Notes under the pieces: generated by a model
The model's input: the letters and a program-made list of their open reading frames with translations, nothing else
Told to the model about the DNA's origin: nothing
Database searches by the model: none
Made by a program: the position numbers and the translations under genes
Source of the DNA: an uncultured delta proteobacterium
GTDB lineage: Bacteria > Desulfobacterota > Binatia > Binatales > Binataceae
Direction: 5' to 3'
Assembly: GCA_963811865.1 (NCBI GenBank)
Contig: CAWESZ010000003.1
Location: forward strand, 359,779 to 423,778
Length of the DNA stretch: 64,000 nucleotides
Part shown: positions 1-64,000 of the stretch, piece after piece
Numbering within the stretch: the stretch's first letter is position 1
Layout of the letters: every line of letters begins with the position of its first letter

Positions 1-2
1 GA

Positions 3-1181
3 TCACGACAGCGCCTTGCGGATGGCGCCGGCGATGCTTCGCGGATGGACCTGCTCGACTCGGACACTATCGCATCCCACCCACGATGCGGCCTCGCACA
101 GGGCCGACGCCATCGCGGGGACTGCCGACCGGTCGTCAAGCGTGAGCTTGCGGATCACGAGCGTCTTCCCGTCGCGCGCGGGGTCCACCCGGCCGACCAG
201 GCGCCCATCGGCGAGCAGGGGCATCGTGAAATATCCGTGCACGCGCTTCGCCCTGGGTACGTAGGCCTCCAGCGACAAGGCGAAACCGAACAGCCGCTCG
301 GTTCGCTCGCGCTCCCAGACGAGCGAGTCAAATGGCGAGAGCAGTGTGACGCGATGCTGTTCGCGGGCCAACGATTGAAGCGCGATCGGATCGGCGAAGG
401 CGGTCTCGTGCCACCCTTCAACGCGGACCGGCACGAGGCCGCTGTCGGCGATTGCCGCATCGAGCAGGCGATGGGCGTCCGGCGGGCTGCCGACCGGCTT
501 GGTCGTCAGCCGGAAGTAATTGGCGATATCGCGCCGAGTGCCGACGCCAAGCGCCCGTCCCGTGGATCGAACCAGATAACGGTAGCACTCAGCATCGGAC
601 GGTTCGTTGCCACGCATCCGCGAAGCAGGCGTGCGCTCAGGCAAATCGTAGATTCGCTTCCAGCCTCTGCGCGACGTGCACACAACCTCGCCCCGGCGGT
701 AGAGCATCTCGATCGCGTGCTTGGATTCGGACCAGTTCCACCAGCCGCCGTGGTCTTTCCTTGCTCCACCCAGATCGCTCGCGGTTACCGGCCCGTCGCG
801 AAGCCGGGCGCGCACCTCGCGCAACACTCGCGCTGACAGGCTGCGCATCGGCCTTTCGCGCCATTGGCGACGCCGGAAGGCGAAGAACGGCCAGGCTTCG
901 ATGGGCAGCACGCAGTTGGCGTGCGCGTAGTACTCGAAAGCCCGCGCCGGCTGTCCCCAGTACGCCTCTTCTACTGTGATGCGTCCCGCATCGCCCAGGC
1001 GCGCGTAGGCAACCAGCTCATGGGACCGAGCCAGCACCGAGATCGTGTCCAGTTGCACCGCGCCGACGCGCCGCAGCAGTCCGTGAACTCCGCCGTTCAG
1101 GTCCGTCCCGAGCAGGCCTTGGGCTCGCAATGCTGCGATGCGCGCCTCATCCGCGGTGATCTGTTGAACGGATCCGTTCAT
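3..1181 (-). CDS. winged-helix DNA-binding protein of the YcaQ/AlkZ-like (DUF1006) family
   Basis: 392-aa intact ORF. N-terminal ARIAALRAQGLLG..LLRRVGAVQLD and overall length/composition resemble YcaQ/AlkZ-like winged-helix proteins. Assignment from memory of family features only. Confidence 0.5.
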   Translation of the reverse strand: MNGSVQQITADEARIAALRAQGLLGTDLNGGVHGLLRRVGAVQLDTISVLARSHELVAYARLGDAGRITVEEAYWGQPARAFEYYAHANCVLPIEAWPFFAFRRRQWRERPMRSLSARVLREVRARLRDGPVTASDLGGARKDHGGWWNWSESKHAIEMLYRRGEVVCTSRRGWKRIYDLPERTPASRMRGNEPSDAECYRYLVRSTGRALGVGTRRDIANYFRLTTKPVGSPPDAHRLLDAAIADSGLVPVRVEGWHETAFADPIALQSLAREQHRVTLLSPFDSLVWERERTERLFGFALSLEAYVPRAKRVHGYFTMPLLADGRLVGRVDPARDGKTLVIRKLTLDDRSAVPAMASALCEAASWVGCDSVRVEQVHPRSIAGAIRKALS

Positions 1182-1285
1182 TACGAAACGGCCGAGCTCG
1201 CCTGGTTCGATCGGCCGTCGATGCTCGCACCGGGTGGCCTGCGCGTCAACTGCTTACGAATTCGCCTGCCTTAGACGCGCGGGGA

Positions 1286-1951
1286 TTGACCCGTGTTGGT
1301 CGGACGGCTAATCTTTTGGTCGTGCGACCAGAAATTATCCCACACGGCCAGGAAGACCGTTCGTTCATTGAAACTGCGCGGCGCGCGCAAATTGTCGAAT
1401 GCGCAATCGATGCGATCGCGGAACTCGGATACGCCAACGCCTCGCTGGCCGAGATTGCAAGGCGCGCCGGCGTCAGCAAGGGCGTGATCTCTTATCACTT
1501 CGCCGGCAAAGCCGAGCTGATCGAGCAAGTCGTGAACTCGGTGGTGGCGAAAAGCAGCGCCGTGATGCTCCCCCGGATCCTCGCTGAGCACAGCGTTGCG
1601 GGAATGCTGCGGGTGTACGTCGAGAGCAACCTCGAGTTCATCGGCTCTCATCACAATCACATTCAAGCGGTGATGAACATTTTGGCGGGCGCCCGCGCTG
1701 ACGATGGCAAGCCCCTGATCGATTTCACCATGACGTTCGAAACGGCAGTCCGCGAGCTGGAGAAACTTCTGCACTACGGACAGGAGCGGGGCGAGTTCCG
1801 TGAGTTCTCAACCAAGGTAATGGCGATAGCAGTCAGGAGTGCGATCGACGCACTCCCAGCCCTACTGGCCATCGATCCGGAACTGGATCTGAAATTCTAC
1901 GCGCAGGAATTGGCGACCCTGTTCGATCTGGCTACTCGCAAGTCCGCGTAG
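1286..1951 (+). CDS. TetR/AcrR family transcriptional regulator
   Basis: 221-aa ORF. N-terminal HTH RRAQIVECAIDAIAELGYANASLAEIARRAGVSKGVISYHF is the canonical TetR signature. Divergent from the upstream gene and leads the plus-strand glycan operon. Confidence 0.7.
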   Translation: MTRVGRTANLLVVRPEIIPHGQEDRSFIETARRAQIVECAIDAIAELGYANASLAEIARRAGVSKGVISYHFAGKAELIEQVVNSVVAKSSAVMLPRILAEHSVAGMLRVYVESNLEFIGSHHNHIQAVMNILAGARADDGKPLIDFTMTFETAVRELEKLLHYGQERGEFREFSTKVMAIAVRSAIDALPALLAIDPELDLKFYAQELATLFDLATRKSA

Positions 1952-1965
1952 CGGAGGCAATTCCA

Positions 1966-3216
1966 ATGGCGTCGTCAGCAGGAGCGCTTCTCAAGCCGGA
2001 ATCGGCCGACAACAGCGAGATGCAGGCCGGCGGCGTCGCGAGAGCTGGACACAATGTCGCGCTCGGATATCTGCGCGGCTTCCTGGTCGTGCTGGTGCTG
2101 GCGCATCATTCGGTGCTGGCCTACATAGACTTGCCGCAGCCCCTTGCCAGTTCGCTACTGGCCCAGCCTCAATTGTGGCGCGCCTTCCCGGTGCTCGATC
2201 ATGTGCACTCGACGGGATTCGGTCTGTTCACCGGCTTCAACGACGACTTCTTTATGTCGTTGATGTTTTTCGTCTCCGGGCTGTTCGTATGGTCCAGTCT
2301 TCGACGCAAAGGCAACGCCGGTTTCATCCGCGATCGCCTGCGCCGGCTTGGCATTCCGTTTCTGTTCGCGGCTGCGATCATCGCTCCCGTCGCGTACTAT
2401 CCCGCGTATCTGATGACCGGCGCGCACGACTTGACCGGCTACCTTCACGACTGGCTCGCGTTTGGCGACTGGCCGACCGGACCTGCCTGGTTCATCTGGC
2501 TGCTGCTGGCGTTCGATCTCGCCGCCGCGGCGCTGTTCGCGTTGAGGCCGAATTTCGGCGCCGCAATTGGCCGTCTGGTATCGAACGCGCACCGACATCC
2601 GGTGCGATTCTATCTGCTGCTCGTCGCCGCTTCCGCGGCCGTCTATATTCCGATGTTTCGCATCTTCGGCCCGATGGACTGGACCAGCATCGGACCGTTC
2701 CAGTTCCAGACTGCACGGGTCTTTCATTACGCGGTCTACTTTCTCGCGGGAATCGGCGTCGGCGCCTACGGAATCGAGCGCGGCCTGCTGGCGCCGCACG
2801 GGACGCTCGCGCAGCATTGGGCGCGATGGACCATCTGGATGGTCGTCGCGTTCGGGTTGAGCGTGGTGTTCTTCCTGATCGTGATCTCAAAAGGTGGCGC
2901 GATGTCACCGGTCGTCTTGAGCGTCACCGGCGGCACGGTGTTCGCAGCGACTTGCGGCGCGATCTCGCTCGCCTTCATGGCGCTGTTCGTGCGATTCGCC
3001 ACGCGCCGTTTCTGGATCTTCGACAGCCTCAGCGAGAACGAATACGGGATGTATCTGATCCATTACATGTTCGTGTCCTGGCTGCAGCTCGCGATTCTGA
3101 GCGCGCCGCTTTCAGCCTTCGAAAAGGGCGTACTGGTCTTCGCGGGCACGCTGCTGCTGAGCTGGGGCGCCAGCGCGGCCGTCCGCAGCATCCCCGGCGT
3201 GTCGCGGATCGTTTAG
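1966..3216 (+). CDS. acyltransferase family 3 (OafA/OatA-like) integral membrane O-acyltransferase
   Basis: 416-aa multi-TM ORF. Motif GYLRGFLVVLVLAHHSVLAY matches the acyltransferase-3 N-terminal R..G....V...HH block. Confidence 0.6.
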   Translation: MASSAGALLKPESADNSEMQAGGVARAGHNVALGYLRGFLVVLVLAHHSVLAYIDLPQPLASSLLAQPQLWRAFPVLDHVHSTGFGLFTGFNDDFFMSLMFFVSGLFVWSSLRRKGNAGFIRDRLRRLGIPFLFAAAIIAPVAYYPAYLMTGAHDLTGYLHDWLAFGDWPTGPAWFIWLLLAFDLAAAALFALRPNFGAAIGRLVSNAHRHPVRFYLLLVAASAAVYIPMFRIFGPMDWTSIGPFQFQTARVFHYAVYFLAGIGVGAYGIERGLLAPHGTLAQHWARWTIWMVVAFGLSVVFFLIVISKGGAMSPVVLSVTGGTVFAATCGAISLAFMALFVRFATRRFWIFDSLSENEYGMYLIHYMFVSWLQLAILSAPLSAFEKGVLVFAGTLLLSWGASAAVRSIPGVSRIV

Positions 3217-3285
3217 TCCGCCGCACGATTCCGAAGCTTCCCGCGCAACCCGGCGCCCCGATCGGGCGTCGCCGCGCCAACTATC

Positions 3286-4833
3286 TTGGCGACCACCCGC
3301 GCGGGGGACCGGCAAAGCGTGACGCCAGCGGGTAGAATGGCGGAGATGGTCCGACCGGGTCCGCTCTCCCGCGTCACCGGGACGCAACGCGTTGCCGCAC
3401 CACGACGGTTGCGCGTCGACGCGTACATCGTGGCAGCGCTGGCGCTCGCTGCCGCGGCGACCCGCTTCATCGGCCTGGGTCATCCGGCGACGCTGGTCTA
3501 TGACGAGAAGTTCACCGTCGACTCCGCGCGACTCTACCTGCAGCATCTGCCGGATCGCGAGACTCATCCGCCGCTCGCCGCGGAACTGATCGCGATCTGC
3601 ATCCGGGCCTTCGGTGACCGGGCCGTGAGTTGGCGCCTGGCCGGCGCCAGCCTCGGCAGCGCTCTGGTCTGCGTCACCTACCTGCTGGGACATCGGATGT
3701 TCAAGTCTCGCGTCGCGGCCGCGCTGGCGGCGCTCTTCGTGCTTTGCGACGGCCAGTTCCTGGTCGATTCGCGGCTCGCGCACTGGGAAATTTTCTACCT
3801 GACCTTCGCCGCGTGCGCCTACCTGACGTTGTTCCGATTCGCCCAGAGCCGCGATCCGTTCGCGCGGCGCCGGACGCTGGTCTGGATGGGAATTGCGCTT
3901 GGCCTGTGCCTGGCCTCCAAACTCGGGATCCCGCTGGTGACCTTCGCGCTGGTGATGGGGGCGGTGGCATTCGTGATGGTGCGGGCGGTCGCCGCCGCGG
4001 ACCCGCGCCCGCGCGTCTGGAGCTTCGCCGCAATCCGGCCGCTCGCCGGCGCTTTCGCGCTGGTCGGCGGTTTGGCCGCGCTCGTCTACATCCTGCTTTT
4101 TCTGCCGACCTACTATTTCGGATGGTGGCATGGCGTCAGCGATCAGATCTCCTACTTTCGCGAGACCTTGCGCGGCCAGATCCATGTCCCCGCTACCCAT
4201 TCCTATAGCTCGCCGTGGTGGAGCTGGCCGCTGTTGCTCCGACCACTGCTCTACTGGAACGAGGAGAATCTGCTCATTCTGCCGGGGGCGAAGGTCGCTT
4301 CGATACTGGGAATCGACAATCCGGTGATTTGCTGGGCGTTGCTGGTGTCGATCCCGCTCGCGGCCGGAAGAGCGATCACGCGCTGTAACCTGGCGCAGGG
4401 ATTCGCCGTCCTCGGTTACGCGGTCTATCTTTTGATGTGGATCCCGGTCAGCCGCTATAAATTTCTCTATTACTACATGCCTGCGCTGTATCTCGGGTTT
4501 CTGAGTCTTGCCGGGACGCTCGGCGAATGCTGGGATGGCGAGGCCGGAAGCTGGGAGCATGCGGCCCTGCTCATTGCTCTGACTCCTTCGATGATGGTCG
4601 GGCTGGGGATCGGTCCGGGGTTGGCCGTGGCCGCGGCGACCGCGGCGAGTTACGTCCTGCTGCTGCGCTCGCGCTCGCAATACGGCGGGCGTTTCGTATG
4701 TGCGGCGTACGCCGGGGCTACCGCGATCGCATTTTTCTATTTTCTGCCAATCTGGACCGGCACACCGATTACCGCGGCGCAGCTTGACGCCCGGCTGTGG
4801 TTGAAGGGCTCCGGGCTGGCGAGCTGGCGCTGA
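3286..4833 (+). CDS. GT-C glycosyltransferase, family 39 / PMT-like (polyprenol-phosphate-mannose dependent protein mannosyltransferase-like)
   Basis: 515-aa polytopic membrane ORF. First-loop DE motif (LVYDEKFTVDSARLYL) and overall hydropathy resemble PMT/GT39 proteins. Confidence 0.55.
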   Translation: MATTRAGDRQSVTPAGRMAEMVRPGPLSRVTGTQRVAAPRRLRVDAYIVAALALAAAATRFIGLGHPATLVYDEKFTVDSARLYLQHLPDRETHPPLAAELIAICIRAFGDRAVSWRLAGASLGSALVCVTYLLGHRMFKSRVAAALAALFVLCDGQFLVDSRLAHWEIFYLTFAACAYLTLFRFAQSRDPFARRRTLVWMGIALGLCLASKLGIPLVTFALVMGAVAFVMVRAVAAADPRPRVWSFAAIRPLAGAFALVGGLAALVYILLFLPTYYFGWWHGVSDQISYFRETLRGQIHVPATHSYSSPWWSWPLLLRPLLYWNEENLLILPGAKVASILGIDNPVICWALLVSIPLAAGRAITRCNLAQGFAVLGYAVYLLMWIPVSRYKFLYYYMPALYLGFLSLAGTLGECWDGEAGSWEHAALLIALTPSMMVGLGIGPGLAVAAATAASYVLLLRSRSQYGGRFVCAAYAGATAIAFFYFLPIWTGTPITAAQLDARLWLKGSGLASWR

Positions 4834-4834
4834 G

Positions 4835-5602
4835 GTGCTCTCGTCGGTGCACCGGATCGTAAATCGAAGCGCGCTTGCCGCCGCCGTGCTGCTCATTGTT
4901 CTGGCGCTGTGCCCGGCAAGACCGGCTTCGAGCGACGAGAATCTCGTGCACAACGGTGATCTGATCGCGGGCAGCGGCGATTTACCTGACGATTGGCGCC
5001 CGACCAGCTTGAGGAAACGGAGCGTCAGCGTCTTCTCGTGGCAGCGTGCATCCGCCGATCCGGGGGAGTTGCGTCTGACCAGCAGCGAACCCAACGTGGC
5101 CGACTGGAGTCAGACCCTCGCCTTGTCTCCCGGATGGTATTACTTGTCCGGAGAAATGCGGATGCCGGGTATCGCCGCCTCATACAGCGGGGCGACGATC
5201 GGAATCCAGGTGAGTGCGCACGCATTTGGTGTGTCATGGCTCGGCGCAGGCACGGCCGCGGATTGGCGCAAGGGAGGCCTATACTTCAAGGTCGGCGGGT
5301 CCGGACGGAACGTGCAGGTGATCTGCCGCCTTGAGGGCACCGGCGCGGCGCTTTTCCGCCTCATCCGGCTTGCGCGGGTGCCCGATGCGCCGGCCAATGC
5401 CGCGCGCGTCGATCTCGATTCAGTTCAGGACCAGCCCGAGATCGTGAGTTCGAGCGTAAAGCCGAGACCGTTCGCGCCACCAAGGGGCCGCGGTTGGACG
5501 ATCGTCGCAACCATCTTGTTGCTGGCGGGAATTGCCATTTGGGGTTGGACCGTGCTGGGACCCGATCCGCACGAAGCTCACGGCAATGACCAAGGATCCT
5601 AA
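4835..5602 (+). CDS. membrane-anchored secreted protein with CBM4/9-like domain
   Basis: 255-aa ORF with GTG start overlapping the stop of the GT39 gene. N-terminal signal peptide. ENLVHNGDLIAGSGDLPDDW resembles the NLxxNGxFE..W start of CBM4/9/22 modules. C-terminal TM helix WTIVATILLLAGIAIWGWTVLG. Confidence 0.4.
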   Translation: MLSSVHRIVNRSALAAAVLLIVLALCPARPASSDENLVHNGDLIAGSGDLPDDWRPTSLRKRSVSVFSWQRASADPGELRLTSSEPNVADWSQTLALSPGWYYLSGEMRMPGIAASYSGATIGIQVSAHAFGVSWLGAGTAADWRKGGLYFKVGGSGRNVQVICRLEGTGAALFRLIRLARVPDAPANAARVDLDSVQDQPEIVSSSVKPRPFAPPRGRGWTIVATILLLAGIAIWGWTVLGPDPHEAHGNDQGS

Positions 5603-5741
5603 TCCCAAGGCGGAAGCTCGCACATCTGCCGCCATGCAAAACTTCTCCGCACTGAAGTTCAGATATCGCGGGGCTGTCGATGCTATCTGCGCCAACGCGC
5701 TGCGGTCGAATCTCGCCGTTGCCCTGAACCGGCTCACTTGA
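5586..5741 (+). CDS. small hypothetical ORF (51 aa) immediately upstream of the HprK-related kinase
   Basis: ATG at 5586 inside ORF-track 5532..5741. MTKDPNPKAEARTSAAMQNFSALKFRYRGAVDAICANALRSNLAVALNRLT. No family recognised; could be non-coding. Confidence 0.15.
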   Translation: MTKDPNPKAEARTSAAMQNFSALKFRYRGAVDAICANALRSNLAVALNRLT

Positions 5742-5864
5742 TACAACGGCGCATTCGCGCCTGTCCGAGCGCTCGCGCATCCGCCAAAAATGTCCAGCCA
5801 GCCTGGTCCCCGGATAGCACGATCGCCGAGCGGCGAGGCAATTCCGAAAAAGGAACATCGCTGA

Positions 5865-6851
5865 GTGAGTACCGCGGGTTTTGATTTTTACGGTGTGGGA
5901 CTCATTGTGAGCGGTTCGGCGTCGGCGGTGATCGCCGGCTTCGAGCGCGATTTCGCGTATTTTCTGGCCACGCCGTCGCGGTCAGCGATTGAGATCTCGG
6001 CTTACGACAGCGATCCGCCCTGGGACCGGATTCCCGATCGGATCGCCAGCATGGTGACCCCCAATGCGATCAGCTACGACCAGGGCCCGCTGCGTTACAA
6101 CGACTACCAGCGCGAGGCCCTGGCTATTTATGATTTCGCGGCCGAAAAGGGCGAGCTCTGGTCGCATGATCCCGACCTTCTGTACGAGCTTACCTATCTG
6201 ATGGCGCTCTCGCGGGTGGGCGAAATTCACGACCGTCGCGGCATCCACCGGGTGCACGCCCTAGGCGTTTCAGTGGACGGCCGCGGCGCGCTGGTGCTGC
6301 TCCCCGAAGGCGGCGGGAAGACCACCCTTGCACTCGAACTGCTGAAACGGCCCGGCGTAAAAGTCCTTTCCGACGATACGCCGCTGCTCGCCGGCGGCAG
6401 GCTGCGCGCGTTTCCCACCCGAATGGGAGTTCGCGGCGAAGTGAACGGAATCCCGCCCGAGTATCTACGCACTTTTCGACGCCGGAAACACGGCGCGAAA
6501 ACCCTCATCGACTTGAGCTACTTCCGCGACCGGGTGGCCGACGAAGCAGTTCCCGAAGCGGTAATCGTCGGAGTCCGAAGCAGCGGCGTCCCGTCCCGAA
6601 TTGAAGCGGTAAGCCGCACCGCAGTTTTTCCGGCCGTCGCGGCGAACCTGATCTTCGGGCTCGGGCTGCCGCAAGTCGTGGAATACTTTCTGCGCGGCGG
6701 CGTGAGAGACAAGCTTCAGAAAGCCGCAATCGCCAGCTCGCGCCTGACCAGCGCGGTACGCCTGCTCGCGCGCGCCAAATGCTATCGGCTGGTGTTGGGC
6801 CAGGACCTCGAGAGCGCCGGCACGGCGATCCTGTCGGTCCTTGCGCGATGA
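5865..6851 (+). CDS. HprK-related serine kinase (HPr kinase/phosphorylase C-terminal-like domain)
   Basis: 328 aa. VHALGVSVDGRGALVLLPEGGGKTTLALELLKRPGVKVLSDDTPLL is the HprK C-domain P-loop and following block. No N-terminal HprK domain, as in the HprK-related kinase A/B families. Confidence 0.55.
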   Translation: MSTAGFDFYGVGLIVSGSASAVIAGFERDFAYFLATPSRSAIEISAYDSDPPWDRIPDRIASMVTPNAISYDQGPLRYNDYQREALAIYDFAAEKGELWSHDPDLLYELTYLMALSRVGEIHDRRGIHRVHALGVSVDGRGALVLLPEGGGKTTLALELLKRPGVKVLSDDTPLLAGGRLRAFPTRMGVRGEVNGIPPEYLRTFRRRKHGAKTLIDLSYFRDRVADEAVPEAVIVGVRSSGVPSRIEAVSRTAVFPAVAANLIFGLGLPQVVEYFLRGGVRDKLQKAAIASSRLTSAVRLLARAKCYRLVLGQDLESAGTAILSVLAR

Positions 6852-6879
6852 CCCGCGAGTCGCGCCGGCCTGATCAGAT

Positions 6880-8202
6880 CTACAACGCGTTGGCGCGGTA
6901 CACGTAGCTCGCCAGCTCATCGCAACTCCGCATTTCCCCGGCATCCTGCAAGCGCGCGAGCAATGCGTCGTACTGCTCGATCCAGTATCGGGAATAGCAA
7001 TCATGCAGTCCGACGGCGACGAACTTCTTCGCCGCGATCGTCCGGAACAACCGCTGCGTCCATTCGTCGTAGGGCTCCCCGGTCGCAAGCCCCCAATCGT
7101 CCTGATGAACCGGGATCCTGACGATCCCGTTTTCGAGCGTCGGCTCGTCGATGCCGAGACTGCGGGCGGAGGACATCAGCCATTCGAAATTGTAAAGCGA
7201 AAGATTGTACCAGGTGATCTCCGGTGTAATGACCGATTGAGCCGGGCGATAGCCTTTGACCTGCAAATCCACTTGGCGAACCTTTCCCAGTTGCGCCGAA
7301 TCGTTGATCTGATGATCATAGGTATGAAAGCCCAGCGTGTGACAATCCGAATCCAATACCGACGGCGCAACTTCGCGAAAGATCGTCCCCAGCACGTTGT
7401 AGGTCGCGCGGACTCCGCGCTGGTGTTCCAGCTCCAGCATGCGCGCCAACGCCGCCGCGCATTCCGCTTTTGAGACCATCGTATCAACGTCCTGCTCAAC
7501 GTCGTGATACAGGCAGATGACGCGCTCGGGCGCGGGCAGCTCGGACGAAGCCGGTTCGAGGCGCGCGATACGCTCGCGATTGGCGGCCAGCTCGATTCGC
7601 CAGTATTGCGCCTCACTTTGCGCGTCGCGCGTGCACTCGTACAGCCCGGCAACGGAGTCATAGATCTCGGTGAACAGGCCGGGATCGACCGGCCTGGGGG
7701 TGGTGGCAATGATATGCGCGGCAGTCGGGGAATATACTATGTCGAGCGCCAGATCAGCAGCGAAGTCGAGTATGGCGTTGAGCACGAGCTTGTACCAATA
7801 GCGAAATCGATTATTGAGCCGTGAAGCGCATTCACGTTTCAGCTCCTCACTTCTGAAAATCTGCTGACAGAGATCCGACTGAAGCAACGTAACGTATGCG
7901 GCCCCGGCTTCGACGAATAGCCCGGCGGCCCCAATCAATCCGTCCCGGCCAAACTGTTGCGCGTGCCAGTTTATCGCGCGATCCCTGAACAGCCGCACCG
8001 GAAAATCTTCGATTCTTGGTGAATAGACATTGATTTGATAGCACCGGCCCGCAGCGATCCGTTCGGGCGAAAATCCGCGCCGCTCAAGCTTCAGAATCGT
8101 GTCGGGATATTGCTTGCGGAGCCGAGTGACTTCGTGCGGGAAAAACTCGCGGCGGCGCAAGCCTCTGGCCGTGAACAAGCTCGCGTCGGAGCCGCGTTTC
8201 AT
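6880..8202 (-). CDS. hypothetical protein, C-terminal half polysaccharide-deacetylase (NodB)-like
   Basis: ORF-track 6880..8358 trimmed to ATG 8202 (MKRGSDAS...), which overlaps the stop of the upstream GT2 gene (ATGA-type overlap). LYHDVEQDVD and LGFHTYDHQ resemble NodB motifs 1 and 2. N-terminal ~230 aa unassigned. Confidence 0.4.
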   Translation of the reverse strand: MKRGSDASLFTARGLRRREFFPHEVTRLRKQYPDTILKLERRGFSPERIAAGRCYQINVYSPRIEDFPVRLFRDRAINWHAQQFGRDGLIGAAGLFVEAGAAYVTLLQSDLCQQIFRSEELKRECASRLNNRFRYWYKLVLNAILDFAADLALDIVYSPTAAHIIATTPRPVDPGLFTEIYDSVAGLYECTRDAQSEAQYWRIELAANRERIARLEPASSELPAPERVICLYHDVEQDVDTMVSKAECAAALARMLELEHQRGVRATYNVLGTIFREVAPSVLDSDCHTLGFHTYDHQINDSAQLGKVRQVDLQVKGYRPAQSVITPEITWYNLSLYNFEWLMSSARSLGIDEPTLENGIVRIPVHQDDWGLATGEPYDEWTQRLFRTIAAKKFVAVGLHDCYSRYWIEQYDALLARLQDAGEMRSCDELASYVYRANAL

Positions 8203-8209
8203 CGCGGTT

Positions 8210-9076
8210 TTACGCCGCGCCGGCTCGCGATTTGCGGCGTTGGTTGGCGCGATGAACCGGCTCGCCGTACCACGGTGTGTGCGCGGCCATGATCCGGGCC
8301 CGGTCCGCTTCCGTGACGTTGTGCTTGCGCAGAATTCTCTCCAGGCCCGCGATCGCATCCGCGGGATCCCGCAGCGTCAGCCGCTCGCCTTCATGGTCGC
8401 GATAGTTATACAGGCTCTGTTGCACGATGCCCACGCTCGCCCCGCGCTCGAGCAGGACCCAGACCATGTCGAAGTCATCGATGCCGGGGAAATCGCCCAG
8501 CGTTTCGTCGGCGCCGCCGATGGCCTTGAGCCGGTCTCGTCTGAACAGGAAGAAGTGGCTCAGATAACTCGCCCTTTGGTCCAGATGCTTGCGCCGTTCG
8601 AATCCGCGCAGATTCGGGATCGCGCTGACTTCGGGCAGCGACGTCACGCCGTCGCTCGCGTAGGAAGTCTGACCCGTGGACACAATGTCGTTTTCGTGTT
8701 TGACGCAGAGCGCGACTGCCTCTCGATCCAGCCAGTCGTCCGACATCAACAACCCGACCCGGTCGGCGCCGGCCAGATTGATGCCGAAGTTCAGCGCCGC
8801 GGCGAACCCCGGTATCGGCTGTCGTGCGGATCGCAGTAGACCGTCGAATTGATCGCGCAGCCGCGCGATCAGGTGGAGATTCGATTCGCGGGTCTTCGGC
8901 GCGTGCACGACGATGACCTCGCAAGGAACGGTCTGGGTCAGCGCCGACCGCAGGCTCTGCTCCAGCCAGTCATCGCGCTGATCCAGCAGCGGTACGATGA
9001 TGCTCGCGGCGAATCGCTTTGAGGACATGAGTAACTCAGGTTGATGGACGCCCGAGGCCGAATCCCGGGCTGACAA
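8210..9076 (-). CDS. glycosyltransferase family 2
   Basis: 288 aa. FAASIIVPLLDQRD..CEVIVVHA..SDDWLD are the GT2 N-terminal Rossmann and DXD blocks. Confidence 0.7.
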   Translation of the reverse strand: MSARDSASGVHQPELLMSSKRFAASIIVPLLDQRDDWLEQSLRSALTQTVPCEVIVVHAPKTRESNLHLIARLRDQFDGLLRSARQPIPGFAAALNFGINLAGADRVGLLMSDDWLDREAVALCVKHENDIVSTGQTSYASDGVTSLPEVSAIPNLRGFERRKHLDQRASYLSHFFLFRRDRLKAIGGADETLGDFPGIDDFDMVWVLLERGASVGIVQQSLYNYRDHEGERLTLRDPADAIAGLERILRKHNVTEADRARIMAAHTPWYGEPVHRANQRRKSRAGAA

Positions 9077-9766
9077 TCAATACCCCATCAGCCTGGCGGT
9101 TTCGTGGGTCTCGGCTGAGAATTCCTTACCTGAGGATCGCCAGATGCCGACTCTCGAGGTCGACAGGCGACCCTCCTTGAGGCGCTGGTGGCGGTCGAGT
9201 TTCAGCATCATATGCGGCACGTCACTTGGCGCCCAACTGCGCTTGACTTCAAGGGGCTTGCCGAGGACCGCAGCGATCCCTGCGATCTCCCGGCCGGGAT
9301 CGGCGACCAGATCCTCATATCGCAGCCAAAGGTTGAACTGCTCCCGATGTTGCCACACGAGCCGATACGCGTCGTTCAGAGCGGCTTCGGTCAGCCAATC
9401 CGGTAACGGCGTGACAAGTGCGTCGCGAATATCGCGGAAAATCGCGATCACCGGAAACCCGCGCAAACGGCAAACGTCGAAGTAGCCAATAAAGATCCGA
9501 TCGCAAGTCTTGATTCCCAGTTGATGGGAACCGATCGCGGCTTCGCAATGGAGTATCAACTCCACGGCTTCGGGATATGTCAGTTCCCGCCCGGACATTT
9601 CCGGAAACGATATGCCCGGAAATCGCGACCTGAGAACCGGAATTCCCCTATGCCCCTGAGCCGGGTTGTGAAAGTCGGGCTCGTCGAGGCATATGATGTC
9701 GCCTTGATTAAGCATCAGGGTGAGCAGCGTCGTTCCGCTCAGAGCTGGCCCGCCGACGAGGAACAT
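9077..9766 (-). CDS. sulfotransferase family protein
   Basis: 229 aa. 5'-PSB P-loop LVGGPALSGTTLL. Size and arrangement typical of bacterial Sulfotransfer_3 proteins. Abuts the GT2 start with no gap. Confidence 0.6.
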   Translation of the reverse strand: MFLVGGPALSGTTLLTLMLNQGDIICLDEPDFHNPAQGHRGIPVLRSRFPGISFPEMSGRELTYPEAVELILHCEAAIGSHQLGIKTCDRIFIGYFDVCRLRGFPVIAIFRDIRDALVTPLPDWLTEAALNDAYRLVWQHREQFNLWLRYEDLVADPGREIAGIAAVLGKPLEVKRSWAPSDVPHMMLKLDRHQRLKEGRLSTSRVGIWRSSGKEFSAETHETARLMGY

Positions 9767-9769
9767 CGC

Positions 9770-10804
9770 CTACAGCGCCAGCCCCATCTTCTGAAAAAAA
9801 TCGAGGTAGCGCTCGAGGGTCTCGATCGTGTCCCAATGCGCCTCGAAGTACTCTCGGGGACGATACGAGTCGCGGCGTTCGAGCACAAAGCTCATCGTTT
9901 CCCGGAATTTTTCCGGTGATGCAAACTCCCCGGTAACACCCGGCTGCACCAGATGCTTGCCGCCGGCGATATTCTCATTGACGACGATCGGCAAACCGGC
10001 GGCGACGCACTCCCACATCGCAGCCGGATTCGAGGTGCGATCCCCTGGATATACCGCGATTCGGGAAGTTCTGAGCAAGTCTACAACGTCTCGCTCATCC
10101 CACTTGCTGGTAGTTACTTTGGTACCAACCAGGTTAAGCAGCGAGCCGTCGACCGGGTGCAAATGTCCGGTCGTTTCGGTACCCCGAACCGAATCGAGCA
10201 GCAAGTCATGGCGCTTACCCGAATAGGCACTGGCCAGATAAATGAAATCACGTTCCGGCCGGCATTCGGCCGGACAGATTTTCGCGGTATTCACTACCGG
10301 AACGTAAAGCATCGAGCGGGCGTCGAGAGTGTCGGCGGAGTCTACCAGGAAACACTCGGCGTCGAAGTTGCCGACGACGGACTTGCCGTGACGCAGAGCC
10401 GGCACGCTGACCCGGAAAGACTTCCCGGCCAGAGCTTCGAGCATCGGTTGGCCTACCGGTCCGTGGTTGACGAACAGGTCCGGGTAACCGAAGCGCCGCA
10501 GATAGCAGGCGAGATCGTCCTGATTCTGGAATGAGACTCGCTTCACGCCGCCGGGATGGTAGCCGCTCCAGCGATCGGCGCGGTAGTCCCAGAATTCGAC
10601 CTCCTCGGCGAGGCCGCGGTCCAACATGAAGCCGCCCAGCGCGAAAATATGAAAGCCCCAGTCATGGGCCTGCTCAAACAAGGCCACGCGCGGCGGCGGC
10701 GCCGGCCTCTCATAGCGCGCCCAGTAGGCCTCGAAATCGCACGTCCCCGGCACGGGCTTTGAGAAGTTTGCGATCGCGACTCTCAAGGCTTGGACACCAG
10801 CCAA
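9770..10804 (-). CDS. glycosyltransferase family 1 (GT4-like)
   Basis: 344 aa. C-terminal SNPAAMWECVAAGLPIVVNENIAGGKHLV is the GT1 E..G...EAMA.G.PVV signature. Confidence 0.7.
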   Translation of the reverse strand: MAGVQALRVAIANFSKPVPGTCDFEAYWARYERPAPPPRVALFEQAHDWGFHIFALGGFMLDRGLAEEVEFWDYRADRWSGYHPGGVKRVSFQNQDDLACYLRRFGYPDLFVNHGPVGQPMLEALAGKSFRVSVPALRHGKSVVGNFDAECFLVDSADTLDARSMLYVPVVNTAKICPAECRPERDFIYLASAYSGKRHDLLLDSVRGTETTGHLHPVDGSLLNLVGTKVTTSKWDERDVVDLLRTSRIAVYPGDRTSNPAAMWECVAAGLPIVVNENIAGGKHLVQPGVTGEFASPEKFRETMSFVLERRDSYRPREYFEAHWDTIETLERYLDFFQKMGLAL

Positions 10805-10894
10805 TCTTTTGATTTTTCGGCAATTCAGGCGCTAGCGCAAGGACTCAACCGCGACGGCGCCTTCCCTTGTCGCATACCGGTAGCGGACGCCATA

Positions 10895-12571
10895 ATGCAA
10901 CGGGGACCGCAGGGTCCCACCGGAGGAGAGCGGGGATTGACGACTGCCGCACATACGCCGCCCGAGCTCACAGGCGCCGGCTTTGGATCGATCGCCCCTT
11001 CGAACCACTCGCGGCACGGCGCCAGTCGGCAAGCGACGCCTGACCGGCGTCTGCGAGACCTCGTCATCCGGACATCACCGTATCCTCCGTTCCGATGGGC
11101 GTACGCGTCGGTCTACGCCGCAGTACTGGCCTGGGTTGCCCTGCGGCTGCGACGGACACCGCAGATCCGCACAGTGGAGTTGAAGCTTCCCGTCAAGGGC
11201 CACTGCTTCGGCAGTAGCGACCTTGATCTTCGGGTCGAAACCGTCCCGCTCGACACCGCTGCGTTCTTCGAGCTGTGCGAATCGCTCGCGCCCTTTCTGC
11301 TACCTGCCGGTTCGTGGCGCAGGATGATCGATCTGCGCCTTTTCTCCGAACCGGAACTGCGATTGAAACGGGCGTTGGAGTCGCAGTATTTTTCAACCGC
11401 CCGGCGCGTGCGCATTATCGGTCCACAGCCACGGCCGGCGCCGGTCCTTCGCCCGACGCCCTTCGAGCCTCTCGGGCGCGTCATGTACAACTTCACCGCG
11501 CTCTGCCGGGAGGTTTTCCAGGGCCGGCTGGATGCTCATTGCATGCGGCTCGTGGGCCGGGGAATTCTGGGGATCGACAACGAACTGCAGGCTCATCCTG
11601 GGATGCTGGCGAAAGTGGCCCCGGGACTGCGCGCTAGAGGGCTGCGGATCGCCCGCGCTCTCGCGCGAGGTGGCCGGGCGAACGCAACCTTTGATGAAGT
11701 CGCATCCGCTTTCCTGCTGGCGCAGGACGAAGCCGCTGCGCTGTGCGAACTCGCTCGAGATCCAGCCCCGGACGGTGGCCAGAGGCTGTCGCCGGTGGCT
11801 GAAGGCATCGCGCCCGACACGCTGGACCGCGCCATCCATGCCTGCCAGCCCGCGATCGTGGAACTCTGCCGCGCGCAGGCAGACGCGGTGCAAAGTGTAA
11901 TACTCGGCGCCGATCCGGGCTGTCGCTATGAGTATCGAATCTACTTCATTCTCCGCGATGAACTCCCGTTCGCACGCCGACTGGAAGCCTCCAGAGCCCT
12001 GCGCGAGTTATTTGCCGGTCCGGGCAGCTACAACCGGATTCGCACCGACTACTTCCGGCTCCGCTCTCCGATCGTCCTGACGCTTCCGATGTGGCGGGCG
12101 GCCGGTCGCTGGTATCACCTGCTGAGAACGGCCGAGGAATATTACTTCCTCAAGCGGCGTGGGGCCGTGATCTTCGGCGCTGACTTTCGAGATCAACTCA
12201 GCCCGCCGACGCGTGCAGACGCCATGCGAAGCGCAGCAGTCGCAGTCTCGGATCTGCGCAACATAATCTGGCAGAGCGTCCATGATCGCCAATCCGCGCG
12301 GCTCGCGGACGTACTGCTGGGCCGGATTCCGGCGCTGTGGCTGCTGCTCTCGCAGGCCATCGTGGCGACCTCGCCCGGCGAAGCATTGGCCGCGGGTCGC
12401 GCGAGCGGCTTTCCACATGCGGCGGTCGTGGCGGAACTCGACCGGCGGATCGGCGGCCGGCCGCCGCGCGAACTTCCCGAGCCCACTGATCCGGTCTGGC
12501 AGCCCGCCCTGAAGGTCCTCGACGAATGGCTCGGCGACCTGCTGGAGATGGCGCTATATCAGTTGAACTGA
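10895..12571 (+). CDS. nucleotidyltransferase-domain protein with large C-terminal region of unknown function
   Basis: ORF-track 10790..12571; start moved to the first internal ATG because 10790 would overlap the divergent GT1 start. CFGSSDLDLRVETV fits the pol-beta-type NTase GS-x(n)-DxD motif. Start remains uncertain. Confidence 0.45.
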   Translation: MQRGPQGPTGGERGLTTAAHTPPELTGAGFGSIAPSNHSRHGASRQATPDRRLRDLVIRTSPYPPFRWAYASVYAAVLAWVALRLRRTPQIRTVELKLPVKGHCFGSSDLDLRVETVPLDTAAFFELCESLAPFLLPAGSWRRMIDLRLFSEPELRLKRALESQYFSTARRVRIIGPQPRPAPVLRPTPFEPLGRVMYNFTALCREVFQGRLDAHCMRLVGRGILGIDNELQAHPGMLAKVAPGLRARGLRIARALARGGRANATFDEVASAFLLAQDEAAALCELARDPAPDGGQRLSPVAEGIAPDTLDRAIHACQPAIVELCRAQADAVQSVILGADPGCRYEYRIYFILRDELPFARRLEASRALRELFAGPGSYNRIRTDYFRLRSPIVLTLPMWRAAGRWYHLLRTAEEYYFLKRRGAVIFGADFRDQLSPPTRADAMRSAAVAVSDLRNIIWQSVHDRQSARLADVLLGRIPALWLLLSQAIVATSPGEALAAGRASGFPHAAVVAELDRRIGGRPPRELPEPTDPVWQPALKVLDEWLGDLLEMALYQLN

Positions 12572-12662
12572 GCCTGGAAAATCCCTGGCGCGAGCGCGAT
12601 CGGCCGGCTTCCGATCGACCCTCCTCCCGGAATTGATTTGCTACTTATAGATAAATTTCCGG

Positions 12663-12690
12663 TTGACACTACCATTGCCGCTGGGCTAAT
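12663..12690 (+). promoter_or_regulatory. putative sigma70-type promoter (TTGACA - 16 nt - GCTAAT) preceded by an AT-rich tract
   Basis: TTGACA at 12663-12668 and GCTAAT at 12685-12690 in the only AT-rich patch of this intergenic region. Would favour the internal ATG at 12735 as translation start of the downstream mini-protein. Confidence 0.3.
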
Positions 12691-12701
12691 CCCCGATTCA
12701 G

Positions 12702-12992
12702 ATGGTCAAGGTTCCGAGGGTTCCCTGGGACCGCATGCGCAGCGGAGAAAGAAAGTTGTTTTTATCAAAACGAGTTTGGCTGGGGCTTTTTGGGCTCAGC
12801 ACCTGCGTAGTCTTGCTGCTGACGTGCTCGAATGCCGCTTTCGCGTGGTCGTGGTGGTGGTGGATCCCGCCGCAATCGACGCCGGCTCCGGTGCAGGCGC
12901 CTGAAATCGACCCGATGGCGGCGGTAAGCGGGTTGATGCTGTGCGCGGGCAGCGCGCTGATCTTGCTCGAGCGCTATCGCAAGCGAAAATGA
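12702..12992 (+). CDS. VPEID-CTERM sorting-signal mini-protein, cognate cargo of exosortase E
   Basis: 96 aa (or 85 aa from ATG 12735). Signal peptide RVWLGLFGLSTCVVLLLTCSNAAFA. Mature segment WSWWWWIPPQSTPAPVQ. C-terminal APEIDPMAAVSGLMLCAGSALILLERYRKRK = PEID motif + TM helix + basic tail, as in the VPEID-CTERM variant of PEP-CTERM. Confidence 0.6.
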   Translation: MVKVPRVPWDRMRSGERKLFLSKRVWLGLFGLSTCVVLLLTCSNAAFAWSWWWWIPPQSTPAPVQAPEIDPMAAVSGLMLCAGSALILLERYRKRK

Positions 12993-13049
12993 CGTTCGCC
13001 TGAATCCGGTGCGCGGCGGCAACTGAAGACTGGCGTCAGCGCCGATAGC

Positions 13050-14693
13050 TTGTCCGCTCCGGAACGCGCTCTCCTCGAAATCCCCTACTTCACGCGTTGG
13101 CTCGTCCGCTTCAGCGCTCTGCTGCTGTTGCTGGGCTTCGAGTTGGTCGCGCTCACGCTCCCGTTCGATACCCAGGCGATACCGGGTCGGACCAGCGCCT
13201 ACCTCGCGGCGTTGCTCGCCGTGATCGACGGGGCGCGACCGGTCTTCATCACCGCAATTGTGGCCGCGATCTTTCTCAGCCGGCCAGTGCTCCGCGACGA
13301 ACTGCGCCGCGTGCTGGAAGACCCGCAACAGAGCGGCGGAGCACGCGCCCTGGTCTGGTTCGGAGCTCATCTGGCGCCGCTCACGGTGATGGCTTTGGCC
13401 ACGGTGCACAGAGGGAGCACCCGGATTCCATCGGCCTCCGGCGCCGAGGGCTACACGCTGTTTTACCTCCTCATACTGGCGCCGGCGGCACTGGTCACGT
13501 GGGCCCTGGCGGCGCTTCCGGGCCGATTCTGGATCCGCTGGATTCGCCGCAGCCGCGCGGCATTTCTGGCCGGCGCCGCCTTTGGCTGGGCGGCGTATCT
13601 GCTGGGTTCATACGTGCAGGGCCTGTGGCGGCCGGTGCAGCGCGGAACCTTCGCGATGGTCAGCCTGGTGTTGCGGATGCTCGGCGCGCCCGTGATCGTC
13701 CATCCGGATCAGTTCATTATCGGCACCCCGACATTCCTGGCGCGAATCGGCCCGGACTGTTCGGGCTTGGAGGGAATTGCGCTGATCGGAGCTTTTCTTG
13801 CGCTCTATCTATGGTTCTACCGGCGCGAGCTGCGGTTTCCGCAGGCCCTGCTCCTGATCCCGGCCGGCGCCGCGGCAATGTGGCTTCTGAACGTGGTCCG
13901 GATCGCGGCCCTGATTCTGATCGGAACATGGGACGCCGGCGCAGCCATGCGGGGTTTTCATTCGGTCGCGGGATGGCTGTTCTTCAATCTGGTTGCTTGC
14001 GGTCTGATTTGGGCAAGCCGGCGCCTGGGCCTGTTCGCGGCCATGCCGCATAGCGCGCCGCGCCCGGCTCCGGCGGCCGCGTACCTGGCGCCGATGCTCG
14101 CGATTATCGCCACCTCGATGTTCACGGTGGCGTTCTCGAACGGTTTCGAGCTGTTCTATGGGCTGCGGGTGATAGTCGCGGCCGCCGCGCTGTGGCTCTA
14201 TCGCGCGGAACTCCGCGCGATATGTTCGAAGCCTTCGTGGTTTGCGCTTTTGCCGGGCGTCCTGGTCTTTGCTCTGTGGATCGCCTTGACGCCGGACAGC
14301 GCCGCGGCCGATGCCGGCTTCGACCGGGCCTTGCGCGGTCTGCCCGCCCTCGGAGCGGCGCTCTGGCTGCTCCTGCGGGTGGCCGGCGCCGTGGCGACGG
14401 TCCCGATCGCGGAGGAACTCGTCTTTCGCGGCTACGCGACCCGCAAGCTGATCGCTTCCGAGTTCGAGACGGTGCCGCTGGGCCGCTTCACCTGGCTCTC
14501 GTTTCTGGGCTCGTCGATCCTGTTCGGCGCAATGAATCGCCAATGGGTGGCGGGCACCGCGGCGGGCATGATCTTCGCGATCGTCCTCTATCGCCGCGGC
14601 GCGCTTTCCGACGCGGTGCTGGCCCACGCCACCAGCAACGGCCTGCTCTCCGCATACGTGCTCTCGCTCCACAAGTGGTCGCTGTGGGGCTGA
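13050..14693 (+). CDS. xrtE: exosortase E / CPBP-family intramembrane protease fusion (XrtE)
   Basis: 547-aa polytopic ORF. Exosortase active-site block RIGPDCSGLEGIALIGAF in the N-terminal part. C-terminal CPBP motifs EELVFRG and LAHATSNGL. The fusion architecture defines exosortase E. Confidence 0.75.
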   Translation: MSAPERALLEIPYFTRWLVRFSALLLLLGFELVALTLPFDTQAIPGRTSAYLAALLAVIDGARPVFITAIVAAIFLSRPVLRDELRRVLEDPQQSGGARALVWFGAHLAPLTVMALATVHRGSTRIPSASGAEGYTLFYLLILAPAALVTWALAALPGRFWIRWIRRSRAAFLAGAAFGWAAYLLGSYVQGLWRPVQRGTFAMVSLVLRMLGAPVIVHPDQFIIGTPTFLARIGPDCSGLEGIALIGAFLALYLWFYRRELRFPQALLLIPAGAAAMWLLNVVRIAALILIGTWDAGAAMRGFHSVAGWLFFNLVACGLIWASRRLGLFAAMPHSAPRPAPAAAYLAPMLAIIATSMFTVAFSNGFELFYGLRVIVAAAALWLYRAELRAICSKPSWFALLPGVLVFALWIALTPDSAAADAGFDRALRGLPALGAALWLLLRVAGAVATVPIAEELVFRGYATRKLIASEFETVPLGRFTWLSFLGSSILFGAMNRQWVAGTAAGMIFAIVLYRRGALSDAVLAHATSNGLLSAYVLSLHKWSLWG

Positions 14694-14727
14694 GGCTCGA
14701 CCGCATCTGGATGACGCGGTCGATCAT

Positions 14728-15678
14728 TCAGCGCTTGTCGGCCAGCCGTTTGAAGGGCTTGCGCAGCAGTATTGCGCCGCGGATCGCGTTGGCCTTGATC
14801 TGATCGCGGATCGCCGAACGGCCCGGCGGCGCGGGACTCATCCCCAGCTTGCGCAGATAATAGTTGGCCTTATATTTATTCGCCGCCAGCATGTCGTCGA
14901 ATTGAAAATTGACGCTCAACGTGATCGACGGGCCATCGCCGTTGCGCACCCAGTGCGGCGCGTTGACCGGAACGTGAACCCCGTCACCCGGCTCCAGCTC
15001 AAAGACCCGCGCGCGATCCTGATAGTGCGCCTTGTATTTCGCGGCGTTGTTATCGACCGCCCAGAATCTCTCCAGTTCCTGTTCGGGCAGCACCTCGCGA
15101 TCGTTTTGATCGAAGATATAGACGGTTTTCCGTCCCTGAATCTGGAGGATAAAATTGCACTCCCGATCGATGTGATAAGTCGTGACGCGCTGCGGCGAAG
15201 TGATAAACACAATCGCATTGCGAACCCGGACCCGATCCCGATACGGCCCGAACCCGAGTTCACTCAGCTCGCTCATGCAGGCGTCGAGCAGCACGCGGTA
15301 GTCGGGATCGAGTTCCGCGCGCCGCAATATAATCCAGGCTCTGGCCGCTGAGATGTCGGCGATTATCTGATCGACGGTCTGGGCCGGGCGCGGCGTCTCG
15401 TCCCAGCGCTGGTCGACCCGGTTCACGCCGACGTCGTAGTAAACCTCACCCGGGAGTTGCGCCAGGCTGCGCGCCAGCTCGATCAGCCGCCGCATCCGCA
15501 TCAGCGGGTTTTCGACCAGACTGTGATGCAGTCGGAACGGGCGCTGATTGAAGTCGCGGTGGAAGACTTCGGGATCGGCCTCGATCAGTCTGCGGGATGA
15601 AGGGCCGTGATTACCGGCCGCGGCTGGTGCTGCTTTCGAGATCGCCATACCTGACCCGCGATAGTCATTTCGGCACAT
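14728..15678 (-). CDS. JmjC/cupin-8 family 2-oxoglutarate/Fe(II)-dependent oxygenase-like protein
   Basis: 316 aa (alternative start ATG 15648). HIDRECNFILQIQGRKTVYIF ... GDGVHVPVNAPHWV gives the HxD...H facial triad spacing on a double-stranded beta-helix, as in JmjC/cupin hydroxylases. Confidence 0.5.
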   Translation of the reverse strand: MCRNDYRGSGMAISKAAPAAAGNHGPSSRRLIEADPEVFHRDFNQRPFRLHHSLVENPLMRMRRLIELARSLAQLPGEVYYDVGVNRVDQRWDETPRPAQTVDQIIADISAARAWIILRRAELDPDYRVLLDACMSELSELGFGPYRDRVRVRNAIVFITSPQRVTTYHIDRECNFILQIQGRKTVYIFDQNDREVLPEQELERFWAVDNNAAKYKAHYQDRARVFELEPGDGVHVPVNAPHWVRNGDGPSITLSVNFQFDDMLAANKYKANYYLRKLGMSPAPPGRSAIRDQIKANAIRGAILLRKPFKRLADKR

Positions 15679-15746
15679 TCCAGATCGTTAAGGCAAGCGA
15701 AGACTGACCCTGAGTTACTGACTTTCAGGATGCGGCCGGACGCGGG

Positions 15747-18525
15747 CTACTGCGGAAAGGCGATCAGCGTGACGCTGCCGGTGGCGTTGCCGGCCTGGGT
15801 AGCGACGATCGGGCATACCTGACCCGAGACCAGCGTTCCAGCCGCCACGGTACTCGACGCCGTCCACGCGAAGTACTCAATTGAATTAACCGGCACGCTG
15901 ACGCCCGCGATGCTCAGGTTGGCCGGCCCTACGGTCGCGGTGGTCCTGCCCAGGTTCTGGAACTGGGCCGTGCAGTGGTAGACCAGCGCCCAGTTTTGCG
16001 CGCAACTCGAGGTTGTGAACTGGAACGGCGCGATCGGAACGATATTGGTCGTGGCTTGAGCGCTGACTGGAGCTAAGCCCTTCAAGACGTTGGTCAGAAC
16101 CGTCACCGAGCAATCGGGAGTTGCGACGGGGACAGGAGTTGCAGTCGCGGTCGCAGTCGGCTTCGGCGTCGGGCTGGGCGTTGGTGACGGGGTACGAGTC
16201 GGAGTTGCCGTCGCGGGCGCGGTTGGAGTTGGTGTCGCCGCTGGCGAGGGCGTCGGCGTGGGTGACGGAGTATGAGTTGGCGTTGGCGTCGCTGCGGGTG
16301 AAGGGGTCGGCGTAGGACTAGGCGATGGGCTGGCAGTCGGCGAGGACGTCGGTGAGGGAGTATGCGTTGGGGTTGGCGTCGCTGCCGGTGACGGAGTCGG
16401 CGTAGGACTCGGCGATGGGCTGGCAGTCGGCGAAGGCGTCGGCGTTGGTGACGGTGACGGAGTTTGAGTCGGGGTTGGCGTCGCTGCGGGTGAAGGGGTC
16501 GGCGTAGGACTCGGCGATGGACTGGTAGTCGGCGAGGGCGTCGGTGACGGAGTATGCGTTGGCGTTGGCGTCGCTGCGGCTGAAGGGGTCGGCGAAGGGG
16601 TCGGGGTTGGTGACGGAGTATGCGTCGGGGTCGGCGTGCTGGTCGGCGTCGGCGAGGGCGTTCGAGTCGGCGTGGGTGAAGGCGTCGGTGTTGGAGTCGG
16701 CGACGCCAGCCCTGCCTCGACGAACGCCGGGACGAAGTTCGCGATATCGACCGTGCCCCATCCGGTGGTCTGGTCGTAGCCAACTCCGGCCGTGTAACCC
16801 GGCACACCGTTGAAGGTGTTGCTGCCGGTGGTTACGTCGCGGAATCCCCCCGCCACAGGATTTCGAATTCGCCAGGCTGTAGAGCCTCGGGTCGAGATTG
16901 CCGACCCGTCCCAGGTTCTGCTGCTCCAGCAGTTTTGCGATCCCCGTCCAGATTGGCGCGCCCAGGCTGGTGCCGCCCCAACAGCAATCGATGACCGCGG
17001 TGCCGCCCGAATCATTGCCGAGGAAGACGCCGGGCAGGTCGGGGCTCGCAACCATTGCTACGTCCGGCACGTCGCGCTGGCCGTCGGCGGGAACGCCGGT
17101 GCCGGTTTGAAAGCTGGGCTTGGCGAAGACCTGGCTAACTCCACCGCCGCCGGCGAAGCTCGCTTCGCCCCAAGCACTTTCCGCTACGCTACCGGAATCG
17201 CTCCCGCCGGAATTGTAGATCGGACTGAATTCCGTTCCGCCCACGCCGGTGACATTCGGACTGGCGGCCAATTCGCTGACGTTGCGGCTGGTTCCGGACA
17301 CGCATTCGGTGCCCGCCGAGTTGAGCACGATGCCCGCGGCGCCCTGGTCACCCGAAGAGATGAAAACTGATTGTCCCTGGGCCGCGGCCTGCGCGAACAT
17401 CGAGTCCATCGATTGGTAGAAGGCGCTGCCACCGCCGCAGAAGCCGAAACTGATGTTGATGGCGCTGCACGCGTTGTCGCTGATCGCGCCGGCGATAGCG
17501 TCAGTTACTCCGGCCGAAATGTAGTAACGCTGGGCGGCGGACGGAGCGACGGCATGCGACCACTCGAGATCGAGCAGGGCTTCGGTCTCGTCGCCGTTGA
17601 TTCCGGGGTTCGAGCCGTCAGACAGGACCCGCGTGATATTCGAGGCCGGCAGACCGAACTGGGTGTCGAAGTCAGTAACCGCGGCGGTGAGGAAATCCGA
17701 CGCGCCGACAATCGCGATACAATCGCTGGTCCCGGTAATACCGTTGGTGAGCAGCGGATTCTCGTCGTAGAACGTGCGCAGATCGCTCGGCCCGAACGCG
17801 CGCGCGTTAGCGACGATCGTCTCCGGCACCGGGATCGCGCCGGGCAGCGACGGACTGTCCTGCGCTTGCGCCTGATCGAACGACTCGGCCAGCACCATCG
17901 CGGGCAACTCCGGAGCGCCAGTTGGCGCTGCCGGCAGCGGGTCGTGCCGATGCAGCAGCGGCATCGAATGTTGCAGGTTGTCGAGACCCTGAATCGAATC
18001 GATCAAGCCGGCGAATTCGGACGGAATCAGCGGATCGGTCAGGTTGGCGTAGGCGTGGCCGTCAGCGAAGGTAGCGATGCTGGTATGCAACTCCCGCTCG
18101 ACCATCCATTCCGGGCCGCTGAACTCCGCGTAGCGCCCTGCCTGGTTGGTCGACAGAATCTGGAAGCCTTTGAGCTTGAGCCATTCGGACACCACGTTGA
18201 TGTCCGAGGGGCGGGGGCCGAAACGATCCGCGAACTCGCCGGCCTGCAGCCAATGGTGGTAGTTCGGCGACTTGGGATCCTGCTGCTCCGCGAGCAATTT
18301 CTCGAGCGCTTGGCGGTTGCGCGTCGCGAACCGGATTCGCATCACGAGCGTCTGATCGGGATCGGCCCATCCCACCGGTCGCCACTTCTCGACCTCCGCG
18401 GGATGGTTACCTGCCAGCGGAACGGTCTGGGCGATCGCCGGGCCGGCGGCGATCAAGACTACCACCGCCGCCAGGAGGCGGATTCGTCCGAGCGCCCTCG
18501 GCCTCGCTTGCGGTGAGTTCTTCAC
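15747..18525 (-). pseudogene. secreted S53 (sedolisin/kumamolisin-type) peptidase with Pro/Thr linker and novel C-terminal domain; one frameshift in this assembly
   Basis: Joins ORF-track 16318..18786 (start trimmed to GTG 18525 giving signal peptide KNSPQARPRALGRIRLLAAVVVLIAAGPAIAQ) with 15747..17051. Pro-kumamolisin-type N-terminal region. Catalytic block [18 protein letters not shown]-terminal S53 block [35 protein letters not shown] is in the other frame. The frames meet at a C6/G6 homopolymer at 16846-16851. Confidence 0.7.
16150..16690 (-). repeat. tandem low-complexity repeats encoding the Pro/Thr/Ser linker (TPTPSPTPT...) of the S53 peptidase
   Basis: Near-perfect 6-9 nt periodic CC(G/T)AC(A/T) repeats. 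They generate spurious long ORFs in the other frames and strand (16090..16275, 16103..16807, 16121..16315). Confidence 0.7.
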
Positions 18526-18539
18526 ACTGAAGCCTCGGA

Positions 18540-19013
18540 CTATTGAGGCAACTCGATGAGCGTCACACTGCCGGTGGCGGTGCCGCTCTCGGTCGAACTG
18601 ATCGGGCAGAACGAACCGCTCACCTGCGACCCGGCTTGCGCGGAAACGGAATAGGTCCAGGTTATGTACTGACTTGAGCTGGCGGGCACGTTGACGCCTC
18701 TGATGTTCACAGAGGACGGCGTCACCGTCGCCGCCACGGTCGTGCCGTTGGTGAACTGCACCGTACAGTAGGCGACCAACACCCAATTCTGCGCGCAGGT
18801 CGGAGTCGTGAACTGACTTGGTACCAGCGGTACGAAGCTTTTCGAGGCGTTGGCGCTGACATTAACGCTGCCGCTGGTGTTTCCGACCGCGATGTGGGCC
18901 GGGCAACTCTGCGCGCAGGCCGTGCCAGGCCCTAACAGCGCCAACGTCAGCAGCAACGCCGCAATTTTCAGAGTGATATCAAGGGAGTCGCGCCGCGCGC
19001 TCATTGCTCGCAT
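18540..19013 (-). CDS. small secreted protein paralogous to the C-terminal domain of the adjacent S53 peptidase
   Basis: ORF-track 18540..19124 trimmed to MRAMSARRDSLDITLKIAALLLTLALLGPGTACAQ (signal peptide). About 55% identity over ~110 aa to the peptidase C-terminus. Shared blocks FTT..CAQNW.LV.YCT.QF.N, GV.VP..S..Y..WT, VSG..CPI and a terminal GSVTLI..PQ. Confidence 0.55.
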   Translation of the reverse strand: MRAMSARRDSLDITLKIAALLLTLALLGPGTACAQSCPAHIAVGNTSGSVNVSANASKSFVPLVPSQFTTPTCAQNWVLVAYCTVQFTNGTTVAATVTPSSVNIRGVNVPASSSQYITWTYSVSAQAGSQVSGSFCPISSTESGTATGSVTLIELPQ

Positions 19014-19569
19014 CTCCTGTGCAGCAACCGGTTCGGGCTTGCGGTCGCTGAGTACACGGCTGGCCTGTCGCCGTCGCAATGCCGATGTCGCAGGGATGAT
19101 ACACTTGTCAATGATCAGAAACATATCGTGAATTTCTCAGGCTGTTTCCCCAGCCATTGCGACTTATCCTGTTGGATCTTCTACCTTATACAATGTCTGT
19201 GCCATCAACCGAGCAGTTAGACTCGGCTTCGTATGTCATCGAAGGATTAGCTCTCTTTGCGATTGATATCTGAAGGGTCGCGGTCATTGTGTCGGCATAA
19301 ATTTGCGACTGTCAACGGCCAAAAGTAATCGACCGGAAGGCCCGCGCAAATCGCGATCGCCGGTGCCGGCCGATGGGGCGGATTGCGCCAAATTTCGCGC
19401 ACGCGGCATCTGCGCGCGGCATCGGTTCGCGATGATGAGGCCCCGATTCGGAACCGTCCGGCGGCCGCGCAATTTGTTCTCTTGCTTGCATGGCGCATTG
19501 GAGGTTAATGTAGGCGGTTATCCGCGCCGGCCACGACGCTCTGGCGCAGGAAGGAGACCCCAATTTACC

Positions 19570-20598
19570 GTGCGTAGAACGATAGTTTTGTCCCTGGCGC
19601 TTACGACCGCCCTGTGCGCAGCGCGGGCGTGGGCAGGAGGCTGCGATGATCCCTCCCGAGTAGTGGCTCGGGTCGGCGATCGCAATATCACCGTCGGCGA
19701 GCTCGAGGAGCACGACCCCGCCAAGATGCTCGACGCGAACTACAAGTACTACACCGCCCAGCACGATCTGATCGACGAGGCAATCGCCAATGACCTGTTC
19801 GAAGAGCAGGCCAAAAAGGAACACCTTACGGTGGAGCAACTGCTCGATCGTCACGTGCGCGCCAAGGTCAAGGACCCGAGCGACGAGGCCGTCGAGGTCT
19901 ACTACGAAGGCCTTCAGACCGATCAGCCCTTCGCCGCGTTGAAGGACAAGATCAAGGGACATATCCGCGAGGGTCGGGAGCGCAAGCAAATCGAGACCTA
20001 CGCGAAGTCGCTGCGCGCCGACGCGACGGTCGTGATGCTGATCCTGCCGCCGCAGGAGAAGGTCGCGGTGGGCAACTCTCCGGTCCAGGGCGCGCGCAAC
20101 GCGTCCGTGACGGTGGTCGAGTTTGCCGACTACGAGTGCCCATACTGCCGGAAAGTCGAGCCGATGCTGGAGAAACTCCGCAAGGAATACGGCGATCGGG
20201 TCGCGTTCGCATTCAAGGACTTTCCGCTCCCGATGCACAAGCACGCCCAGAAGGCCGCCGAGGCCGCGCGTTGTGCTGAAGCGCAGGGCAAGTTCTGGGA
20301 TTTCCATGACAAGTTGTTCTCGGCCGACAGCCTGGAAATCCCCGAGATGAAAACCTACGCGCGCTCGATGAACCTCGACGGCGCCAAGTTCGACAAGTGC
20401 CTCGATTCAGGCGAGACGGCCGCCGAGATTCAGAAGGATCAGACTGAAGGGTCCAAGCTTGGAATGACCGGCACGCCCACGTTCTTCGTCAACGGACATT
20501 TCATCAGCGGGAATGTCCCGTACGAAACGATGCGCGGTCTGCTGGAACAGGAACTAGCCGAATCAAGCGCCAGCAAGTCGTCATCCGGCGGCATGTAA
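19570..20598 (+). CDS. DsbA-family thiol:disulfide oxidoreductase with N-terminal SurA-N-like chaperone domain
   Basis: ORF-track 19303..20598 trimmed to GTG 19570, 12 nt after AGGAGA (19552-19557). Signal peptide VRRTIVLSLALTTALCAARAWAGG. Thioredoxin fold with CPYC active site (EFADYECPYCRKVEP). Confidence 0.7.
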   Translation: MRRTIVLSLALTTALCAARAWAGGCDDPSRVVARVGDRNITVGELEEHDPAKMLDANYKYYTAQHDLIDEAIANDLFEEQAKKEHLTVEQLLDRHVRAKVKDPSDEAVEVYYEGLQTDQPFAALKDKIKGHIREGRERKQIETYAKSLRADATVVMLILPPQEKVAVGNSPVQGARNASVTVVEFADYECPYCRKVEPMLEKLRKEYGDRVAFAFKDFPLPMHKHAQKAAEAARCAEAQGKFWDFHDKLFSADSLEIPEMKTYARSMNLDGAKFDKCLDSGETAAEIQKDQTEGSKLGMTGTPTFFVNGHFISGNVPYETMRGLLEQELAESSASKSSSGGM

Positions 20599-20803
20599 TG
20601 ATCGCGAGCTGAACCCCGCACGCGGCCCGCCGCGCGTTCGGAAATCGAGAGAGCGATTCGGCCGGCCGGCCGTCTCGCTCCTTTCGTTTTCGGCTTCGAA
20701 TCGGCCGTGGCGCGCGGTTCGACCTTTTCGGGCTTGCGGCGTGCTGCCCGACTCGGGCAAAGTCTTTGCGGCGTGTCGCATCGGCGCGCGCCGTCGATAA
20801 TTA

Positions 20804-21881
20804 ATGGCGCTGAAACTGGAAACACCGGAGGGGATGGACGCGCTGAGCGAGTTCATCCTCTTTCAGGATCGGGTCTACCAATCGCGCAGCGCGCGCTGGC
20901 CAGTGCTGGTACCGCTGCTGCTGCCGGTGCTCACCGGCGAGAGTCCGTTCGCGCAGGGCCGGACGATTCGCCCGTTCCAGGTGCGCGACGGCGGGGAAAT
21001 CGTAGCCCGCGCGCTGGCCGTGGTCGACGAGCACTACAACCGCCATTGGCGCCAGCGCCTGGGGCACCTCACGATGTTCGAGGCGATGCCCGCCACGCGG
21101 GACGCGGTCCGGATGCTGATCGATCGGGCCTGCGAATGGCTCGCCGCACAAGGGGTTGAGGCCGCGCGCGCCGGCTTCGGGCTGCTCGACTTCCCGTTCG
21201 TGATCGACGGTTACGAGTCGCTGCCGGCGAGCCTCGTGCGGCACAATCCGGACTACTACCATTGCCTGCTGAAGGACGCCGGCTTCGAGTCGGAACAGGG
21301 CTGGGTCGATTACAAGATTCGGGTCACGCCCGAGTTGATCGCACGCTACCAGAGCGCGCTCGAAGCCGCCCGGCGCGCAGGCTTCGAGATCGTGCCGCTC
21401 AAGGACGTAGCGGAGGCAAGTCGAATCCCGCAAGTCACCGACACTTTCAACGACACTTTCAAGACGCACTGGGGCTATACACCTTTTACCGAGGATGAAC
21501 TCGCGCTGATGCTGGGATTTTACGGCATGATCGGCGGGTTCGAGTCGTCGGTGCTGGCCTATAAGGACGGCGCGCCGGTGGGAATCGTGCTGGTCACGCC
21601 CGAAGGCTCGGACACCGCGGTGCTCAAGCCCGGCCGTGTGCTCGACGACTCCGAGAAGCTCAACTTCCTCGGGATTGGCGTGCGCGAGTCGGCGCGCGGA
21701 CGGGGCGTGAACCTCGCGATGGCGGCCTATTCGTACCTGGAATTGATTCGAGCGCGGCGCGAAATACCTGAGCTATACGCTGGTGCTCGATGACAACTGG
21801 CCGTCGCGCCGCACCGCCGAAAAGCTCGGCGCTTACGTGTGCGCCAACTACATGGTCTATCGCCGCAACTTCCGGCGCTAG
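20804..21881 (+). pseudogene. tandem GNAT-like N-acetyltransferase; C-terminus continues in +1 frame (apparent frameshift near 21745-21760)
   Basis: ORF-track 20804..21793. The second half carries GNAT motif A LGIGVRESARGRGVNLAMAAYSYLE. After a GCGCGGCGCG tract, a different frame reads ...KYLSYTLVLDDNWPSRRTAEKLGAYVCANYMVYRRNFRR*, a plausible GNAT C-terminus ending ~21881. Family assignment weak. Confidence 0.35.
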
Positions 21882-21899
21882 CGCGCCGCTGGAGGCCCC

Positions 21900-23045
21900 C
21901 TACAGCCGCATCGGCATCACCACGTACGTAAAGCCCGTGTCCGACGGCGTGGTGAGCACGCCCGGGCTTACTTCGTCGCTCACGCCGAGGGCGACCTCGC
22001 TCTCGGGAGCGATTACCCCCAGCGCCTGGGTGACGTACGTTGCGTTGAATCCAATCGACAGGTCTTCCCCCTTGAAGTCCACGTCGATCATGTCGCTGGC
22101 CTCGCCCAGATCGGGGCTGGTCGACGACACCGTGAGTGATCCGGCGGTGAGCGCCAGCTTGACGCCGTGGAACCGCTCGTTGGAGAAAATCGCGACCCGT
22201 CTGACCGCCGCCAGCAGTCCGTCGCGCGGAATCATTATTTCGTAACGGGACTGCTTAGGCACCACGCCGCGATAGTCGGGGAACTCTCCCTCCACCAGCC
22301 GCATCGAGATTTCCGTGCTCCCGCGCTTCAGCCCGGCGAGTTGGCCGTCGAGCGTGAGTTTCACCTCGGCATCGCCCGGCTGATCGAGCAGCTTACGCAG
22401 CTCGCCGACCCCCTTGCGTGGAATAATCACGCCGCCCGGCATCGACAAACCCTTCACCTCGCGACGGATCATCGAGAGGCGATGGCCGTCGGTCGCGACC
22501 ATCATGGCGAGCCCAGGCTCCGGCGACTCGACGAACACGCCGCTCAAGTTGTAGCGCGTTTCATCCGGACTCACTGCGAACAGGGTCTTGTCGATCATCG
22601 TCGCGAGGACTGCGGCCGAAACGTCCAGCTCCGCCTTGATTGCGGTCCGGGACGCGCCGGCGCCCGGCGATTTCTGATCGCCCTGGCGCGGCATTGCCGG
22701 GAACTGCCGCGGATCGAGTCCCATCATTTTGAACTTCGCGCGGCCGCATCGGATTTCCACCCAGTCGCCATCGAGCGACTTGAGCGCAACTTCATCACCG
22801 GCAGCTTCGCGAACGATCTCGAACAGCTTGCGCGCGTTAAGCGTAATACTGCCGCCCTTGCTCGACTTGCAGGCGACTTCGGTCCGAATCCCAACTTCCA
22901 GGTCGGTGGCGGAGAGCTGCAAACTGGCGCCGCTCGATTCGATCAGGACGTGACCGAGAATCGGGACGGTGTTGCGGCGCTCGACAATGCCCTGCACCAG
23001 CGAGAGCCCGTTGGCGAGTGATGCGCGGTCGATAACGAGTTCCAC
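21900..23045 (-). CDS. dnaN: DNA polymerase III subunit beta (sliding clamp)
   Basis: 381 aa, intact. MELVIDRASLANGLSLVQGIVERRNTVPILGHVLIE... is typical DnaN across three domains. Confidence 0.9.
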   Translation of the reverse strand: MELVIDRASLANGLSLVQGIVERRNTVPILGHVLIESSGASLQLSATDLEVGIRTEVACKSSKGGSITLNARKLFEIVREAAGDEVALKSLDGDWVEIRCGRAKFKMMGLDPRQFPAMPRQGDQKSPGAGASRTAIKAELDVSAAVLATMIDKTLFAVSPDETRYNLSGVFVESPEPGLAMMVATDGHRLSMIRREVKGLSMPGGVIIPRKGVGELRKLLDQPGDAEVKLTLDGQLAGLKRGSTEISMRLVEGEFPDYRGVVPKQSRYEIMIPRDGLLAAVRRVAIFSNERFHGVKLALTAGSLTVSSTSPDLGEASDMIDVDFKGEDLSIGFNATYVTQALGVIAPESEVALGVSDEVSPGVLTTPSDTGFTYVVMPMRL

Positions 23046-23287
23046 TAAACTCCTGCTTCCTACTTCTTCTCTGTTTTTTTAAGAAATAGATCTAGTCGGA
23101 TCAGTAGGTCCTGTTGATTTGTTTATGCTCGCGCCAAGTGCATGAAAAAACAAGCGAACCGCACGATGCTGAGCTGTCGGTAATGATCACGCTCCCGGCC
23201 CTCAGTTTCATGATCGCGCCTCGGCCTGTCGAGAGTGCCGCAATTCTACCCAGCTTGCGCACAGCTTACCAAGCACCATTGTGCGGC

Positions 23288-24646
23288 TCATGGCCTGCGG
23301 GTCCCGACCAGGAGCCGTTCGATCTTTTCGATCGAGAGCCGGAACGCCGAGTCGTGAGTCACCCGGCGCGAGATCAGGTTGTGGGCGTGAATCACGGTCG
23401 AATGATCGCGCCCGAAGTGACCGCCGATGGTTGGAAAGGAGCAGTCGGTCAGCTTGCGGCACAGATACATCGCGACCTGGCGGCAGAACGCGATGTGCTG
23501 AGTGCGCTTCTTGGATTTCAGGTCAGTCAGCCGGATATGGAAAAAATCGCTGACGGTCTTCTGGATCAGGTCGACATCGGGCTTGAGCTGCTGATCGGAA
23601 ATCAGGTCACGCAGCGCCTGGCGCGTGAATTCAACCGTAATGTCCGACTGGTGCATCGAGGCCAGTGCCGCCAGCCGCGTCAGACATCCTTCCAGCTCGC
23701 GCACGTTCAAGGTGACGTTCTGGGCGATATAGAGCGCGACCTCGGGCGACACCCCGATGTGTTCGAGCGCGGCCTTGCGCTGCACGATCGCCACCCGGGT
23801 CTCGAGGTCGGGTGCCGAGATATCGGCGATCAATCCCGATTCGAAACGGTTCCTCAGCCGCTCCTCGAGTTCGGGAATATCGCGCGGCACCTTGTCCGAG
23901 GTCAGCACGATCTGATGGCGATCGGTGTGCAGCGAGTTGAAAGTATGGAAGAACTCCTCCTGGGTGCGCTCGCGCCCGGCCAGGAATTGCACGTCATCGA
24001 GGATTAGCGCGTCGAGACGGCGAAACTTCTCGCGAAACTCGTTCATCTTGTCCCGGCGCAGCGAGCCGATGAGCTCGTTCATGAAGACCTCGGCCGGCAT
24101 GAACAGCACCTTGCGCGGACGATCGGAGGTGGTCCACAGGTGATGGCCGATCGCGCTCGCCAGGTGCGTCTTGCCGAGTCCCACCCCGCCGTAGATGAAA
24201 AGCGGGTTGTATTTCTCGCCCGGTTGGTTCGCGACCGCCAGCGCCGCGGCGTGGGCAAACTGGTTCGATGAGCCGATCACGAACTCGGGAAAGGTATAAC
24301 GCGGGTTGAGCTGCGGATGGCGATCGCGGCGGCCGTTCTCCTTCACCGCGATTGCCGGCGGCGGCACAGCTGGCCGCGCTGCCGGTCGCTCGGTCAGTTC
24401 GCCGGCCCGCTCGCCGAGCGTCAACCTGACGTTGAGCGTCTCGCCCGCTTCAGCCGAGAGCGACTGGCGCAAAACGTCCAGATAGCGCTCGCTGACCCAA
24501 TCCCGAAAGAATTTGTTGGGCGCCGAGATGGTTGCCGTTTTTCCTTGTAAACCCAGAAAATTCAGTGGTCCGATCCATGTTTCATAGCCTACCTGCCCCA
24601 TTTCGGTGCGCAGGCGGTCAGCCGCTTTCTGCCACAGCCCGTTCAT
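23288..24646 (-). CDS. dnaA: chromosomal replication initiator protein DnaA
   Basis: ORF-track 23288..24685 trimmed to ATG 24646, preceded by GGAGGA. AAA+ Walker A IYGGVGLGKTHL. C-terminal DnaA-box-binding domain (HTTVIHA..I). Confidence 0.9.
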   Translation of the reverse strand: MNGLWQKAADRLRTEMGQVGYETWIGPLNFLGLQGKTATISAPNKFFRDWVSERYLDVLRQSLSAEAGETLNVRLTLGERAGELTERPAARPAVPPPAIAVKENGRRDRHPQLNPRYTFPEFVIGSSNQFAHAAALAVANQPGEKYNPLFIYGGVGLGKTHLASAIGHHLWTTSDRPRKVLFMPAEVFMNELIGSLRRDKMNEFREKFRRLDALILDDVQFLAGRERTQEEFFHTFNSLHTDRHQIVLTSDKVPRDIPELEERLRNRFESGLIADISAPDLETRVAIVQRKAALEHIGVSPEVALYIAQNVTLNVRELEGCLTRLAALASMHQSDITVEFTRQALRDLISDQQLKPDVDLIQKTVSDFFHIRLTDLKSKKRTQHIAFCRQVAMYLCRKLTDCSFPTIGGHFGRDHSTVIHAHNLISRRVTHDSAFRLSIEKIERLLVGTRRP

Positions 24647-24738
24647 CGGTTCCTCCCCATGAGGCCTTGCGCGAAGGCCCCTCAAGCCCGGTTTGCACCC
24701 CCGTCCTCAGATCAACTACACACAGCCTTGTAGACAGT

Positions 24739-24747
24739 TGTGGATAA
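24739..24747 (-). promoter_or_regulatory. DnaA box (TTATCCACA, perfect consensus)
   Basis: Exact 9-mer match within the dnaA-upstream region. Confidence 0.6.
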
Positions 24748-24797
24748 CATTCCTTTCGCCCGTTCCCGACGATACCTGTGTGATTCCCGGCACCGAA

Positions 24798-24806
24798 TTA
24801 TCCACT
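24798..24806 (+). promoter_or_regulatory. DnaA box (TTATCCACT, 8/9)
   Basis: Single mismatch to consensus, 50 nt from the perfect box and in opposite orientation. Confidence 0.45.
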
Positions 24807-25211
24807 CTCCGCGGTCGCGATCCGGGGTTTATGCTTTCTCGCCGGAGCGGAAAAGCGGACGCTGAAATGCCGCCGATCGTCAATCACAGTTTGAACCCCC
24901 GGTTCGCGCACGCGAAAAACCTTGTCCGCGTACGAGATCCAATTCTGCGGCGAAGAGTCGTTACTAGGCTCTTTTTCACAAACCCTCAAGCGCGGCGCGC
25001 GCGATTTTTACAAGCGTGCGAATTATTTGAAAAATTCTTGGCCTGCAAATTTTTTTCCGCGTAGTGAAATTTGCACCGCGCTCTTCTAATCGGCGCCGAT
25101 GGCTCCAGGAGCTATCACAGGCGATCAGAAGTTTCACTCAAGCGCGCGACGCGCGGGTTTTTCGCACGCGCGGTTTGACTGCGCTACGCAACCGATGTTA
25201 GCGACGAAGCG

Positions 25212-26502
25212 ATGATCGTGAAGCGTAATTCCGCCGCGCTGTTCGCGCGCGCGCAAAAGAAAATTCCCGGCGCAGTGAATTCTCCGGTCCGCGCGTGGAC
25301 CGCGGTCGGCCGCGAACCGCTGTTTATCGATCGCGCCGCAGGTGCGTTGGTCTATGACGCCGACGGCAATCGTTTCATCGACTACGTTGGCTCCTACGGA
25401 CCAGCGATCGTCGGTCACGCCGATCCGCGCGTCATCGCGGCGCTGGCCGATCAGGCGGCGAAAGGACTCAGCTACGGAGCCCCCACGCGAGCTCGAAGTC
25501 GAATTGGCGGAACGGATCAGCGCCGCCATTCCGGTCGCCGAGAAAGTGCGGCTCGTCAGTTCGGGCACCGAGGCCGGGCTGACCGTACTCCGGCTGGCCC
25601 GAGCCATCACGAAGCGTCCAAAGATAATCAAGTTCGACGGATGCTATCATGGCCACAGCGACGCGCTCTTGGTGCGAGCCGGCTCAGGCGCGATGACGCT
25701 GGGCGTGCCGGACAGCGCCGGAGTGCCGGCCGACTTGGCCAAGCTTACGCTAGTCGTGCCGTACAACTCGTTAGAGGCCGTCGAGCGCCAGTTCGCGATC
25801 GCGCCGGCCGAGATTGCTGCGGTGATCGTCGAGCCGGTCGCGGCGAATATGGGCGTGGTGCCTCCCGCGCGGGATTTTCTCAAGGATCTCGGTGCGCTCG
25901 CGCATCGCCACGGTGCGCTGCTGATCTGCGACGAAGTTATCACCGGGTTTCGCCTTCGCTTCGGCGCCGCCTATCCGATCTTCGACGCCGAGCCCGACCT
26001 GCTTATGCTCGGCAAGGTGATCGGTGGCGGGATGCCGATCGGAGCGGTCGCGGGCCGCGCCGACCTGATGGATCAGCTCGCGCCGGTCGGGCCCGTCTAC
26101 CAGGCTGGCACGCTCTCGGGAAATCCGCTGTCGGTGCGCGCCGGGTTGAAGACGCTGGAGATTCTCGAACAACCGGGAACCTACGAGCAGCTCGAGGCCG
26201 CCGGCGCAAAGCTGGAGGCCGGCTTCGTCGCGGCCTTGAAAGACGCAGGTGAGATGGGATGCGTCAGCCGCGCCGGCTCGCTCCTCACCCTGTTCCTCGG
26301 CGTCGAGCGGGTCGAGAATGCCGAGGATGCGCGCCGCTCGGATACCAGGAAGTTCGCGCGCTTTTTCCAGGCGATGCTCGATCGCGGCATCTACTTGCCG
26401 CCTTCGCAGTTCGAGGCGCTGTTCGTCTCGCTTGCGCATAGCGAGGCCGATCTGGAGCAGACTATCGTCGCGGCCCGCGAATCCATGCGGAGTCTGGGCT
26501 GA
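25212..26502 (+). pseudogene. hemL: glutamate-1-semialdehyde 2,1-aminomutase; single frameshift at C5 run ~25490-25494
   Basis: Frame 1 (25212-) reads ...[77 protein letters not shown]. Frame 2 continues [29 protein letters not shown]... to the PLP-lysine region and a C-terminus at 26502. One extra C in GCCCCCACGCGAG reconciles them. Confidence 0.85.
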
Positions 26503-26523
26503 ACGGCAGAGGCGGCAAACCCG

Positions 26524-26740
26524 ATGGCGCTCCCATGGACCAAAATGGTGAAATACTCCGCGATCGGCACGGAGTTCGTCTCGCCGATTATCGTCGGGCC
26601 CGATCGTGGGCCATTATATCGATTTGCACTTCGGCACCGATCCCATGTTTACGCTCGTGATGTTCCTGCTGGGATTGTTTGCGGGCGGTTACAACCTGTT
26701 TAGAGAGGTCAAGAATCTCCAGAGAGATATGAAGGAGTGA
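26524..26740 (+). pseudogene. AtpZ/AtpR-like small F0-associated membrane protein; one frameshift
   Basis: MVKYSAIGTEFVSPIIVG (frame 1) then HYIDLHFGTDPMFTLVMFLLGLFAGGYNLFREVKNLQRDMKE* (frame 2) together match the ~60-aa AtpZ/AtpR family found upstream of atpI. Shift near 26607-26612 (GGGCC). Confidence 0.45.
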
Positions 26741-27123
26741 TGGCGGCGATTCCGACTATCGAATCGATCCAGCGGACGAATCTCATTCTGGTCGCTGCGA
26801 CTGCCACGGCGCTGGCGCTCTTTGACACGCTTGGCGCCGGGTTCGGCTGCCTGCTGGGCGGAGCAGTCGTGATCGGGAATCTCTACATCCTGGGCCTGCT
26901 CGGCCGCGCCGTGATCGGAGCGGCCGGCGGTGGCGCGATGGCGAACCGCGCCGGGCTGCTCGTGATTCCCCTGAAGCTCCTGCTGATCGTCGTGCTCGTC
27001 TACCTGGTCTTCAAGCACGCGCATATCGACCCGCTGGGCTTCGGCGCGGGAGTATTGACTCAGTTGCTCGCGATATCTATTCAGACTTGGCGCGCCGCGA
27101 TACGTCCGGCTGAGGCGCCATAA
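26737..27123 (+). CDS. atpI: ATP synthase protein I (AtpI-like small polytopic membrane protein)
   Basis: 128 aa, hydrophobic, directly upstream of atpB. Start overlaps the stop of the preceding small gene. Confidence 0.5.
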   Translation: MMAAIPTIESIQRTNLILVAATATALALFDTLGAGFGCLLGGAVVIGNLYILGLLGRAVIGAAGGGAMANRAGLLVIPLKLLLIVVLVYLVFKHAHIDPLGFGAGVLTQLLAISIQTWRAAIRPAEAP

Positions 27124-27137
27124 TTTGAGGTTGAATC

Positions 27138-27832
27138 TTGGGACATCCGGTTAATCTGCTCGAGCTTCTCGGTCGCGGAGCAATCCCCGAGGTGCTGGTG
27201 GGCACCTGGATCGTGATGGCGCTGTTGCTGGTTTTCGGCTTGATGGCGCGCAGCGCGCTGGCGGCGGTCGGCGATCCCACCGTTCCCGATGAAGGCATCA
27301 CCTTGCGCTCAATCGCGGAGGTGCTGGTGGAATGGCTCGACGGTTTCGTCGCCGGCGTGCTGGGTACTCACGGCGCGTCGCGATCTGGTGCCGTTTTTGG
27401 GCACTCTGTTCCTGTTTATTTTGGCCTGCAATATTTTCGGACTGATTCCGGGTATGGAGCCGCCGACCAGCTATTCCGACCTGACTTTCGCCCTCGGGAC
27501 GGTGTGCTTCGCGTTCTACATTTACCAGGGGCTGAAGGCCAATGGCGTTGGGCTACTTGCGGAGTTTTCTGGGGCCCATGCTGTTGCTGGCGCCGCTGAT
27601 GCTGCCGATTGAATTGGCCGATAATCTTTTCCGGCCTTTTTCCCTGGGCGTGCGTCTTTACGCCAACATGTTCGCCGATCACCAGGTGCTCAGAATCTTC
27701 ACCGGGCTGACCAAGCTGTTCATCCCGCTGGCGTTTTATGCGTTGGGCGCAATTGTCTGCGTGATCCAGGCCCTAATCTTCATGGTGCTAACCATGAGCT
27801 ACATCAAGCTCGCGCAAAGCCACGAGCATTAA
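27138..27832 (+). pseudogene. atpB: F0F1 ATP synthase subunit a; two frameshifts
   Basis: Three consecutive frames (27138.., 27289.., 27542..) read MGHPVNLLELLG...SIAEVLVEWLDGFVAGVLG / DLVPFLGTLFLFILACNIFGLIPGMEPPTSYSDLTFALGTVCFAFYIYQGLKANGVGL / LGYLRSFLGPMLLLAPLMLPIELADNLFRPFSLGVRLYANMFADHQVL..., including the conserved Arg-containing helix (LGVRLYANM). Confidence 0.85.
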
Positions 27833-27948
27833 TTAATTCGCAACCAACCGCGGTTCGCGCCCCGGCTCAAGATGCCGGTGGTGGAAGAGGATGACAGAGG
27901 CGGATCAAGAACGTGGCGACGGCCGGGGTTATCAAGGAGGACGGTAGG

Positions 27949-28285
27949 ATGGTTCGACGATTTGGAATGGTATTGAGCGCGGCATCTCTGATGCTGCTCG
28001 CATCGCCGCTGATGGCGATGGCACAGGAGGCGGCCGCCGGGGGTGCGGTCAGTCCGCTAAGGGCTGGTCTGATTGCTCTGGCGGCGAACATTGGTATTGG
28101 CATCGCTGCGTTTGGCAGCGCCATCGGCCAGGGTCGGATGGTGGCCGTCGGCGATGGAATCGATCGGCCGTAACCCCAACGCCGCCGGTCAGATCTTCAC
28201 CCCGATGATCATCGGCCTGGCTTTCATCGAAGCCCTGACTTTGTACGCCCTGGTTATCGCCTTCTTCCTGCAGGCCAAGATCTAA
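27949..28285 (+). pseudogene. atpE: F0F1 ATP synthase subunit c with N-terminal extension; one frameshift
   Basis: Frame 1 [62 protein letters not shown], then frame 2 [44 protein letters not shown], with the carboxylate helix. Shift ~28140. Confidence 0.8.
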
Positions 28286-28294
28286 TCACGAACA

Positions 28295-28338
28295 GGATTT
28301 CGTTCGGAGCAAAATTTCGTTCGCAAAATTTCGTTCGA
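28295..28338. repeat. three tandem copies of a ~14-nt unit (A)AAATTTCGTTCG between atpE and its terminator
   Basis: GGATTTCGTTCGGAGC AAAATTTCGTTCGC AAAATTTCGTTCGAG. Confidence 0.5.
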
Positions 28339-28348
28339 GATCGATAAC

Positions 28349-28378
28349 GGGGCCCGGTTTCGGGCCCCGTCGTCTTTT
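28349..28378 (+). terminator. rho-independent terminator of the atpIBE operon
   Basis: GGGGCCCG GTTT CGGGCCCC followed by GTCGTCTTTT: perfect 8-bp GC stem, 4-nt loop, T-rich tail. Confidence 0.7.
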
Positions 28379-28477
28379 ACAGCGCCGAGAATTGCGAAAT
28401 ACTGCTGCTACCCGAGATTGAGCGGCAAAACCGGCAGGGCGGCCGGACCCAAGTGACCCGCTCGATACATTCCGAAC

Positions 28478-30049
28478 ATGCTTGAACTCGAGTGGATTTT
28501 AGTCTTGCTCCTGGGTGCAGTCCTGTTGGCCGCCCTGGCGCGCAGGATTGGATGCTCCCTCACCGGCACTGCTGGCGCTCGGCGGTGCGGCAGTTGCCCT
28601 TGTAAAGCATGGACCGCGCTTGTCTCTCGACCCGGAATTGGCGCTCGCGTTGTTTGTCGCGCCGGTCCTGATGGACGCCGCGTTCGACAGCTCGTTGCGG
28701 GATCTCCGCGAGACCTGGTTTCCCATCAGCTGCCTGATCGTGATCGCAGTCACGGTGACGACCTCGGCGGTAGCCTTGGTGGCTCACTGGCTGGTGCCTG
28801 CCATGCCCTGGTCGGTCGCCGTCGTATTGGGTGCCGTAGTGGCGCCGCCCGACGCAGCCGCCGCCACGGCGATCCTGAAGGAAGTCAAGCTTCCCCATCG
28901 GCTGATGGTCGTCCTGGAAGGTGAAAGTCTTCTTAACGACGCCAGCGCCCTGCTGATCTACAGGCTGGCCGTCGCGGCCACGGTCGCGCACCTTGGCTCT
29001 GCGCGCCGCGGTGGCTTTGACCCTGGCGCTGGTTCTGGCCGGCAGCGTTGCAGTGGGCGTCGTTTTCGCGCTCGTGTCTCGACAACGTTGTGCCGCGTTT
29101 TTCCGATGTGCCCAGTTCGATCATCATGTAATCATCGGCACCTTTGGCGTGTGGATTGTTGCCGATCGCCTGGGCCTGTCCGGCGTGTCGACGATCGTGA
29201 CTTTTGCCGTCATCGTGTCGCGCCGCTCTCCGTTCCGGATGCCGCCGCGGTTCGAGTGCCGTCTTATGCGGTCTGGGAAACGGTAGTCTTTCTGCTCAAT
29301 GCGCTCGCCTTCGTCCTGATCGGCCTCCAAGTCGGCCCGATTCTGGACCGGCTTGGTCCCGCGCAACGCGTACCAGCTTTCGCCTTCGCGGCAGCCGTGC
29401 TGGTCACCACTATGCTGGCGCGGGCCGCCTGGGTAATGACCTGCAACCGGGCCCTATGGCTGACCAACCTTATCCTCGCGGAACGCACCCCGCAAACGTT
29501 TGCCACGCCACCGCTCAAACGCGCTGCCGTCGTTGCATGGTGCGGAATGCGCGGCATTGTAACGCTCGCGGCCGCACTCGCTCTGCCTAACGGATCAGGC
29601 GGCGCGCCGGCTTTTCCTTATCGTGACGTGATCGTGCTGACCGCTTTCACCGTCGTTTTGGGCACGCTGGTTATACAGGGTCTCTCACTCCGTCCGCTGG
29701 TGCTGGCGCTGGGACTGGACGAAGACGAAGCGGTCGGAGACGAGACCCGCGCTGGCCGGGAAGAGATATTCAAAGCCGCGCTGAGAGTCTGGGTGAGCTG
29801 GACACCGAGGCGGCTGCGGCGCTACATCGCGAATACTCGGACGTATTGGGCCGCGTCGACGGTTCCGGCGGACCGCGGCCGGAAGCACGCCAGGCTGAGG
29901 CGGCTATGCGCGAACGCTCCCGAGCCGCAGCGCGCGAAAGGCTGGCTCAGTTAAGGCTCACCGGCGTGATAGCCGATTCAACTTTTCAGCAATTGGAAGC
30001 CGAGCTGGACCTGGTCGAGCTCGCCGCAGAAGTCCGCAGCCGCTGGTGA
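28478..30049 (+). pseudogene. CPA1-family Na+(K+)/H+ antiporter (NhaP-type); at least five frameshifts
   Basis: Segments in three frames: MLELEWILVLLLGAVLLAALARRIG / ...LALFVAPVLMDAAFD...LLNDASALLIYRLAVAATVA / ...GVWIVADRLGLSGVSTIVTFAVIVS / ...AVWETVVFLLNALAFVLIGLQVGPILDRL...GMRGIVTLAAALALP / C-terminal ...LTGVIADSTFQQLEAELDLVELAAEVRSRW* (ORF 29846..30049). Confidence 0.7.
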
Positions 30050-30067
30050 GCCCCCGCCGGCGTCGGG

Positions 30068-30830
30068 TCATTCTCTGCGCTTGGTGCCCTCCAGGACCTC
30101 GAACGGGCTGCGGCGCCGCTCGCGCCTGAGCAGGACGTAGGTCGCGCCGGCGCCGCCGTCAGCCGCCCGCGCGCTCGCGAACGCCAGCACGTATCCCGCC
30201 AGCGCCCGCTGCGAGAGCCAAATCGTCGTCGCGTGCTTCAACACCGGATGGCCGCCCGGTGAGCGAAGGCCCCGGCCGTGCACCACCAGCACCATCCGCA
30301 GCCCCTTGCGCACCGATTCCAGAATGAAAACCGTCAACGCTTCTTTCGCGGCGCTCTGAATCTTGCCGTGAAGATCGATATGCGCCTGGACGGCGAATTC
30401 GCCCCGCCGCAGCCGCGTAACCAACCGTGGATCGAGCCCGACCCGCGCGCCTTCGACGTACTCGTCGGTCTCGCTGATATCGAACGGGGCCTGTCCCGAT
30501 ATCAGGTCGGAGAGCTGCGCGAGCACCTCGGAATCCTCGCTGACGATCGCGCGAGTCACCTCGGGTTCGAGCGGATCGAGTCCTGCCGACGCCGTCGAGC
30601 GGCCGCACGCCTTCCAGCGCCGCGCGCAGAATCGCCGCCTCGTCCGGCGCGCCGGCCTCACTCGCGGCTGCTGACGAGGCCGATGCGCCTTTAGCCTCCG
30701 GCTTGGCCGGTGCGCCGCGCGCATGTTCCTGGAGCAGTTTCTTGAGACCCTTGAAGGGCGACGTGAAGACCGGTTTGGGAGTCTTCGGCCGCTTCGGCTC
30801 GCGCCGATCGGATTTACGTTTCTTGCGCAC
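30068..30830 (-). pseudogene. Smr-domain protein (small MutS-related endonuclease-like); one frameshift
   Basis: C-terminal Smr domain FAVQAHIDLHGKIQSAAKEALTVFILESVRKGLRMVLVVHGRGLRSPGGHPVLKHATTIWL in ORF 30068..30724. The N-terminal basic region (VRKKRKSDRREPKRPKTPKPVFTSPFKGLKKLLQEHA...) is in ORF 30159..31079. Tentative GTG start 30830. Confidence 0.55.
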
Positions 30831-30999
30831 CCTGCCAGAGGATATCCTACGTTCGCGATGCGCGAAGCGTAAACCGGTTCGCAAAACGATACCGCATCTC
30901 GCGCCGTTCGTACTCACAAATGCCGCACCAGCGTCGCCTATCTCCCGGCTTGCGCAGAGGCGACCGAGCGGACTGAGAAACGCTGAAACCGGAGCTTTG

Positions 31000-33477
31000 A
31001 TGCGTAAAGCCCTTGCTGTCGCGGGCGCCGTGATCGTGTTGCTCGTCGCGATCCTGGCGTTCGCGATCCTGAGCCTCAACCGTATTATCAGCGAAGACCG
31101 CGCCTATGTGCTGGGCAAGCTCAGCGCCGTGCTCGGGCGCCCGTCGAGGTACAGGACGTTACCGCCAGCCTCGGATGGGGCGTCGTGCTGGATATCACCG
31201 GGCTCCAGGTCGCGGATGATCCGGCCTTCTCGCCATTGCCGATGGTGCAGGCGTCGGAGGTCGTCGGCGAAGCGGACTTGCTGCCACTTCTGATCGGCCA
31301 TCTGCGCCTGCGCCGGCTCGTATTCAAGGACCTGCAGGTCGAGTCGTTCGCGATCAGGGTGGCGAGGTCAATTTCGCCGTGCTCGGCAAACATCGGCGCG
31401 CGAAAGCGCCGCCCTCGGGAACTTTGGCTCCAGCCAATCCGCCGGCCGGAAAACCCTCCAGCGAGGTCGCCGAGACTGCCCCGCACGCTGAAAAGAAGCA
31501 CTCCAATAATATGGCCGCGCTTGAGCGATTCGCGCTCGATACCTTAAGCATCCAGAATGCGACGGTCTCCTATACCGACCTCGCCATCGGCGGCGAACCG
31601 CTTCAAGTGACCGCGATTGATCTGAAATCAGCCAATTTAGCGCCACTCAACCCTTCGCTATCGCGGGCAAGCTGGCCACATTCGCCGCCGATCAGAATCT
31701 GGTGTTGTCGGGCGAGATTGGTCCGCTGGTGGGCGACGACGGCAAGCTCGACACGCGCGCGCTTCCGCTCGATCTGAAGGCCTCGATCGGCCCGATCGCG
31801 CTGGACGAATTGCGTCAGATCGCGGCCCTCGCCCGCGTGATTCCCGGCCCGCTTATCGATCTCCGATCCGACGCAGGCGACGGCGACGGTTACCGGCAGT
31901 CCGGTCGCACTCAACTTCAGCCTGGACGGCGGACCTCAGCGCTTCGCGCGTCGCGTACGGCTCGATCTTCGACAAGCCCGCGAGCGTGCCGCTCAAACTC
32001 TCGGCTGCTGGGTCGCGCTCCAACGGCGCGATCGGTATCGATCTGGCGACGCTCACGCTCGCGAGCCTCGAACTGAAAGCCTCGCACCTTCGCATCGGCG
32101 ACGGCGCGATCCAGGTCCGCCTCGACAGCAACCGCTTCGATCTGGCATCAATCGGCAGCACGCTGCCGGTGTCGGCTCGATACAACCCCTCCGGCGCCGC
32201 GGAACTTCACGCCGATGTGCACGCATCGAACTCGAGGCGGTCCGGCGGCGGCGCCCCCTCTGGAGGCGCAGGGGACGTTGGCGTTTACGAGCGTGACCCT
32301 CAAGCCAACCGGTGGCGCGACCGCCGCGGTCGCCAATCTGAGCGGCAATATTCGCTTCACCGGCAACGGCGCCGTCATCGAGCCAACCAGTTCGATCTGG
32401 GCTCGGGCCACGCCCGGATGCAAGCCGAGGTTGGCTCGTTCGATCCACTCAAGGGAAATTTCCAGTTCAACGATGACGCGCTGAAGGTCGCCGAGATCGT
32501 GCCGTCCGAAAATCCGGGACGCCCGAAGAGCTGCGTCAATTATCGGTGGCCGGAACCTTGGGCGGAACGATGAGCGCGCCACAGCTGGATGCGAACCTCA
32601 ACTCGTCCGCCGGATCGATCAACAACGTCGCCTATCAGAATCTGGCGCTCACCGGCGGGTACGGAGATCGACGTGCTGATGTCCGATCACTCAAGCTCAA
32701 CGCGTTCGGCGGCGCGATTGCCGCGTCCGCTACGGCCACGATGACGCCGGCGCGTCCGTTCGAAGCCAGGCTCAGCCTTGACCATATCGACATCCAACAA
32801 GCGCTCGCGTCGCAGAAGTCCAAGGCCGCCGATACGATACGCGGCTTGCTCACCGGGCAAATTCAGCTCTCGGGAAGCGGGGCTGAATTCGAGCAAATCA
32901 AGCCCACGCTACTCGGCGCGGGGAAAGCTTCGATTCAGGACGGCAAGCTGCTCGGCATCAATGTGGTCGCGCAGGGGATGAAGAAGGCGCACGGAATTCC
33001 CGGGATCGGCGATTTGGTGACCCCCGCGATCATCGCGCGCCATCCCGGGGCTGTTCGCTTCACCCGACACCGACATCTCTCAAGCCAGCCTGTCGTTTAC
33101 GATCGCTGACCAGCAGATCGTCTCGCACGATATCAAAGTGCAATCGCCCGACTACGGTGTCGAGGGCGACGGCCGCTTCGACTTCGACCAGCACATCGAC
33201 CTGAAGGCGCGGATTGTTATCGCCAAAGAGCTGAGCGGTGAGCTACGAGGCGAACAAAAGGGCGATCGTGCTGCTGACCAACAAGCAGGGCGAAGTCGAG
33301 ATTCCGCTTCAGATCGTGGGAATGCTGCCCAAGCCCAAGGTCGAGCCGGACATTCAAGCGATTGCCCAGAACGTGCTGGAGGGCAAAGCCAATCAGCTAC
33401 TGGGCGGTATTCTGGGTAAGAAACACAAGGGCTTGGGCAAGCTGTTCGGCGGCTCGCTCGACAAGCTGTTCCATTAG
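31000..33477 (+). pseudogene. AsmA-family outer-membrane biogenesis protein; at least eight frameshifts
   Basis: N-terminus MRKALAVAGAVIVLLVAILAFAILSLNRIISEDRAYVLGKLSAVLGRP (signal-anchor typical of AsmA). Successive fragments in all three frames carry AsmA-like blocks (..LDITGLQVADDPAFSPLPMVQASEVVGEADLLPLL.., ..ATVSYTDLAIGGEPLQVTAIDLKSANL.., ..IRGLLTGQIQLSGSGAEFEQIKPTLLGAGKASIQDGKLLGINVV..). C-terminus ..KLFGGSLDKLFH* at 33477. Confidence 0.6.
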
Positions 33478-33571
33478 CGGAAGGTTCGGACCCCCGGTGT
33501 AGTAGGCGAGCTTCACACGGGCCGGCACGGAGGCCGGCCCCTACCCAATTTAGCAGCCTTATTCAGAGTAG

Positions 33572-33593
33572 TGGCCGGCGTCCCTGCCGGCCA
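33572..33593. terminator. candidate bidirectional stem-loop terminator between convergent AsmA and cyclase genes
   Basis: TGGCCGGC G TCCCT GCCGGCCA inverted repeat. No clear U-tract. Confidence 0.25.
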
Positions 33594-33652
33594 TCCGATC
33601 TCCAAAGCCGCCCACTACCGGAGCGCCACGATAACGACCCGGCTTCAGCGCG

Positions 33653-35715
33653 TCACTTATCCAGGCCGACTTTTTTCAGCAACGCGATGAAGCGCGGCTC
33701 GGAACGAAGCGGGTCGTAGATCTTATCGACCTTGAGGTAGAGCGGCCACCACGAGCGGGCCTCGTAGGCCTTCTCCAGCCCGTCCAGGGCGCGCTGCTTA
33801 TCGCCGATACCTAGATAGATGAGCGCGCTGCACGATGGCGAGACGAATCGGCGCGAAGACATCTGGTTCAGTTCCGCGATGGTCGCCCGGGCCTTGGCGT
33901 GGTCGCCTGACGCCGCGTAGGCGTACCCAAGAAAGCCTGCGACGAAAGGAGGAGAATCCATCGTCCGCGCTTTCTCCAGTTCCACGATCGCTGCGCCGAA
34001 GCTGCCCGCCTCGATGCCGATCCACCCGAGAGTAAACTGACAGAGAAAGGAATTCGGATCCAATTCCAATCCTTTGCGGGCCTGCTCCTTCGCTGCCTCG
34101 TGCTTACCCTGGAGCATAAGCGTCCAAGCCAGGCCATTCGTGTTCCCGGAGGAGAGGGGGTCCAGTTCCCTAGCACGCCTGACTCGGCGAGGGACTCATC
34201 GAATCGCGCTTGATTCGACAAGAGATAGCCATACCATTCATGGGCAAAGGCATAGCTGGGATTGAGCGCTATCGCCCGGCGAAACTCACGCTCGCCTCCC
34301 GCCCAATTCAAGTCGTATTCATACAAAATGACAGCCAGTGAAGCGTGAGCTTCGGCGAGGGAATCGTCAAGCTGCAGGGCTTTTTCCACTGCCGCCTTCG
34401 CCTTTGGCATCACCTCATTGGCCGGAACATACCAGTCATCATCTACAGAGTAAGCGTCGGACAGCCCGGTGTACGCGGGCGCGAAGTTTGGGTCCAACTT
34501 GATCGCCAACTCGAACTGCTCAATGGCTTGGTTGGTTCTTTCCTCAGTGTAGCTGCCTAAGTAATAGCGACCCTTGAGATAAGCCTCGTGGGCCTGGGGA
34601 TTGACCGGGCGGGCCTTGGCGAAGCCCGCCTGCTCATCCGGCGTCAGCTCGATATTGATCTGGCGGGCGATCGCCAGGGACAACTCGTCTTGCAAAGCCA
34701 GTACGTCACGCGAGTCGCGCTCGTAACTGTCCGCCCACAGATGCTTGTCCGCCGGCGCATCGATCAACTGGGCGGTGATCCGCACGCGGTCGCCCGAGCG
34801 GACCACGGAGCCTTCCACGACCGCATCGACGTTGAGCAGTTTGGCGATCTCGGGCGTCGGCGGCCGGTCAGCGCCCTTGAATTGCATCACCGAGCCCCGC
34901 GAGATCACGCGCAGCGCGCTGATCTTCGCGAGGTCGGTGGTCAGCTCGTCGGTCATCCCGTCGGCGAAGTAGTCCTGATTTGGATCACCCGAGAAATTGT
35001 CGAGCGGCAGGACGGCGATCGAGCGGATGAGCCGCGGCTGGGTGGCGACCTGCGGCGCTGAGCCCGATGCGGACAACCGCCATCTTGCGATCTCATAGCC
35101 GAGCGCCGCGATGAGCAGCACCGCGACGCCGGTCGCGAGCACACGGCTCGTCGATCGGGTGATCCGCTCGGTGCGCCGCGGCTCGGGAAGCGTGGCCGCA
35201 GCCAGGGCGTAGACGCGAATCGGGCGCGGGACGTTCTTGAGCCGCTTCTCACCCAAGTCTTTGACGGGCAGCTCGGGCTTGTTGCGGATCTCTTCGTAGA
35301 CGCGCTCCGAAATGTAGATGCCACCGGGCGGCGCCAGCGCTTGGAGCCGCGAGGCGACGTTCACCCCGTCGCCCAGCACGGTGTTGTCGGCGAATAGCAC
35401 GTCGCCGACGTGAATTCCGATCCGCAGCCGCAGCTCGGGGTCATCCTTCAGGGTGGCTTGCAGCTCGCGCGCGCAGCCCACCGCATCGACCACGCTATGA
35501 AAGCTGGAGAGCGTGCCGTCACCGATCTCGCCGATGAGGCGGCCGTTGAATTTGGGGAGCATCGCGCGCAGGTATGCGCGATGGTCGCGGATGGCCTGGA
35601 CGCCCTTCTGCTCATCGCGGCCCATGATCGCGGTGTAGCCGACCACGTCGCTGAACATGATCGCGGCGAGTTCGCGGGTCGGACTGCTGGTCGGTGGATC
35701 GGATGAAGTTGCCAA
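33653..35715 (-). pseudogene. class III adenylate/guanylate cyclase - TM - TPR-repeat protein; at least one frameshift in the TPR region
   Basis: N-terminal cyclase catalytic domain AAIMFSDVVGYTAIMGRDEQ...RIGIHVGDVLFADNTVLGDGVNVASRL. A TM helix, then TPR repeats that continue in ORF 33653..34117 (..YLKVDKIYDPLRSEPRFIALLKKVGLDK*). Confidence 0.65.
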
Positions 35716-35878
35716 TGGCGTTCGCGCTCTTTGATCAACAGTCTAGTCGCGATTCGGTTGCATTGCGTCACCAGCCTTCCTTCCCGTCCCGCTGAACGAA
35801 ATCAACCGGCGGGCGAGTGATACCGTTGCGAATCATCGTGCAAAAAAGATATGATTTTTCTGGGTTTTTAAGTCGCCC

Positions 35879-36504
35879 GTGTTCACCGGAATCATAGAAG
35901 ATTCGCGACCGTCCAGAGTGTCGAGCCGGCCAATCAGGGTGCCTTGCTGACGCTACGGACGGCGTTGCCGCTGGCGCGAATCAAGATTGGCGACTCGATT
36001 GCGGTCAGCGGCGCGTGCCTCACGGTGACCGCGAAGGGACGCGGGACGGTCGCGATGGTGGCCGTCGCGGAGACGCTGCGCCGCACGATCCTGGGCGGAC
36101 TCAAGCCCGGCGATCGGGTGAATCTGGAGCGCTGCCTCACGCTCGCCAAGCCGCTCGATGGCCATCTGGTGGCCGGGCATGTCGACGGCGTCGGGCGGCT
36201 GGTATCGATCAAGCCCGAAGGTGATTCGCGGCTATGCACCTTCGAGGCGCCCGCCGGCACGGTCCGCTATCTGATCGAGAAGGGGTCGGTGGCGATCGAC
36301 GGAATAAGCCTGACGGTGTTTGGCGTGCGCAACCGGCGCTTCAGTTGCGCGCTGATCCCGCACACCCTCAAAACGACGACGCTCGGGCTCAAGCATCCGG
36401 GGGCGATGGTCAATATCGAGAGCGATATGCTCGGCAAGTACGTCGAGCGATTCATGAACCAGCGCGGCGGAAACGGGACCGCGATCACGCCGGGGATCGG
36501 GTAA
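35879..36504 (+). pseudogene. ribE: riboflavin synthase alpha subunit; frameshift near codon 8
   Basis: GTG 35879 VFTGIIED then (other frame) ATVQSVEPANQGALLTLRTALPLARIKIGDSIAVSGACLTV...GHVDGVG...IDGISLTV, the two lumazine-binding repeats of riboflavin synthase. One base missing near 35900. Confidence 0.75.
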
Positions 36505-36509
36505 GAACC

Positions 36510-36998
36510 ATGAGCCTGATGCAGATCCCCCGCAAGATCGAATACGCGCTACGCGCGATGATTCATCTGGCGGACAATCCCGACGGCGTCGCACGCGGGC
36601 TCGAGATCGCCGAACAGGAGCAGATTCCCAAGTACTTCCTCGAGAAGGTGATCCGCGACCTGATGCATCGCGGGCTGGTGCGGGCGCGTCGCGGTCCGGG
36701 TGGCGGATATCAACTCGCGCGCGCGCCCGAAACGATCTCGTTCAAGGATATTATCGAGGCGGTCGAGGGCCCGATCGCACTCAACGTCTGCATGGACGGC
36801 AGCAACAACTGTGGGCTCAAACCATCCTGCCGGATGTTTCGAGTATGGGAGCAGGGACAGCACGTGCTGCTCGAGGTCTTCTCACGGACAACATTGCGCG
36901 AAGTCGTCGACGCGGAACTGCCGGGCCTAACACCCAAGCCGATGCACATCCGGCCGCCCATCTCGGAGAGTGTCGCGACCGCGACCGGCAAGCCGTAA
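36510..36998 (+). CDS. Rrf2-family (IscR/NsrR-like) transcriptional regulator with three-Cys Fe-S ligand motif
   Basis: MSLMQIPRKIEYALRAMIHLA... wHTH, then CMDGSNNCGLKPSC (Cys x5 Cys x5 Cys). ORF-track 36234..36998 trimmed to internal ATG. Confidence 0.75.
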   Translation: MSLMQIPRKIEYALRAMIHLADNPDGVARGLEIAEQEQIPKYFLEKVIRDLMHRGLVRARRGPGGGYQLARAPETISFKDIIEAVEGPIALNVCMDGSNNCGLKPSCRMFRVWEQGQHVLLEVFSRTTLREVVDAELPGLTPKPMHIRPPISESVATATGKP

Positions 36999-37079
36999 GC
37001 CCGATGCCCCTTCAACCGAACGCTACTGCGAAGTGAACTTTCCCCGCGTCGCGCTGTCCGCGGGCACTAGCCGCAAGCC

Positions 37080-38255
37080 GTGAGCGCCCTCGAAGCATTC
37101 TCGGAGGCGGAGTTGCGGCCCGCCGCCCCTTCGACATTCACCGAGAAGACCTTCTATCTCGAGGAATTCTACGGCAAGAGCCTGCTGTTCGCGCTGATTC
37201 CACCGAGTGCCGAGCGGATGAGCGATCTCGATTCGCTGGTCCGCGCGCTGCGCGAGCTGCGGCGCAACCAGACGCGATGCATCGTGATCGTCTCGATGAG
37301 TGCGCTGCCGCGCCTGATGCGCCGGATGGGCCGGCTCGCGCCGCAGGGACCGCCCCCGATGATCGAACCCGGTGCGCGGGATGCGCTCGCGGCCGTATCC
37401 GCCGGACTCGGCGGTCGCGCGGATCTGGCGGGGGTTGCGCACCGGATCGATCATCGTCGCCGCGACCGAAACCGACGACGCCGCCGACCTCACGATCTTC
37501 GCACAGGAACTCGCGAGCCGCCTGATGGTTTTCAAGCTGGTTCTGCTCGACCGTCAAGGCGGGCTGACCGCCCGCAACGGCGACCGCCTGTCGTTTGTCG
37601 AAGGCCGGCGCATCAACCGCGCGCTGCGTCAGACGCGCGCGAAGCTCCGCCGCACGATTCTGCGCGCCACCGGCCGCGCGCTCAAGGACGGCGTCGGATC
37701 GGTCAATCTCGCCGCGCCGCGAGACGTGTACGAGGAGCTGTTCAGCTACATCGGCACTGGCACGCTCTTCACGGCGCAGCAGTACGGCCAGGTCGGGCCG
37801 ATCGCGATCGACGACTTCGGCGAGGTCGAGGCGCTGATCATGCGCGCCCAGAGCGAGGGTTTTCTGCTCCCGCGCACCGGCGAGGCGAATCGCGGAAATT
37901 TTGCCGTCGTGCTTCGGGTATCGGATCGGGGACGAGCATCTGGCGGGGATCTGCTCACTGTTGACCGAGCCCTACCACCGCGAACGGGCGGGCGAAATCA
38001 CCGCGCTGTACACGCTCACGCGCTTCCAGGGCGAAGGTGTTGCGGCTGAACTCGTGCAGGCAAGTGATGACCGAGGCGCTCGCCCGCCGCTTGCGCTACG
38101 TCTTCGCCTGCACTAGCGCGGAACGCGCGGCGCGCTTCTTCACGCGGCTGGGGTTTCGCCGGGTGACGGCCAGCGAGGTGGCCGGGTCGAAGTGGCGCGA
38201 CTACGATCGGGCGCGGATCGCGCGGCTCGCGATCTTCCGCGCCGACCTCGACTGA
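37080..38255 (+). pseudogene. amino-acid N-acetyltransferase (ArgA-like: amino-acid-kinase-fold domain + GNAT); at least three frameshifts
   Basis: Fragments FYLEEFYGKSLLFALIP.. / ..GSIIVAATETDDAADLTIFAQELASRLMVFKLVLLDRQGGL..FTAQQYGQVGPIAIDDFGEVEALIMRAQSEGFLLPRTGE.. / ..YRIGDEHLAGICSLLTEPYHRERAGEITALYTLTRFQGEGVAAELV / ..FACTSAERAARFFTRLGFRRVTASEVAGSKWRDYDRARIARLAIFRADLD*. Confidence 0.5.
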
Positions 38256-38299
38256 GCTTCCGCGCCGAACCTGTCGATGGGCTCCAGCATTGATCCTCC

Positions 38300-39772
38300 G
38301 CGATGGCGGCGAATCGCTGAGTCGCCTCGTCCGCTGTCCTCACGCTCCATCGGCTGGACGCCGCCGACGTTTGCGGCGATAACGAAGCGATCGAGGGCGT
38401 GTTCGTGCAGCAGATGGTCGAGCACGGCGCGCTACTTTTCCCGCTGCTCAACGGCCGCGACCCGATGTACAAGCCGCCGCTGTTCCATTGGACCGCGGTC
38501 GCGCTCGACCATGCGCTCGGGATTCGCAAGGTCACCGCGTTCAATCTGCGCCTGCCGGCGGCGCTCTACGCGACCGCCGGGGTCATCCTCACGATGGCCT
38601 TCGCTCTGAGCGTGCTTGGCCCGGCCGGCTCGATCATGTCCGGGCTGATCCTGTGCGGATCGTATCAGTACGTGAGCCAGGGCCGAATCGGCCGGGTCGA
38701 CATGACGCTCGCCTTCTTCGAGACGCTGGCATTGTTCTCGTTTCTCCGCTGGTACTTGCCCGGCGGTCGCGCTCAAGCGAATCAACCGCAGCGCGAAGCT
38801 GGCGCGCGATCCGGCACACTCTACGTTTTCGCGCTCGCGCTCGGATTGGCGGTCCTTGCCAAGGGTCCGGTGGGTGCGATTCTGCCGCTCGCGTCGATCG
38901 GAGTGCTCCTGATCGTCGAACGCCGGCTCAACGAAGTCCGGAAGCTGCTCCATCCCGGCCCGATGATTGTTGCGCTGGCGGTCGGTTCGAGCTGGTATCT
39001 GGCCTGCCTCTACGGGCGCCGTTACGGCTTTTTGCATCGGCAGCTTGGCTCCGAGAACTTCGGGCGGTTTTTCGGCTCGCTCGGTGCGATGCCACCTTGG
39101 TACTACGTCGGGCCGATCCTGCTCAATTCCGCCCCGCTCAGCCTGATGGTCCCGATCGCGGTGGCTGCGGCTATTGGGTTCCCCCTTCCCGTCTTTAGGG
39201 AAGGGGGTCAGGGGGTTAGGTCGCGGAGTGCCGTCCGTTTGCTCGCGATTTTCTGGGTCGTCAGCGTGGCGTTCTTCTCGATCGCGGCCTACAAGCGCCG
39301 CGCCTATCTGCTGCCGCTGTGGCCGGCATCCGCCGTGATGCTCGCGTGGGGAATCGAGACGTTGCGGGCGCATCGGATCGGCAGGCTCGCGCGTCCTGTG
39401 GTCGGGGCGATCTGCGCCGGCCTGATCGTCTTCAACTTTGCCTACCTGCCACACCGGGAGATCGCGAATTGCGGCGACGACTCATTTCGCGACGCGGCGA
39501 CTCAGATCACCCGGGTCGTCGGTCCCGATGAACCGCTGTTCCTCTACGGGATCGAAGGTGACGCGGCGCCGCTGCTGTTTTATCTCGATCGTGACGCGAC
39601 GCCGCTGTCCGGCAAGCTCGGCGACGCGCCCCCCGGCTACGTCATCTTACCCGCCGCGGTCTGGAGGGCGCATCGGCTCGAAGCGCTGGAGCTCGAGCCG
39701 GTGCTGACCATCCGCTCGGGCGCCCATCCGCTCGTCCTGCTGCGACGGGGCAAGGTGTACGTGGAACGATAG
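38300..39772 (+). pseudogene. GT-C glycosyltransferase of the ArnT/GT83-GT39 type; frameshift(s) in the N-terminal region
   Basis: 457-aa ORF 38399..39772 begins inside the conserved first periplasmic loop (..MVEHGALLFPLLNGRDPMYKPPLFHW). The preceding ..LHRLDAADVCGDNEAIEGVF (D-E motif region) is in another frame. True start uncertain. Confidence 0.5.
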
Positions 39773-39790
39773 AGGCGCCGGGGCCCCCGG

Positions 39791-40696
39791 CTACGACGCC
39801 GGCATCGAGGCGCTGCGGCCGTGCCCGCCGAGTGTCGAGGCCAGCGCGGTCAGATCGTCGTCGTCGTAGTATTCGATCTCGATCCGGCCCGGCGAGCGCC
39901 CGCGGCGGCGGATGATCCTCACCTTGCGCATCAGCGATCGTTGGAGTCCCTCTTCGAGCGCGCTCAGGTTGGCGTCGAGGCCGGTGCGGATTGCGCCTTT
40001 TCTCCGGCCGCGATGCGACTTGGCGATCTGCTCGGCGCCGCGCGACGAAATTCCCCCCTCTGCGATCTGGCGCGCCGCTTCAATCTGAACTTCGGCGGAG
40101 CCGAGCCCCAGCAGCGGCCGGGCCTGCCCCGCGCTGAGCTGCCCGCTGATCAGCATCTCGACCACCGTATGCGGAAGGTCGAGCAGTCGCACCGTGTTGC
40201 TGACGTAGGGACGGCTCTTGCCGATCCGGCTGGCCACTTCGTCGTGGCTGAGCCCGAACTCGGTGCCCAGGCGCAGGAAGGCGCGTGCCTCCTCGATAGC
40301 GTTCAGGTCCTCGCGCGCCAGATTCTCGACCAGGGACATCTCGAGCGCGGCGCGGTCGTCGAGGTCGCGGATCACCACGGGGACTTCGGTCAGCGAAGCG
40401 TTACGCGCTGCGCGCAAGCGCCGCTCACCCGCGATCAATTCGTAACGCGCGCCGCCTTCAGCCGAAACCGGCGCCGGCCGTACCACCAGCGGCTCGATCA
40501 CGCCCTGCGTCTGGATCGCCCGGGTCAGCTCCTGGAGCCGCTGCGGGTCGAATCGCTGGCGAGGCTGAAAAGGCCCCGGCACGATCCGGTCAATCGGCAC
40601 CATCGTGAGCGTGCTCGCCGCAGGCAGGCTCTCGGGCTCAAGCCTGGGGCTTTCGATCAACGCGTCCAATCCCCGTCCCAAAGGTTTCCTGATCAT
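39791..40696 (-). CDS. parB: chromosome partitioning protein ParB/Spo0J
   Basis: MIRKPLGRGLDALI..., ParB box VPVVIRDLDDRAALEMSLVENLAREDLNAIEEA, HTH. ORF-track 39791..40807 trimmed to ATG 40696. Confidence 0.85.
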   Translation of the reverse strand: MIRKPLGRGLDALIESPRLEPESLPAASTLTMVPIDRIVPGPFQPRQRFDPQRLQELTRAIQTQGVIEPLVVRPAPVSAEGGARYELIAGERRLRAARNASLTEVPVVIRDLDDRAALEMSLVENLAREDLNAIEEARAFLRLGTEFGLSHDEVASRIGKSRPYVSNTVRLLDLPHTVVEMLISGQLSAGQARPLLGLGSAEVQIEAARQIAEGGISSRGAEQIAKSHRGRRKGAIRTGLDANLSALEEGLQRSLMRKVRIIRRRGRSPGRIEIEYYDDDDLTALASTLGGHGRSASMPAS

Positions 40697-40839
40697 CCGC
40701 CTCTCCTCACTCTCCCCACCCAGGTTATGCCCGCGTGCCCGGCCCCGGCCTCGCTGCTCGCCAAGGGCACGAGCCCGCAGGCTGTTGAAAAACACTTTCG
40801 CGTCCAAATGATTTCACCGATCGCAGTTGTTTCACACGG

Positions 40840-41655
<816 letters not shown>

Positions 41656-41771
41656 CCTGAATGCTGAAGATATCTAATCTATTTACACTGGTCGATCAGA
41701 AAATCAAAGCCCCCTGGTCGAGAACGAGAAAATGTAATGATAGGTTGAGATTTTTCAGCGTGAAATCCGAC

Positions 41772-42493
41772 TTAAGCCTTACGCCAAGTGACCAGTGCAC
41801 GACCGGTCGATCGATCACCACGGTCGACTTGATAGCGCTGCCACTGGCAATCCACAAGTCCGGCGGCAAGCGCGGCGCTCTCCTGAATCGGCTGACGGGG
41901 CGTTGCGTACAAGACCGCGATTCCATCGCGGTGCAGAGCCGCGGCTGCGATCCGGTAGGTTTCCGGAAGGCTGCCGACCGCACGGACCGTAAGGCCATCG
42001 AACTCCGGGGGAAGCTCTTGGGACTGACGTGAGCGGATTCGACCGTCACATTTTTGAGATCCAGTTCGGCGATCGCGACGCGCAGGAAGCTCACCCGCTT
42101 GCGCCGCGACTCGCAGAGCGTGAAGTGCGCGGCGCAGGCCGCGGCGAGCACCAGACCCGGAAATCCGGCACCGCTGCCAAGGTCGAGAATACGGCTGCCG
42201 GTCCCGAAGGCCTCGCTCAGCACAGCACCACCGGGGCGCCCGGCAAGCACGAGCGGCATCAAGCTGTCCACCACCTGGAAGGAGATTTCAACGGGCTCAT
42301 CCGGCTGCGCCGTCAGGTTCATCTGCGATCCCCAGAGAGCGAGCAGCGCAGCCAGCGCTTGAATACGATCGAAAAAGCGGGGTGTCGGATTGAAACTGAG
42401 CCTTTCCAGCGAGCGTTCGACCAGAGAACGAACGCTGGTAACTATCGACTCGGGTTGGGGGTTGGGGCCGCGTCGACCGGTTTGACGTTTCAC
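41772..42493 (-). pseudogene. rsmG: 16S rRNA (guanine527-N7)-methyltransferase RsmG (GidB); one frameshift
   Basis: ..ILDLGSGAGFPGLVLAAACAAHFTLCESRRKRVSFLRVAIAELDLKNVTVESAHV in ORF 41696..42493. Correct C-terminus SQELPPEFDGLTVRAVGSLPETYRIAAALHRDGIAVLYATPRQ... in the adjacent frame, ending ~41772. Shift near 42010. Confidence 0.75.
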
Positions 42494-42589
42494 GTGAAAC
42501 CGGTATCGAGACCACAGGATGTCGTCAGGAAGATCCGCCGAGCATTGAAACTCAGCCGGACGGCAGAATGTTTCACGTGAAACGCGGGC

Positions 42590-44482
42590 TCAGATCGACT
42601 CGAGCGGGGTGAACGCAGCCTTTTTTCCGTGCCCGCCGCGGATATGCACCGCGAGCAGCGAGACCGCGGCTGGGGTGATCCCCGGCATCCGCGCCGCCTG
42701 ACCCAAGGATCGTGGGCGGACGTTCGAGAGCCGCTCGCGCGCCTCGGTTGAAAGCCCGCGCACCGCCGTATAGTCGAGCGCTTCAGGAATCATCGTGCCC
42801 TCAAGGCGCTTGAACCGTTCGATAGTGTCGGCTTGCCGACGGATATACCCCTCGTACTTGACCTCAATTTCGAGTTCCGCAGCTTGGTCGAGGTCGAGCC
42901 GTGGCTCGAGATCAGTTAGTCCGATCAGCTCCGCATATGGGACTTCGGGGCGCTTCAGCAGCTCGATCGCGCGAACTGCCTGCGTGATTGGGGTCGAGTT
43001 CAGTTCGATCAGGGCGCTGTTTACCGAATCACTTGGCATCACCACGGTTCGACGCAGGCGCTCGCACTCGCCAGCCACCCTCGCGGTCTTGGCCACGACC
43101 CGCGCGCCGACCGTGGCATCGAGCAGGCCGAGTTGGGTCCCGATCGGCGACAGGCGCCGGTCGGCATTGTCCTCACGAAGCAGCAAACGATACTCAGCGC
43201 GAGAGGTGAACATCCGGTAGGGCTCGCCGCCGATTCCACGCGTAACCAGGTCATCGATCATCACGCCGATATAGGCCTGCTCGCGGCGCAGGACGAGCGC
43301 CGGGTGCCGCCTAGTCTTGAGCACAGCGTTGATTCCGGCGATCAAGCCCTGAGCACCTGCCTCTTCGTAACCGGTGGTGCCGTTGATCTGGCCGGCAAAG
43401 AAAAGTCCCCTGACCAGCTTGGTCTCGAGCGACGGTTCGAGCTGGGTTGGATCGGAGAAATCGTATTCGATTGCGTAGCCCGGACGCATGATCTCGGCAT
43501 GCTCTAGTCCCTCGATCGAGCGCACCATCGCGGTTTGCACGTCGAGTGGCAGACTTGTGGATAACCCGTTGGGATAAACTTCTACGGTGTCGCGCCCTTC
43601 GGGCTCGAGGAAGATCTGATGGCGCTCTTTGCCGCGAAAACGCATCACTTTATCTTCAACCGAGGGACAATAGCGTGGACCCTTGCTCTGGATAACGCCC
43701 GAATACATGGGCGAGCGCCCGATATTGGCGGCGATGATTTCGTGAGTGCGCCTGTTGGTGAAGGTCAGATAGCAGGGGATCTGCTCGCGTACGATCGGCG
43801 TGGTCCGGAACGAGAAGGTGGGTGGCGGATGGTCGCCCGGCTGAGGCTCCAGTTCCGAGTAGTCGATCGTGCGGCCGTCGAGCCGCGGGCAGGTGCCCGT
43901 CTTCAGCCTCCCGATTCGAAACCCGAGTTTCCCCAAATTCTCGCTGAGACCCATCGCCGCGAAATCGCCGGCGCGGCCCGCCGAGTAGTTCTTCGGACCG
44001 ACGTGGATGAGTCCCTTCAAGAAAGTGCCGGTAGTCAGAATGACCGTCGCGGCCTCGAACGTCTCACCGATCTGTGATTCGACGCCCCGCACGGCGCGGT
44101 CCTCTACGATAAGCCGCTCGACACTCGCCTGACGTATCCACAGGTTGGCGGTGGTTTCGAGCACGCGTTTCATCCGCGCCCGGTAGGCGGCCTTGTCGGC
44201 CTGGGCGCGCCGGGCACGGACCGCCGGTCCCTTGCGGGTATTGAGCAGGCGGAACTGAATTCCGGTTTCGTCGATCGCAAGACCCATCTCACCACCGAGC
44301 GCGTCGATCTCCCGCACCAGATGGCCCTTGCCGATCCCGCCAATCGCGGGGTTGCAGGACATCTGGCCGATATGATCCAGGTTGAGCGTGAGCATCAGGG
44401 TCTGCGCGCCCATCCGCGCGGCCGCGAGCGCAGCCTCGATTCCGGCGTGGCCGGCGCCGACCACAATCACGTCGTAGTTCAT
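42590..44482 (-). CDS. mnmG: tRNA uridine-5-carboxymethylaminomethyl(34) synthesis enzyme MnmG (GidA)
   Basis: 630 aa, intact. MNYDVIVVGAGHAGIEAALAAARMGAQTLMLTLNLDHIGQMSCNPAIGGIGKGHLVREIDALGG. Confidence 0.9.
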   Translation of the reverse strand: MNYDVIVVGAGHAGIEAALAAARMGAQTLMLTLNLDHIGQMSCNPAIGGIGKGHLVREIDALGGEMGLAIDETGIQFRLLNTRKGPAVRARRAQADKAAYRARMKRVLETTANLWIRQASVERLIVEDRAVRGVESQIGETFEAATVILTTGTFLKGLIHVGPKNYSAGRAGDFAAMGLSENLGKLGFRIGRLKTGTCPRLDGRTIDYSELEPQPGDHPPPTFSFRTTPIVREQIPCYLTFTNRRTHEIIAANIGRSPMYSGVIQSKGPRYCPSVEDKVMRFRGKERHQIFLEPEGRDTVEVYPNGLSTSLPLDVQTAMVRSIEGLEHAEIMRPGYAIEYDFSDPTQLEPSLETKLVRGLFFAGQINGTTGYEEAGAQGLIAGINAVLKTRRHPALVLRREQAYIGVMIDDLVTRGIGGEPYRMFTSRAEYRLLLREDNADRRLSPIGTQLGLLDATVGARVVAKTARVAGECERLRRTVVMPSDSVNSALIELNSTPITQAVRAIELLKRPEVPYAELIGLTDLEPRLDLDQAAELEIEVKYEGYIRRQADTIERFKRLEGTMIPEALDYTAVRGLSTEARERLSNVRPRSLGQAARMPGITPAAVSLLAVHIRGGHGKKAAFTPLESI

Positions 44483-44608
44483 CGCAGTGGATTATGCCCC
44501 GCGCCGGGTCGGGTGCAAACCGGGGAAAAACCTGACCCGCCGGAGGGAAGCCGCGTTCTCGATACTTTTTGTTGGATATATCTACAATTTAGAGAGCGGC
44601 GGGCCCGG

Positions 44609-45985
44609 TCACTTGCCGATGCAGAATTGGCGGAAGACCGCGTCGAGCACGTCCTCGGCGCCGACCGTGCCGGTGATCGCGCCGAGCGCGTCGGCGGCGA
44701 TCATCACGTCCACCGCGACCAGCTCGGGCGGGACGGCCGCGAGCACCGCGGGCTGTGCGCGTTCGAGCGCTTCCAGAGCCACCGTCAGGGCCTGGCGATG
44801 GCGCTCGCGCGAGATCGCGATTCCGTCCCGCGCTGGCCCTCCGGCCAGCGCCTCGACCGCGCAGGTCAGGTCGTCACGCAGCGTCTCGAGGCCGTCGGCC
44901 TTGAGCGCCGAGAATGGCAAGAGCGGCATCTGGAGCGTCCCGAGACTCTGGCAGGACAGCACGGTGGGCAGATCGCGCTTGTTCAGGATCGCGACGCCGG
45001 CGCGGTTGCGGCAGAGCTCGATCACGCGCAAATCCTCAGCTTCGAGCGGCCGCGACGAATCGAACACCGCGACGATCAGCTCGGCCTCGGCCGCATGCGC
45101 GAGCGTCCGCTCGACTCCGATCCGTTCCACCTCTTCGGCGCTTTCGCGGACGCCGGCGGTGTCCTGAATCACGAGCTGCCAGGGACCGAGGCGAATTGAG
45201 TCTTCGATCACGTCGCGGGTGGTGCCCGCGATCGGAGTGACAATCGCGCGCTCCATACCGAGCAGCAGGTTCAGGATACTCGACTTGCCGACATTGGGCT
45301 TGCCGATGATCGTGGCACGAGCCCCTTCGCGCATCAGGCGGCCGCGGGCAAAGCTGTCGCGCAGCAGGCGGATATCGGCGATCAAGTCGCCGATCGAGTG
45401 CGCGATCGCCTCGCCCGACGGTAGGTCAAGATCTTCGTCGGCAAAGTCGATCGCAGCCTCCAAATGAGCACGAATTCCGATTATCGCCTCACGCAAACGT
45501 CCGACGCGCTCAGTCAGTGCCCCACCTAGCTGGGTTATCGCCTGTTGTAGTGCGCTATCGCTCCGCGCGGCGATCAGGTCGGCGATGGCCTCGGCCTCGG
45601 TCAAATCAATTCGGCCGTTCAGGAAAGCGCGCCGGCTGAACTCACCGGGTTCGGCCATCCGCGCGCCATGCGCCATCGCGAGCGCAACCACTCTGCGGAC
45701 CAGGTAGGGACCGCCGTGACATTGAAGCTCGGCGACATCCTCGCCCGTCAGGCTCCTGGGCGCGGGCATGATAACCGCGAGCGCGCGGTCGATCGTCGTG
45801 CCCGTCGCGGGGTCGCGGACCTCGCCCAGATAGAGGGTGCGGGGTTTGAGTTCGCGACGGGGACGGAGCGGACGCCAGATCGCGCGCAGGATCGCGGACG
45901 CGTCCGGGCCCGAGAGGCGGACGATCGCGACTGCGCCGGTACCGGGTGGTGTGACCGGCGCGACAATGGTGTCCTGGATATACAC
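44609..45985 (-). CDS. mnmE: tRNA modification GTPase MnmE (TrmE)
   Basis: 458 aa, intact. N-terminal THF-binding domain. G-domain IGKPNVGKSSILN..DTAGVRE. C-terminal CIGK. Confidence 0.9.
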   Translation of the reverse strand: MYIQDTIVAPVTPPGTGAVAIVRLSGPDASAILRAIWRPLRPRRELKPRTLYLGEVRDPATGTTIDRALAVIMPAPRSLTGEDVAELQCHGGPYLVRRVVALAMAHGARMAEPGEFSRRAFLNGRIDLTEAEAIADLIAARSDSALQQAITQLGGALTERVGRLREAIIGIRAHLEAAIDFADEDLDLPSGEAIAHSIGDLIADIRLLRDSFARGRLMREGARATIIGKPNVGKSSILNLLLGMERAIVTPIAGTTRDVIEDSIRLGPWQLVIQDTAGVRESAEEVERIGVERTLAHAAEAELIVAVFDSSRPLEAEDLRVIELCRNRAGVAILNKRDLPTVLSCQSLGTLQMPLLPFSALKADGLETLRDDLTCAVEALAGGPARDGIAISRERHRQALTVALEALERAQPAVLAAVPPELVAVDVMIAADALGAITGTVGAEDVLDAVFRQFCIGK

Positions 45986-45993
45986 GCCTGTGC

Positions 45994-47549
45994 TCAGCGC
46001 GCAGCCGTCACGCGCTTGATCCGAAACAGGTCAAAATAGTTGGAGCCGGTTGCCGGGTAACGCTTGACGAATTCGAGACACTCGACCGGCCGCGGATCAT
46101 CCAGGTTGCGCTCTTCGCGCCGCGACATCATCAGGTAGGCTGCATCTGGCTGACCAGCCAGCCATCGGCAGAGATTCCCGGGGCGAAGCGTCGGCAGATC
46201 GATCGGTCTCGCTCCGGCGTAATACGCGGTCTGGCCCTGCGACGAAACCACTGCGAGATCGCCTTGGGCCAACGTGCGGATGTCGGCGCCGGCCAGCTTG
46301 AACGCGCGCTGATCGTAGCCGATCGGCCAGAGCGTTCGCGGCAGCATCGTGAGCGCGACGACGATCGCAAACTTGGTTGAGGCCCGATTCCCGCCCACGA
46401 TCGGGAGCGGTCCAATCCATTCGGACCCGCGCTCGAATCCAATCATGATCCAGCCGAACGTGTACACGATGACATGCTCGATCAGCCGCGGGCCAGTGAC
46501 CAGGAGCACGAAACTGGTGAGATAGAAGCCCGCGATCAGCAGAAGCAGGCTTTCTTTCCACGAATCGAGGATTTTCGGCCCCGGAGGGCGAGCCCGAGCG
46601 CCAGCAGCAACGTCAGGAGGGGGCCCAGCGCTTCCGCCAGATAGTAGAAGGAAAAGACCAGATCGTGCGCAACCTTGAGGAAATAGGCCTGCGGATCAGT
46701 CGCCAGAGCCCCGAGCAGGGAGACGGTGCCGGCCTGTCTCAACGCCTGCCAGGGAGCCTTGTTGGAGGCGGTCTCCATCACGCTCATGGCAACGCTGTTG
46801 TTGAACTCGCGACTGACCGTCCAGCGCCCGGTCGCACGGTGAAGGTAAAGTAGATACGGCGAGGCGACGGTCAGGAAGGTAGCTGCCAGCAGCGCCGCCC
46901 ATGCAAGGCCCTGTGTGATGCGCCATCGCCGCCAGACCCACGCCCCGGCGATCACAAACCCGCCGCCGACCGCAAGGAAGCCGAACCCTTCAGCGCGATA
47001 GAGATAGGCAAGGCCGCCGACCACTCCCGCCGCCGCCACCATCGCGAGACTTTCGCGCTCGATTGCGGAGATCAGCAGGCAAAGCGCCGCCACCATCAGG
47101 CATACATAGCCCGCCTCCGTCCTCACCGACGACGAATATTCGGCCATCAAGGGATGGATAACCGTGATGGCAGCCGCACCGAGCGCGTATGATCGGACCT
47201 GAAGGACTTGCCGGATCAGCAGATAGACCAGCGGTATCGTGATGGTTCCGAAGAACGTCGAGAGCAGGTCACCGCTTAACTCCCAATTGGGGACGAGCGG
47301 ATGGACCAGCGCCATCAGCCACGGATACAGCGGGGAGAAGATCGACCCGAGGGCTCCCGTCCGATCTCCGGCGGCGAAATCCCGCGCCATCCGAACATAC
47401 TCGGGACCGTCGGCGGAGATACAGTAGCTGGCGAAAACGAGGTAGAGGCGGATCGCCAGCCCGATCGCGGTCAGGGCCATCACGGCTGGTCCGTCGGCTA
47501 AATTGCGCAACGCCCTTGCTACGGTCCGGTCCATGTGGTTCGATTGCAT
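45994..47549 (-). pseudogene. GT-C (PMT_2/ArnT-like, GT39-type) membrane glycosyltransferase with C-terminal soluble domain; one frameshift near 46540
   Basis: ORFs 46536..47636 (polytopic, ..[19 protein letters not shown]..) and 45994..46509 join at GGGGCCGAAAATCC (LALRGPKILDSWKESLLLLIAGFYLTSFVLLVTGP...). Start guessed at an internal ATG. Confidence 0.45.
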
Positions 47550-47596
47550 GTTCGGCCCAGCCGCGCAGGCAGTCAGACAAGCATTCGTTACGACCA

Positions 47597-47755
47597 ATGA
47601 AAAGAACCTACCAGCCGCACAATCGAAAACGAACACGGAAACACGGTTTTCTGGCCCGGATGGCTTCGCCGGGCGGACGCCAGGTGCTCAAGCGACGGCG
47701 CGCCAAGGGCCGCAAGCGACTGGCGATAACGATCCCGCCCAAGCAGCCGGGCTGA
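47597..47755 (+). CDS. rpmH: 50S ribosomal protein L34
   Basis: [43 protein letters not shown] is an unmistakable L34. ORF-track 47516..47755 trimmed to ATG 47597. Confidence 0.85.
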
Positions 47756-47757
47756 AC

Positions 47758-48132
47758 ACGGAACGCCTTTCGCGCAGCTTCGGCGCCGCCGATCGGCTGA
47801 AGGCCAGCGCGGATTTCGTGCGTATCCAACGCCGTGGCTTGCGCTCGCAGACCGAGCATTTCGTGCTCTACGCGCTGCGATCGGCCGAGTTCGAGCGCGC
47901 CCGGCTGGGGGTCGCGGTCTCGCGACGAATCGGTAACGCGGTGGTACGCAACCGGCTCAAACGGCGGCTGCGCGAGTGCTTCCGGCTCGATCTGCGCCCG
48001 ATCATGCCGGCCGACAGTGCGCTGGTTGTAATCGCGCGCGCGGGCGCCGGCGGAATTGGAACCCCCACTATCAAGGCAGAGCTTGCGGCTGCTACTTTGA
48101 TCCTGAGCAAAAGGATGAAGGCCCAGCCTTGA
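47758..48132 (+). CDS. rnpA: ribonuclease P protein component
   Basis: ..[59 protein letters not shown].. in ORF 47503..48132. Start codon not resolved (no ATG; likely GTG/CTG just after rpmH). Confidence 0.7.
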
Positions 48133-48431
48133 CGCCCCGACCGTCGCTAAAAGTCACCGCTCTCAAAGCGCCGCGCGCGATCGTGGCCGCCGCAGTTCAC
48201 GTCTATCGTCTGCTGCTGTCACCCCTGATGGTCAGCCTGTTCGGGCCGGCCTGCCGTTTCGAGCCCTCGTGCTCCGAGTATGCGCACCTGGCGATTAACG
48301 AGCATGGAATCAGCCGCGGCGGCTATCTGGCCGCACGCCGGCTCCTGCGCTGCCGCCCGCTGGGCGGCCACGGCTATGATCCGGTGCCGCATCGCGCCGA
48401 CCACCTGGCGCCAAGTCGTAATGGGTCCTGA
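48129..48431 (+). CDS. yidD: membrane protein insertion efficiency factor YidD
   Basis: ..[70 protein letters not shown] start overlapping the rnpA stop (TTGA). Confidence 0.75.
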
Positions 48432-48443
48432 GGAAAGAACACT

Positions 48444-50108
48444 TTGGAAACCCGGATTCTGATCGCGGTTATCCTCTCGCTGGGGCTGGTCGTAGCCTAT
48501 CAGGAGCTGGTGCTGAAGCGGCTCTACCCGCCACCGGAACGCCAGGCCGCTCCCGTGCCGACTGCGCAAGGCGTCACCTCCACGCCGGAGAACGCAGCCA
48601 TTCCAATCGTCGCGCCGCCCCCCGCCGCCTTAGGGACTCACCTTGCTGCCGCGCCCGCGCTTGCGCGTGCCGCGGAGCGCGACTTCGAGGTCGATACCGA
48701 ACTCTTCGAGGCCGTGTTCACTAGCCACGGCGCCCGCTTGAAGAGTTTCAAGCTCAAGAAGTTTCGTGAAACCTCGGCGGCCGACAGTCCGTGGTATCAG
48801 ATGGTGAAGCCGGCGCCCGGCGGCAGCCTGCCGCTGGGCGTGGTGATCAAGCTCGGCGCGGCGAGCCTGGATGATCAGGCGCTGGACTACACGAGCGACG
48901 CGCCCGCGCGGGTCATGCTCAACTCGGGCGAGAAAGCGGTGGTCGCCTTCAGTGCTCAGGCTCCGGCCGGCCTGACGATCAGGAAGACCTTCACCTTCAG
49001 TGCCGGCAGCTACGCGTTCGACATGACCGTGGATCAAAGCGGCGGCGCGCCGGAGGCGATAGGCCTCACGATGGCGCAGCCGCTCACCGCGCACGCGGGT
49101 TACTACGATATCCCCGAGATTCAGGCTTATGTTGGCGACCATGCGATCGTCGAGGCGCAGAAAGCCCTCACCAAGGGCGTCGAGCCGGCGCAAGGGGCAA
49201 TTGTCTACGCCGGCTTTGGCGATCGTTACTTCCTGTCGGTATTCCTGCCGCAGAGCACTTCGCCCGGAACGCTCGACATGTCGTTCAACGGCACCCAGGC
49301 CGACGCCCAGGTATTCTTCGCGGGCGCTCACCAGCTCAGCACGCTTGTCTATATGGGCCCCAAACAGATCGACCTGCTGGAGGCGGTCGATCCGCGGCTC
49401 AGCAAGGCGATCGATTTCGGTTGGACCGGAATCCTCGCGTTGGTGTTCCTCCGAACGCTCAAGTTTTTCCATCTGATCGCGCCGAACTACGGCCTGGATA
49501 TTATCCTGCTGACGCTCGGGATCCGCCTCGCGCTGCTGCCGATGTCGATTCGCAGCCAGCGGTCGATGATCCGGATGCAACGCCTGCAGCCCCAGATTGC
49601 GAAGATTCGCGAAAAGTTCGCCGACGATCAGGAGCGCCTGCAGCGCGAGATGGTCGACCTCTACAAGCGCAACCACGTCAACCCGCTGGGCGGATGCGCT
49701 CCGATGATCCTGCAATTGCCGGTCTTCATCGGATTGTATGAAGCGCTGCTCAACTCCGTCGAGCTGCGCCATGCGCCGTTCATTGGATGGATCACCGATC
49801 TCTCGGTGCCCGATTGCCTGAAGATCGCCGGGATGCCGACGCTGCCGATGACCCATTGCGGCGGAATCCCGGTGCTGGTGTTGCTGATGGGCGTGAGCAC
49901 CTTTCTGCAGCAGTGGATGATGCCAACGTCGCCCGATCCCAATCAGCAGCGGATGATGATGCTCTCGCCGTTAATTTTCACCGTGATGCTGGTGAATTTC
50001 CCGGCCGGCCTATCGCTCTATTACCTCTCATCCAACGTGCTCGGGATCGTGCAGCAATTCGTTCTCAACCGTGAGTTCAAACAGGTACCCGCGGTGGCAA
50101 CCGCATGA
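48444..50108 (+). CDS. yidC: membrane protein insertase YidC
   Basis: 554 aa, intact. N-terminal TM, periplasmic domain, C-terminal 5-TM core (..LLTLGIRLALLPMSIRSQRSMIRMQRLQPQIAKIREKF..). Confidence 0.9.
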   Translation: METRILIAVILSLGLVVAYQELVLKRLYPPPERQAAPVPTAQGVTSTPENAAIPIVAPPPAALGTHLAAAPALARAAERDFEVDTELFEAVFTSHGARLKSFKLKKFRETSAADSPWYQMVKPAPGGSLPLGVVIKLGAASLDDQALDYTSDAPARVMLNSGEKAVVAFSAQAPAGLTIRKTFTFSAGSYAFDMTVDQSGGAPEAIGLTMAQPLTAHAGYYDIPEIQAYVGDHAIVEAQKALTKGVEPAQGAIVYAGFGDRYFLSVFLPQSTSPGTLDMSFNGTQADAQVFFAGAHQLSTLVYMGPKQIDLLEAVDPRLSKAIDFGWTGILALVFLRTLKFFHLIAPNYGLDIILLTLGIRLALLPMSIRSQRSMIRMQRLQPQIAKIREKFADDQERLQREMVDLYKRNHVNPLGGCAPMILQLPVFIGLYEALLNSVELRHAPFIGWITDLSVPDCLKIAGMPTLPMTHCGGIPVLVLLMGVSTFLQQWMMPTSPDPNQQRMMMLSPLIFTVMLVNFPAGLSLYYLSSNVLGIVQQFVLNREFKQVPAVATA

Positions 50109-51105
50109 GCGCCAAAGATTCCGTTGAAGTAACCGCTCCTACCGTTGACGACGCCGTCAGTCAGGCGCTCATTCAGCTCGGCGCGACTAAGACGACGTGG
50201 TGATCGAGGTCTTGAGCACGCCGCGCTCGGGCCTGCTGGGATTGGGTTCGCGCGAGGCGCGTGTGCGCGTCAGCCTCCGACCCACCGAGGGCGCGCATAG
50301 CGAGGCCCAGTCGCCGCCACCGGCGCCCGCGCGCCGCGCGCAGTCCGAATCGCTGGCCAGCCCGCAACCGGTCAAGGCCCGCGGGCCGGAGCCCAGCCGC
50401 GAGCCGAGGCGCGAAGCCCCGCGCCCGCCGCGCGATGAGCCCGCCGAAGCAGGACCGGAAGCAGAGCGCGCCGAACCCGGTCGCCCGCCCGCCAACATGG
50501 CGGAACAGGAACGCGAAGCGACCGCGATCCTTGCGCAAATCCTCGAGCTGATGGGCGAGAAGGCCGAGGTTCGCGTGACCGCGAGCGACGCGGAGGCGAT
50601 CGAGATCGAAATCAAGGGCGACGGCTCGGGAATCCTGATCGGACGCCACGGCCAGACCCTCGACGCGCTCGAATATCTCCTCAACCGGGTAGTCGCGCGC
50701 AAAATCAAGGACGCAGTCGCGGTCGTGATCGACACCGAGAGCTACCGCGCCCGCCGGCGTAGTCAGCTGGAGCGGATGGCGCTCTCGATGGGCGAGCGGA
50801 CCAAGCGCGAGCACACCAAGATGGTGATGGAGCCGATGGCGCCGCGCGACCGGCGGATCGTGCATCTCACGCTTAAGGACGATCCCCTCCTGACGACGCG
50901 TTCGACCGGCGAGGGCTATATGCGTACCGTCGAGATTCTGCCGGTCGAGGGCCGGCCGGAGCGCGGCGGCGACCGGGGCGGGGGCGGCGGCAGTGGTGGC
51001 GGCGGTGGCGGGAATCGAGGTCGCGGCCGTCCGCGCGAGCGCGAGACCGAAGCGCCGGTCGGCCAGCAGGGCGGCTTCGCGCGGGGTCAGAAGCGGATCG
51101 TCTGA
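50106..51105 (+). pseudogene. jag: Jag/KhpB RNA-binding protein (Jag_N, KH and R3H domains); one frameshift near 50188
   Basis: ATG 50106 overlaps the yidC stop (ATGA). MSAKDSVEVTAPTVDDAVSQALIQLGATK then (other frame) DVVIEVLSTPRSGLLGLG...KH...R3H (RIVHLTLKDDPLLTTRSTGEG). One G missing in AAGGACGAC. Confidence 0.75.
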
Positions 51106-51333
51106 GATCCTGGCCGTTGCACTCCTGAGTCCCGCATAATGGACAGCCGCGCCAGGTGAACATTGGCTGGCTGGTCTTGGGCCCGCGTAATCGGCTCTGG
51201 ATTGACACACGCTCTTGTGGTGCGAAGCTCCGGCGGCATCGAGCGAGCGCAATCGCAGTTCGGGGTTTTGCAAGCGACACGATGTAGTCGCGCCTGACAA
51301 AACAGCCCACGCGGGGGACTACTGGGCAAGAAG

Positions 51334-51595
51334 ATGATCCGGGGGACGCGCATCGGAGCGCTGCTCGCCAGTGGCGCGATCCCGGGTCTGGCCGACCAAC
51401 GCCACCTGCACGTTCAACGGGACGTTCACCGTCGATAACTCGGGCGCCGCGACCGCCTCGGGCACCTCGTCCTGCTCGGTCTCCGGCCCCACCGCCTCCG
51501 GCCTCACCTCTGCCAACGGCAGCGGCAATCGCAATAGCGGAGCTTCTGCGTCCGCTAGCGATGATGCCTTCGCGGCGTGTCCATCTTCCCCCTGA
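51334..51595 (+). pseudogene. possible small secreted Gly/Ser/Thr-rich, 4-Cys protein; frameshift between signal peptide and mature part
   Basis: MIRGTRIGALLASGAIPGLA (signal-like) in one frame. ..TNATCTFNGTFTVDNSGAATASGTSSCSVSGPTASGLTSANGSGNRNSGASASASDDAFAACPSSP* in ORF 51371..51595. 3' end overlaps the convergent beta-helix gene. Weak. Confidence 0.2.
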
Positions 51596-53917
51596 CTTCG
51601 ACTGACTGCGGGCTTCCGAACGCGTCGTCAGAGATCTGGATCACGTCGTCGTCTTTGCCGTTGATTGAAGGCGAGAAAGTCACCTGGACGGTGCACGGCG
51701 AACCCTTCACCAGTTGCCCGACGCAGCTTTGGCTGACCGAGTAGTCGGAGTTGGAGCTAGAGAAGTCCTGGATCGTTATGGGCACATCATATCGGTTCGT
51801 AATGACAAAGCTCTTCGTGACGCTTGGGTTCGAGCCGTTCATATTGACGCTCCCGAAGTTGAGGGTTTTCGGTTGAATACCCAAAGAACCCACGAAGCCG
51901 GTCCCGAACATTGAGGTGCTCTGGGGACTGTTCGCGGCGTTGTCGTTGAGCGTCAGGGTCGCCGACCGACTGCCAGCGGCCGTGGGCGAGAATGCCACCG
52001 TTAGCTGGCATGAGCCTTCCGCTGCGACCTTGCCGTTGCAGCCGTCGTTTTGAATGACGAAGTCGCCGGCGTTGGAGCCACCCATCGACTCGCCGGTTAT
52101 GCAGACGCCCTGCGTGCTCCTGTTGGTCAAGGTTATGGTCTGGGTGACGGTATCCGCATTCGAGCCGAAGATGACCACGCTGCCGAAGAAGACCGATGCC
52201 GGTCTGACTCTGAGGTTGCGGCCAGTCGGCGCGCAAGGCTGAGGAGTGGGTGTCGGGGTCGGGGGCGCTGGAGTTGGGGCCACAGGTGTCGGCGTAGCCG
52301 TGGGGCTCGGAGGCACCGGAGTCGGAGTTGCTGGTACAGGCGTCGGCGTATCAGTTGGTACTGGTGTCGGACTCGGGCTCGGCGTGGCAATCGGGGTCGG
52401 GGTCGGTGTGGGAGTAGGAGTCGGCGTGGGGGTCGGGGTCGGTGTGGGGGTAGGAGTCGAAGTCTGCGTTGGAGTAGAAGTCGGCACAGCTCCCAGTTCG
52501 TAGGCTCCGACATCGCACGCGGCGCCCACCGGCCGGCCGAAGCCGCGCTCGTCGGTAACCGGCGGCGGGCAGTTGACCGCATCGTCAATCGCCGGGCTTC
52601 CCGCCAGAAGCGCTTCGGTATCGAGGAACAGCGGGCCGCCGTTGTACTGCAAGGGGCCCAGCAGCGGATTGGTGTTCTGCAGATCGCCCCCCACAATCGG
52701 AACGCAGGTCGCTCCACTATCGATATTGTTGCCGTCGGAGTGGATGCCGCCTTCGCAGTTGTCGGGGGTGCCGTTAGAAATGATGCTGTTCTGGACCTCG
52801 ATCTCGCCGCCCGAGCCGAAGGCGCTGCCACCGCCAGCCGCGCTGTTGCCGTTCACGGTCACGCTCTGAATCAACAGATACGAATTGTTCCAGACAGCTC
52901 CGCCGTTGGCGACGGCAGTGTTGGCCGCGAGCGTAGCGTTGGTGAATTCCATGAAGCCGCTGTTCCATGCGGCGCCGCCGTTGCCCCGGAATTGCTGTTG
53001 CTGATGGTGACGTTAGTCACGTAAGTGGAGGTGGAGGGGCTGTTCCAGATGCCTCCGCCGTCCCCGGTCGCCTGGTTGGAATCGAGGGTGGCGTTCTGGA
53101 TTTGGGTCCGGTCGCCGTCGGCGTAGATGGCGCCGCCGTTGGTACCGCTCTGGTTGCTGGAAATAGTGCCGCCACCGGTCGTCGGCGCGGGCTGGTTGCT
53201 GTTGTCCAGATAAACACTCCCGAGACTGTTCCATACCCCGCCGCCCTCGGCGGTCGCAGTGTTGCCGTTAATCGTGTAACTGCCGTCGAAGTAAGTGGAG
53301 CCAGTCTCGTTGGCCAGCCCTCCGCCGGTGACAGCCTGATTGTCCGTGAACGTGACATCGGTCAAATAAACGGCTGAATCATTGTTGAACAGCGCGCCGC
53401 CCGGGCCATTCGTCACGCAATTGGTGATCACGAGGTCGGTCGAGGTGAAGTCACTGTCGGTGACCAGGATCCCGCCGCCGCCATCGCCAGTGGCGTCGAG
53501 ACCATTTTGGACGGTGACGCCGTCCATCTCGAACGTGCCGAAGGACATGTTGAAGACTCCGACCAGCTGATTGCCGTCGATGATGGTGGAGTTGGAGCCG
53601 GCGCCAACAATCGTTACGCTGCTGAACTCCAGGTCCAGCGACGCCCCAATGCTCAGCACGTAGGTGCCGGCGGGAACGTCGATGGTGCTCGTTCCGAAAG
53701 ACGCGTTGGCGGCGTCGATCGCCTCGCGCAGAGCGCAATCGCCGGGATTGCAGGCGCCGCTGTCGCGGTCGGTGGTCGTGGTCACATTAAAGGTGGCGGC
53801 GCCGGATGAACCCGCGCCCGCCGCCAGAAGGAGCAGGACAACCGGAAGAACGATGAACCGGCGGCGCGTGACCGGCGAGGTTTTATCGAGGGTCACGGAG
53901 TGTTCAAGTATGGCCAT
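51555..53917 (-). pseudogene. secreted right-handed beta-helix protein: CSLREA/choice-of-anchor-Q N-terminal region, Pro/Thr linker and two C-terminal choice-of-anchor-D-like Ig-type domains; one frameshift (C4 run 52984-52987)
   Basis: ORFs 52871..53917 (signal peptide; CALREAIDAANA; G/N/T-rich parallel beta-helix repeats GGG.WN, NATL, NS/NQ) and 51555..52952 (..NPLLGPLQYNGGPLFLDTEALLAGSPAIDD...CDVGAYE; PT linker; two ~110-aa domains with F.FGSV....T.T..N.G...L.I........F......C....L..G.SC...V.F.P). An extra C restores ..ISNSNSGGNGGAAWNSGF... Confidence 0.65.
52247..52496 (-). repeat. low-complexity tandem repeats encoding the (TPTP)n linker of the beta-helix protein
   Basis: ACNCCNAC periodicity. 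Produces spurious opposite-strand ORFs 52246..52503 and 52050..53024. Confidence 0.6.
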
Positions 53918-54003
53918 GGTCTTCTCCCCACATTGGCGCCGGGTTCGGGATTGCCGCGAAACTGCGCACCCTTTTTGGCGACATCCAGGCGTTGAAACAA
54001 ACT

Positions 54004-54020
54004 GTAGATAATATCTACAA
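54004..54020. promoter_or_regulatory. perfect 17-bp palindrome TGTAGATA-A-TATCTACA upstream of the beta-helix gene
   Basis: AT-rich perfect inverted repeat ~85 nt upstream of the start codon at 53917. The decamer ATATCTACAA recurs at 44577-44586 upstream of mnmG. Confidence 0.3.
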
Positions 54021-54341
54021 ATAGGTCAAGTGGATGCGGCAGTACACCGCTTGGCATTATTTGGAGGGAAAATCGCCGCAACGAAGCATCTGGGCGGAGC
54101 GCAAGCCGCCGCGGCGTGTCACGAGTCCAGGTAGCGTGAGATCAGCGGGCGAGGTCTTCGGCCACGTCGGCTTCGTCCGCCGCGCCGGAACTGCGCTCGA
54201 TCTCAGGCCGGTCCGCTCGAAACGCGCTGGCGGGAAGATTGCGGCGCGCGGTGTCCCTGGCTATCCGGGTCTTGACGCCTTCGAAGGCATCATCCGAAGG
54301 CGCCATCGCCCCCGCCACGGTCCGTCTCAGGTTCCGGAAGG

Positions 54342-54995
54342 TTAACCGCGCTCCGTCAGCCCGTGCTGTTTCATCCGCCACAGCAGGTGGTCGATACGAT
54401 CCTGGCCGAAGAACGCCTCGCCTTGAAACACGAACAGCGGCACTCCCCAGTGGCCGGCGGCCTGTTGAGCGGCGGCGTTGGCTTCGATCTCGCGATCGTA
54501 GCGGGCCGGATCAGCCGCGATCGCCGCGTCGAGCTCGGCGAGACTTAGCCCCGCTTCGTCAGCGGCCCTCTTAAGATGATCGCCCTGATGCCAGTTACGA
54601 ATATCCCCGGACCAGATCGCGCGCGCCGCGCTGACGATAAAGGGCAAGCCGCGCCCCTTCTCGGTGGCCGCAACTCCAAGGCGCGAGACGCGATGAATAT
54701 ACGGCTGATCCACAGCGACCTCGCCGCTGGCCAGGTCCATCACGATCGGATCGGGGTACGGCCAGCTATACGGGATGCCGTGCATCTGCGCGATTCGCAT
54801 CGTGTCGCGCATCAGGTACGGCGGCCACAGGGGATTCACGCGTTTGAAGAAGCCGGGGATGCGGAGCGCGATCGGCAGGACGATGCGGACATTTGGGGCG
54901 GCGTCGTAACGCGCCACCAGCTCCGCGATTTGCGGCGTGGCGAGATAGGAATACGGGCTGCGGAACGAAAAATAGAAGTCGAAAGCTACGCTCAT
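54342..54995 (-). CDS. 2-hydroxychromene-2-carboxylate isomerase / DsbA-like thioredoxin-fold protein
   Basis: 217 aa, intact. Family-typical FDFYFSFRSPYSYLA N-terminus and ..AAGHWGVPLFVFQGEAFFGQDRIDHL. Confidence 0.65.
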   Translation of the reverse strand: MSVAFDFYFSFRSPYSYLATPQIAELVARYDAAPNVRIVLPIALRIPGFFKRVNPLWPPYLMRDTMRIAQMHGIPYSWPYPDPIVMDLASGEVAVDQPYIHRVSRLGVAATEKGRGLPFIVSAARAIWSGDIRNWHQGDHLKRAADEAGLSLAELDAAIAADPARYDREIEANAAAQQAAGHWGVPLFVFQGEAFFGQDRIDHLLWRMKQHGLTERG

Positions 54996-55090
54996 GGCGA
55001 ACTCCCGCCGCGCCCGGCTCTCAGCGACAGACAGGTCTGGACGAGGTCACCCGTCGATACGGCAGCAAGCCCGCGAACATTTCCAGTCCC

Positions 55091-55450
55091 TCACGCGTTG
55101 GGATCGAGCCCCCACTTCACCTTGTTGGCCGCGATCTGCTCGGGCGTGGGATGTTCGACCTGCACGAACGCCTGGACCTTGAACTGGTCGGCGAGTTCGA
55201 GGGTCTTGTGGTTCAGCGCGATGTCGTCTTTGAGCACCTCCGGCACCGCCGGCTCCTCAAAGATCGCCTGCCACGGGCATTCCGGCTCGCAGGCGCCGCA
55301 ATCGATGCATTCGTCGGGGTTTATGTACAACTGATTGGGGAACTGCACCTTGTCGGCGCCGACATACGCGTAAATGCAATCGACCGGGCAGACGCTGACG
55401 CATCCGGTGTCAACGCAATCCCGGCAGAGCCTGGTGATTGTCCATGGCAT
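55091..55450 (-). CDS. ferredoxin (4Fe-4S / 7Fe type)
   Basis: 119 aa. [18 protein letters not shown] and [12 protein letters not shown] cluster motifs. Confidence 0.8.
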
Positions 55451-55644
55451 AGCCGCATCTCTCCTGTCACGGGCGTCCCAAGTTCATAACCATCGTGGCC
55501 CAAGTCCATAATGAACCCGGCGGGCCCGGCACGCAAAGTTAGCGCCCCCAGAGGCGGGATTCAAACCCTTTGATCCGCCGTCGGCGGGCCGCTGCGCCGC
55601 CGCGACTGGCGACGCCCTAAAGCTCCGCCCGCGGCGTCCTCGAT

Positions 55645-56886
55645 TCAGATCACCGCGTCGCGCTTGAGGCCTTCGATCTCGCGGTCACTGAGACCCAGCA
55701 GCTCCCCGTATACGCGACGGTTGTCGTGACCGATTCCCACCGACCCGCGGACCACCTTGCCCGGCGTGAGCGAGAATTTCGGCGCGATTCCCGTCCCCTT
55801 CACGCGGCCTACGAGCTCGTCCTCCCACTCGAGATGCGTCCCGCGCGCTTGATAGTGCGGGTCTTCCGCCATGTCCTTGCTCGACATGATCGGCGAGCAG
55901 GCGACTTTGGCTTCGTTCATGATTTGCACGACCTCGGCCACGGTCCGTTCGTTGATCCATCCGCGCAGGATTGCATCGAACTCGATTCCTTCGATCGCTT
56001 CGAGGTTGACCCGTGCGCTCTGCCATTTCGGTTCTCCCGGATCCAGTCCGATCACCCGGCACAACCGCTCGTACACCTCCGATAGCGCGCCGAGCACGAC
56101 CCATCCGTCGGACGCGCGGAAACTGTCGAGCGGCTGGAAGCCCAGGGCCTTGTTGCCCGATCGCTCGCGCACGATTCCCTCGCGAAAATACTCGACCATC
56201 GTGCCGCCGAGAACGTGATGGATCGCCTCGAACTGGGCGACATCGATGGCCTGGCCCTTGCCGCTCGAACGCGCGTAGGTGAGCCCCGCCAGCGACGACC
56301 AGAGCGTGAACAACGCCGTGAGGTAGTCACCCACCCACGGCGCGGCGCGGGTCGGCGGCGTCGGATCGGGATAGCCGGTCTGGTACATCGTGCCGCCGAA
56401 CGCCTGGCCGACGATATCGTACGACGCGCGGCTGACGTAGGCGGGATGCCCGCTCTGGCCGTAGCCCGAGGTATGCGCGATCACGAGCCGCGGATTGACC
56501 TGCCACACCGCGGCGTCGTCGAGGCCCCATTTGTGATAGGTCCCCGGCTTGGAACTCTCCATCCAGATTTCGGCGCGCTCGACCAGCCGGATAAAAATCT
56601 CGTGGCCGCGCGGCTTCGACAGATCGAGCGTGACGCAGAAGACGTTGCGCCGCTCCTGCACCCAGTTGGTCGCGATCGGCGGGCTGCCGTCACGCGTCGG
56701 GAGCCGGATGCCGAGCGTGCGCCATCCGACGTCGCCCACGCCGGGCCGTTCGATCTGGATCACCTCGGCGCCCATCTCGGCCGCCAGCGCGGCCGCGAAC
56801 GGCTGCGCGACGAGCGTGCCGCTCGAAACGATTTTCACCCCCTGCAGCGGTCCAAAAGCTTCGGGAACCAGCGTCTGGTCGGCCAT
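55645..56886 (-). CDS. CoA-transferase family III (CaiB/BaiF-like)
   Basis: ORF-track 55645..56910. ..LQGVKIVSSGTLVAQPFAAALAAEMGAEVIQIERPGVGD.. is the family N-terminal signature. 413-421 aa, intact. Confidence 0.8.
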   Translation of the reverse strand: MADQTLVPEAFGPLQGVKIVSSGTLVAQPFAAALAAEMGAEVIQIERPGVGDVGWRTLGIRLPTRDGSPPIATNWVQERRNVFCVTLDLSKPRGHEIFIRLVERAEIWMESSKPGTYHKWGLDDAAVWQVNPRLVIAHTSGYGQSGHPAYVSRASYDIVGQAFGGTMYQTGYPDPTPPTRAAPWVGDYLTALFTLWSSLAGLTYARSSGKGQAIDVAQFEAIHHVLGGTMVEYFREGIVRERSGNKALGFQPLDSFRASDGWVVLGALSEVYERLCRVIGLDPGEPKWQSARVNLEAIEGIEFDAILRGWINERTVAEVVQIMNEAKVACSPIMSSKDMAEDPHYQARGTHLEWEDELVGRVKGTGIAPKFSLTPGKVVRGSVGIGHDNRRVYGELLGLSDREIEGLKRDAVI

Positions 56887-57053
56887 AACTTCTCGCCTCT
56901 GCCGAATCATGCATGCGCTTGCGCCCTTAGATCAAATCTTGGCGCCGCGAAGTGGGGCCGGCGTTCCGCCGGCCTCTGTGTACGCTCGCCTCCTCAAGTA
57001 CAATGGAAGCAGAAATCTAAAACGTCCGCGACCCGGGCGGTCAGGATTCGGAA

Positions 57054-58469
57054 ATGAGCAATCTCTACGACGAAGCCAAAGGTAAACGCATGGAGACCGA
57101 CAGCATGGGCGCTATCGAGGTGCCCGCCGGCGCATATTGGGGCGCGCAGACGCAGCGCTCGCTGACCTACTTCGCGCACGGACACGACCGGATGCCGCGC
57201 TCCGTGATCCGCGCGATGGGCCTGCTGAAGAAGGCCGCCGCCGAGGTCAATCGCGATCTCGGCTCGATTCCGCCCGACCGGGCCGAGCTGGTCATCCGCG
57301 CGGCCGACGAGGTGATCGAGGGCAAACTCGACGATCATTTCCCGCTGCGCATCTGGCAGACCGGCAGCGGCACGCAGACCAACATGAACGCCAACGAAGT
57401 GATCTCGAATCGCGCGATCGAGCTGGCCGGCGGCAAAATGGGCAGCAAGACGCCGATCCATCCCAACGATCACGTGAATATGGCGCAGTCCTCGAACGAT
57501 ACGTTCCCGACCGCGATGCATATCGCGGCGGCGCAGGAGCTGAATCAGCGGCTCATTCCGGCAGTCACCAAACTCCGCGACGCGCTCCAGGCCAAGTCGG
57601 TGGAGTATCGCGAGATCGTGAAAATCGGCCGCACGCATCTGATGGACGCGGTTCCGCTCACGCTGGGGCAGGAATTCTCCGGCTACGTCGCACAACTCGA
57701 CTACGACTTGAAGCGCATCACGATGATCCTGCCCGATATCTACGAACTCGCGATCGGCGGCACTGCGGTCGGCACCGGCCTAAATACCCATCCGCAATTC
57801 GCGGAGCGCATGGCTAAGCGCATCGCGGAACTCACCGGGCTGCCGTTCGTCTCGGCGCCCAACAAGTTCGCGGCGCTCGCGGCGCATGACGCGCTGGTGA
57901 TGGCGAGCGGAGCGATCAAGACCCTGGCCTGCTCGCTGATGAAAATCGCCAACGATATCCGCTGGATGGGCTCCGGGCCGCGCTGCGGGCTGGGCGAGCT
58001 GCAACTGCCCGAGAACGAACCAGGCTCATCGATTATGCCCGGTAAGGTGAATCCCACGCAGTCCGAAGCGATGACGATGATCTGCGTGCAGGTGATCGGC
58101 AACGACACCGCGATCACGATCGCGGGCTCGCAGGGCAACTTCGAGCTCAACGTCTTCAAGCCACTGATAATCCACAATCTGCTGCACTCGGTGACGCTGC
58201 TCGCCGATTCGTGCCGCTCGTTCACCGACTATTGCGTGGCCGGGCTCAAGCCCAACCTCGAGCAACTGCGCCGCAACGTGAGCGAATCCCTGATGCTGGT
58301 CACGGCGCTGAGCCCGCATATCGGCTACGACAAAGCTGCGCAGGTCGCCAAGAAAGCCCACGCCGAGGGCAAGACGCTGCGCCAGGTCGCCGTAGAATTG
58401 GGCTTTCTGAAAGGCGAAGAATTCGATCGCCTCGTAAAGCCGGAAAAGATGCTCGGCCCGGAGGGGTAG
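57054..58469 (+). CDS. fumC: fumarate hydratase, class II
   Basis: 471 aa, intact. ..[25 protein letters not shown].. and signature [20 protein letters not shown] (TQ rather than the aspartase variant). Confidence 0.85.
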
Positions 58470-58525
58470 GGCTCAAGCGGACGCCGCGGCGGCGCTCAAT
58501 TGGCGATCGTTTCGCCTCGGTCGGT

Positions 58526-60138
58526 TCACATCCTGAAGACGCCGAAGCCTGATACCTCCGCAATCGGCGCGCTCAGCGCGGCCGCGAGGCCGAGCGCGAG
58601 CGCGGCGCGCGTTTCGAGCGGATCGAGCACGCCGTCGTCCCACAGGCGCGCGCTCGAATAGTAACAACTCGATTCGCGCTCGTACTTCTCCAGCGTCGGG
58701 CGCATGAACTCCTGCTGCTCCTTCTCGCTCATGGTCTGGCCGGTGCGCTTTAACTGATCGAGCTTGACCGTCAGCAGCGTATTCGCCGCCTGCTCGCCGC
58801 CCATCACGGAGATCCGCGCGTTGGGCCACATGAACAGCAGGCGCGGCGAGTACGCCCGCCCGCACATCCCATAGTTGCCGGCGCCGTTGCTACGCGCCGA
58901 TGATCACGGTGAACTTCGGCACCTGGGCGTTGGCGACCGCGTTGACCATCTTGGCGCCGTCCTTCGCGATCCCGCCCTGCTCGTAACGCTTGCCGACGAT
59001 GAAGCCGGTGATGTTCTGCAGAAACAGCAGCGGGATGCGGCGCGCGCAGCACAACTCGATAAAGTGCGTCGCCTTGAGGGCCGACTCGCTGAACAGCACG
59101 CCGTTGTTCGCGATGATCCCGACCGGATAGCCGTGGATGCGCGCGAAGCCGGTGACCAGCGTGGTCCCATAGCGCGCCTTGAACTCGTGCATCCGGCTGC
59201 CGTCGACGAGGCGCGCGATCACCTCGCGCACATCGTAGGGCTTGCGCGTATCGGCCGGGATGATCCCGTAAAGCTCGGCCGGATCGTAGTAGGGATCTTC
59301 CGGCTCGTCTGCGTCGGCGGCGCTGACGTCCGCGGTCCCAGGTTGTCCAAAATCGAGCGCGCGATTTCGAGCGCGTGCTCGTCGTCGTCGGCCAGATAGT
59401 CGCTCACGCCGGAGAGGCGGGTGTGAACGTCGCCGCCGCCCAGCTCTTCGGCGCTGACTTCCTCGCCGGTCGCGGCGCGTACCAGCGGCGGACCGGCGAG
59501 AAAGATCGTGCCCTGCTCGCGGACGATCACGTTCTCGTCGCACATCGCGGGCACGTACGCGCCGCCCGCGGTGCAGGAGCCCATCACCACCGCGACCTGC
59601 GCGATTCCGGCCGCCGACATCCGCGCCTGATTGTAGAAAATCCGGCCGAAGTGATCGCGATCGGGAAAGACCTCGGCCTGCAGCGGCAGGAACGCGCCGC
59701 CCGAATCGACCAGGTAGACGCACGGCAGCCGGTTCTCGATCGCGATTTCCTGCGCGCGCAGATGCTTCTTCACGGTGATCGGATAATACGTGCCGCCCTT
59801 GACGGTCGCGTCGTTGGCCACGACCATCACTTCGCGCCCGTGCACCCGTCCGATGCCGGTGACGATTCCCGCCGCCGGCGGGTCGTCTTCGTACATGCCC
59901 CATCCGGCCAGCGCTGAAAGCTCCAGAAACGCGCTCTCGGGATCGAGCAGCCGCTTCACGCGCTCGCGCACCAGCAGCTTGCCGCGCTCGCTGATGGCGC
60001 TTGCGCGCCTCTTCGGAACCGCCGATGCGAATCCGCTCGATGTCCGCGCGCAATTTCTTGACCGCCGCTTCCGTCGACTTCGCGATTGCGCCGGAACTCG
60101 GCGCTCGACGGGTTGATCCGCGATTCGATTCGTTCCAT
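58526..60138 (-). pseudogene. acyl-CoA carboxylase carboxyltransferase subunit (methylcrotonyl-CoA carboxylase beta-like); at least four frameshifts
   Basis: N-terminus [20 protein letters not shown] (60138). ..[91 protein letters not shown].. (59219..60286). ..[60 protein letters not shown].. (58890..). ..[34 protein letters not shown] (58526..58867). Confidence 0.75.
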
Positions 60139-60248
60139 CTTCTGTGCTTCTCTCGCGCCGGTTATCGCTTCCCCGGTTCGTACTTTGGGTAGATATTAGC
60201 CTGAGGAAGTGACTGTGCGCGAAGGGCCGTGACGTTGGCCAACTGACG

Positions 60249-62583
60249 ATGCGAGAACGCGATCTCAGAGCGCTCGAATTCGACAAGGTGCTCGCGCTGG
60301 TGGCGGCTTATGCCGCCTCGGAGCCGGGCCGCGCCGTGCTCCTGGCGGCTGCGGCCCTCGACCGACCCGGACGAGGTTCGCGCGCGGCTGCGCCTGACTG
60401 CCGAGCTGGTGGAACTCCGCGCGCACGCGGGCTCGTTCCCGATGCAGGAATTCGCCGACCAGCGCGCAATCCTGCTGGTGGCGGCGCGCGAGGGCGCGGT
60501 GCTCGACGGCGTGGCGCTGGTCGCGGTGCGCGACTTCGTGCTGGCGGCGCGCCAGGCCGAGGCGTTCACCCGCTCGCGGGTCGAGTCGCTGCCAAACCTC
60601 GCGACGCTCGCGCACAGCCTGGTCGCGCCCAAGGAACTCGCCGACGCACTGCTCCGCGCGCTCGAAGACGACGGCGGCCTGCTCGACGACGCCAGCCATG
60701 ACTTAAAGCGCCTGCGCAATCGCTTGCGCGAAGAGCGGGTCGATCTGGAGTCGCGGCTGGTCCGCGCGCTCAACGCGGGCGGGATGGAGCCGTTCGTCTC
60801 GGACAATATCGTCACGGTCCGCAACCGCCGCTTCGTCCTGCCGCTCAAGCTCAACTACGCAGAGAAGCTCGACGGGATCGTGCAGGACCGCTCGATCTCG
60901 GGCGAGACGCTGTTCGTCGAGCCGATGTGGGCGGTCGAGCTGAACAACCGCCTGATGATGCTCGAGCGGGAAGCCGAAGCCGAGGAGCGGCGCATCCTGG
61001 CCCATCTGACCGCGATGGTGCGCGGCTACGCGCGCGAGCTGGCGATCACGTTCGAAGCGATGGTCGCGCTGGACGCCCTCAACGCGCGCGCGATCTTCGG
61101 CGAGCGCTTCGGGCGCGATCGAGCCGGAGATCACCGAGGGCGCGATGGAACTGATCGACGCGCGCCATCCGCTGCTGATCCAGAGCGGGCGCGAGGTGGT
61201 GCCGATCGACGTCCGAATTCCGCGCCGGCCAGCGCGGAATCGTAATCTCGGGCCCCAATACCGGCGGCAAGACCGTCGCGCTCAAGACCGTCGGGCTGTT
61301 CGCGCTGATGGCGCAGGCCGGGATGCTGATTCCGGCCGATCGCCAAAGCCGCGTGACCGTGTTTCGCAGCGTGTTCGCCGATATCGGCGACGCGCAGTCG
61401 ATCGAGGCCAATCTGTCGAGCTTCGCGGCTCATATCGTCAACCTGACCGAGATCATCCGCGCGCTGGCCGAACCTGCGCTGATAATTCTCGACGAGCCGG
61501 GCGCCGGTACCGATCCGGCCGAAGGCGCCGCGCTGACGATCGGCTTGATGAACTATCTTGCGAGCCGCCGATTGCGTGCTCGCGATCGCGACCCACTCGA
61601 CCGCGGTGAAACTGCACGCTTACTCGCGCGCCGGCTTCGAGGCGGCTGCGGTCGACTTCGACCCCGAGCGCATGACGCCGCTCTATCGGCTCAAGCCGCA
61701 CACGATCGGACAGAGCTATGGCCTGGCGGTGGCGCGCCGCCTGGGACTGCCTGCCGAAATTATCCGCGCCGCCGAGGAGGCGCGGCCGGCCGGAAGCGTC
61801 GAGCTGGAGCAGGCGCTGCAGCGGCTGGACGCCGAGCGCGCCGAGTTGCGCACTCGAATCGAAACGCTGCGCGAGCGTGAAGCCGCGCTCGAAGAGACCC
61901 GTAGCCTCGCGACCGAGGAGGCGGAGCGCGCACGCCACAAGATCGCGGCGGACCGCGCGCGAATCCGCGCCGACGCGGCCGGCCTGATCGAGCAGATGCG
62001 GCGCGAAGGCAGCGAGCTGCTGGTCGAACTCAAAGTAAAAACGAAGTCGCAGCGCGATCTGAGCCGCTTCGTCGCCGAGGCGCAGGAAAAGTTGGAGCAG
62101 GTCGCGCCGGTGCCGCCGCCAGCGCAACCGCTCGCCCCGCAGGAGCCGCTCAAGGTCGGCGACCAGGTCGAGCTCGGGCAGATTCGCGGCGAGTTGCTGA
62201 TCCTTGAGGAGGGTCGCGCTGTGATCACACGCGGCGGGATGCGGATCGAAGTGGCGCCCGAACGGCTGCGGCGCGCGGCCCAGCAGGCCGCGGCATCGCG
62301 AGCGCCCAAGGTCAGCGTGACCGCGGCCGAGCATACGGAGCGGCAGGAGCTGATGCTGATCGGGATGCGCACCACCGACGCGTTGCGCACGCTCGAGGAA
62401 TTTCTCGACCAGGCCTACCTGACCAATCGCCCCGAGGTGCGCATCGTCCACGGCGTGGGTTCCGGCGCGCTCAGGAAGGCGGTGCGCGAGTATCTCGGCA
62501 GCTCGCCGTACTGCGCAGCGTTCCGCGAAGCCGACCCCCATCTCGGCGGCGCCGGCGCCACGGTCGTGCAGCTTAATTTGTAG
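60249..62583 (+). pseudogene. mutS2: endonuclease MutS2 (MutS domains + C-terminal Smr); at least five frameshifts
   Basis: [31 protein letters not shown].. (60249), core in 60310.., ..MELIDARHPLL.. (61145), ..MAQAGMLIPADRQSRVTVFRSVFADIGDAQSIEANLSSFAAHIVNLTEIIRALAEPALIILDEPGAGTDPAEGAALTIGLMNYL.. (61308), coiled-coil plus Smr ..ELMLIGMRTTDALRTLEEFLDQAYLTNRPEVRIVHGVGSGALRKAVREYL.. ending 62583. Confidence 0.75.
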
Positions 62584-62769
62584 CGGATCCTTCCCGAAGT
62601 AGGGCCGGCGTCTCCTTTGGGTAACTCCAGAGCCAGACAAATCGCTCCGCGTAGATTCTTCGCCTCCGGCAGACGCCTCAGCTCAGAATGACAGCGCCCG
62701 CGCCCGTTTGTCTGTCATACTGAAGCGAGCGTAGCGAAGCCGAAGGATCAACGCGAAGCGATGATGGTT

Positions 62770-62915
62770 TGGCTGAGTCACGCAAAGGTCTCGATAGGGC
62801 TTACGAAGCCCGCTCGCAACAGTTGATCATTCTCGAGGTCGATAAGGTCTACGACCCGCTGCGTTCCGAGCCGCGCTTCATCGCGTTGCTGAGAAAAGTC
62901 GGCCTCGACCGGTGA
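62770..62915 (+). pseudogene. orphan fragment duplicating the last ~47 aa (final TPR) of the adenylate cyclase-TPR protein
   Basis: ..AESRKGLDRAYEARSQQLIILEVDKVYDPLRSEPRFIALLRKVGLDR* versus cyclase C-terminus ..ALDGLEKAYEARSWWPLYLKVDKIYDPLRSEPRFIALLKKVGLDK*. No start codon or upstream TPRs. Confidence 0.35.
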
Positions 62916-63176
62916 CGCCAGTGCCTTGAAACCACCCCTGACTCAGAGCGCCGCGCTTCTGTCCTATGCCAGGGTCCAGACTCAATCAGAACCTTCCCAT
63001 TTAGGGCCATGCGAGCGGAGACATTGAATCTCAGGGCAGGTGTTGTTATGCCGGGGAAGGAACGGCAACTTTTGGCCCAAAGCCGCCGCTTGCCGCCAAT
63101 GCCGGGAATGACCATGTTGGACCATTGTTGACCAGGTCGCGAGCGCCAGACCTGTCCGGATTTGAAGGAGGAAGCG

Positions 63177-63566
63177 ATGAAGCAAGTTCCGAGCGGAACA
63201 GAACTCGCCCGCCCATTCATGCCTGCAAAAGACTTTGATCTCTCCAAGAACTTCTATGAGACGCTGGGCTTCGAAAAGCTTCTTGACGGAGACGTGGCGA
63301 TCTTCAGGGCCGGTTCCGGCGGTTTCATACTTCAGCGCCATTATCAAAAGGACTGGGCTGAAAACTTTATGATGCAGCTCATGGTCGACGATCTTGACGC
63401 TTGGTGGACCCACATTGATGGGCTTGATCTGCCCGGAAAATTCAATGTTCAGCCTCCGCGCGCGCCAGCCATGCAGCCATGGGGCCTTCGGATCGCTTAT
63501 GTCGTGGATCCATCCGGAGTGCTTTGGCACATTGGCGAACGGCGCGATGGGGCAATACAGGACTAG
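63177..63566 (+). CDS. VOC-family (glyoxalase/bleomycin-resistance fold) protein
   Basis: ATG 63177 preceded by GAAGGAGG. 129 aa. Size, beta-alpha-beta-beta-beta pattern and motifs (FYETLGFEKL...; ..LRIAYVVDPSGVLWHIGE) fit the VOC superfamily. Local GC (~52%) is lower than the window average. Confidence 0.6.
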   Translation: MKQVPSGTELARPFMPAKDFDLSKNFYETLGFEKLLDGDVAIFRAGSGGFILQRHYQKDWAENFMMQLMVDDLDAWWTHIDGLDLPGKFNVQPPRAPAMQPWGLRIAYVVDPSGVLWHIGERRDGAIQD

Positions 63567-63652
63567 CGCACCCACGCCGCAAAAGGACTGCTGCCTTCGT
63601 ATTCGCGAAGGACCATTTGGGGCGATTTCGGCTTCGCACGCGCGCTGCTCAG

Positions 63653-64000
63653 ACGCGAGTCGGCGCGGCGGCTTTCCTGCCAATCAGCATCCACTCGGCG
63701 AGATTCAACCTGACGTTGCGGAGGCTTTCGTCGCCCGCGAGCCGGGTAAGCGTGCGATCCATCTCGGCGCGGACGGATTCCGGCGCCACCTTGAACCAGC
63801 GCACGCGCACCCATTCGTCGATATCCGACCATCCAACGGGACCAGATTCCAGGATTGGGACCTGAAGGGCAGCGCCGCGGCGTGCGCCCGCACGAAGTGC
63901 GCACGGCCACCGATACGCCCGCGCGCTTCCGCCAGCATCGCGAGGGTCAGGTCGGCGCCCGCGGTCCGCTTCGCCACGCCGATCGGCCTCTCCGAAGCAG
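63653..64000 (-). pseudogene. class I SAM-dependent methyltransferase, 3' part (gene continues beyond the window); one frameshift
   Basis: Minus-strand frames read ..VGV..DLTLAMLAEARGRIGG.AHFVRAHAAALPFRSQSWNLV (methyltransferase post-II/III region: ..adAe.LPF.d.SFDlV) and, in another frame, ..DIDEWVRVRWFKVAPESVRAEMDRTLTRLAGDESLRNVRLNLAEWMLIGRKAAAPTRV* ending ~63655. Confidence 0.35.

Follow-up and report, generated by a model that had tools for sequence, protein, structure and literature searches.

A PMT-type (GT39) glycosyltransferase and a CBM-like membrane protein encoded as a conserved gene pair in Binataceae

The gene pair and its features

The window, the whole stretch of 64,000 nucleotides of Binataceae DNA that was analysed, encodes near its beginning a PMT-type GT-C glycosyltransferase followed by a small membrane protein, hereafter called the partner (Table 1). 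The ORF of the enzyme is intact. As called mechanically (3286-4833, forward strand), it runs from a TTG at 3286 and encodes 515 aa. Judging from the sequence, the ATG at 3337 is the likely start, as it gives the length of 498 aa found in homologues, including a relative of 498 aa that is 99% identical to the window enzyme (P0001). The initial annotation had described the second gene as a co-transcribed, CBM-like anchored neighbour, a description supported by the 1 nt gap between the genes, the β-sandwich fold of the product and its TM helix. A promoter and terminator scan retrieved 0 promoters, and terminator-like sites occurred at background level.

Table 1. Features of the gene pair and of other genes in the window. 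Positions are those of the window.
Feature	Position	Strand	Basis or remark
GT39/PMT-type GT-C glycosyltransferase, 498 aa, MIR-less	3337..4833	+	Pfam, PDB profile, AF2 fold
DE motif D56-E57, first periplasmic loop, presumed catalytic base	3502..3507	+	Alignment with CtPmt4 and ScPmt1
E151, second acidic position, loop 2	3787..3789	+	Aligned with MtPMT D176 and ScPmt1 D189
HSYSSPWWSWPLLLRPLLYW, loop-4 motif, most conserved in the family	4198..4257	+	Pattern S[PRN]WWSWP; alignment
R373-x2-F376 (RYKFLYYYMP), loop 5, putative phosphate/acceptor pocket motif	4453..4482	+	Aligned with ScPmt1 R649-F652 (RQMF)
Partner gene, predicted type-I membrane protein, 255 aa, GTG start	4835..5602	+	1 nt past the PMT stop
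Predicted partner signal peptide, hydrophobic core ALAAAVLLIVLAL then ARPASS	4835..4933	+	Sequence; model helix 2-21
CBM-like β-sandwich, predicted periplasmic (ENLVHNGDL ... PGWYY ... FR)	4937..5389	+	AF2 strands, Foldseek
Juxtamembrane P-x-G-x-(P/G)-W-(T/S), TM helix ending in GW, short cytoplasmic tail	5477..5557	+	Column conservation; model helix 216-236
VPEID-CTERM-type mini-cargo, 96 aa: AWSWWWWIPPQSTPAPVQAPEIDP, TM helix, RKRK	12702..12992	+	Context only, outside the module
Exosortase E / VPEID-CTERM protease	13050-14693		Adjoins the mini-cargo; TIGR04162, 215.6 bits (cut-off 150)
S53 (pro-kumamolisin) peptidase, (T/S-P)n linker of ~170 aa	15747..18786	-	Context only; two overlapping frames, 16318-18786 and 15747-17051
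ArnT-like GT-C gene	38399-39772		PDB 5ezm, E 3.6e-6
GT-C gene, split	45994-47636		Generic Pfam PMT_2 only
Second PT-linker protein, split	52871-53917 and 51555-52952		

Family and fold of the enzyme

The enzyme passes the cut-offs of both Pfam PMT models. PMT (PF02366) aligned with residues 52-276 of the 515-aa ORF (59.8 bits, E 3.8e-16, cut-off 22.7), and the C-terminal four-TM domain PMT_4TMC (PF16192), found in almost all of the 49 enzyme homologues, reached 58.5 bits against a cut-off of 32.4. The Pfam model PMT_2 was likewise above its curated cut-off (39.9 bits). A PDB search with the profile of the enzyme family (E<=10) retrieved only the fungal Pmt1, Pmt2 and Pmt4, with E-values from 7e-30 to 2e-16, and no ArnT, Emb or Aft sequence. 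Pmt4 and Pmt1 were also the best fold matches of the AF2 model (pLDDT 82.7). Its TMq values to PMT structures were 0.66-0.71 (9i5k, E 7.8e-12, TMq 0.67; 6p25_A, TMq 0.71), against 0.52 for ArnT, ~0.43 for OST and 0.40 for DPY19 (Foldseek E 0.05), while Emb and AftA were weak fold matches (E ~1e-3). No MIR domain was detected in the enzyme with Pfam, and in the model a loop of only ~45 residues separates helix 267-282 from helix 329-349.

The NCBIfam equivalog profile of actinobacterial Pmt (NF058602) aligned only with residues 93-186 and scored 65.1 bits, so far under its cut-off of 800 that the window enzyme is not an orthologue of the characterised Pmt; no NCBIfam ArnT match was obtained for ORF 3286-4833. 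The window enzyme is a real but divergent bacterial PMT/GT39 relative, neither ArnT-like nor DPY19-like. In this respect the initial annotation, which had called a GT39-like enzyme with a DE motif in loop 1, was correct, and the clustering with ArnT that it had named as a counter-indication was not seen for this gene.

Two further GT-C enzymes of ArnT/PMT type had been listed in the window. Both exist and one is ArnT-like, but neither is a PMT (Table 1). With the protein encoded at 45994-47636, the PDB search gave no meaningful match, retrieving only antibody chains (E >= 0.014). A more speculative proposal was that a GT-C enzyme of the window acts in the manner of DPY19, C-mannosylating the mini-cargo at its W-S-W-W-W-W motif. 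This Trp-rich motif is all that speaks for it. None of the three GT-C proteins of the window has a DPY19 Pfam match, and the DPY19 fold match is marginal and far below those of PMT and ArnT, so that the proposal found no support and we consider it very improbable.

A Ppm1/DPM1-like polyprenol-P-mannose synthase was not detected in the window, nor did a regex scan of about 1 Mb of related loci detect DPM1/GtrB-type N-terminal motifs. The GT2 encoded at 8210-9076 was discarded as a Ppm1 candidate, its best matches being chondroitin synthase and GalT1 (E>0.04) and not DPMS/GtrB.

Conservation of active-site and groove residues

Both residues of the DE motif, D56 and E57, are invariant (each in 80/80 relatives) and align with the catalytic DE of fungal PMTs; in the AF2 model the motif sits between TM1 (26-43) and the loop helix 57-68. 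D74, the counterpart of the DE-motif Asp in MtPMT, is essential (PMC12331936). The acidic position of loop 2 is more variable, with Asp in 58, Glu in 16 and Asn in six of the 80 relatives, and is a Glu in the window enzyme. The corresponding D176E substitution leaves MtPMT nearly inactive (PMC12331936). In the loop-5 motif, R373 is present in 79/80 relatives and Phe or Tyr occupies position 376 in all 80; the MtPMT residues of this motif, R441 and Y444, are both essential (PMC12331936).

The loop-4 motif HSYSSPWWSWPLLLRPLLYW includes W297, found in 80/80 relatives, and aligns with HPYAS..WPFLLRG of fungal PMTs. The alignment suggests that it corresponds to the aromatic-cradle, WW-like segment of the acceptor groove in loop 4 of MtPMT, where the aromatic segment P-W-W-x-W-P makes a groove for proline-rich peptides (PMC12331936).

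The partner protein

Homologues of the partner have hydrophobic N-termini ahead of an NLLxNGDF motif. The AF2 model of the window partner is of moderate confidence (pLDDT 66.6 overall, 77-88 in the core). Foldseek matched it to CBM70 (4d0q, E 1.5e-7, TMt 0.65) and also to 2xom, 2zew and 1gui, the best PDB neighbours of the β-sandwich being CBM70, CBM61, CBM16, CBM4 and CBM22. At the sequence level, no Pfam or NCBIfam family and no CBM family was found for the window partner, and Pfam searches over 30 partner homologues gave only stray weak matches, such as DUF5013 in 3/30 at E 0.003. The model thus points to a CBM-like jelly roll by fold, with putative sugar binding. Aromatic residues are conserved in the β-sandwich. 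Conservation in the partner is highest in the core motifs and next highest in the flanks of the TM helix, where the column values over 80 partners are ~0.99 for GW and 0.8-0.9 for P.G.PW.

Enzyme and partner form a conserved module

A partner homologue lies directly downstream of the PMT gene in 75 of the 79 species-level loci, almost all of them from Binataceae, and of 83/88 PMT ORFs. It is the sole conserved neighbour of the PMT gene; all other flanking genes vary between loci. Several paralogous PMT-partner pairs occur per genome, and pairwise distances among PMTs and among partners are strongly correlated (r=0.93; Mantel 0 of 999). The outgroup PMT P0047 has no partner and is followed by an unrelated polytopic protein of 649 aa.

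The two components also occur in fusions. Most relatives of the enzyme are long forms of ~1000 aa that join an ALG3/GT87-like GT-C domain to the PMT core. This N-terminal domain gave weak matches only to the Pfam families ALG3 and GT87, and none in a PDB profile search. The partner module, for its part, is N-terminally fused to an ALG3/GT87-like GT-C domain in six cluster representatives (E 1e-122 to 5e-33) and to at least five other groups of polytopic membrane domains. In the C-terminal polytopic part of the protein P0095, comparison with the PMT profile by hhalign detected no relationship (probability 1.8%). One protein (P0136, locus L087) unites the partner module with a full PMT core. Its topology is coherent, with a periplasmic domain, a TM helix, a short cytoplasmic linker and TM1 of the PMT in succession, and this locus has no separate partner gene.

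The direct fusion in P0136 was seen only once, on a contig from a MAG, and might reflect an indel artefact; several genes are split in the window itself. Two other apparent fusions were rejected. The ORF at 7451-9652 of locus L071 is a frameshift artefact, since the C-terminus of its PMT is out of frame, and the C-terminal extension of P0014 (615 aa) resembles out-of-frame sequence.

Family, fold, adjacency, co-duplication and fusions identify the two genes of the window as a conserved two-gene module. We read the partner as a subunit of the enzyme and not primarily as its acceptor because of the conserved pairing, the co-varying distances, the paralogous pairs and the GT-C fusions. The 1:1 pairing and co-duplication would also be expected if each PMT paralogue glycosylated its own co-encoded, anchored β-sandwich protein, the glycoprotein itself being the functional end product, such as a surface lectin or an envelope protein. 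The sites would then lie in the juxtamembrane P-x-G-x-P-W-(S/T), which puts a conserved Ser or Thr, adjacent to Pro, at the membrane interface and level with a GT-C active site, or in S/T/A/P-rich spacers. About 12 partners, mostly those of long-form enzymes, have such a spacer of 20-45 aa between signal peptide and domain, resembling the acceptor segments of mycobacterial mannoproteins, which are disordered and rich in Pro (PMC12331936). However, S/T-rich spacers are absent from the window partner and from most others, fusions to GT-C and other polytopic proteins are expected of a subunit and not of a substrate, and the conserved motifs flanking the TM helix suggest intramembrane contact. We therefore regard a dedicated acceptor as rather unlikely. 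The roles of subunit and acceptor are not mutually exclusive.

Gene neighbourhood and candidate acceptors

The initial annotation had drawn attention to acceptor-like proteins near the enzyme. The mini-cargo, the S53 peptidase and the second PT-linker protein all exist, but the latter two are split across frames. The mini-cargo carries a PEID motif (APEIDP), a TM helix and the basic tail RKRK. We searched for the window neighbours by tblastn in 80 other PMT loci (about 1 Mb). Exosortase E, acyltransferase-3, GT2, GT4, the sulfotransferase, TetR, AlkZ and orf6880 were found in 0/80 of these loci, the HprK-related gene in 1/80 and the S53 peptidase in 2/80, and ORFs with PT runs were likewise found in 1/80. 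Conserved linkage of the PMT with the candidate acceptors was rejected, as the neighbourhood is not kept in the 80 loci, and the functional weight given to their nearness falls with it: the Pro/Thr-rich proteins nearby are neighbours only in this genome.

These data bear on the proposal that the enzyme is placed here to O-mannosylate the mini-cargo, the S53 peptidase and the surface protein at 51555-53917. The enzyme is of PMT type, a bacterial PMT prefers Pro-rich S/T segments (PMC12331936), and the window encodes two proteins with long PT linkers as well as the mini-cargo. S53 homologues are also encoded ~0.3-2 kb from PMT pairs in two other loci (L060 and L072), but these two S53 proteins lack PT runs. 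Against this stand the lack of a conserved neighbourhood and the distance of the candidates in the window, which are 7-47 kb from the enzyme with unrelated genes between, including an oriC-region housekeeping set. As PMT substrates need not be encoded by linked genes, proximity is weak evidence either way, and we hold this proposal to be distinctly unlikely. PT linkers are plausible acceptors to which the gene neighbourhood gives no pointer.

The pair lies beside polysaccharide genes in the window (GT2, GT4 and sulfotransferase) and in locus L006 (GT2, GT4 and an ABC-2 exporter). This context would suit a GT39-fold enzyme that decorates not a protein but a glycan or glycolipid, such as exopolysaccharide, LPS or another envelope polymer, with the CBM-like partner holding the polymeric acceptor as in AftD and Emb. 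GT-C enzymes that act on glycans typically have CBM-like partners, and a second GT-C domain, as in the long forms, is typical of glycan elongation; the Glu at the second acidic site and the divergence from characterised Pmt point the same way. Nevertheless, conservation within the family is strongest in the aromatic motif of loop 4 and in the C-terminal 4TM domain, which is specific to PMTs, the PDB profile search retrieved no sequence of the ArnT, Emb or Aft type, and polysaccharide genes are not conserved neighbours. Protein O-mannosylation, moreover, does not preclude a lectin domain, as the eukaryotic MIR shows. A glycan acceptor has, in our judgement, only a small chance of being the right explanation.

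A possible two-component glycosylation module

We propose that the two-gene operon encodes a two-component periplasmic glycosylation module made up of an enzyme and a lectin-like or substrate-recruiting partner, a reading that draws on sequence, models and analogy and to which we assign a probability of about 0.55. The enzyme would transfer a hexose, probably mannose, most likely from a polyprenyl-phosphate-sugar donor as in other GT-C enzymes. Transfer would take place on the periplasmic side of the inner membrane, with Ser/Thr residues of exported proteins as the most probable acceptors. The ALG3 and GT87 families use polyprenol-P-mannose or Dol-P-Man donors, and the ALG3/GT87-like domain in most relatives is a hint towards mannose. 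The partner, as a single-pass membrane protein with a CBM-like β-sandwich in the periplasm, would dock on the enzyme through its conserved TM helix, presumably in a physical complex. As a lectin-like or substrate-recruiting subunit, it might do in trans what MIR does in cis. O-Man peptides are bound by MIR, itself a CBM, which also sets processivity (PMC7759382), and in AftD the CBMs bind the acceptor glycan of the enzyme (bioRxiv 10.1101/2019.12.22.885152).

A wider picture can be drawn only tentatively, and we doubt it somewhat more than we favour it. Binataceae may possess an unrecognised periplasmic protein O-mannosylation machinery of modular GT-C enzymes, in which the GT39 core is often joined to an elongating, ALG3/GT87-like mannosyltransferase. 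A dedicated lectin subunit for each core would replace MIR in trans and set acceptor choice or processivity, and the paralogous pairs of a genome would differ in acceptor specificity, with long PT linkers possibly among the acceptors. More than 3,800 bacterial species have annotated GT39 genes, but studies of protein O-mannosylation have been confined essentially to Actinobacteria (PMC11727336). Our literature search found no paper connecting Binatia with protein O-mannosylation.

Comparison with known systems

The actinobacterial Pmt enzymes (Rv1002c/MtPMT, Cg1014 and S. coelicolor Pmt; CAZy GT39) share with the window enzyme the combination of PMT and PMT_4TMC, a length of about 500 aa and the lack of MIR. 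The loop-1 DE, the loop-5 R-x2-aromatic motif and the loop-4 aromatic P-W-W-x-W-P segment are also common to the window enzyme and MtPMT. However, the window enzyme is not orthologous to actinobacterial Pmt and has Glu as its second acidic residue, and its family belongs to Gram-negative, uncultured Binataceae, with several paralogues per genome and a partner gene nearly throughout. We know of no CBM-like cognate partner gene described for actinobacterial Pmt.

Mycobacterial AftD and EmbA/B/C likewise combine a GT-C membrane enzyme with periplasmic CBM-like β-sandwich modules, which bind the acceptor there (bioRxiv 10.1101/2019.12.22.885152). They differ in that they belong to a different GT family, carry their CBMs in cis and have an arabinan acceptor. 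ArnT, the lipid A Ara4N transferase of GT83, has the GT-C fold in common with the window enzyme, as well as the N-terminal region covered by Pfam PMT/PMT_2, and is the second-best fold class of the enzyme model. It differs in giving no sequence match with the family profile at E<=10 and, to our knowledge, in lacking the PMT_4TMC domain present in the window enzyme.

The closest resemblance is to fungal and animal PMT/POMT (ScPmt1-Pmt2, 6P25; Pmt4, 9E61 and 9I5K), which gave the best sequence and structure matches and have the same catalytic motifs. In both systems the enzyme is accompanied by a module of carbohydrate-binding type, a MIR β-trefoil there and, by fold only, the β-sandwich partner here. 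The MIR β-trefoil is located in cis, in the TM7-TM8 loop, whereas in the window that loop is short and the module is a separate, TM-anchored polypeptide of another fold. For the window enzyme, we would expect a donor based on a bacterial polyprenol phosphate, in contrast to the dolichol phosphate of eukaryotic PMT. If true, a module of an enzyme and a lectin-like subunit would bear on the substrate choice and processivity of MIR-less bacterial PMTs, on whether the lectin function of MIR can be supplied in trans and on expanded envelope glycosylation in Binataceae, a widespread uncultured soil lineage.

A short PMT-type enzyme lacking a MIR domain

The mechanically called ORF 3286-4833(+) is a real gene. 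Its start is likely the ATG at 3337, giving a protein of 498 aa, as in the 99% identical homologue P0001. An antisense ORF (3112-5094, 660 aa) was attributed to the high G+C content and rejected. The product scored above the gathering cut-offs of the Pfam families PMT (59.8 bits), PMT_4TMC (58.5 bits) and PMT_2 (39.9 bits), in agreement with the GT39-like assignment of the initial annotation. A profile built from 39 family members and searched against 177,635 PDB sequences (E<=10) retrieved fungal PMTs alone (Pmt1, 6.9e-30; CtPmt4, 1.2e-27; ScPmt4, 1.3e-22; Pmt2, 1.7e-16), with no match to ArnT, PglB/STT3, Emb/Aft or DPY19. The AF2 model (pLDDT 82.7, pTM 0.87) was closest in fold to PMTs (TMq 0.66-0.71), followed by ArnT (0.52), OSTs (~0.43) and DPY19 (0.40, E 0.05). 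Clustering with ArnT was thus not seen for this enzyme, and the Trp C-mannosylation proposed as a speculative alternative is unsupported. No MIR domain, the carbohydrate-binding domain of eukaryotic PMTs, was detected with Pfam, and the equivalent loop spans only ~45 residues in the AF2 model. Bacterial Pmt likewise lacks MIR. With 65 bits on NF058602, where the cut-off is 800, the enzyme is not an orthologue of actinobacterial Pmt; we place it in GT39 as a divergent member.

The loop-1 DE motif noted initially is D56-E57; in alignments it matches the catalytic DE of fungal PMTs, and both residues are invariant over 80 relatives. In the Mycobacterium tuberculosis enzyme (MtPMT), mutagenesis identified D74, D176, R441 and Y444 as essential (PMC12331936); their aligned counterparts are D56, E151, R373 and F376. 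R373 is conserved in 79 of the 80 relatives and F/Y376 in all of them, and the second acidic position, E in the window enzyme, is occupied by D (58), E (16) or N (6). SPWWSWP, the best-conserved motif of the family, falls within loop 4, in the part that builds the aromatic cradle and the WW-like proline-rich peptide groove of MtPMT.

A conserved downstream partner

The partner ORF begins 1 nt past the PMT stop codon. In four independent homologue contexts, the only element shared with the window was an immediately downstream gene of ~230-255 aa without a Pfam family, 37-46% identical to the window partner. Relatives were encoded in 393 stretches when one genome of each GTDB species was scanned, and pairing was examined in the 79 best loci, nearly all of them labelled as Binataceae, Binatia or 'delta proteobacterium' MAGs. 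In 75 of these 79, a partner homologue in the same orientation starts just 3' of the PMT gene; one of the remaining four ends at a contig edge. When every PMT ORF in all loci was counted, 83 of 88 had the downstream partner, which is absent downstream of the distant PMT P0047. Several pairs can occur in one genome (four loci in CAWHNS, three in CAVVMA). PMT-PMT and partner-partner distances were strongly correlated (r=0.93; Mantel test, 0/999 permutations as high), showing that the pair duplicates and diverges together as one unit.

The partner matched no Pfam or NCBIfam family. It consists of a signal peptide, a beta-rich domain starting at ENLVHNGDL and a C-terminal TM helix. Its AF2 model is a beta-sandwich (pLDDT 66.6, core 77-88) whose closest PDB folds are carbohydrate-binding modules, first CBM70 (4d0q, E 1.5e-7), then CBM61, CBM16, CBM4 and CBM22. 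These results support the CBM-like anchored protein described initially beside the PMT gene. Conserved elements among partners include NLLxNGDF, several Trp, PGWYY and FFR, together with a motif in each flank of the TM helix: P-x-G-x-P-W-(T/S) at the periplasmic end and, at the cytoplasmic end, a GW that hardly varies. From the basic C-terminal tails, the C-terminus is predicted to be cytoplasmic and the sandwich periplasmic, on the same side of the membrane as the PMT active site.

Partner as subunit or substrate

Searching exhaustively with a partner profile retrieved 1,281 relatives (E<=1e-3), of which the top 150 were inspected for fusions. In ~27 of these 150, the module forms the N-terminus of a larger protein (~460-1030 aa), the rest of which is polytopic, with ~3-14 predicted TM segments. 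Six fusions, all cluster representatives (P0139, P0162, P0174, P0179, P0196 and P0197), carry an ALG3/GT87-like GT-C remainder (E 1e-122 to 5e-33), and such GT87-like fusions were seen in several clusters. P0136 (730 aa; L087:6001-8193) contains a full PMT core (522 bits) behind a 20-residue cytoplasmic linker that follows the partner module, and no separate partner gene lies beside it. Its closest relatives also have the partner-then-PMT order, but as two genes. As a singleton from a MAG contig, P0136 might owe its fusion to a lost stop codon. Five more fusion groups join the module to unclassified polytopic domains; the polytopic fusion domains gave weak NCBIfam matches to the LA_3751 putative glycosyltransferase and AZOBR_p60025 glycopolymer-formation families.

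Alternatively, the partner might be the acceptor of its PMT. This has some support from the S/T/A/P-rich spacers of about a dozen partners and from a conserved S/T at the membrane interface. The window partner has no such spacer. In the partners of L048, L050, L055, L022, L030, L059, L051, L054 and L063, spacers of 20-45 aa separate the signal peptide from the beta-sandwich and resemble the disordered segments that accept O-mannose in mycobacterial proteins. Considering the GT-C fusions, the conserved TM flanks and the co-duplication, we favour the partner as a putative accessory subunit, physically associated with its PMT.

Candidate acceptors in the neighbourhood

The initial annotation had pointed to nearby PT-rich proteins as acceptors. 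All the genes it listed are present (mini-cargo, exosortase E / VPEID-CTERM protease, S53 peptidase with its ~170-aa PT stretch, second PT-linker protein and two further GT-C genes). Of the latter, described as ArnT/PMT-type, one is indeed ArnT-like, but the other matched only the generic PMT_2 model. In the 96-aa cargo, which is encoded next to the exosortase E gene, an unusual AWSWWWW run precedes IPPQSTPAPVQAPEIDP.

Bacterial PMT favours Pro-rich S/T segments as acceptors (PMC12331936), so PT linkers are chemically plausible acceptors. Such a role finds no support in the gene neighbourhoods of 80 other PMT loci. Exosortase E, acyltransferase-3, GT2, GT4 and sulfotransferase never recurred beside them, a PT-run ORF did so once, and S53 twice. 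The two S53 (sedolisin-type) homologues, each in a different genome (L060:27-1490(+) and L072:4105-5705(-)), lie ~0.3-2 kb from tandem PMT-partner pairs, are 42-49% identical to the window S53 and lack PT runs; their position may reflect coincidence or a weak recurring association. The conserved feature around the PMT gene is the partner, not the acceptors.

Long forms and donor sugar

Most relatives of the enzyme are ~970-1090 aa long, the window enzyme being a short form. Of 16 N-terminal regions of 500 residues from long forms, nine matched ALG3 (best E 5e-7) and six matched GT87 (best E 1e-8), which marks the long forms as double GT-C proteins with an ALG3/GT87-like N-terminal domain and a GT39 core. 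Examples are L006:4945-7872(-), L042:4435-7455 and L023:1876-4932, along with about 50 other loci. Each is followed by its own partner gene, and L001 and L006 both encode a short form next to a long one, with a separate partner for either form.

ALG3 and GT87 are families dependent on polyprenol-P-mannose or Dol-P-Man. Their presence in the long forms is the one hint, an indirect one, that the sugar may be mannose and that the first sugar may be elongated. No polyprenol-P-mannose synthase was found in the window or in ~1 Mb of related flanks, and the GT2 of the window was rejected for this role, being neither DPMS-like nor GtrB-like. The donor, the acceptor class and the PMT-partner complex are all inferred.

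Genomic setting

The window (G+C ~63%) encodes dnaA, dnaN, parAB, rsmG, mnmG, mnmE and yidC and therefore spans the chromosomal replication-origin neighbourhood. Sequence comparison placed its nearest protein relatives in Candidatus Binatales and Binataceae MAGs, with 62% identity for P0003 and 50% for P0029 of Ca. Binatus soli. At least five genes are split, which suggests assembly indel errors; several pseudogenes are a less likely explanation. The PMT and partner genes are both intact. A 64%-identical homologue of the HprK-like protein (L006:20595-21494(-)) lies 9 kb from the L006 pair, with a GT2, GT4 and ABC-2 polysaccharide-export cluster in between.

Features of the window around the PMT-partner pair and the replication origin
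Feature	Position	Strand	Remarks
Acyl_transf_3 (OafA/MdoC-like) membrane acyltransferase	1966-3216	+	120 nt 5' of PMT gene, same strand
PMT-type enzyme	3337-4833	+	498 aa
Partner	4835-5602	+	255 aa
HprK-related kinase B-like protein	5865-6851	+	Weak resemblance (TIGR04355); downstream of pair
GT2	8210-9076		
Exosortase E / CAAX-protease fusion and 96-aa cargo	12702-14693	+	TIGR04162, VPEID-CTERM system
JmjC/cupin protein	14728-15678	-	Just 3' of exosortase E / cargo genes
S53 peptidase	15747-18786	-	Split into two overlapping frames
Class-III aminotransferase	25212-26502	+	Split into two overlapping frames
N-acetylglutamate-synthase-like gene	37080-38049	+	Split into two overlapping frames
GT-C gene, ArnT-like	38399-39772		
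GT-C protein, generic PMT_2	45994-47636	-	Split into two overlapping frames
rpmH (L34), rnpA-like and yidD-like ORFs	47516-48431	+	Upstream of yidC
yidC	48444-50108		Preceded by rpmH, rnpA-like and yidD-like ORFs
PT-linker surface protein	51555-53917	-	Split into two overlapping frames

Comparison with known systems

GT39 genes are annotated in >3,800 bacterial species and have been studied essentially in Actinobacteria only (PMC11727336). Our literature search found no paper linking Binatia with O-mannosylation. By itself, the enzyme is a further member of a known family; what is new here is the obligate CBM-like partner, the paralogue expansion and the fusions. From sequence and models, the module offers a clear, testable hypothesis on how PMTs lacking MIR handle their substrates. 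The MIR domain of PMTs, itself a CBM, binds O-mannosyl peptides and affects processivity (PMC7759382), and the three CBMs of AftD bind its glycan acceptor (bioRxiv 10.1101/2019.12.22.885152). Both provide a precedent for GT-C enzymes aided by a lectin-like domain.

Follow-up and report, generated by a model that had tools for sequence, protein, structure and literature searches.

The frameshifts that break up genes along the window, the whole 64,000-nt stretch of uncultured Binatia DNA analysed here, are very probably (about 0.93, judged by sequence comparison) consensus errors of the deposited assembly and not mutations of the organism, because the covered genes are intact in assemblies of the same population from other samples. 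From 16.8 to 64 kb, about 46 frame-breaking indel events were found, spread over 20 genes with hemL, atpB and atpE among them, in line with the roughly 40, essential genes included, reported in an earlier note.

Frame-breaking indels contradicted by same-population assemblies

As references, we used seven JGI metagenome contigs of the same population that cover 2.7-22.7, 24.0-45.7, 49.3-62.1 and 63.1-64 kb of the window. They are assemblies of six other samples, i.e., different DNA molecules, with a DNA identity to the window of 96-99.9%. Nineteen of the 20 affected genes are intact in these contigs, and the remaining one, a GT39-like gene, lies outside their cover. None of the covered window indels is reproduced in any of the seven contigs. 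In the overlaps of two contigs, the pair is at odds with the window at each indel: L081 and L082 agree against it at eight isolated events and at the 38288-38330 cluster, L164 and L165 do so at 52983, and L164 and L166 at 58892 and 59310/14. With the indels alone reverted, each of the 25 genes tested regained a full-length ORF, and a single internal stop was left, adjoining a deletion. The reverted proteins are 97.6-100% identical to the intact alleles, except for those of atpB and atpE (80-86%). The excess of indels over substitutions goes beyond natural divergence. For instance, the AsmA-like gene differs from its intact allele by ten frameshifts and only 11 substitutions (0.44%), distributed 3:4:4 over the codon positions. 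These results bear out the interpretation of the earlier note, an assembly artefact and not decay. Moreover, NCBI/ENA list a truncated 615-aa adenylate cyclase-TPR product encoded on a 548,130-bp contig, hence the errors sit in the public assembly itself.

Genes carrying the events

An S53/sedolisin-like peptidase gene with a Pro-kumamolisin domain (15747..18525, minus strand) carries an inserted T at 16861, which converts TT to TTT, and not a change in a G6 run as had been proposed. A GNAT acetyltransferase gene (20804..21881, plus; 358 aa in L167) has an extra A at 21751. In hemL (25212..26502, plus), a C is inserted at 25488, directly 5' of a GAGCTC site, where a C5-run event had been suspected; Pfam Aminotran_3 matches positions 7-59 and 71-374 in two frames, while the L081 copy is intact with 429 aa. 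The neighbouring AtpZ/ATPase_gene1 gene (26524..26740, plus), previously called atpR-like, has an extra C at 26595. The F0 a subunit gene atpB (27138..27832, plus) combines a net +1 at 27352-27375 with a 2-nt deletion at 27548-9, and its ATP-synt_A match is split into positions 55-119 and 114-217 in two different frames. In atpE, encoding the F0 c subunit (27946..28285, plus), a T is inserted at 28148, within the conserved GQG...AMESIGRNP.

Further downstream, the gene of a NhaP Na+/H+ exchanger (28478..30049, plus) accumulates six events, namely insertions of one base at 28553, 29005 and 29080 and deletions of one base at 29131, 29241 and 29782. It also has a C-to-T stop adjoining the 29131 deletion and, at 29187/29190, a compensated pair. 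An Smr-domain gene (30068..30830, minus) lacks two nucleotides at 30574-30575. The AsmA-like gene (31000..33477, plus; 825 aa) is interrupted by ten 1-nt events, five deletions (31139, 31338, 31623, 32390, 32505) and five insertions (31853, 31931, 32229, 33044, 33245). The adenylate cyclase-TPR gene (33653..35715, minus; 687 aa when intact) has lost a G at 34182, inside GAGCTC; L081 and L082 contradict the window here, and the protein P0001 is 100% identical across 83% of the window ORF. A C is missing at 35902 from the riboflavin synthase gene ribE (35879..36504, plus). The gene of a 390-aa GNAT-domain protein, earlier labelled argA-like (37080..38256, plus), has single insertions at 37365, 37888, 38058 and 38254, and is read in four frames when set against its L002 homologue. 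The adjacent PMT-family glycosyltransferase gene, the former arnT-like (38277..39772, plus), carries eight inserted bases within 43 nt (38288-38330), a stretch in which L081 and L082 are mutually identical.

In rsmG/gidB (41772..42493, minus), one base is lost at 42006 (G6 to G5). The GT39-like PMT_2 glycosyltransferase gene (45994..47636, minus) shows one frame switch at about 46575-46590 (CCGGGGCC), located from intrinsic evidence alone (frame-plot Viterbi, Pfam and three-frame translation). Jag/KhpB (50105..51105, plus) has lost a G at 50188, and the gene of a 787-aa repeat/Ig-like protein, first described as a beta-helix (51555..53917, minus), has lost one base at 52983 (C5 to C4). A gene for a 535-aa MCC-beta-like carboxyltransferase (58526..60138, minus) has four events (+1 at 58892, +2 at 59310/59314, +1 at 59990 and +1 at 60074), and a MutS2-like gene (60249..62583, plus) has single insertions at 60346, 61111, 61223 and 61575. 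Finally, a SAM-dependent methyltransferase gene cut by the window end (63570..64000, minus; a weak Methyltransf_25 match) carries a 4-nt insertion at 63825-63828 and a 1-nt deletion at 63940, as placed by alignment to L169. Indels of the same kind also occur between genes, at 28337..28338 (+2, GA), 30056 (-1), 30974 (-1) and 60245 (+1).

Programmed frameshifting was considered as well and rejected: there are up to ten sites per gene, and none is common to the L081, L082 and L164 orthologues.

Clean and damaged zones

Event density reaches 2.3-2.4 per kb in the 25.4-38.4 and 58.8-62.1 kb stretches, compared to 0-0.3 per kb elsewhere, with fainter damage at 16.8-25.4 and 63.8-64 kb. The clean control zone (2744..16800, 13 genes), aligned to L167 at 96-97% identity, contains no frameshift. 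It nevertheless holds hundreds of real substitutions with a third-position bias, amounting to 1.3-3.3% in 12 genes and 14% in a sulfotransferase gene, whereas 30 frameshifts fall in 13 kb at less than 1% divergence. The genes mnmG, fumC and that of the CoA-transferase are free of frameshifts along their full length, and mnmE, yidC and dnaN across their contig-covered parts, as had been claimed. For dnaA, the same claim holds over the 621 nt covered by contigs, the remainder being judged from an unbroken 465-aa ORF. The 38.4-58.8 kb zone is "clean" with three errors, including the G6-to-G5 and C5-to-C4 contractions, plus one GAGCTC substitution. GC content is alike in clean and damaged stretches and patch boundaries are unmarked in the sequence.

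Error types

Residual nanopore errors are classically homopolymer errors. Contrary to the earlier view that the breaks sit in homopolymers or GC runs, reference runs of at least three bases hold only 6 of the 37 single-base events, and length is changed in only 2 of 98 runs of at least five. Seventeen of the 37 are inserted bases unlike both neighbours. GAGCTC, on the other hand, is altered at 7 of its 8 reference sites in the patches against a baseline of 5.8% (p = 1.6e-8; about 3e-5 when corrected for 2080 hexamers), an association based on n=8 sites. Several of the alterations affect the inner cytosine, as C-to-T or G-to-A. In clean zones, one of six sites is altered, and about 80% of the errors lie away from the motif. 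Indels of the same sign also follow one another over long distances, giving 11 runs where 22-25 are expected (z = -3.7 to -4.4).

A divergent atpB-atpE allele

A part of the damaged region differs from the references by more than errors. Between 27200 and 28285 (plus strand), identity to L081 falls to about 63-90% per 50-nt window, with sharp boundaries and 100% identical flanks on both sides. Substitutions fall at the third codon position in 81 of 136 and 49 of 71 cases, and no stop codons are left once the indels are reverted. On these sequence features, the divergent stretch is a real allele, with error indels superimposed. Similarly, the 58-62 kb stretch is 2% divergent, and part of it carries window-private substitutions with a third-position bias, so not all differences there are errors.

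Origin of the errors

True decay with many pseudogenes is known from host-restricted bacteria, Mycobacterium leprae and recent insect symbionts among them, and the window resembles it in having many broken genes side by side. A decaying lineage or a dying duplicated segment with genuine mutations could be argued from the fact that the references come from other samples, leaving room for a private lineage, and from the true distinctness of the strain in part of 58-62 kb. We nevertheless regard this as very improbable. Intact alleles 99.6-100% identical to the flanks of the 46 events circulate in the population, single genes take up to ten hits with almost no accompanying substitutions, and the lone nonsense change in 25 genes abuts a deletion. 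Indeed, a signature of relaxed selection is lacking in the broken genes, given their protein identity to the intact alleles, and the window is GC-rich with normal coding periodicity. Such decay would also have to hit hemL and the genes of the F0 a and c subunits and to place eight insertions inside 43 nt. Frameshifts are absent from 13 neighbouring genes whose real divergence is 5-10 times higher. Moreover, blockwise indel sign and motif bias have no evolutionary rationale.

Consensus errors being the preferred reading, their patchiness could have several causes. That a uniform random process spared the first 16.8 kb by chance is scarcely credible: it accounts for an overall average near 1 event per kb and nothing beyond, while the five zones are strongly heterogeneous (G-test, G = 69, p = 3e-14) and a 14-kb stretch would, at the rate of the remainder, be free of events with a probability of 3e-7. 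Both points uphold the regional error process and the improbably clean start put forward in the earlier note, the latter for the covered 2744-16800. Short-read polishing of a long-read draft, effective only where short reads mapped, is a rather unlikely cause. It would fit the near-identity of the clean stretches to JGI contigs (99.9-100%). It would also fit the wealth of errors in the divergent atpB-atpE allele and at 58-62 kb (2% divergent), two places to which dominant-strain reads would map badly. But the densest patch, at 28.3-33.3 kb, contains no real divergence to block mapping, parB and mnmG are clean despite their divergence, and the run contractions and GAGCTC substitution of 38.4-58.8 kb fit an unpolished, well-covered long-read consensus. 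About an even chance can be given to a metagenome assembled from long reads only, with too few reads over some stretches for consensus polishing to outvote the errors. It is favoured by the raw-read-like density at 38288-38330, the kb-scale runs of same-sign indels and the partial overlap of error-rich stretches with alleles private to the window, in the atp cassette and at 58-62 kb, as well as by similar damage in the nearest public relative, the MAG L002, where mnmG and parB are split in like manner. An ENA assembly with contig_N names also has a 95%-identical glyoxalase gene, in an unrelated context. The unmarked patch boundaries and similar GC of clean and damaged stretches speak against it. 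Read support could be thin where depth dips locally, where the assembly follows a minor strain or where a strain bubble has collapsed.

The source, a 548-kb metagenome contig from a Binatia-like bacterium, was most likely assembled from noisy long reads. On this reading, the contig is near-correct for the most part but keeps small indels and some substitutions, 2-5 per kb, at about 25.4-38.4 and 58.8-62.1 kb, with one spot at the density of raw reads. The GAGCTC excess resembles miscalls of modified bases in nanopore data, and the indel sign, constant over kilobases, looks as if each stretch came from very few reads or had another correction history. The platform may have been nanopore, with which the scarcity of homopolymer events sits uneasily, or some other technology of noisy long reads. 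Low effective depth locally, gap filling, uneven short-read polishing or the collapse of strains in a long-read-only assembly may underlie the patchiness.

Relation to known artefacts and implications

Indel-driven frameshifts in long-read assemblies (PMC9262707) and methylation-motif errors (PMC8442456) have been described, and truncated ORFs in nanopore and PacBio CLR assemblies and MAGs are the subject of the IDEEL test and proovframe (PMC9262707; PMC8442456; bioRxiv 10.1101/2021.08.23.457338). As in those cases, of which low-coverage MAGs are typical victims, indels of 1-2 nt split conserved and even essential genes of the window and their reversion restores the proteins. In contrast, the window events are mostly not homopolymer-length changes and lie in patches of 3-13 kb with a sign constant over long runs, not contig-wide. 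Dcm CCWGG in Klebsiella exemplifies basecalling errors linked to modification (PMC8442456). The window errors similarly cluster at one short palindrome, GAGCTC, though motif, modification and platform are all inferred and clean-zone sites are mostly read correctly.

For annotation, ORF fragments in this region should be merged and pseudogene labels disregarded biologically, as the earlier note rightly advised. Beyond that, we tentatively suggest, at somewhat less than even odds, that a GAGCTC-specific (SacI-type) DNA methyltransferase could have left the GAGCTC miscalls as its footprint and that the 1.08-kb atpB-atpE cassette could be a homologous replacement from a distant relative. No DNA methyltransferase gene was found within the window, the gene at 63.6-64 kb having only its weak Methyltransf_25 match. 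If this is true, a GAGCTC methyltransferase would be active in an uncultured Binatia population, and its proton-channel subunits would have been replaced by a foreign allele.

Reference contigs and their relation to the window

The window has a GC content of ~63% with strong third-position GC periodicity, and its gene order is that of an origin-proximal region in a Binatia-like bacterium: dnaN-dnaA ... hemL-atpZIBE ... parBA-rsmG-mnmG-mnmE ... rpmH-rnpA-yidD-yidC-jag. No tRNA genes or Rfam families were found within the 64 kb. The nearest relative in the GTDB species set is L002 (uncultured delta proteobacterium MFD01138.bin.1.15), with an MnmG identity of 79%; a Candidatus Binataceae MAG of the same set reaches 74%. 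Since mnmG (L002:9992-11885) and parB (L002:14207-15248) are likewise split across frames in L002, this MAG is an unsafe reference for judging gene intactness in the lineage.

A protein search with the ORF of the adenylate cyclase-TPR gene returned a 687-aa JGI protein, encoded on contigs L081 and L082 and 100% identical over 83% of the window ORF length. Further groups of same-population contigs, from six different JGI metagenome samples in total, were obtained by the same route. L081 (23 kb) is collinear with positions 24025-45725 at 98.1% identity and L082 (7 kb) with 32643-39674 at 99.4%; L164, L165 and L166 cover 49253-62109 (99.2-99.9% identity), L167 covers 2744-22673 (96-97%) and L169 covers 63147-64000. 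Full-length proteins in these references include HemL (429 aa), AtpZ (71), AtpI (127), AtpB (231), AtpE (114), NhaP (523), Smr (254), AsmA (825), the cyclase (687), RibE (208), the GNAT-domain protein (390), PMT (495), RsmG (240), Jag (333), a repeat protein (787) and the carboxyltransferase MCC-beta (535). L163, at 90% identity, and L168, which shares just 560 bp in another gene context, were dropped as references. The relatives from the genome-contig scan (best MnmG identity 79%) and the metagenome-contig scan (CoA-transferase identity at most 82%) were too distant for base-level comparison. Look-ups for exact protein matches to MnmG, MnmE, FumC, L34 and the truncated 615-aa cyclase of the window gave no hit.

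Number and distribution of frameshifts

Each reference gene was walked through the alignment, and compensating gaps within 30 nt were netted out. This gave 43 frame-breaking clusters in the reference-covered genes; the terminal methyltransferase carries two more, and the GT39-like gene, where no reference contig lies, has one frame switch on intrinsic evidence only. The per-gene figures equal or exceed those of the earlier note, which had counted about 40 frameshifts, with for example ten in AsmA, six in NhaP and four each in the 390-aa GNAT gene, MCC-beta and MutS2. Domain matches show the same breakage: Pfam Aminotran_3 is divided over two frames in hemL (positions 7-59 and 71-374), as is ATP-synt_A in atpB (55-119 and 114-217), and across 37.1-38.25 kb a homologue from L002 spans four window frames. 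A codon-usage Viterbi frame map served as a guide only; it located most switches but misassigned the strand in places, for example around rsmG and after DsbA.

The genes previously described as clean prove to be so. Compared with the reference contigs, mnmG, fumC and the CoA-transferase gene are free of frameshifts from end to end, and mnmE, yidC and dnaN have none across their contig-covered parts. For dnaA, this could be checked against a contig over 621 nt, the remainder being judged by its unbroken 465-aa ORF. The 13 genes of 2744-16800 carry no frameshift relative to L167, with real, third-position-biased substitutions at 1.3-3.3% in 12 of them and 14% in a sulfotransferase gene.

Frameshift clusters are very unevenly spread. 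None lies in 2744-16800 (0 per kb), two in the covered parts of 16.8-25.4 kb (0.28 per kb), 30 in 25.4-38.4 kb (2.3 per kb), three in the covered parts of 38.4-58.8 kb (0.18 per kb) and eight in 58.8-62.1 kb (2.4 per kb). The first patch has two peaks of density, one of ~5 per kb at 28.3-33.3 kb and one of ~12 per kb at 37.3-38.4 kb. The difference across zones (G-test, G = 69, p = 3e-14) and the probability of 3e-7 for a 14-kb zone without events at the rate found elsewhere corroborate the view that the error process is regional and non-uniform. GC content does not separate the patches from the rest of the window.

Consensus errors or genome decay

Six lines of evidence indicate that the frameshifts are consensus errors, as the earlier note had proposed, a reading to which we give a probability of about 0.93. 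Where reference contigs overlap, both independent references contradict the window at every indel. With only the indels reverted, each of the 25 genes tested regained an open frame throughout, save one stop in NhaP, with protein identities of 97.6-100%; the divergent allele of atpB and atpE, similarly reverted, encodes proteins 80-86% identical to the reference. The remaining stop, at NhaP aa 217, is part of an error cluster, since it was created by a C-to-T change that lies two bases away from the deletion of a T. In AsmA, ten frameshifts stand against 11 substitutions, an unnatural ratio, and the distribution of these substitutions over codon positions (3:4:4) is error-like, whereas in genes that have genuinely diverged the substitutions favour the third position, as is usual, and no frameshift occurs. 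In the 43 nt of 38288-38330, the window has eight surplus bases compared with two references that are identical to each other; this is raw-read-like noise. A 615-aa cut-down cyclase product, from a 548,130-bp contig, is on record in NCBI/ENA; therefore, the damage sits in the deposited assembly. Finally, hemL and the genes of the F0 a and c subunits, pointed out earlier as essential, are all frame-broken.

Genuine decay fails on the lack of a relaxed-selection signal and on the intact alleles, at 99.6-100% identity, that circulate in the same population; the hits in essential genes speak against it too. Programmed frameshifting fails as well, with up to ten sites per gene that are not shared.

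Nature of the errors

The breaks had been placed in homopolymers or GC runs, and this part of the earlier description largely did not hold. Only six of the 37 isolated single-base events alter a run of at least three bases, and two of 98 reference runs of at least five changed length, so that a homopolymer explanation was rejected; 17 of the 37 events are an inserted base unlike either neighbour. Insertions and deletions form kilobase-scale runs of the same sign (11 observed versus 22-25 expected, z = -3.7 to -4.4).

In the two patches, seven of the eight reference GAGCTC sites are altered, four by indels and three by substitutions (to GGGCTC, GAACTC and GAGATC). Against a random-hexamer baseline of 5.8%, this gives p = 1.6e-8, or ~3e-5 corrected for 2080 hexamers; this site-centred test is the decisive one, the event-centred k-mer test being marginal after correction. 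The clean zones have one altered site in six (to GAGTTC). CTCGAG, GATC and AGCT were only mildly enriched and are not claimed as motifs. Of the three errors that remain in the otherwise clean 38.4-58.8 kb, two shorten a long homopolymer (G6 to G5, C5 to C4).

Two substitutions of this otherwise clean zone, at 40087 (GAGCTT to GAACTT) and 42872 (GAGCTC to GAGTTC), affect the inner C/G of the GAGCT(C) motif. Such changes would be expected of a miscalled or deaminated 5-methylcytosine, and GAGCTC could possibly carry a methylation footprint. Motif-linked and indel-driven errors have been documented in nanopore assemblies and MAGs (PMC8442456; PMC9262707).

Possible origin of the patches

Both the platform and the cause of the patchiness are inferred here. 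The error pattern resembles that of a long-read consensus. Well-supported stretches would be left with systematic errors alone, those at a probable modification motif and in long homopolymers, and the other stretches would have had very few supporting reads or have escaped correction.

Error-rich stretches partly overlap strain-specific sequence, because both 57.8-62.1 kb, where window-private substitutions are mostly third-position and accompanied by ten insertions, and the divergent allele at 27200-28285 combine the two. This partial coincidence suits a failure of short-read polishing or else a low-depth path through a minor strain. However, the densest patch, NhaP-AsmA, is without such divergence, and parB and mnmG are divergent yet clean, so that neither explanation is complete. 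Indel-induced frameshifts in long-read MAGs are a well-known problem, and the present case belongs to it; less usual are the confinement to patches and a bias towards GAGCTC rather than homopolymers.

Strain differences and other observations

Between atpB codon ~22 and the atpE stop codon (27200-28285), identity to the sister-strain contig L081 drops to ~63-90% per 50-nt window, with flanks 100% identical on both sides. Since the substitutions are third-position-biased (81/136 and 49/71) and no stops remain once the indels are reverted, this segment is a genuine divergent allele bearing four error indels. It may stem from a real homologous replacement of the F0 a/c cassette or else be a chimeric consensus. 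The sulfotransferase-like gene at 9077-9766, 14% divergent from L167 beside exosortase/glycosyltransferase-cluster neighbours at 2-3%, has all its indels compensated in frame and looks like a second allele replacement. L167, likewise from a sister strain, has an additional 569-aa gene without assigned function (L167:4136-5942), missing from the window at 6878-6880, a strain-specific presence/absence difference.

In the S53-like peptidase, 16356-16580 has a third-position GC of 0.96-0.97 and in-frame length differences of -24, +6 and +6 nt relative to L167, and is likely a variable low-complexity linker. At 62832-62918, the cyclase-TPR 3' end recurs in an 87-nt copy (90.8% identity), which lies within a 48-aa ORF (62769-62915) and looks like what is left of a paralogue's C-terminus. 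An intact glyoxalase/VOC-family gene (63177-63566), surrounded by weak coding periodicity, is 95% identical to L168:9835-10395 (ENA ERZ25039587 contig_97906), where it lies in a wholly different gene context next to toxin-antitoxin-like genes; this gene may be mobile.

Consequences for annotation

Damage to an assembly can be confined to patches, and genome-wide quality scores may therefore look acceptable while single loci are unusable. Most errors found here would escape homopolymer-aware correction; an external check that works is provided by short contigs of the same population from other samples. The earlier advice to merge ORF fragments and to disregard pseudogene labels was right. Annotation would label 20 genes of the window, among them hemL, those of the F0 a and c subunits, ribE, rsmG and mutS2, as pseudogenes or split ORFs. 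The consequence concerns annotation, not biology, and biological novelty is nil; the only points of mild interest are the putative replacement of the atpB-atpE allele and a possible methylation footprint at GAGCTC. It would be a mistake to infer genome reduction, missing pathways or novel short proteins from this MAG.
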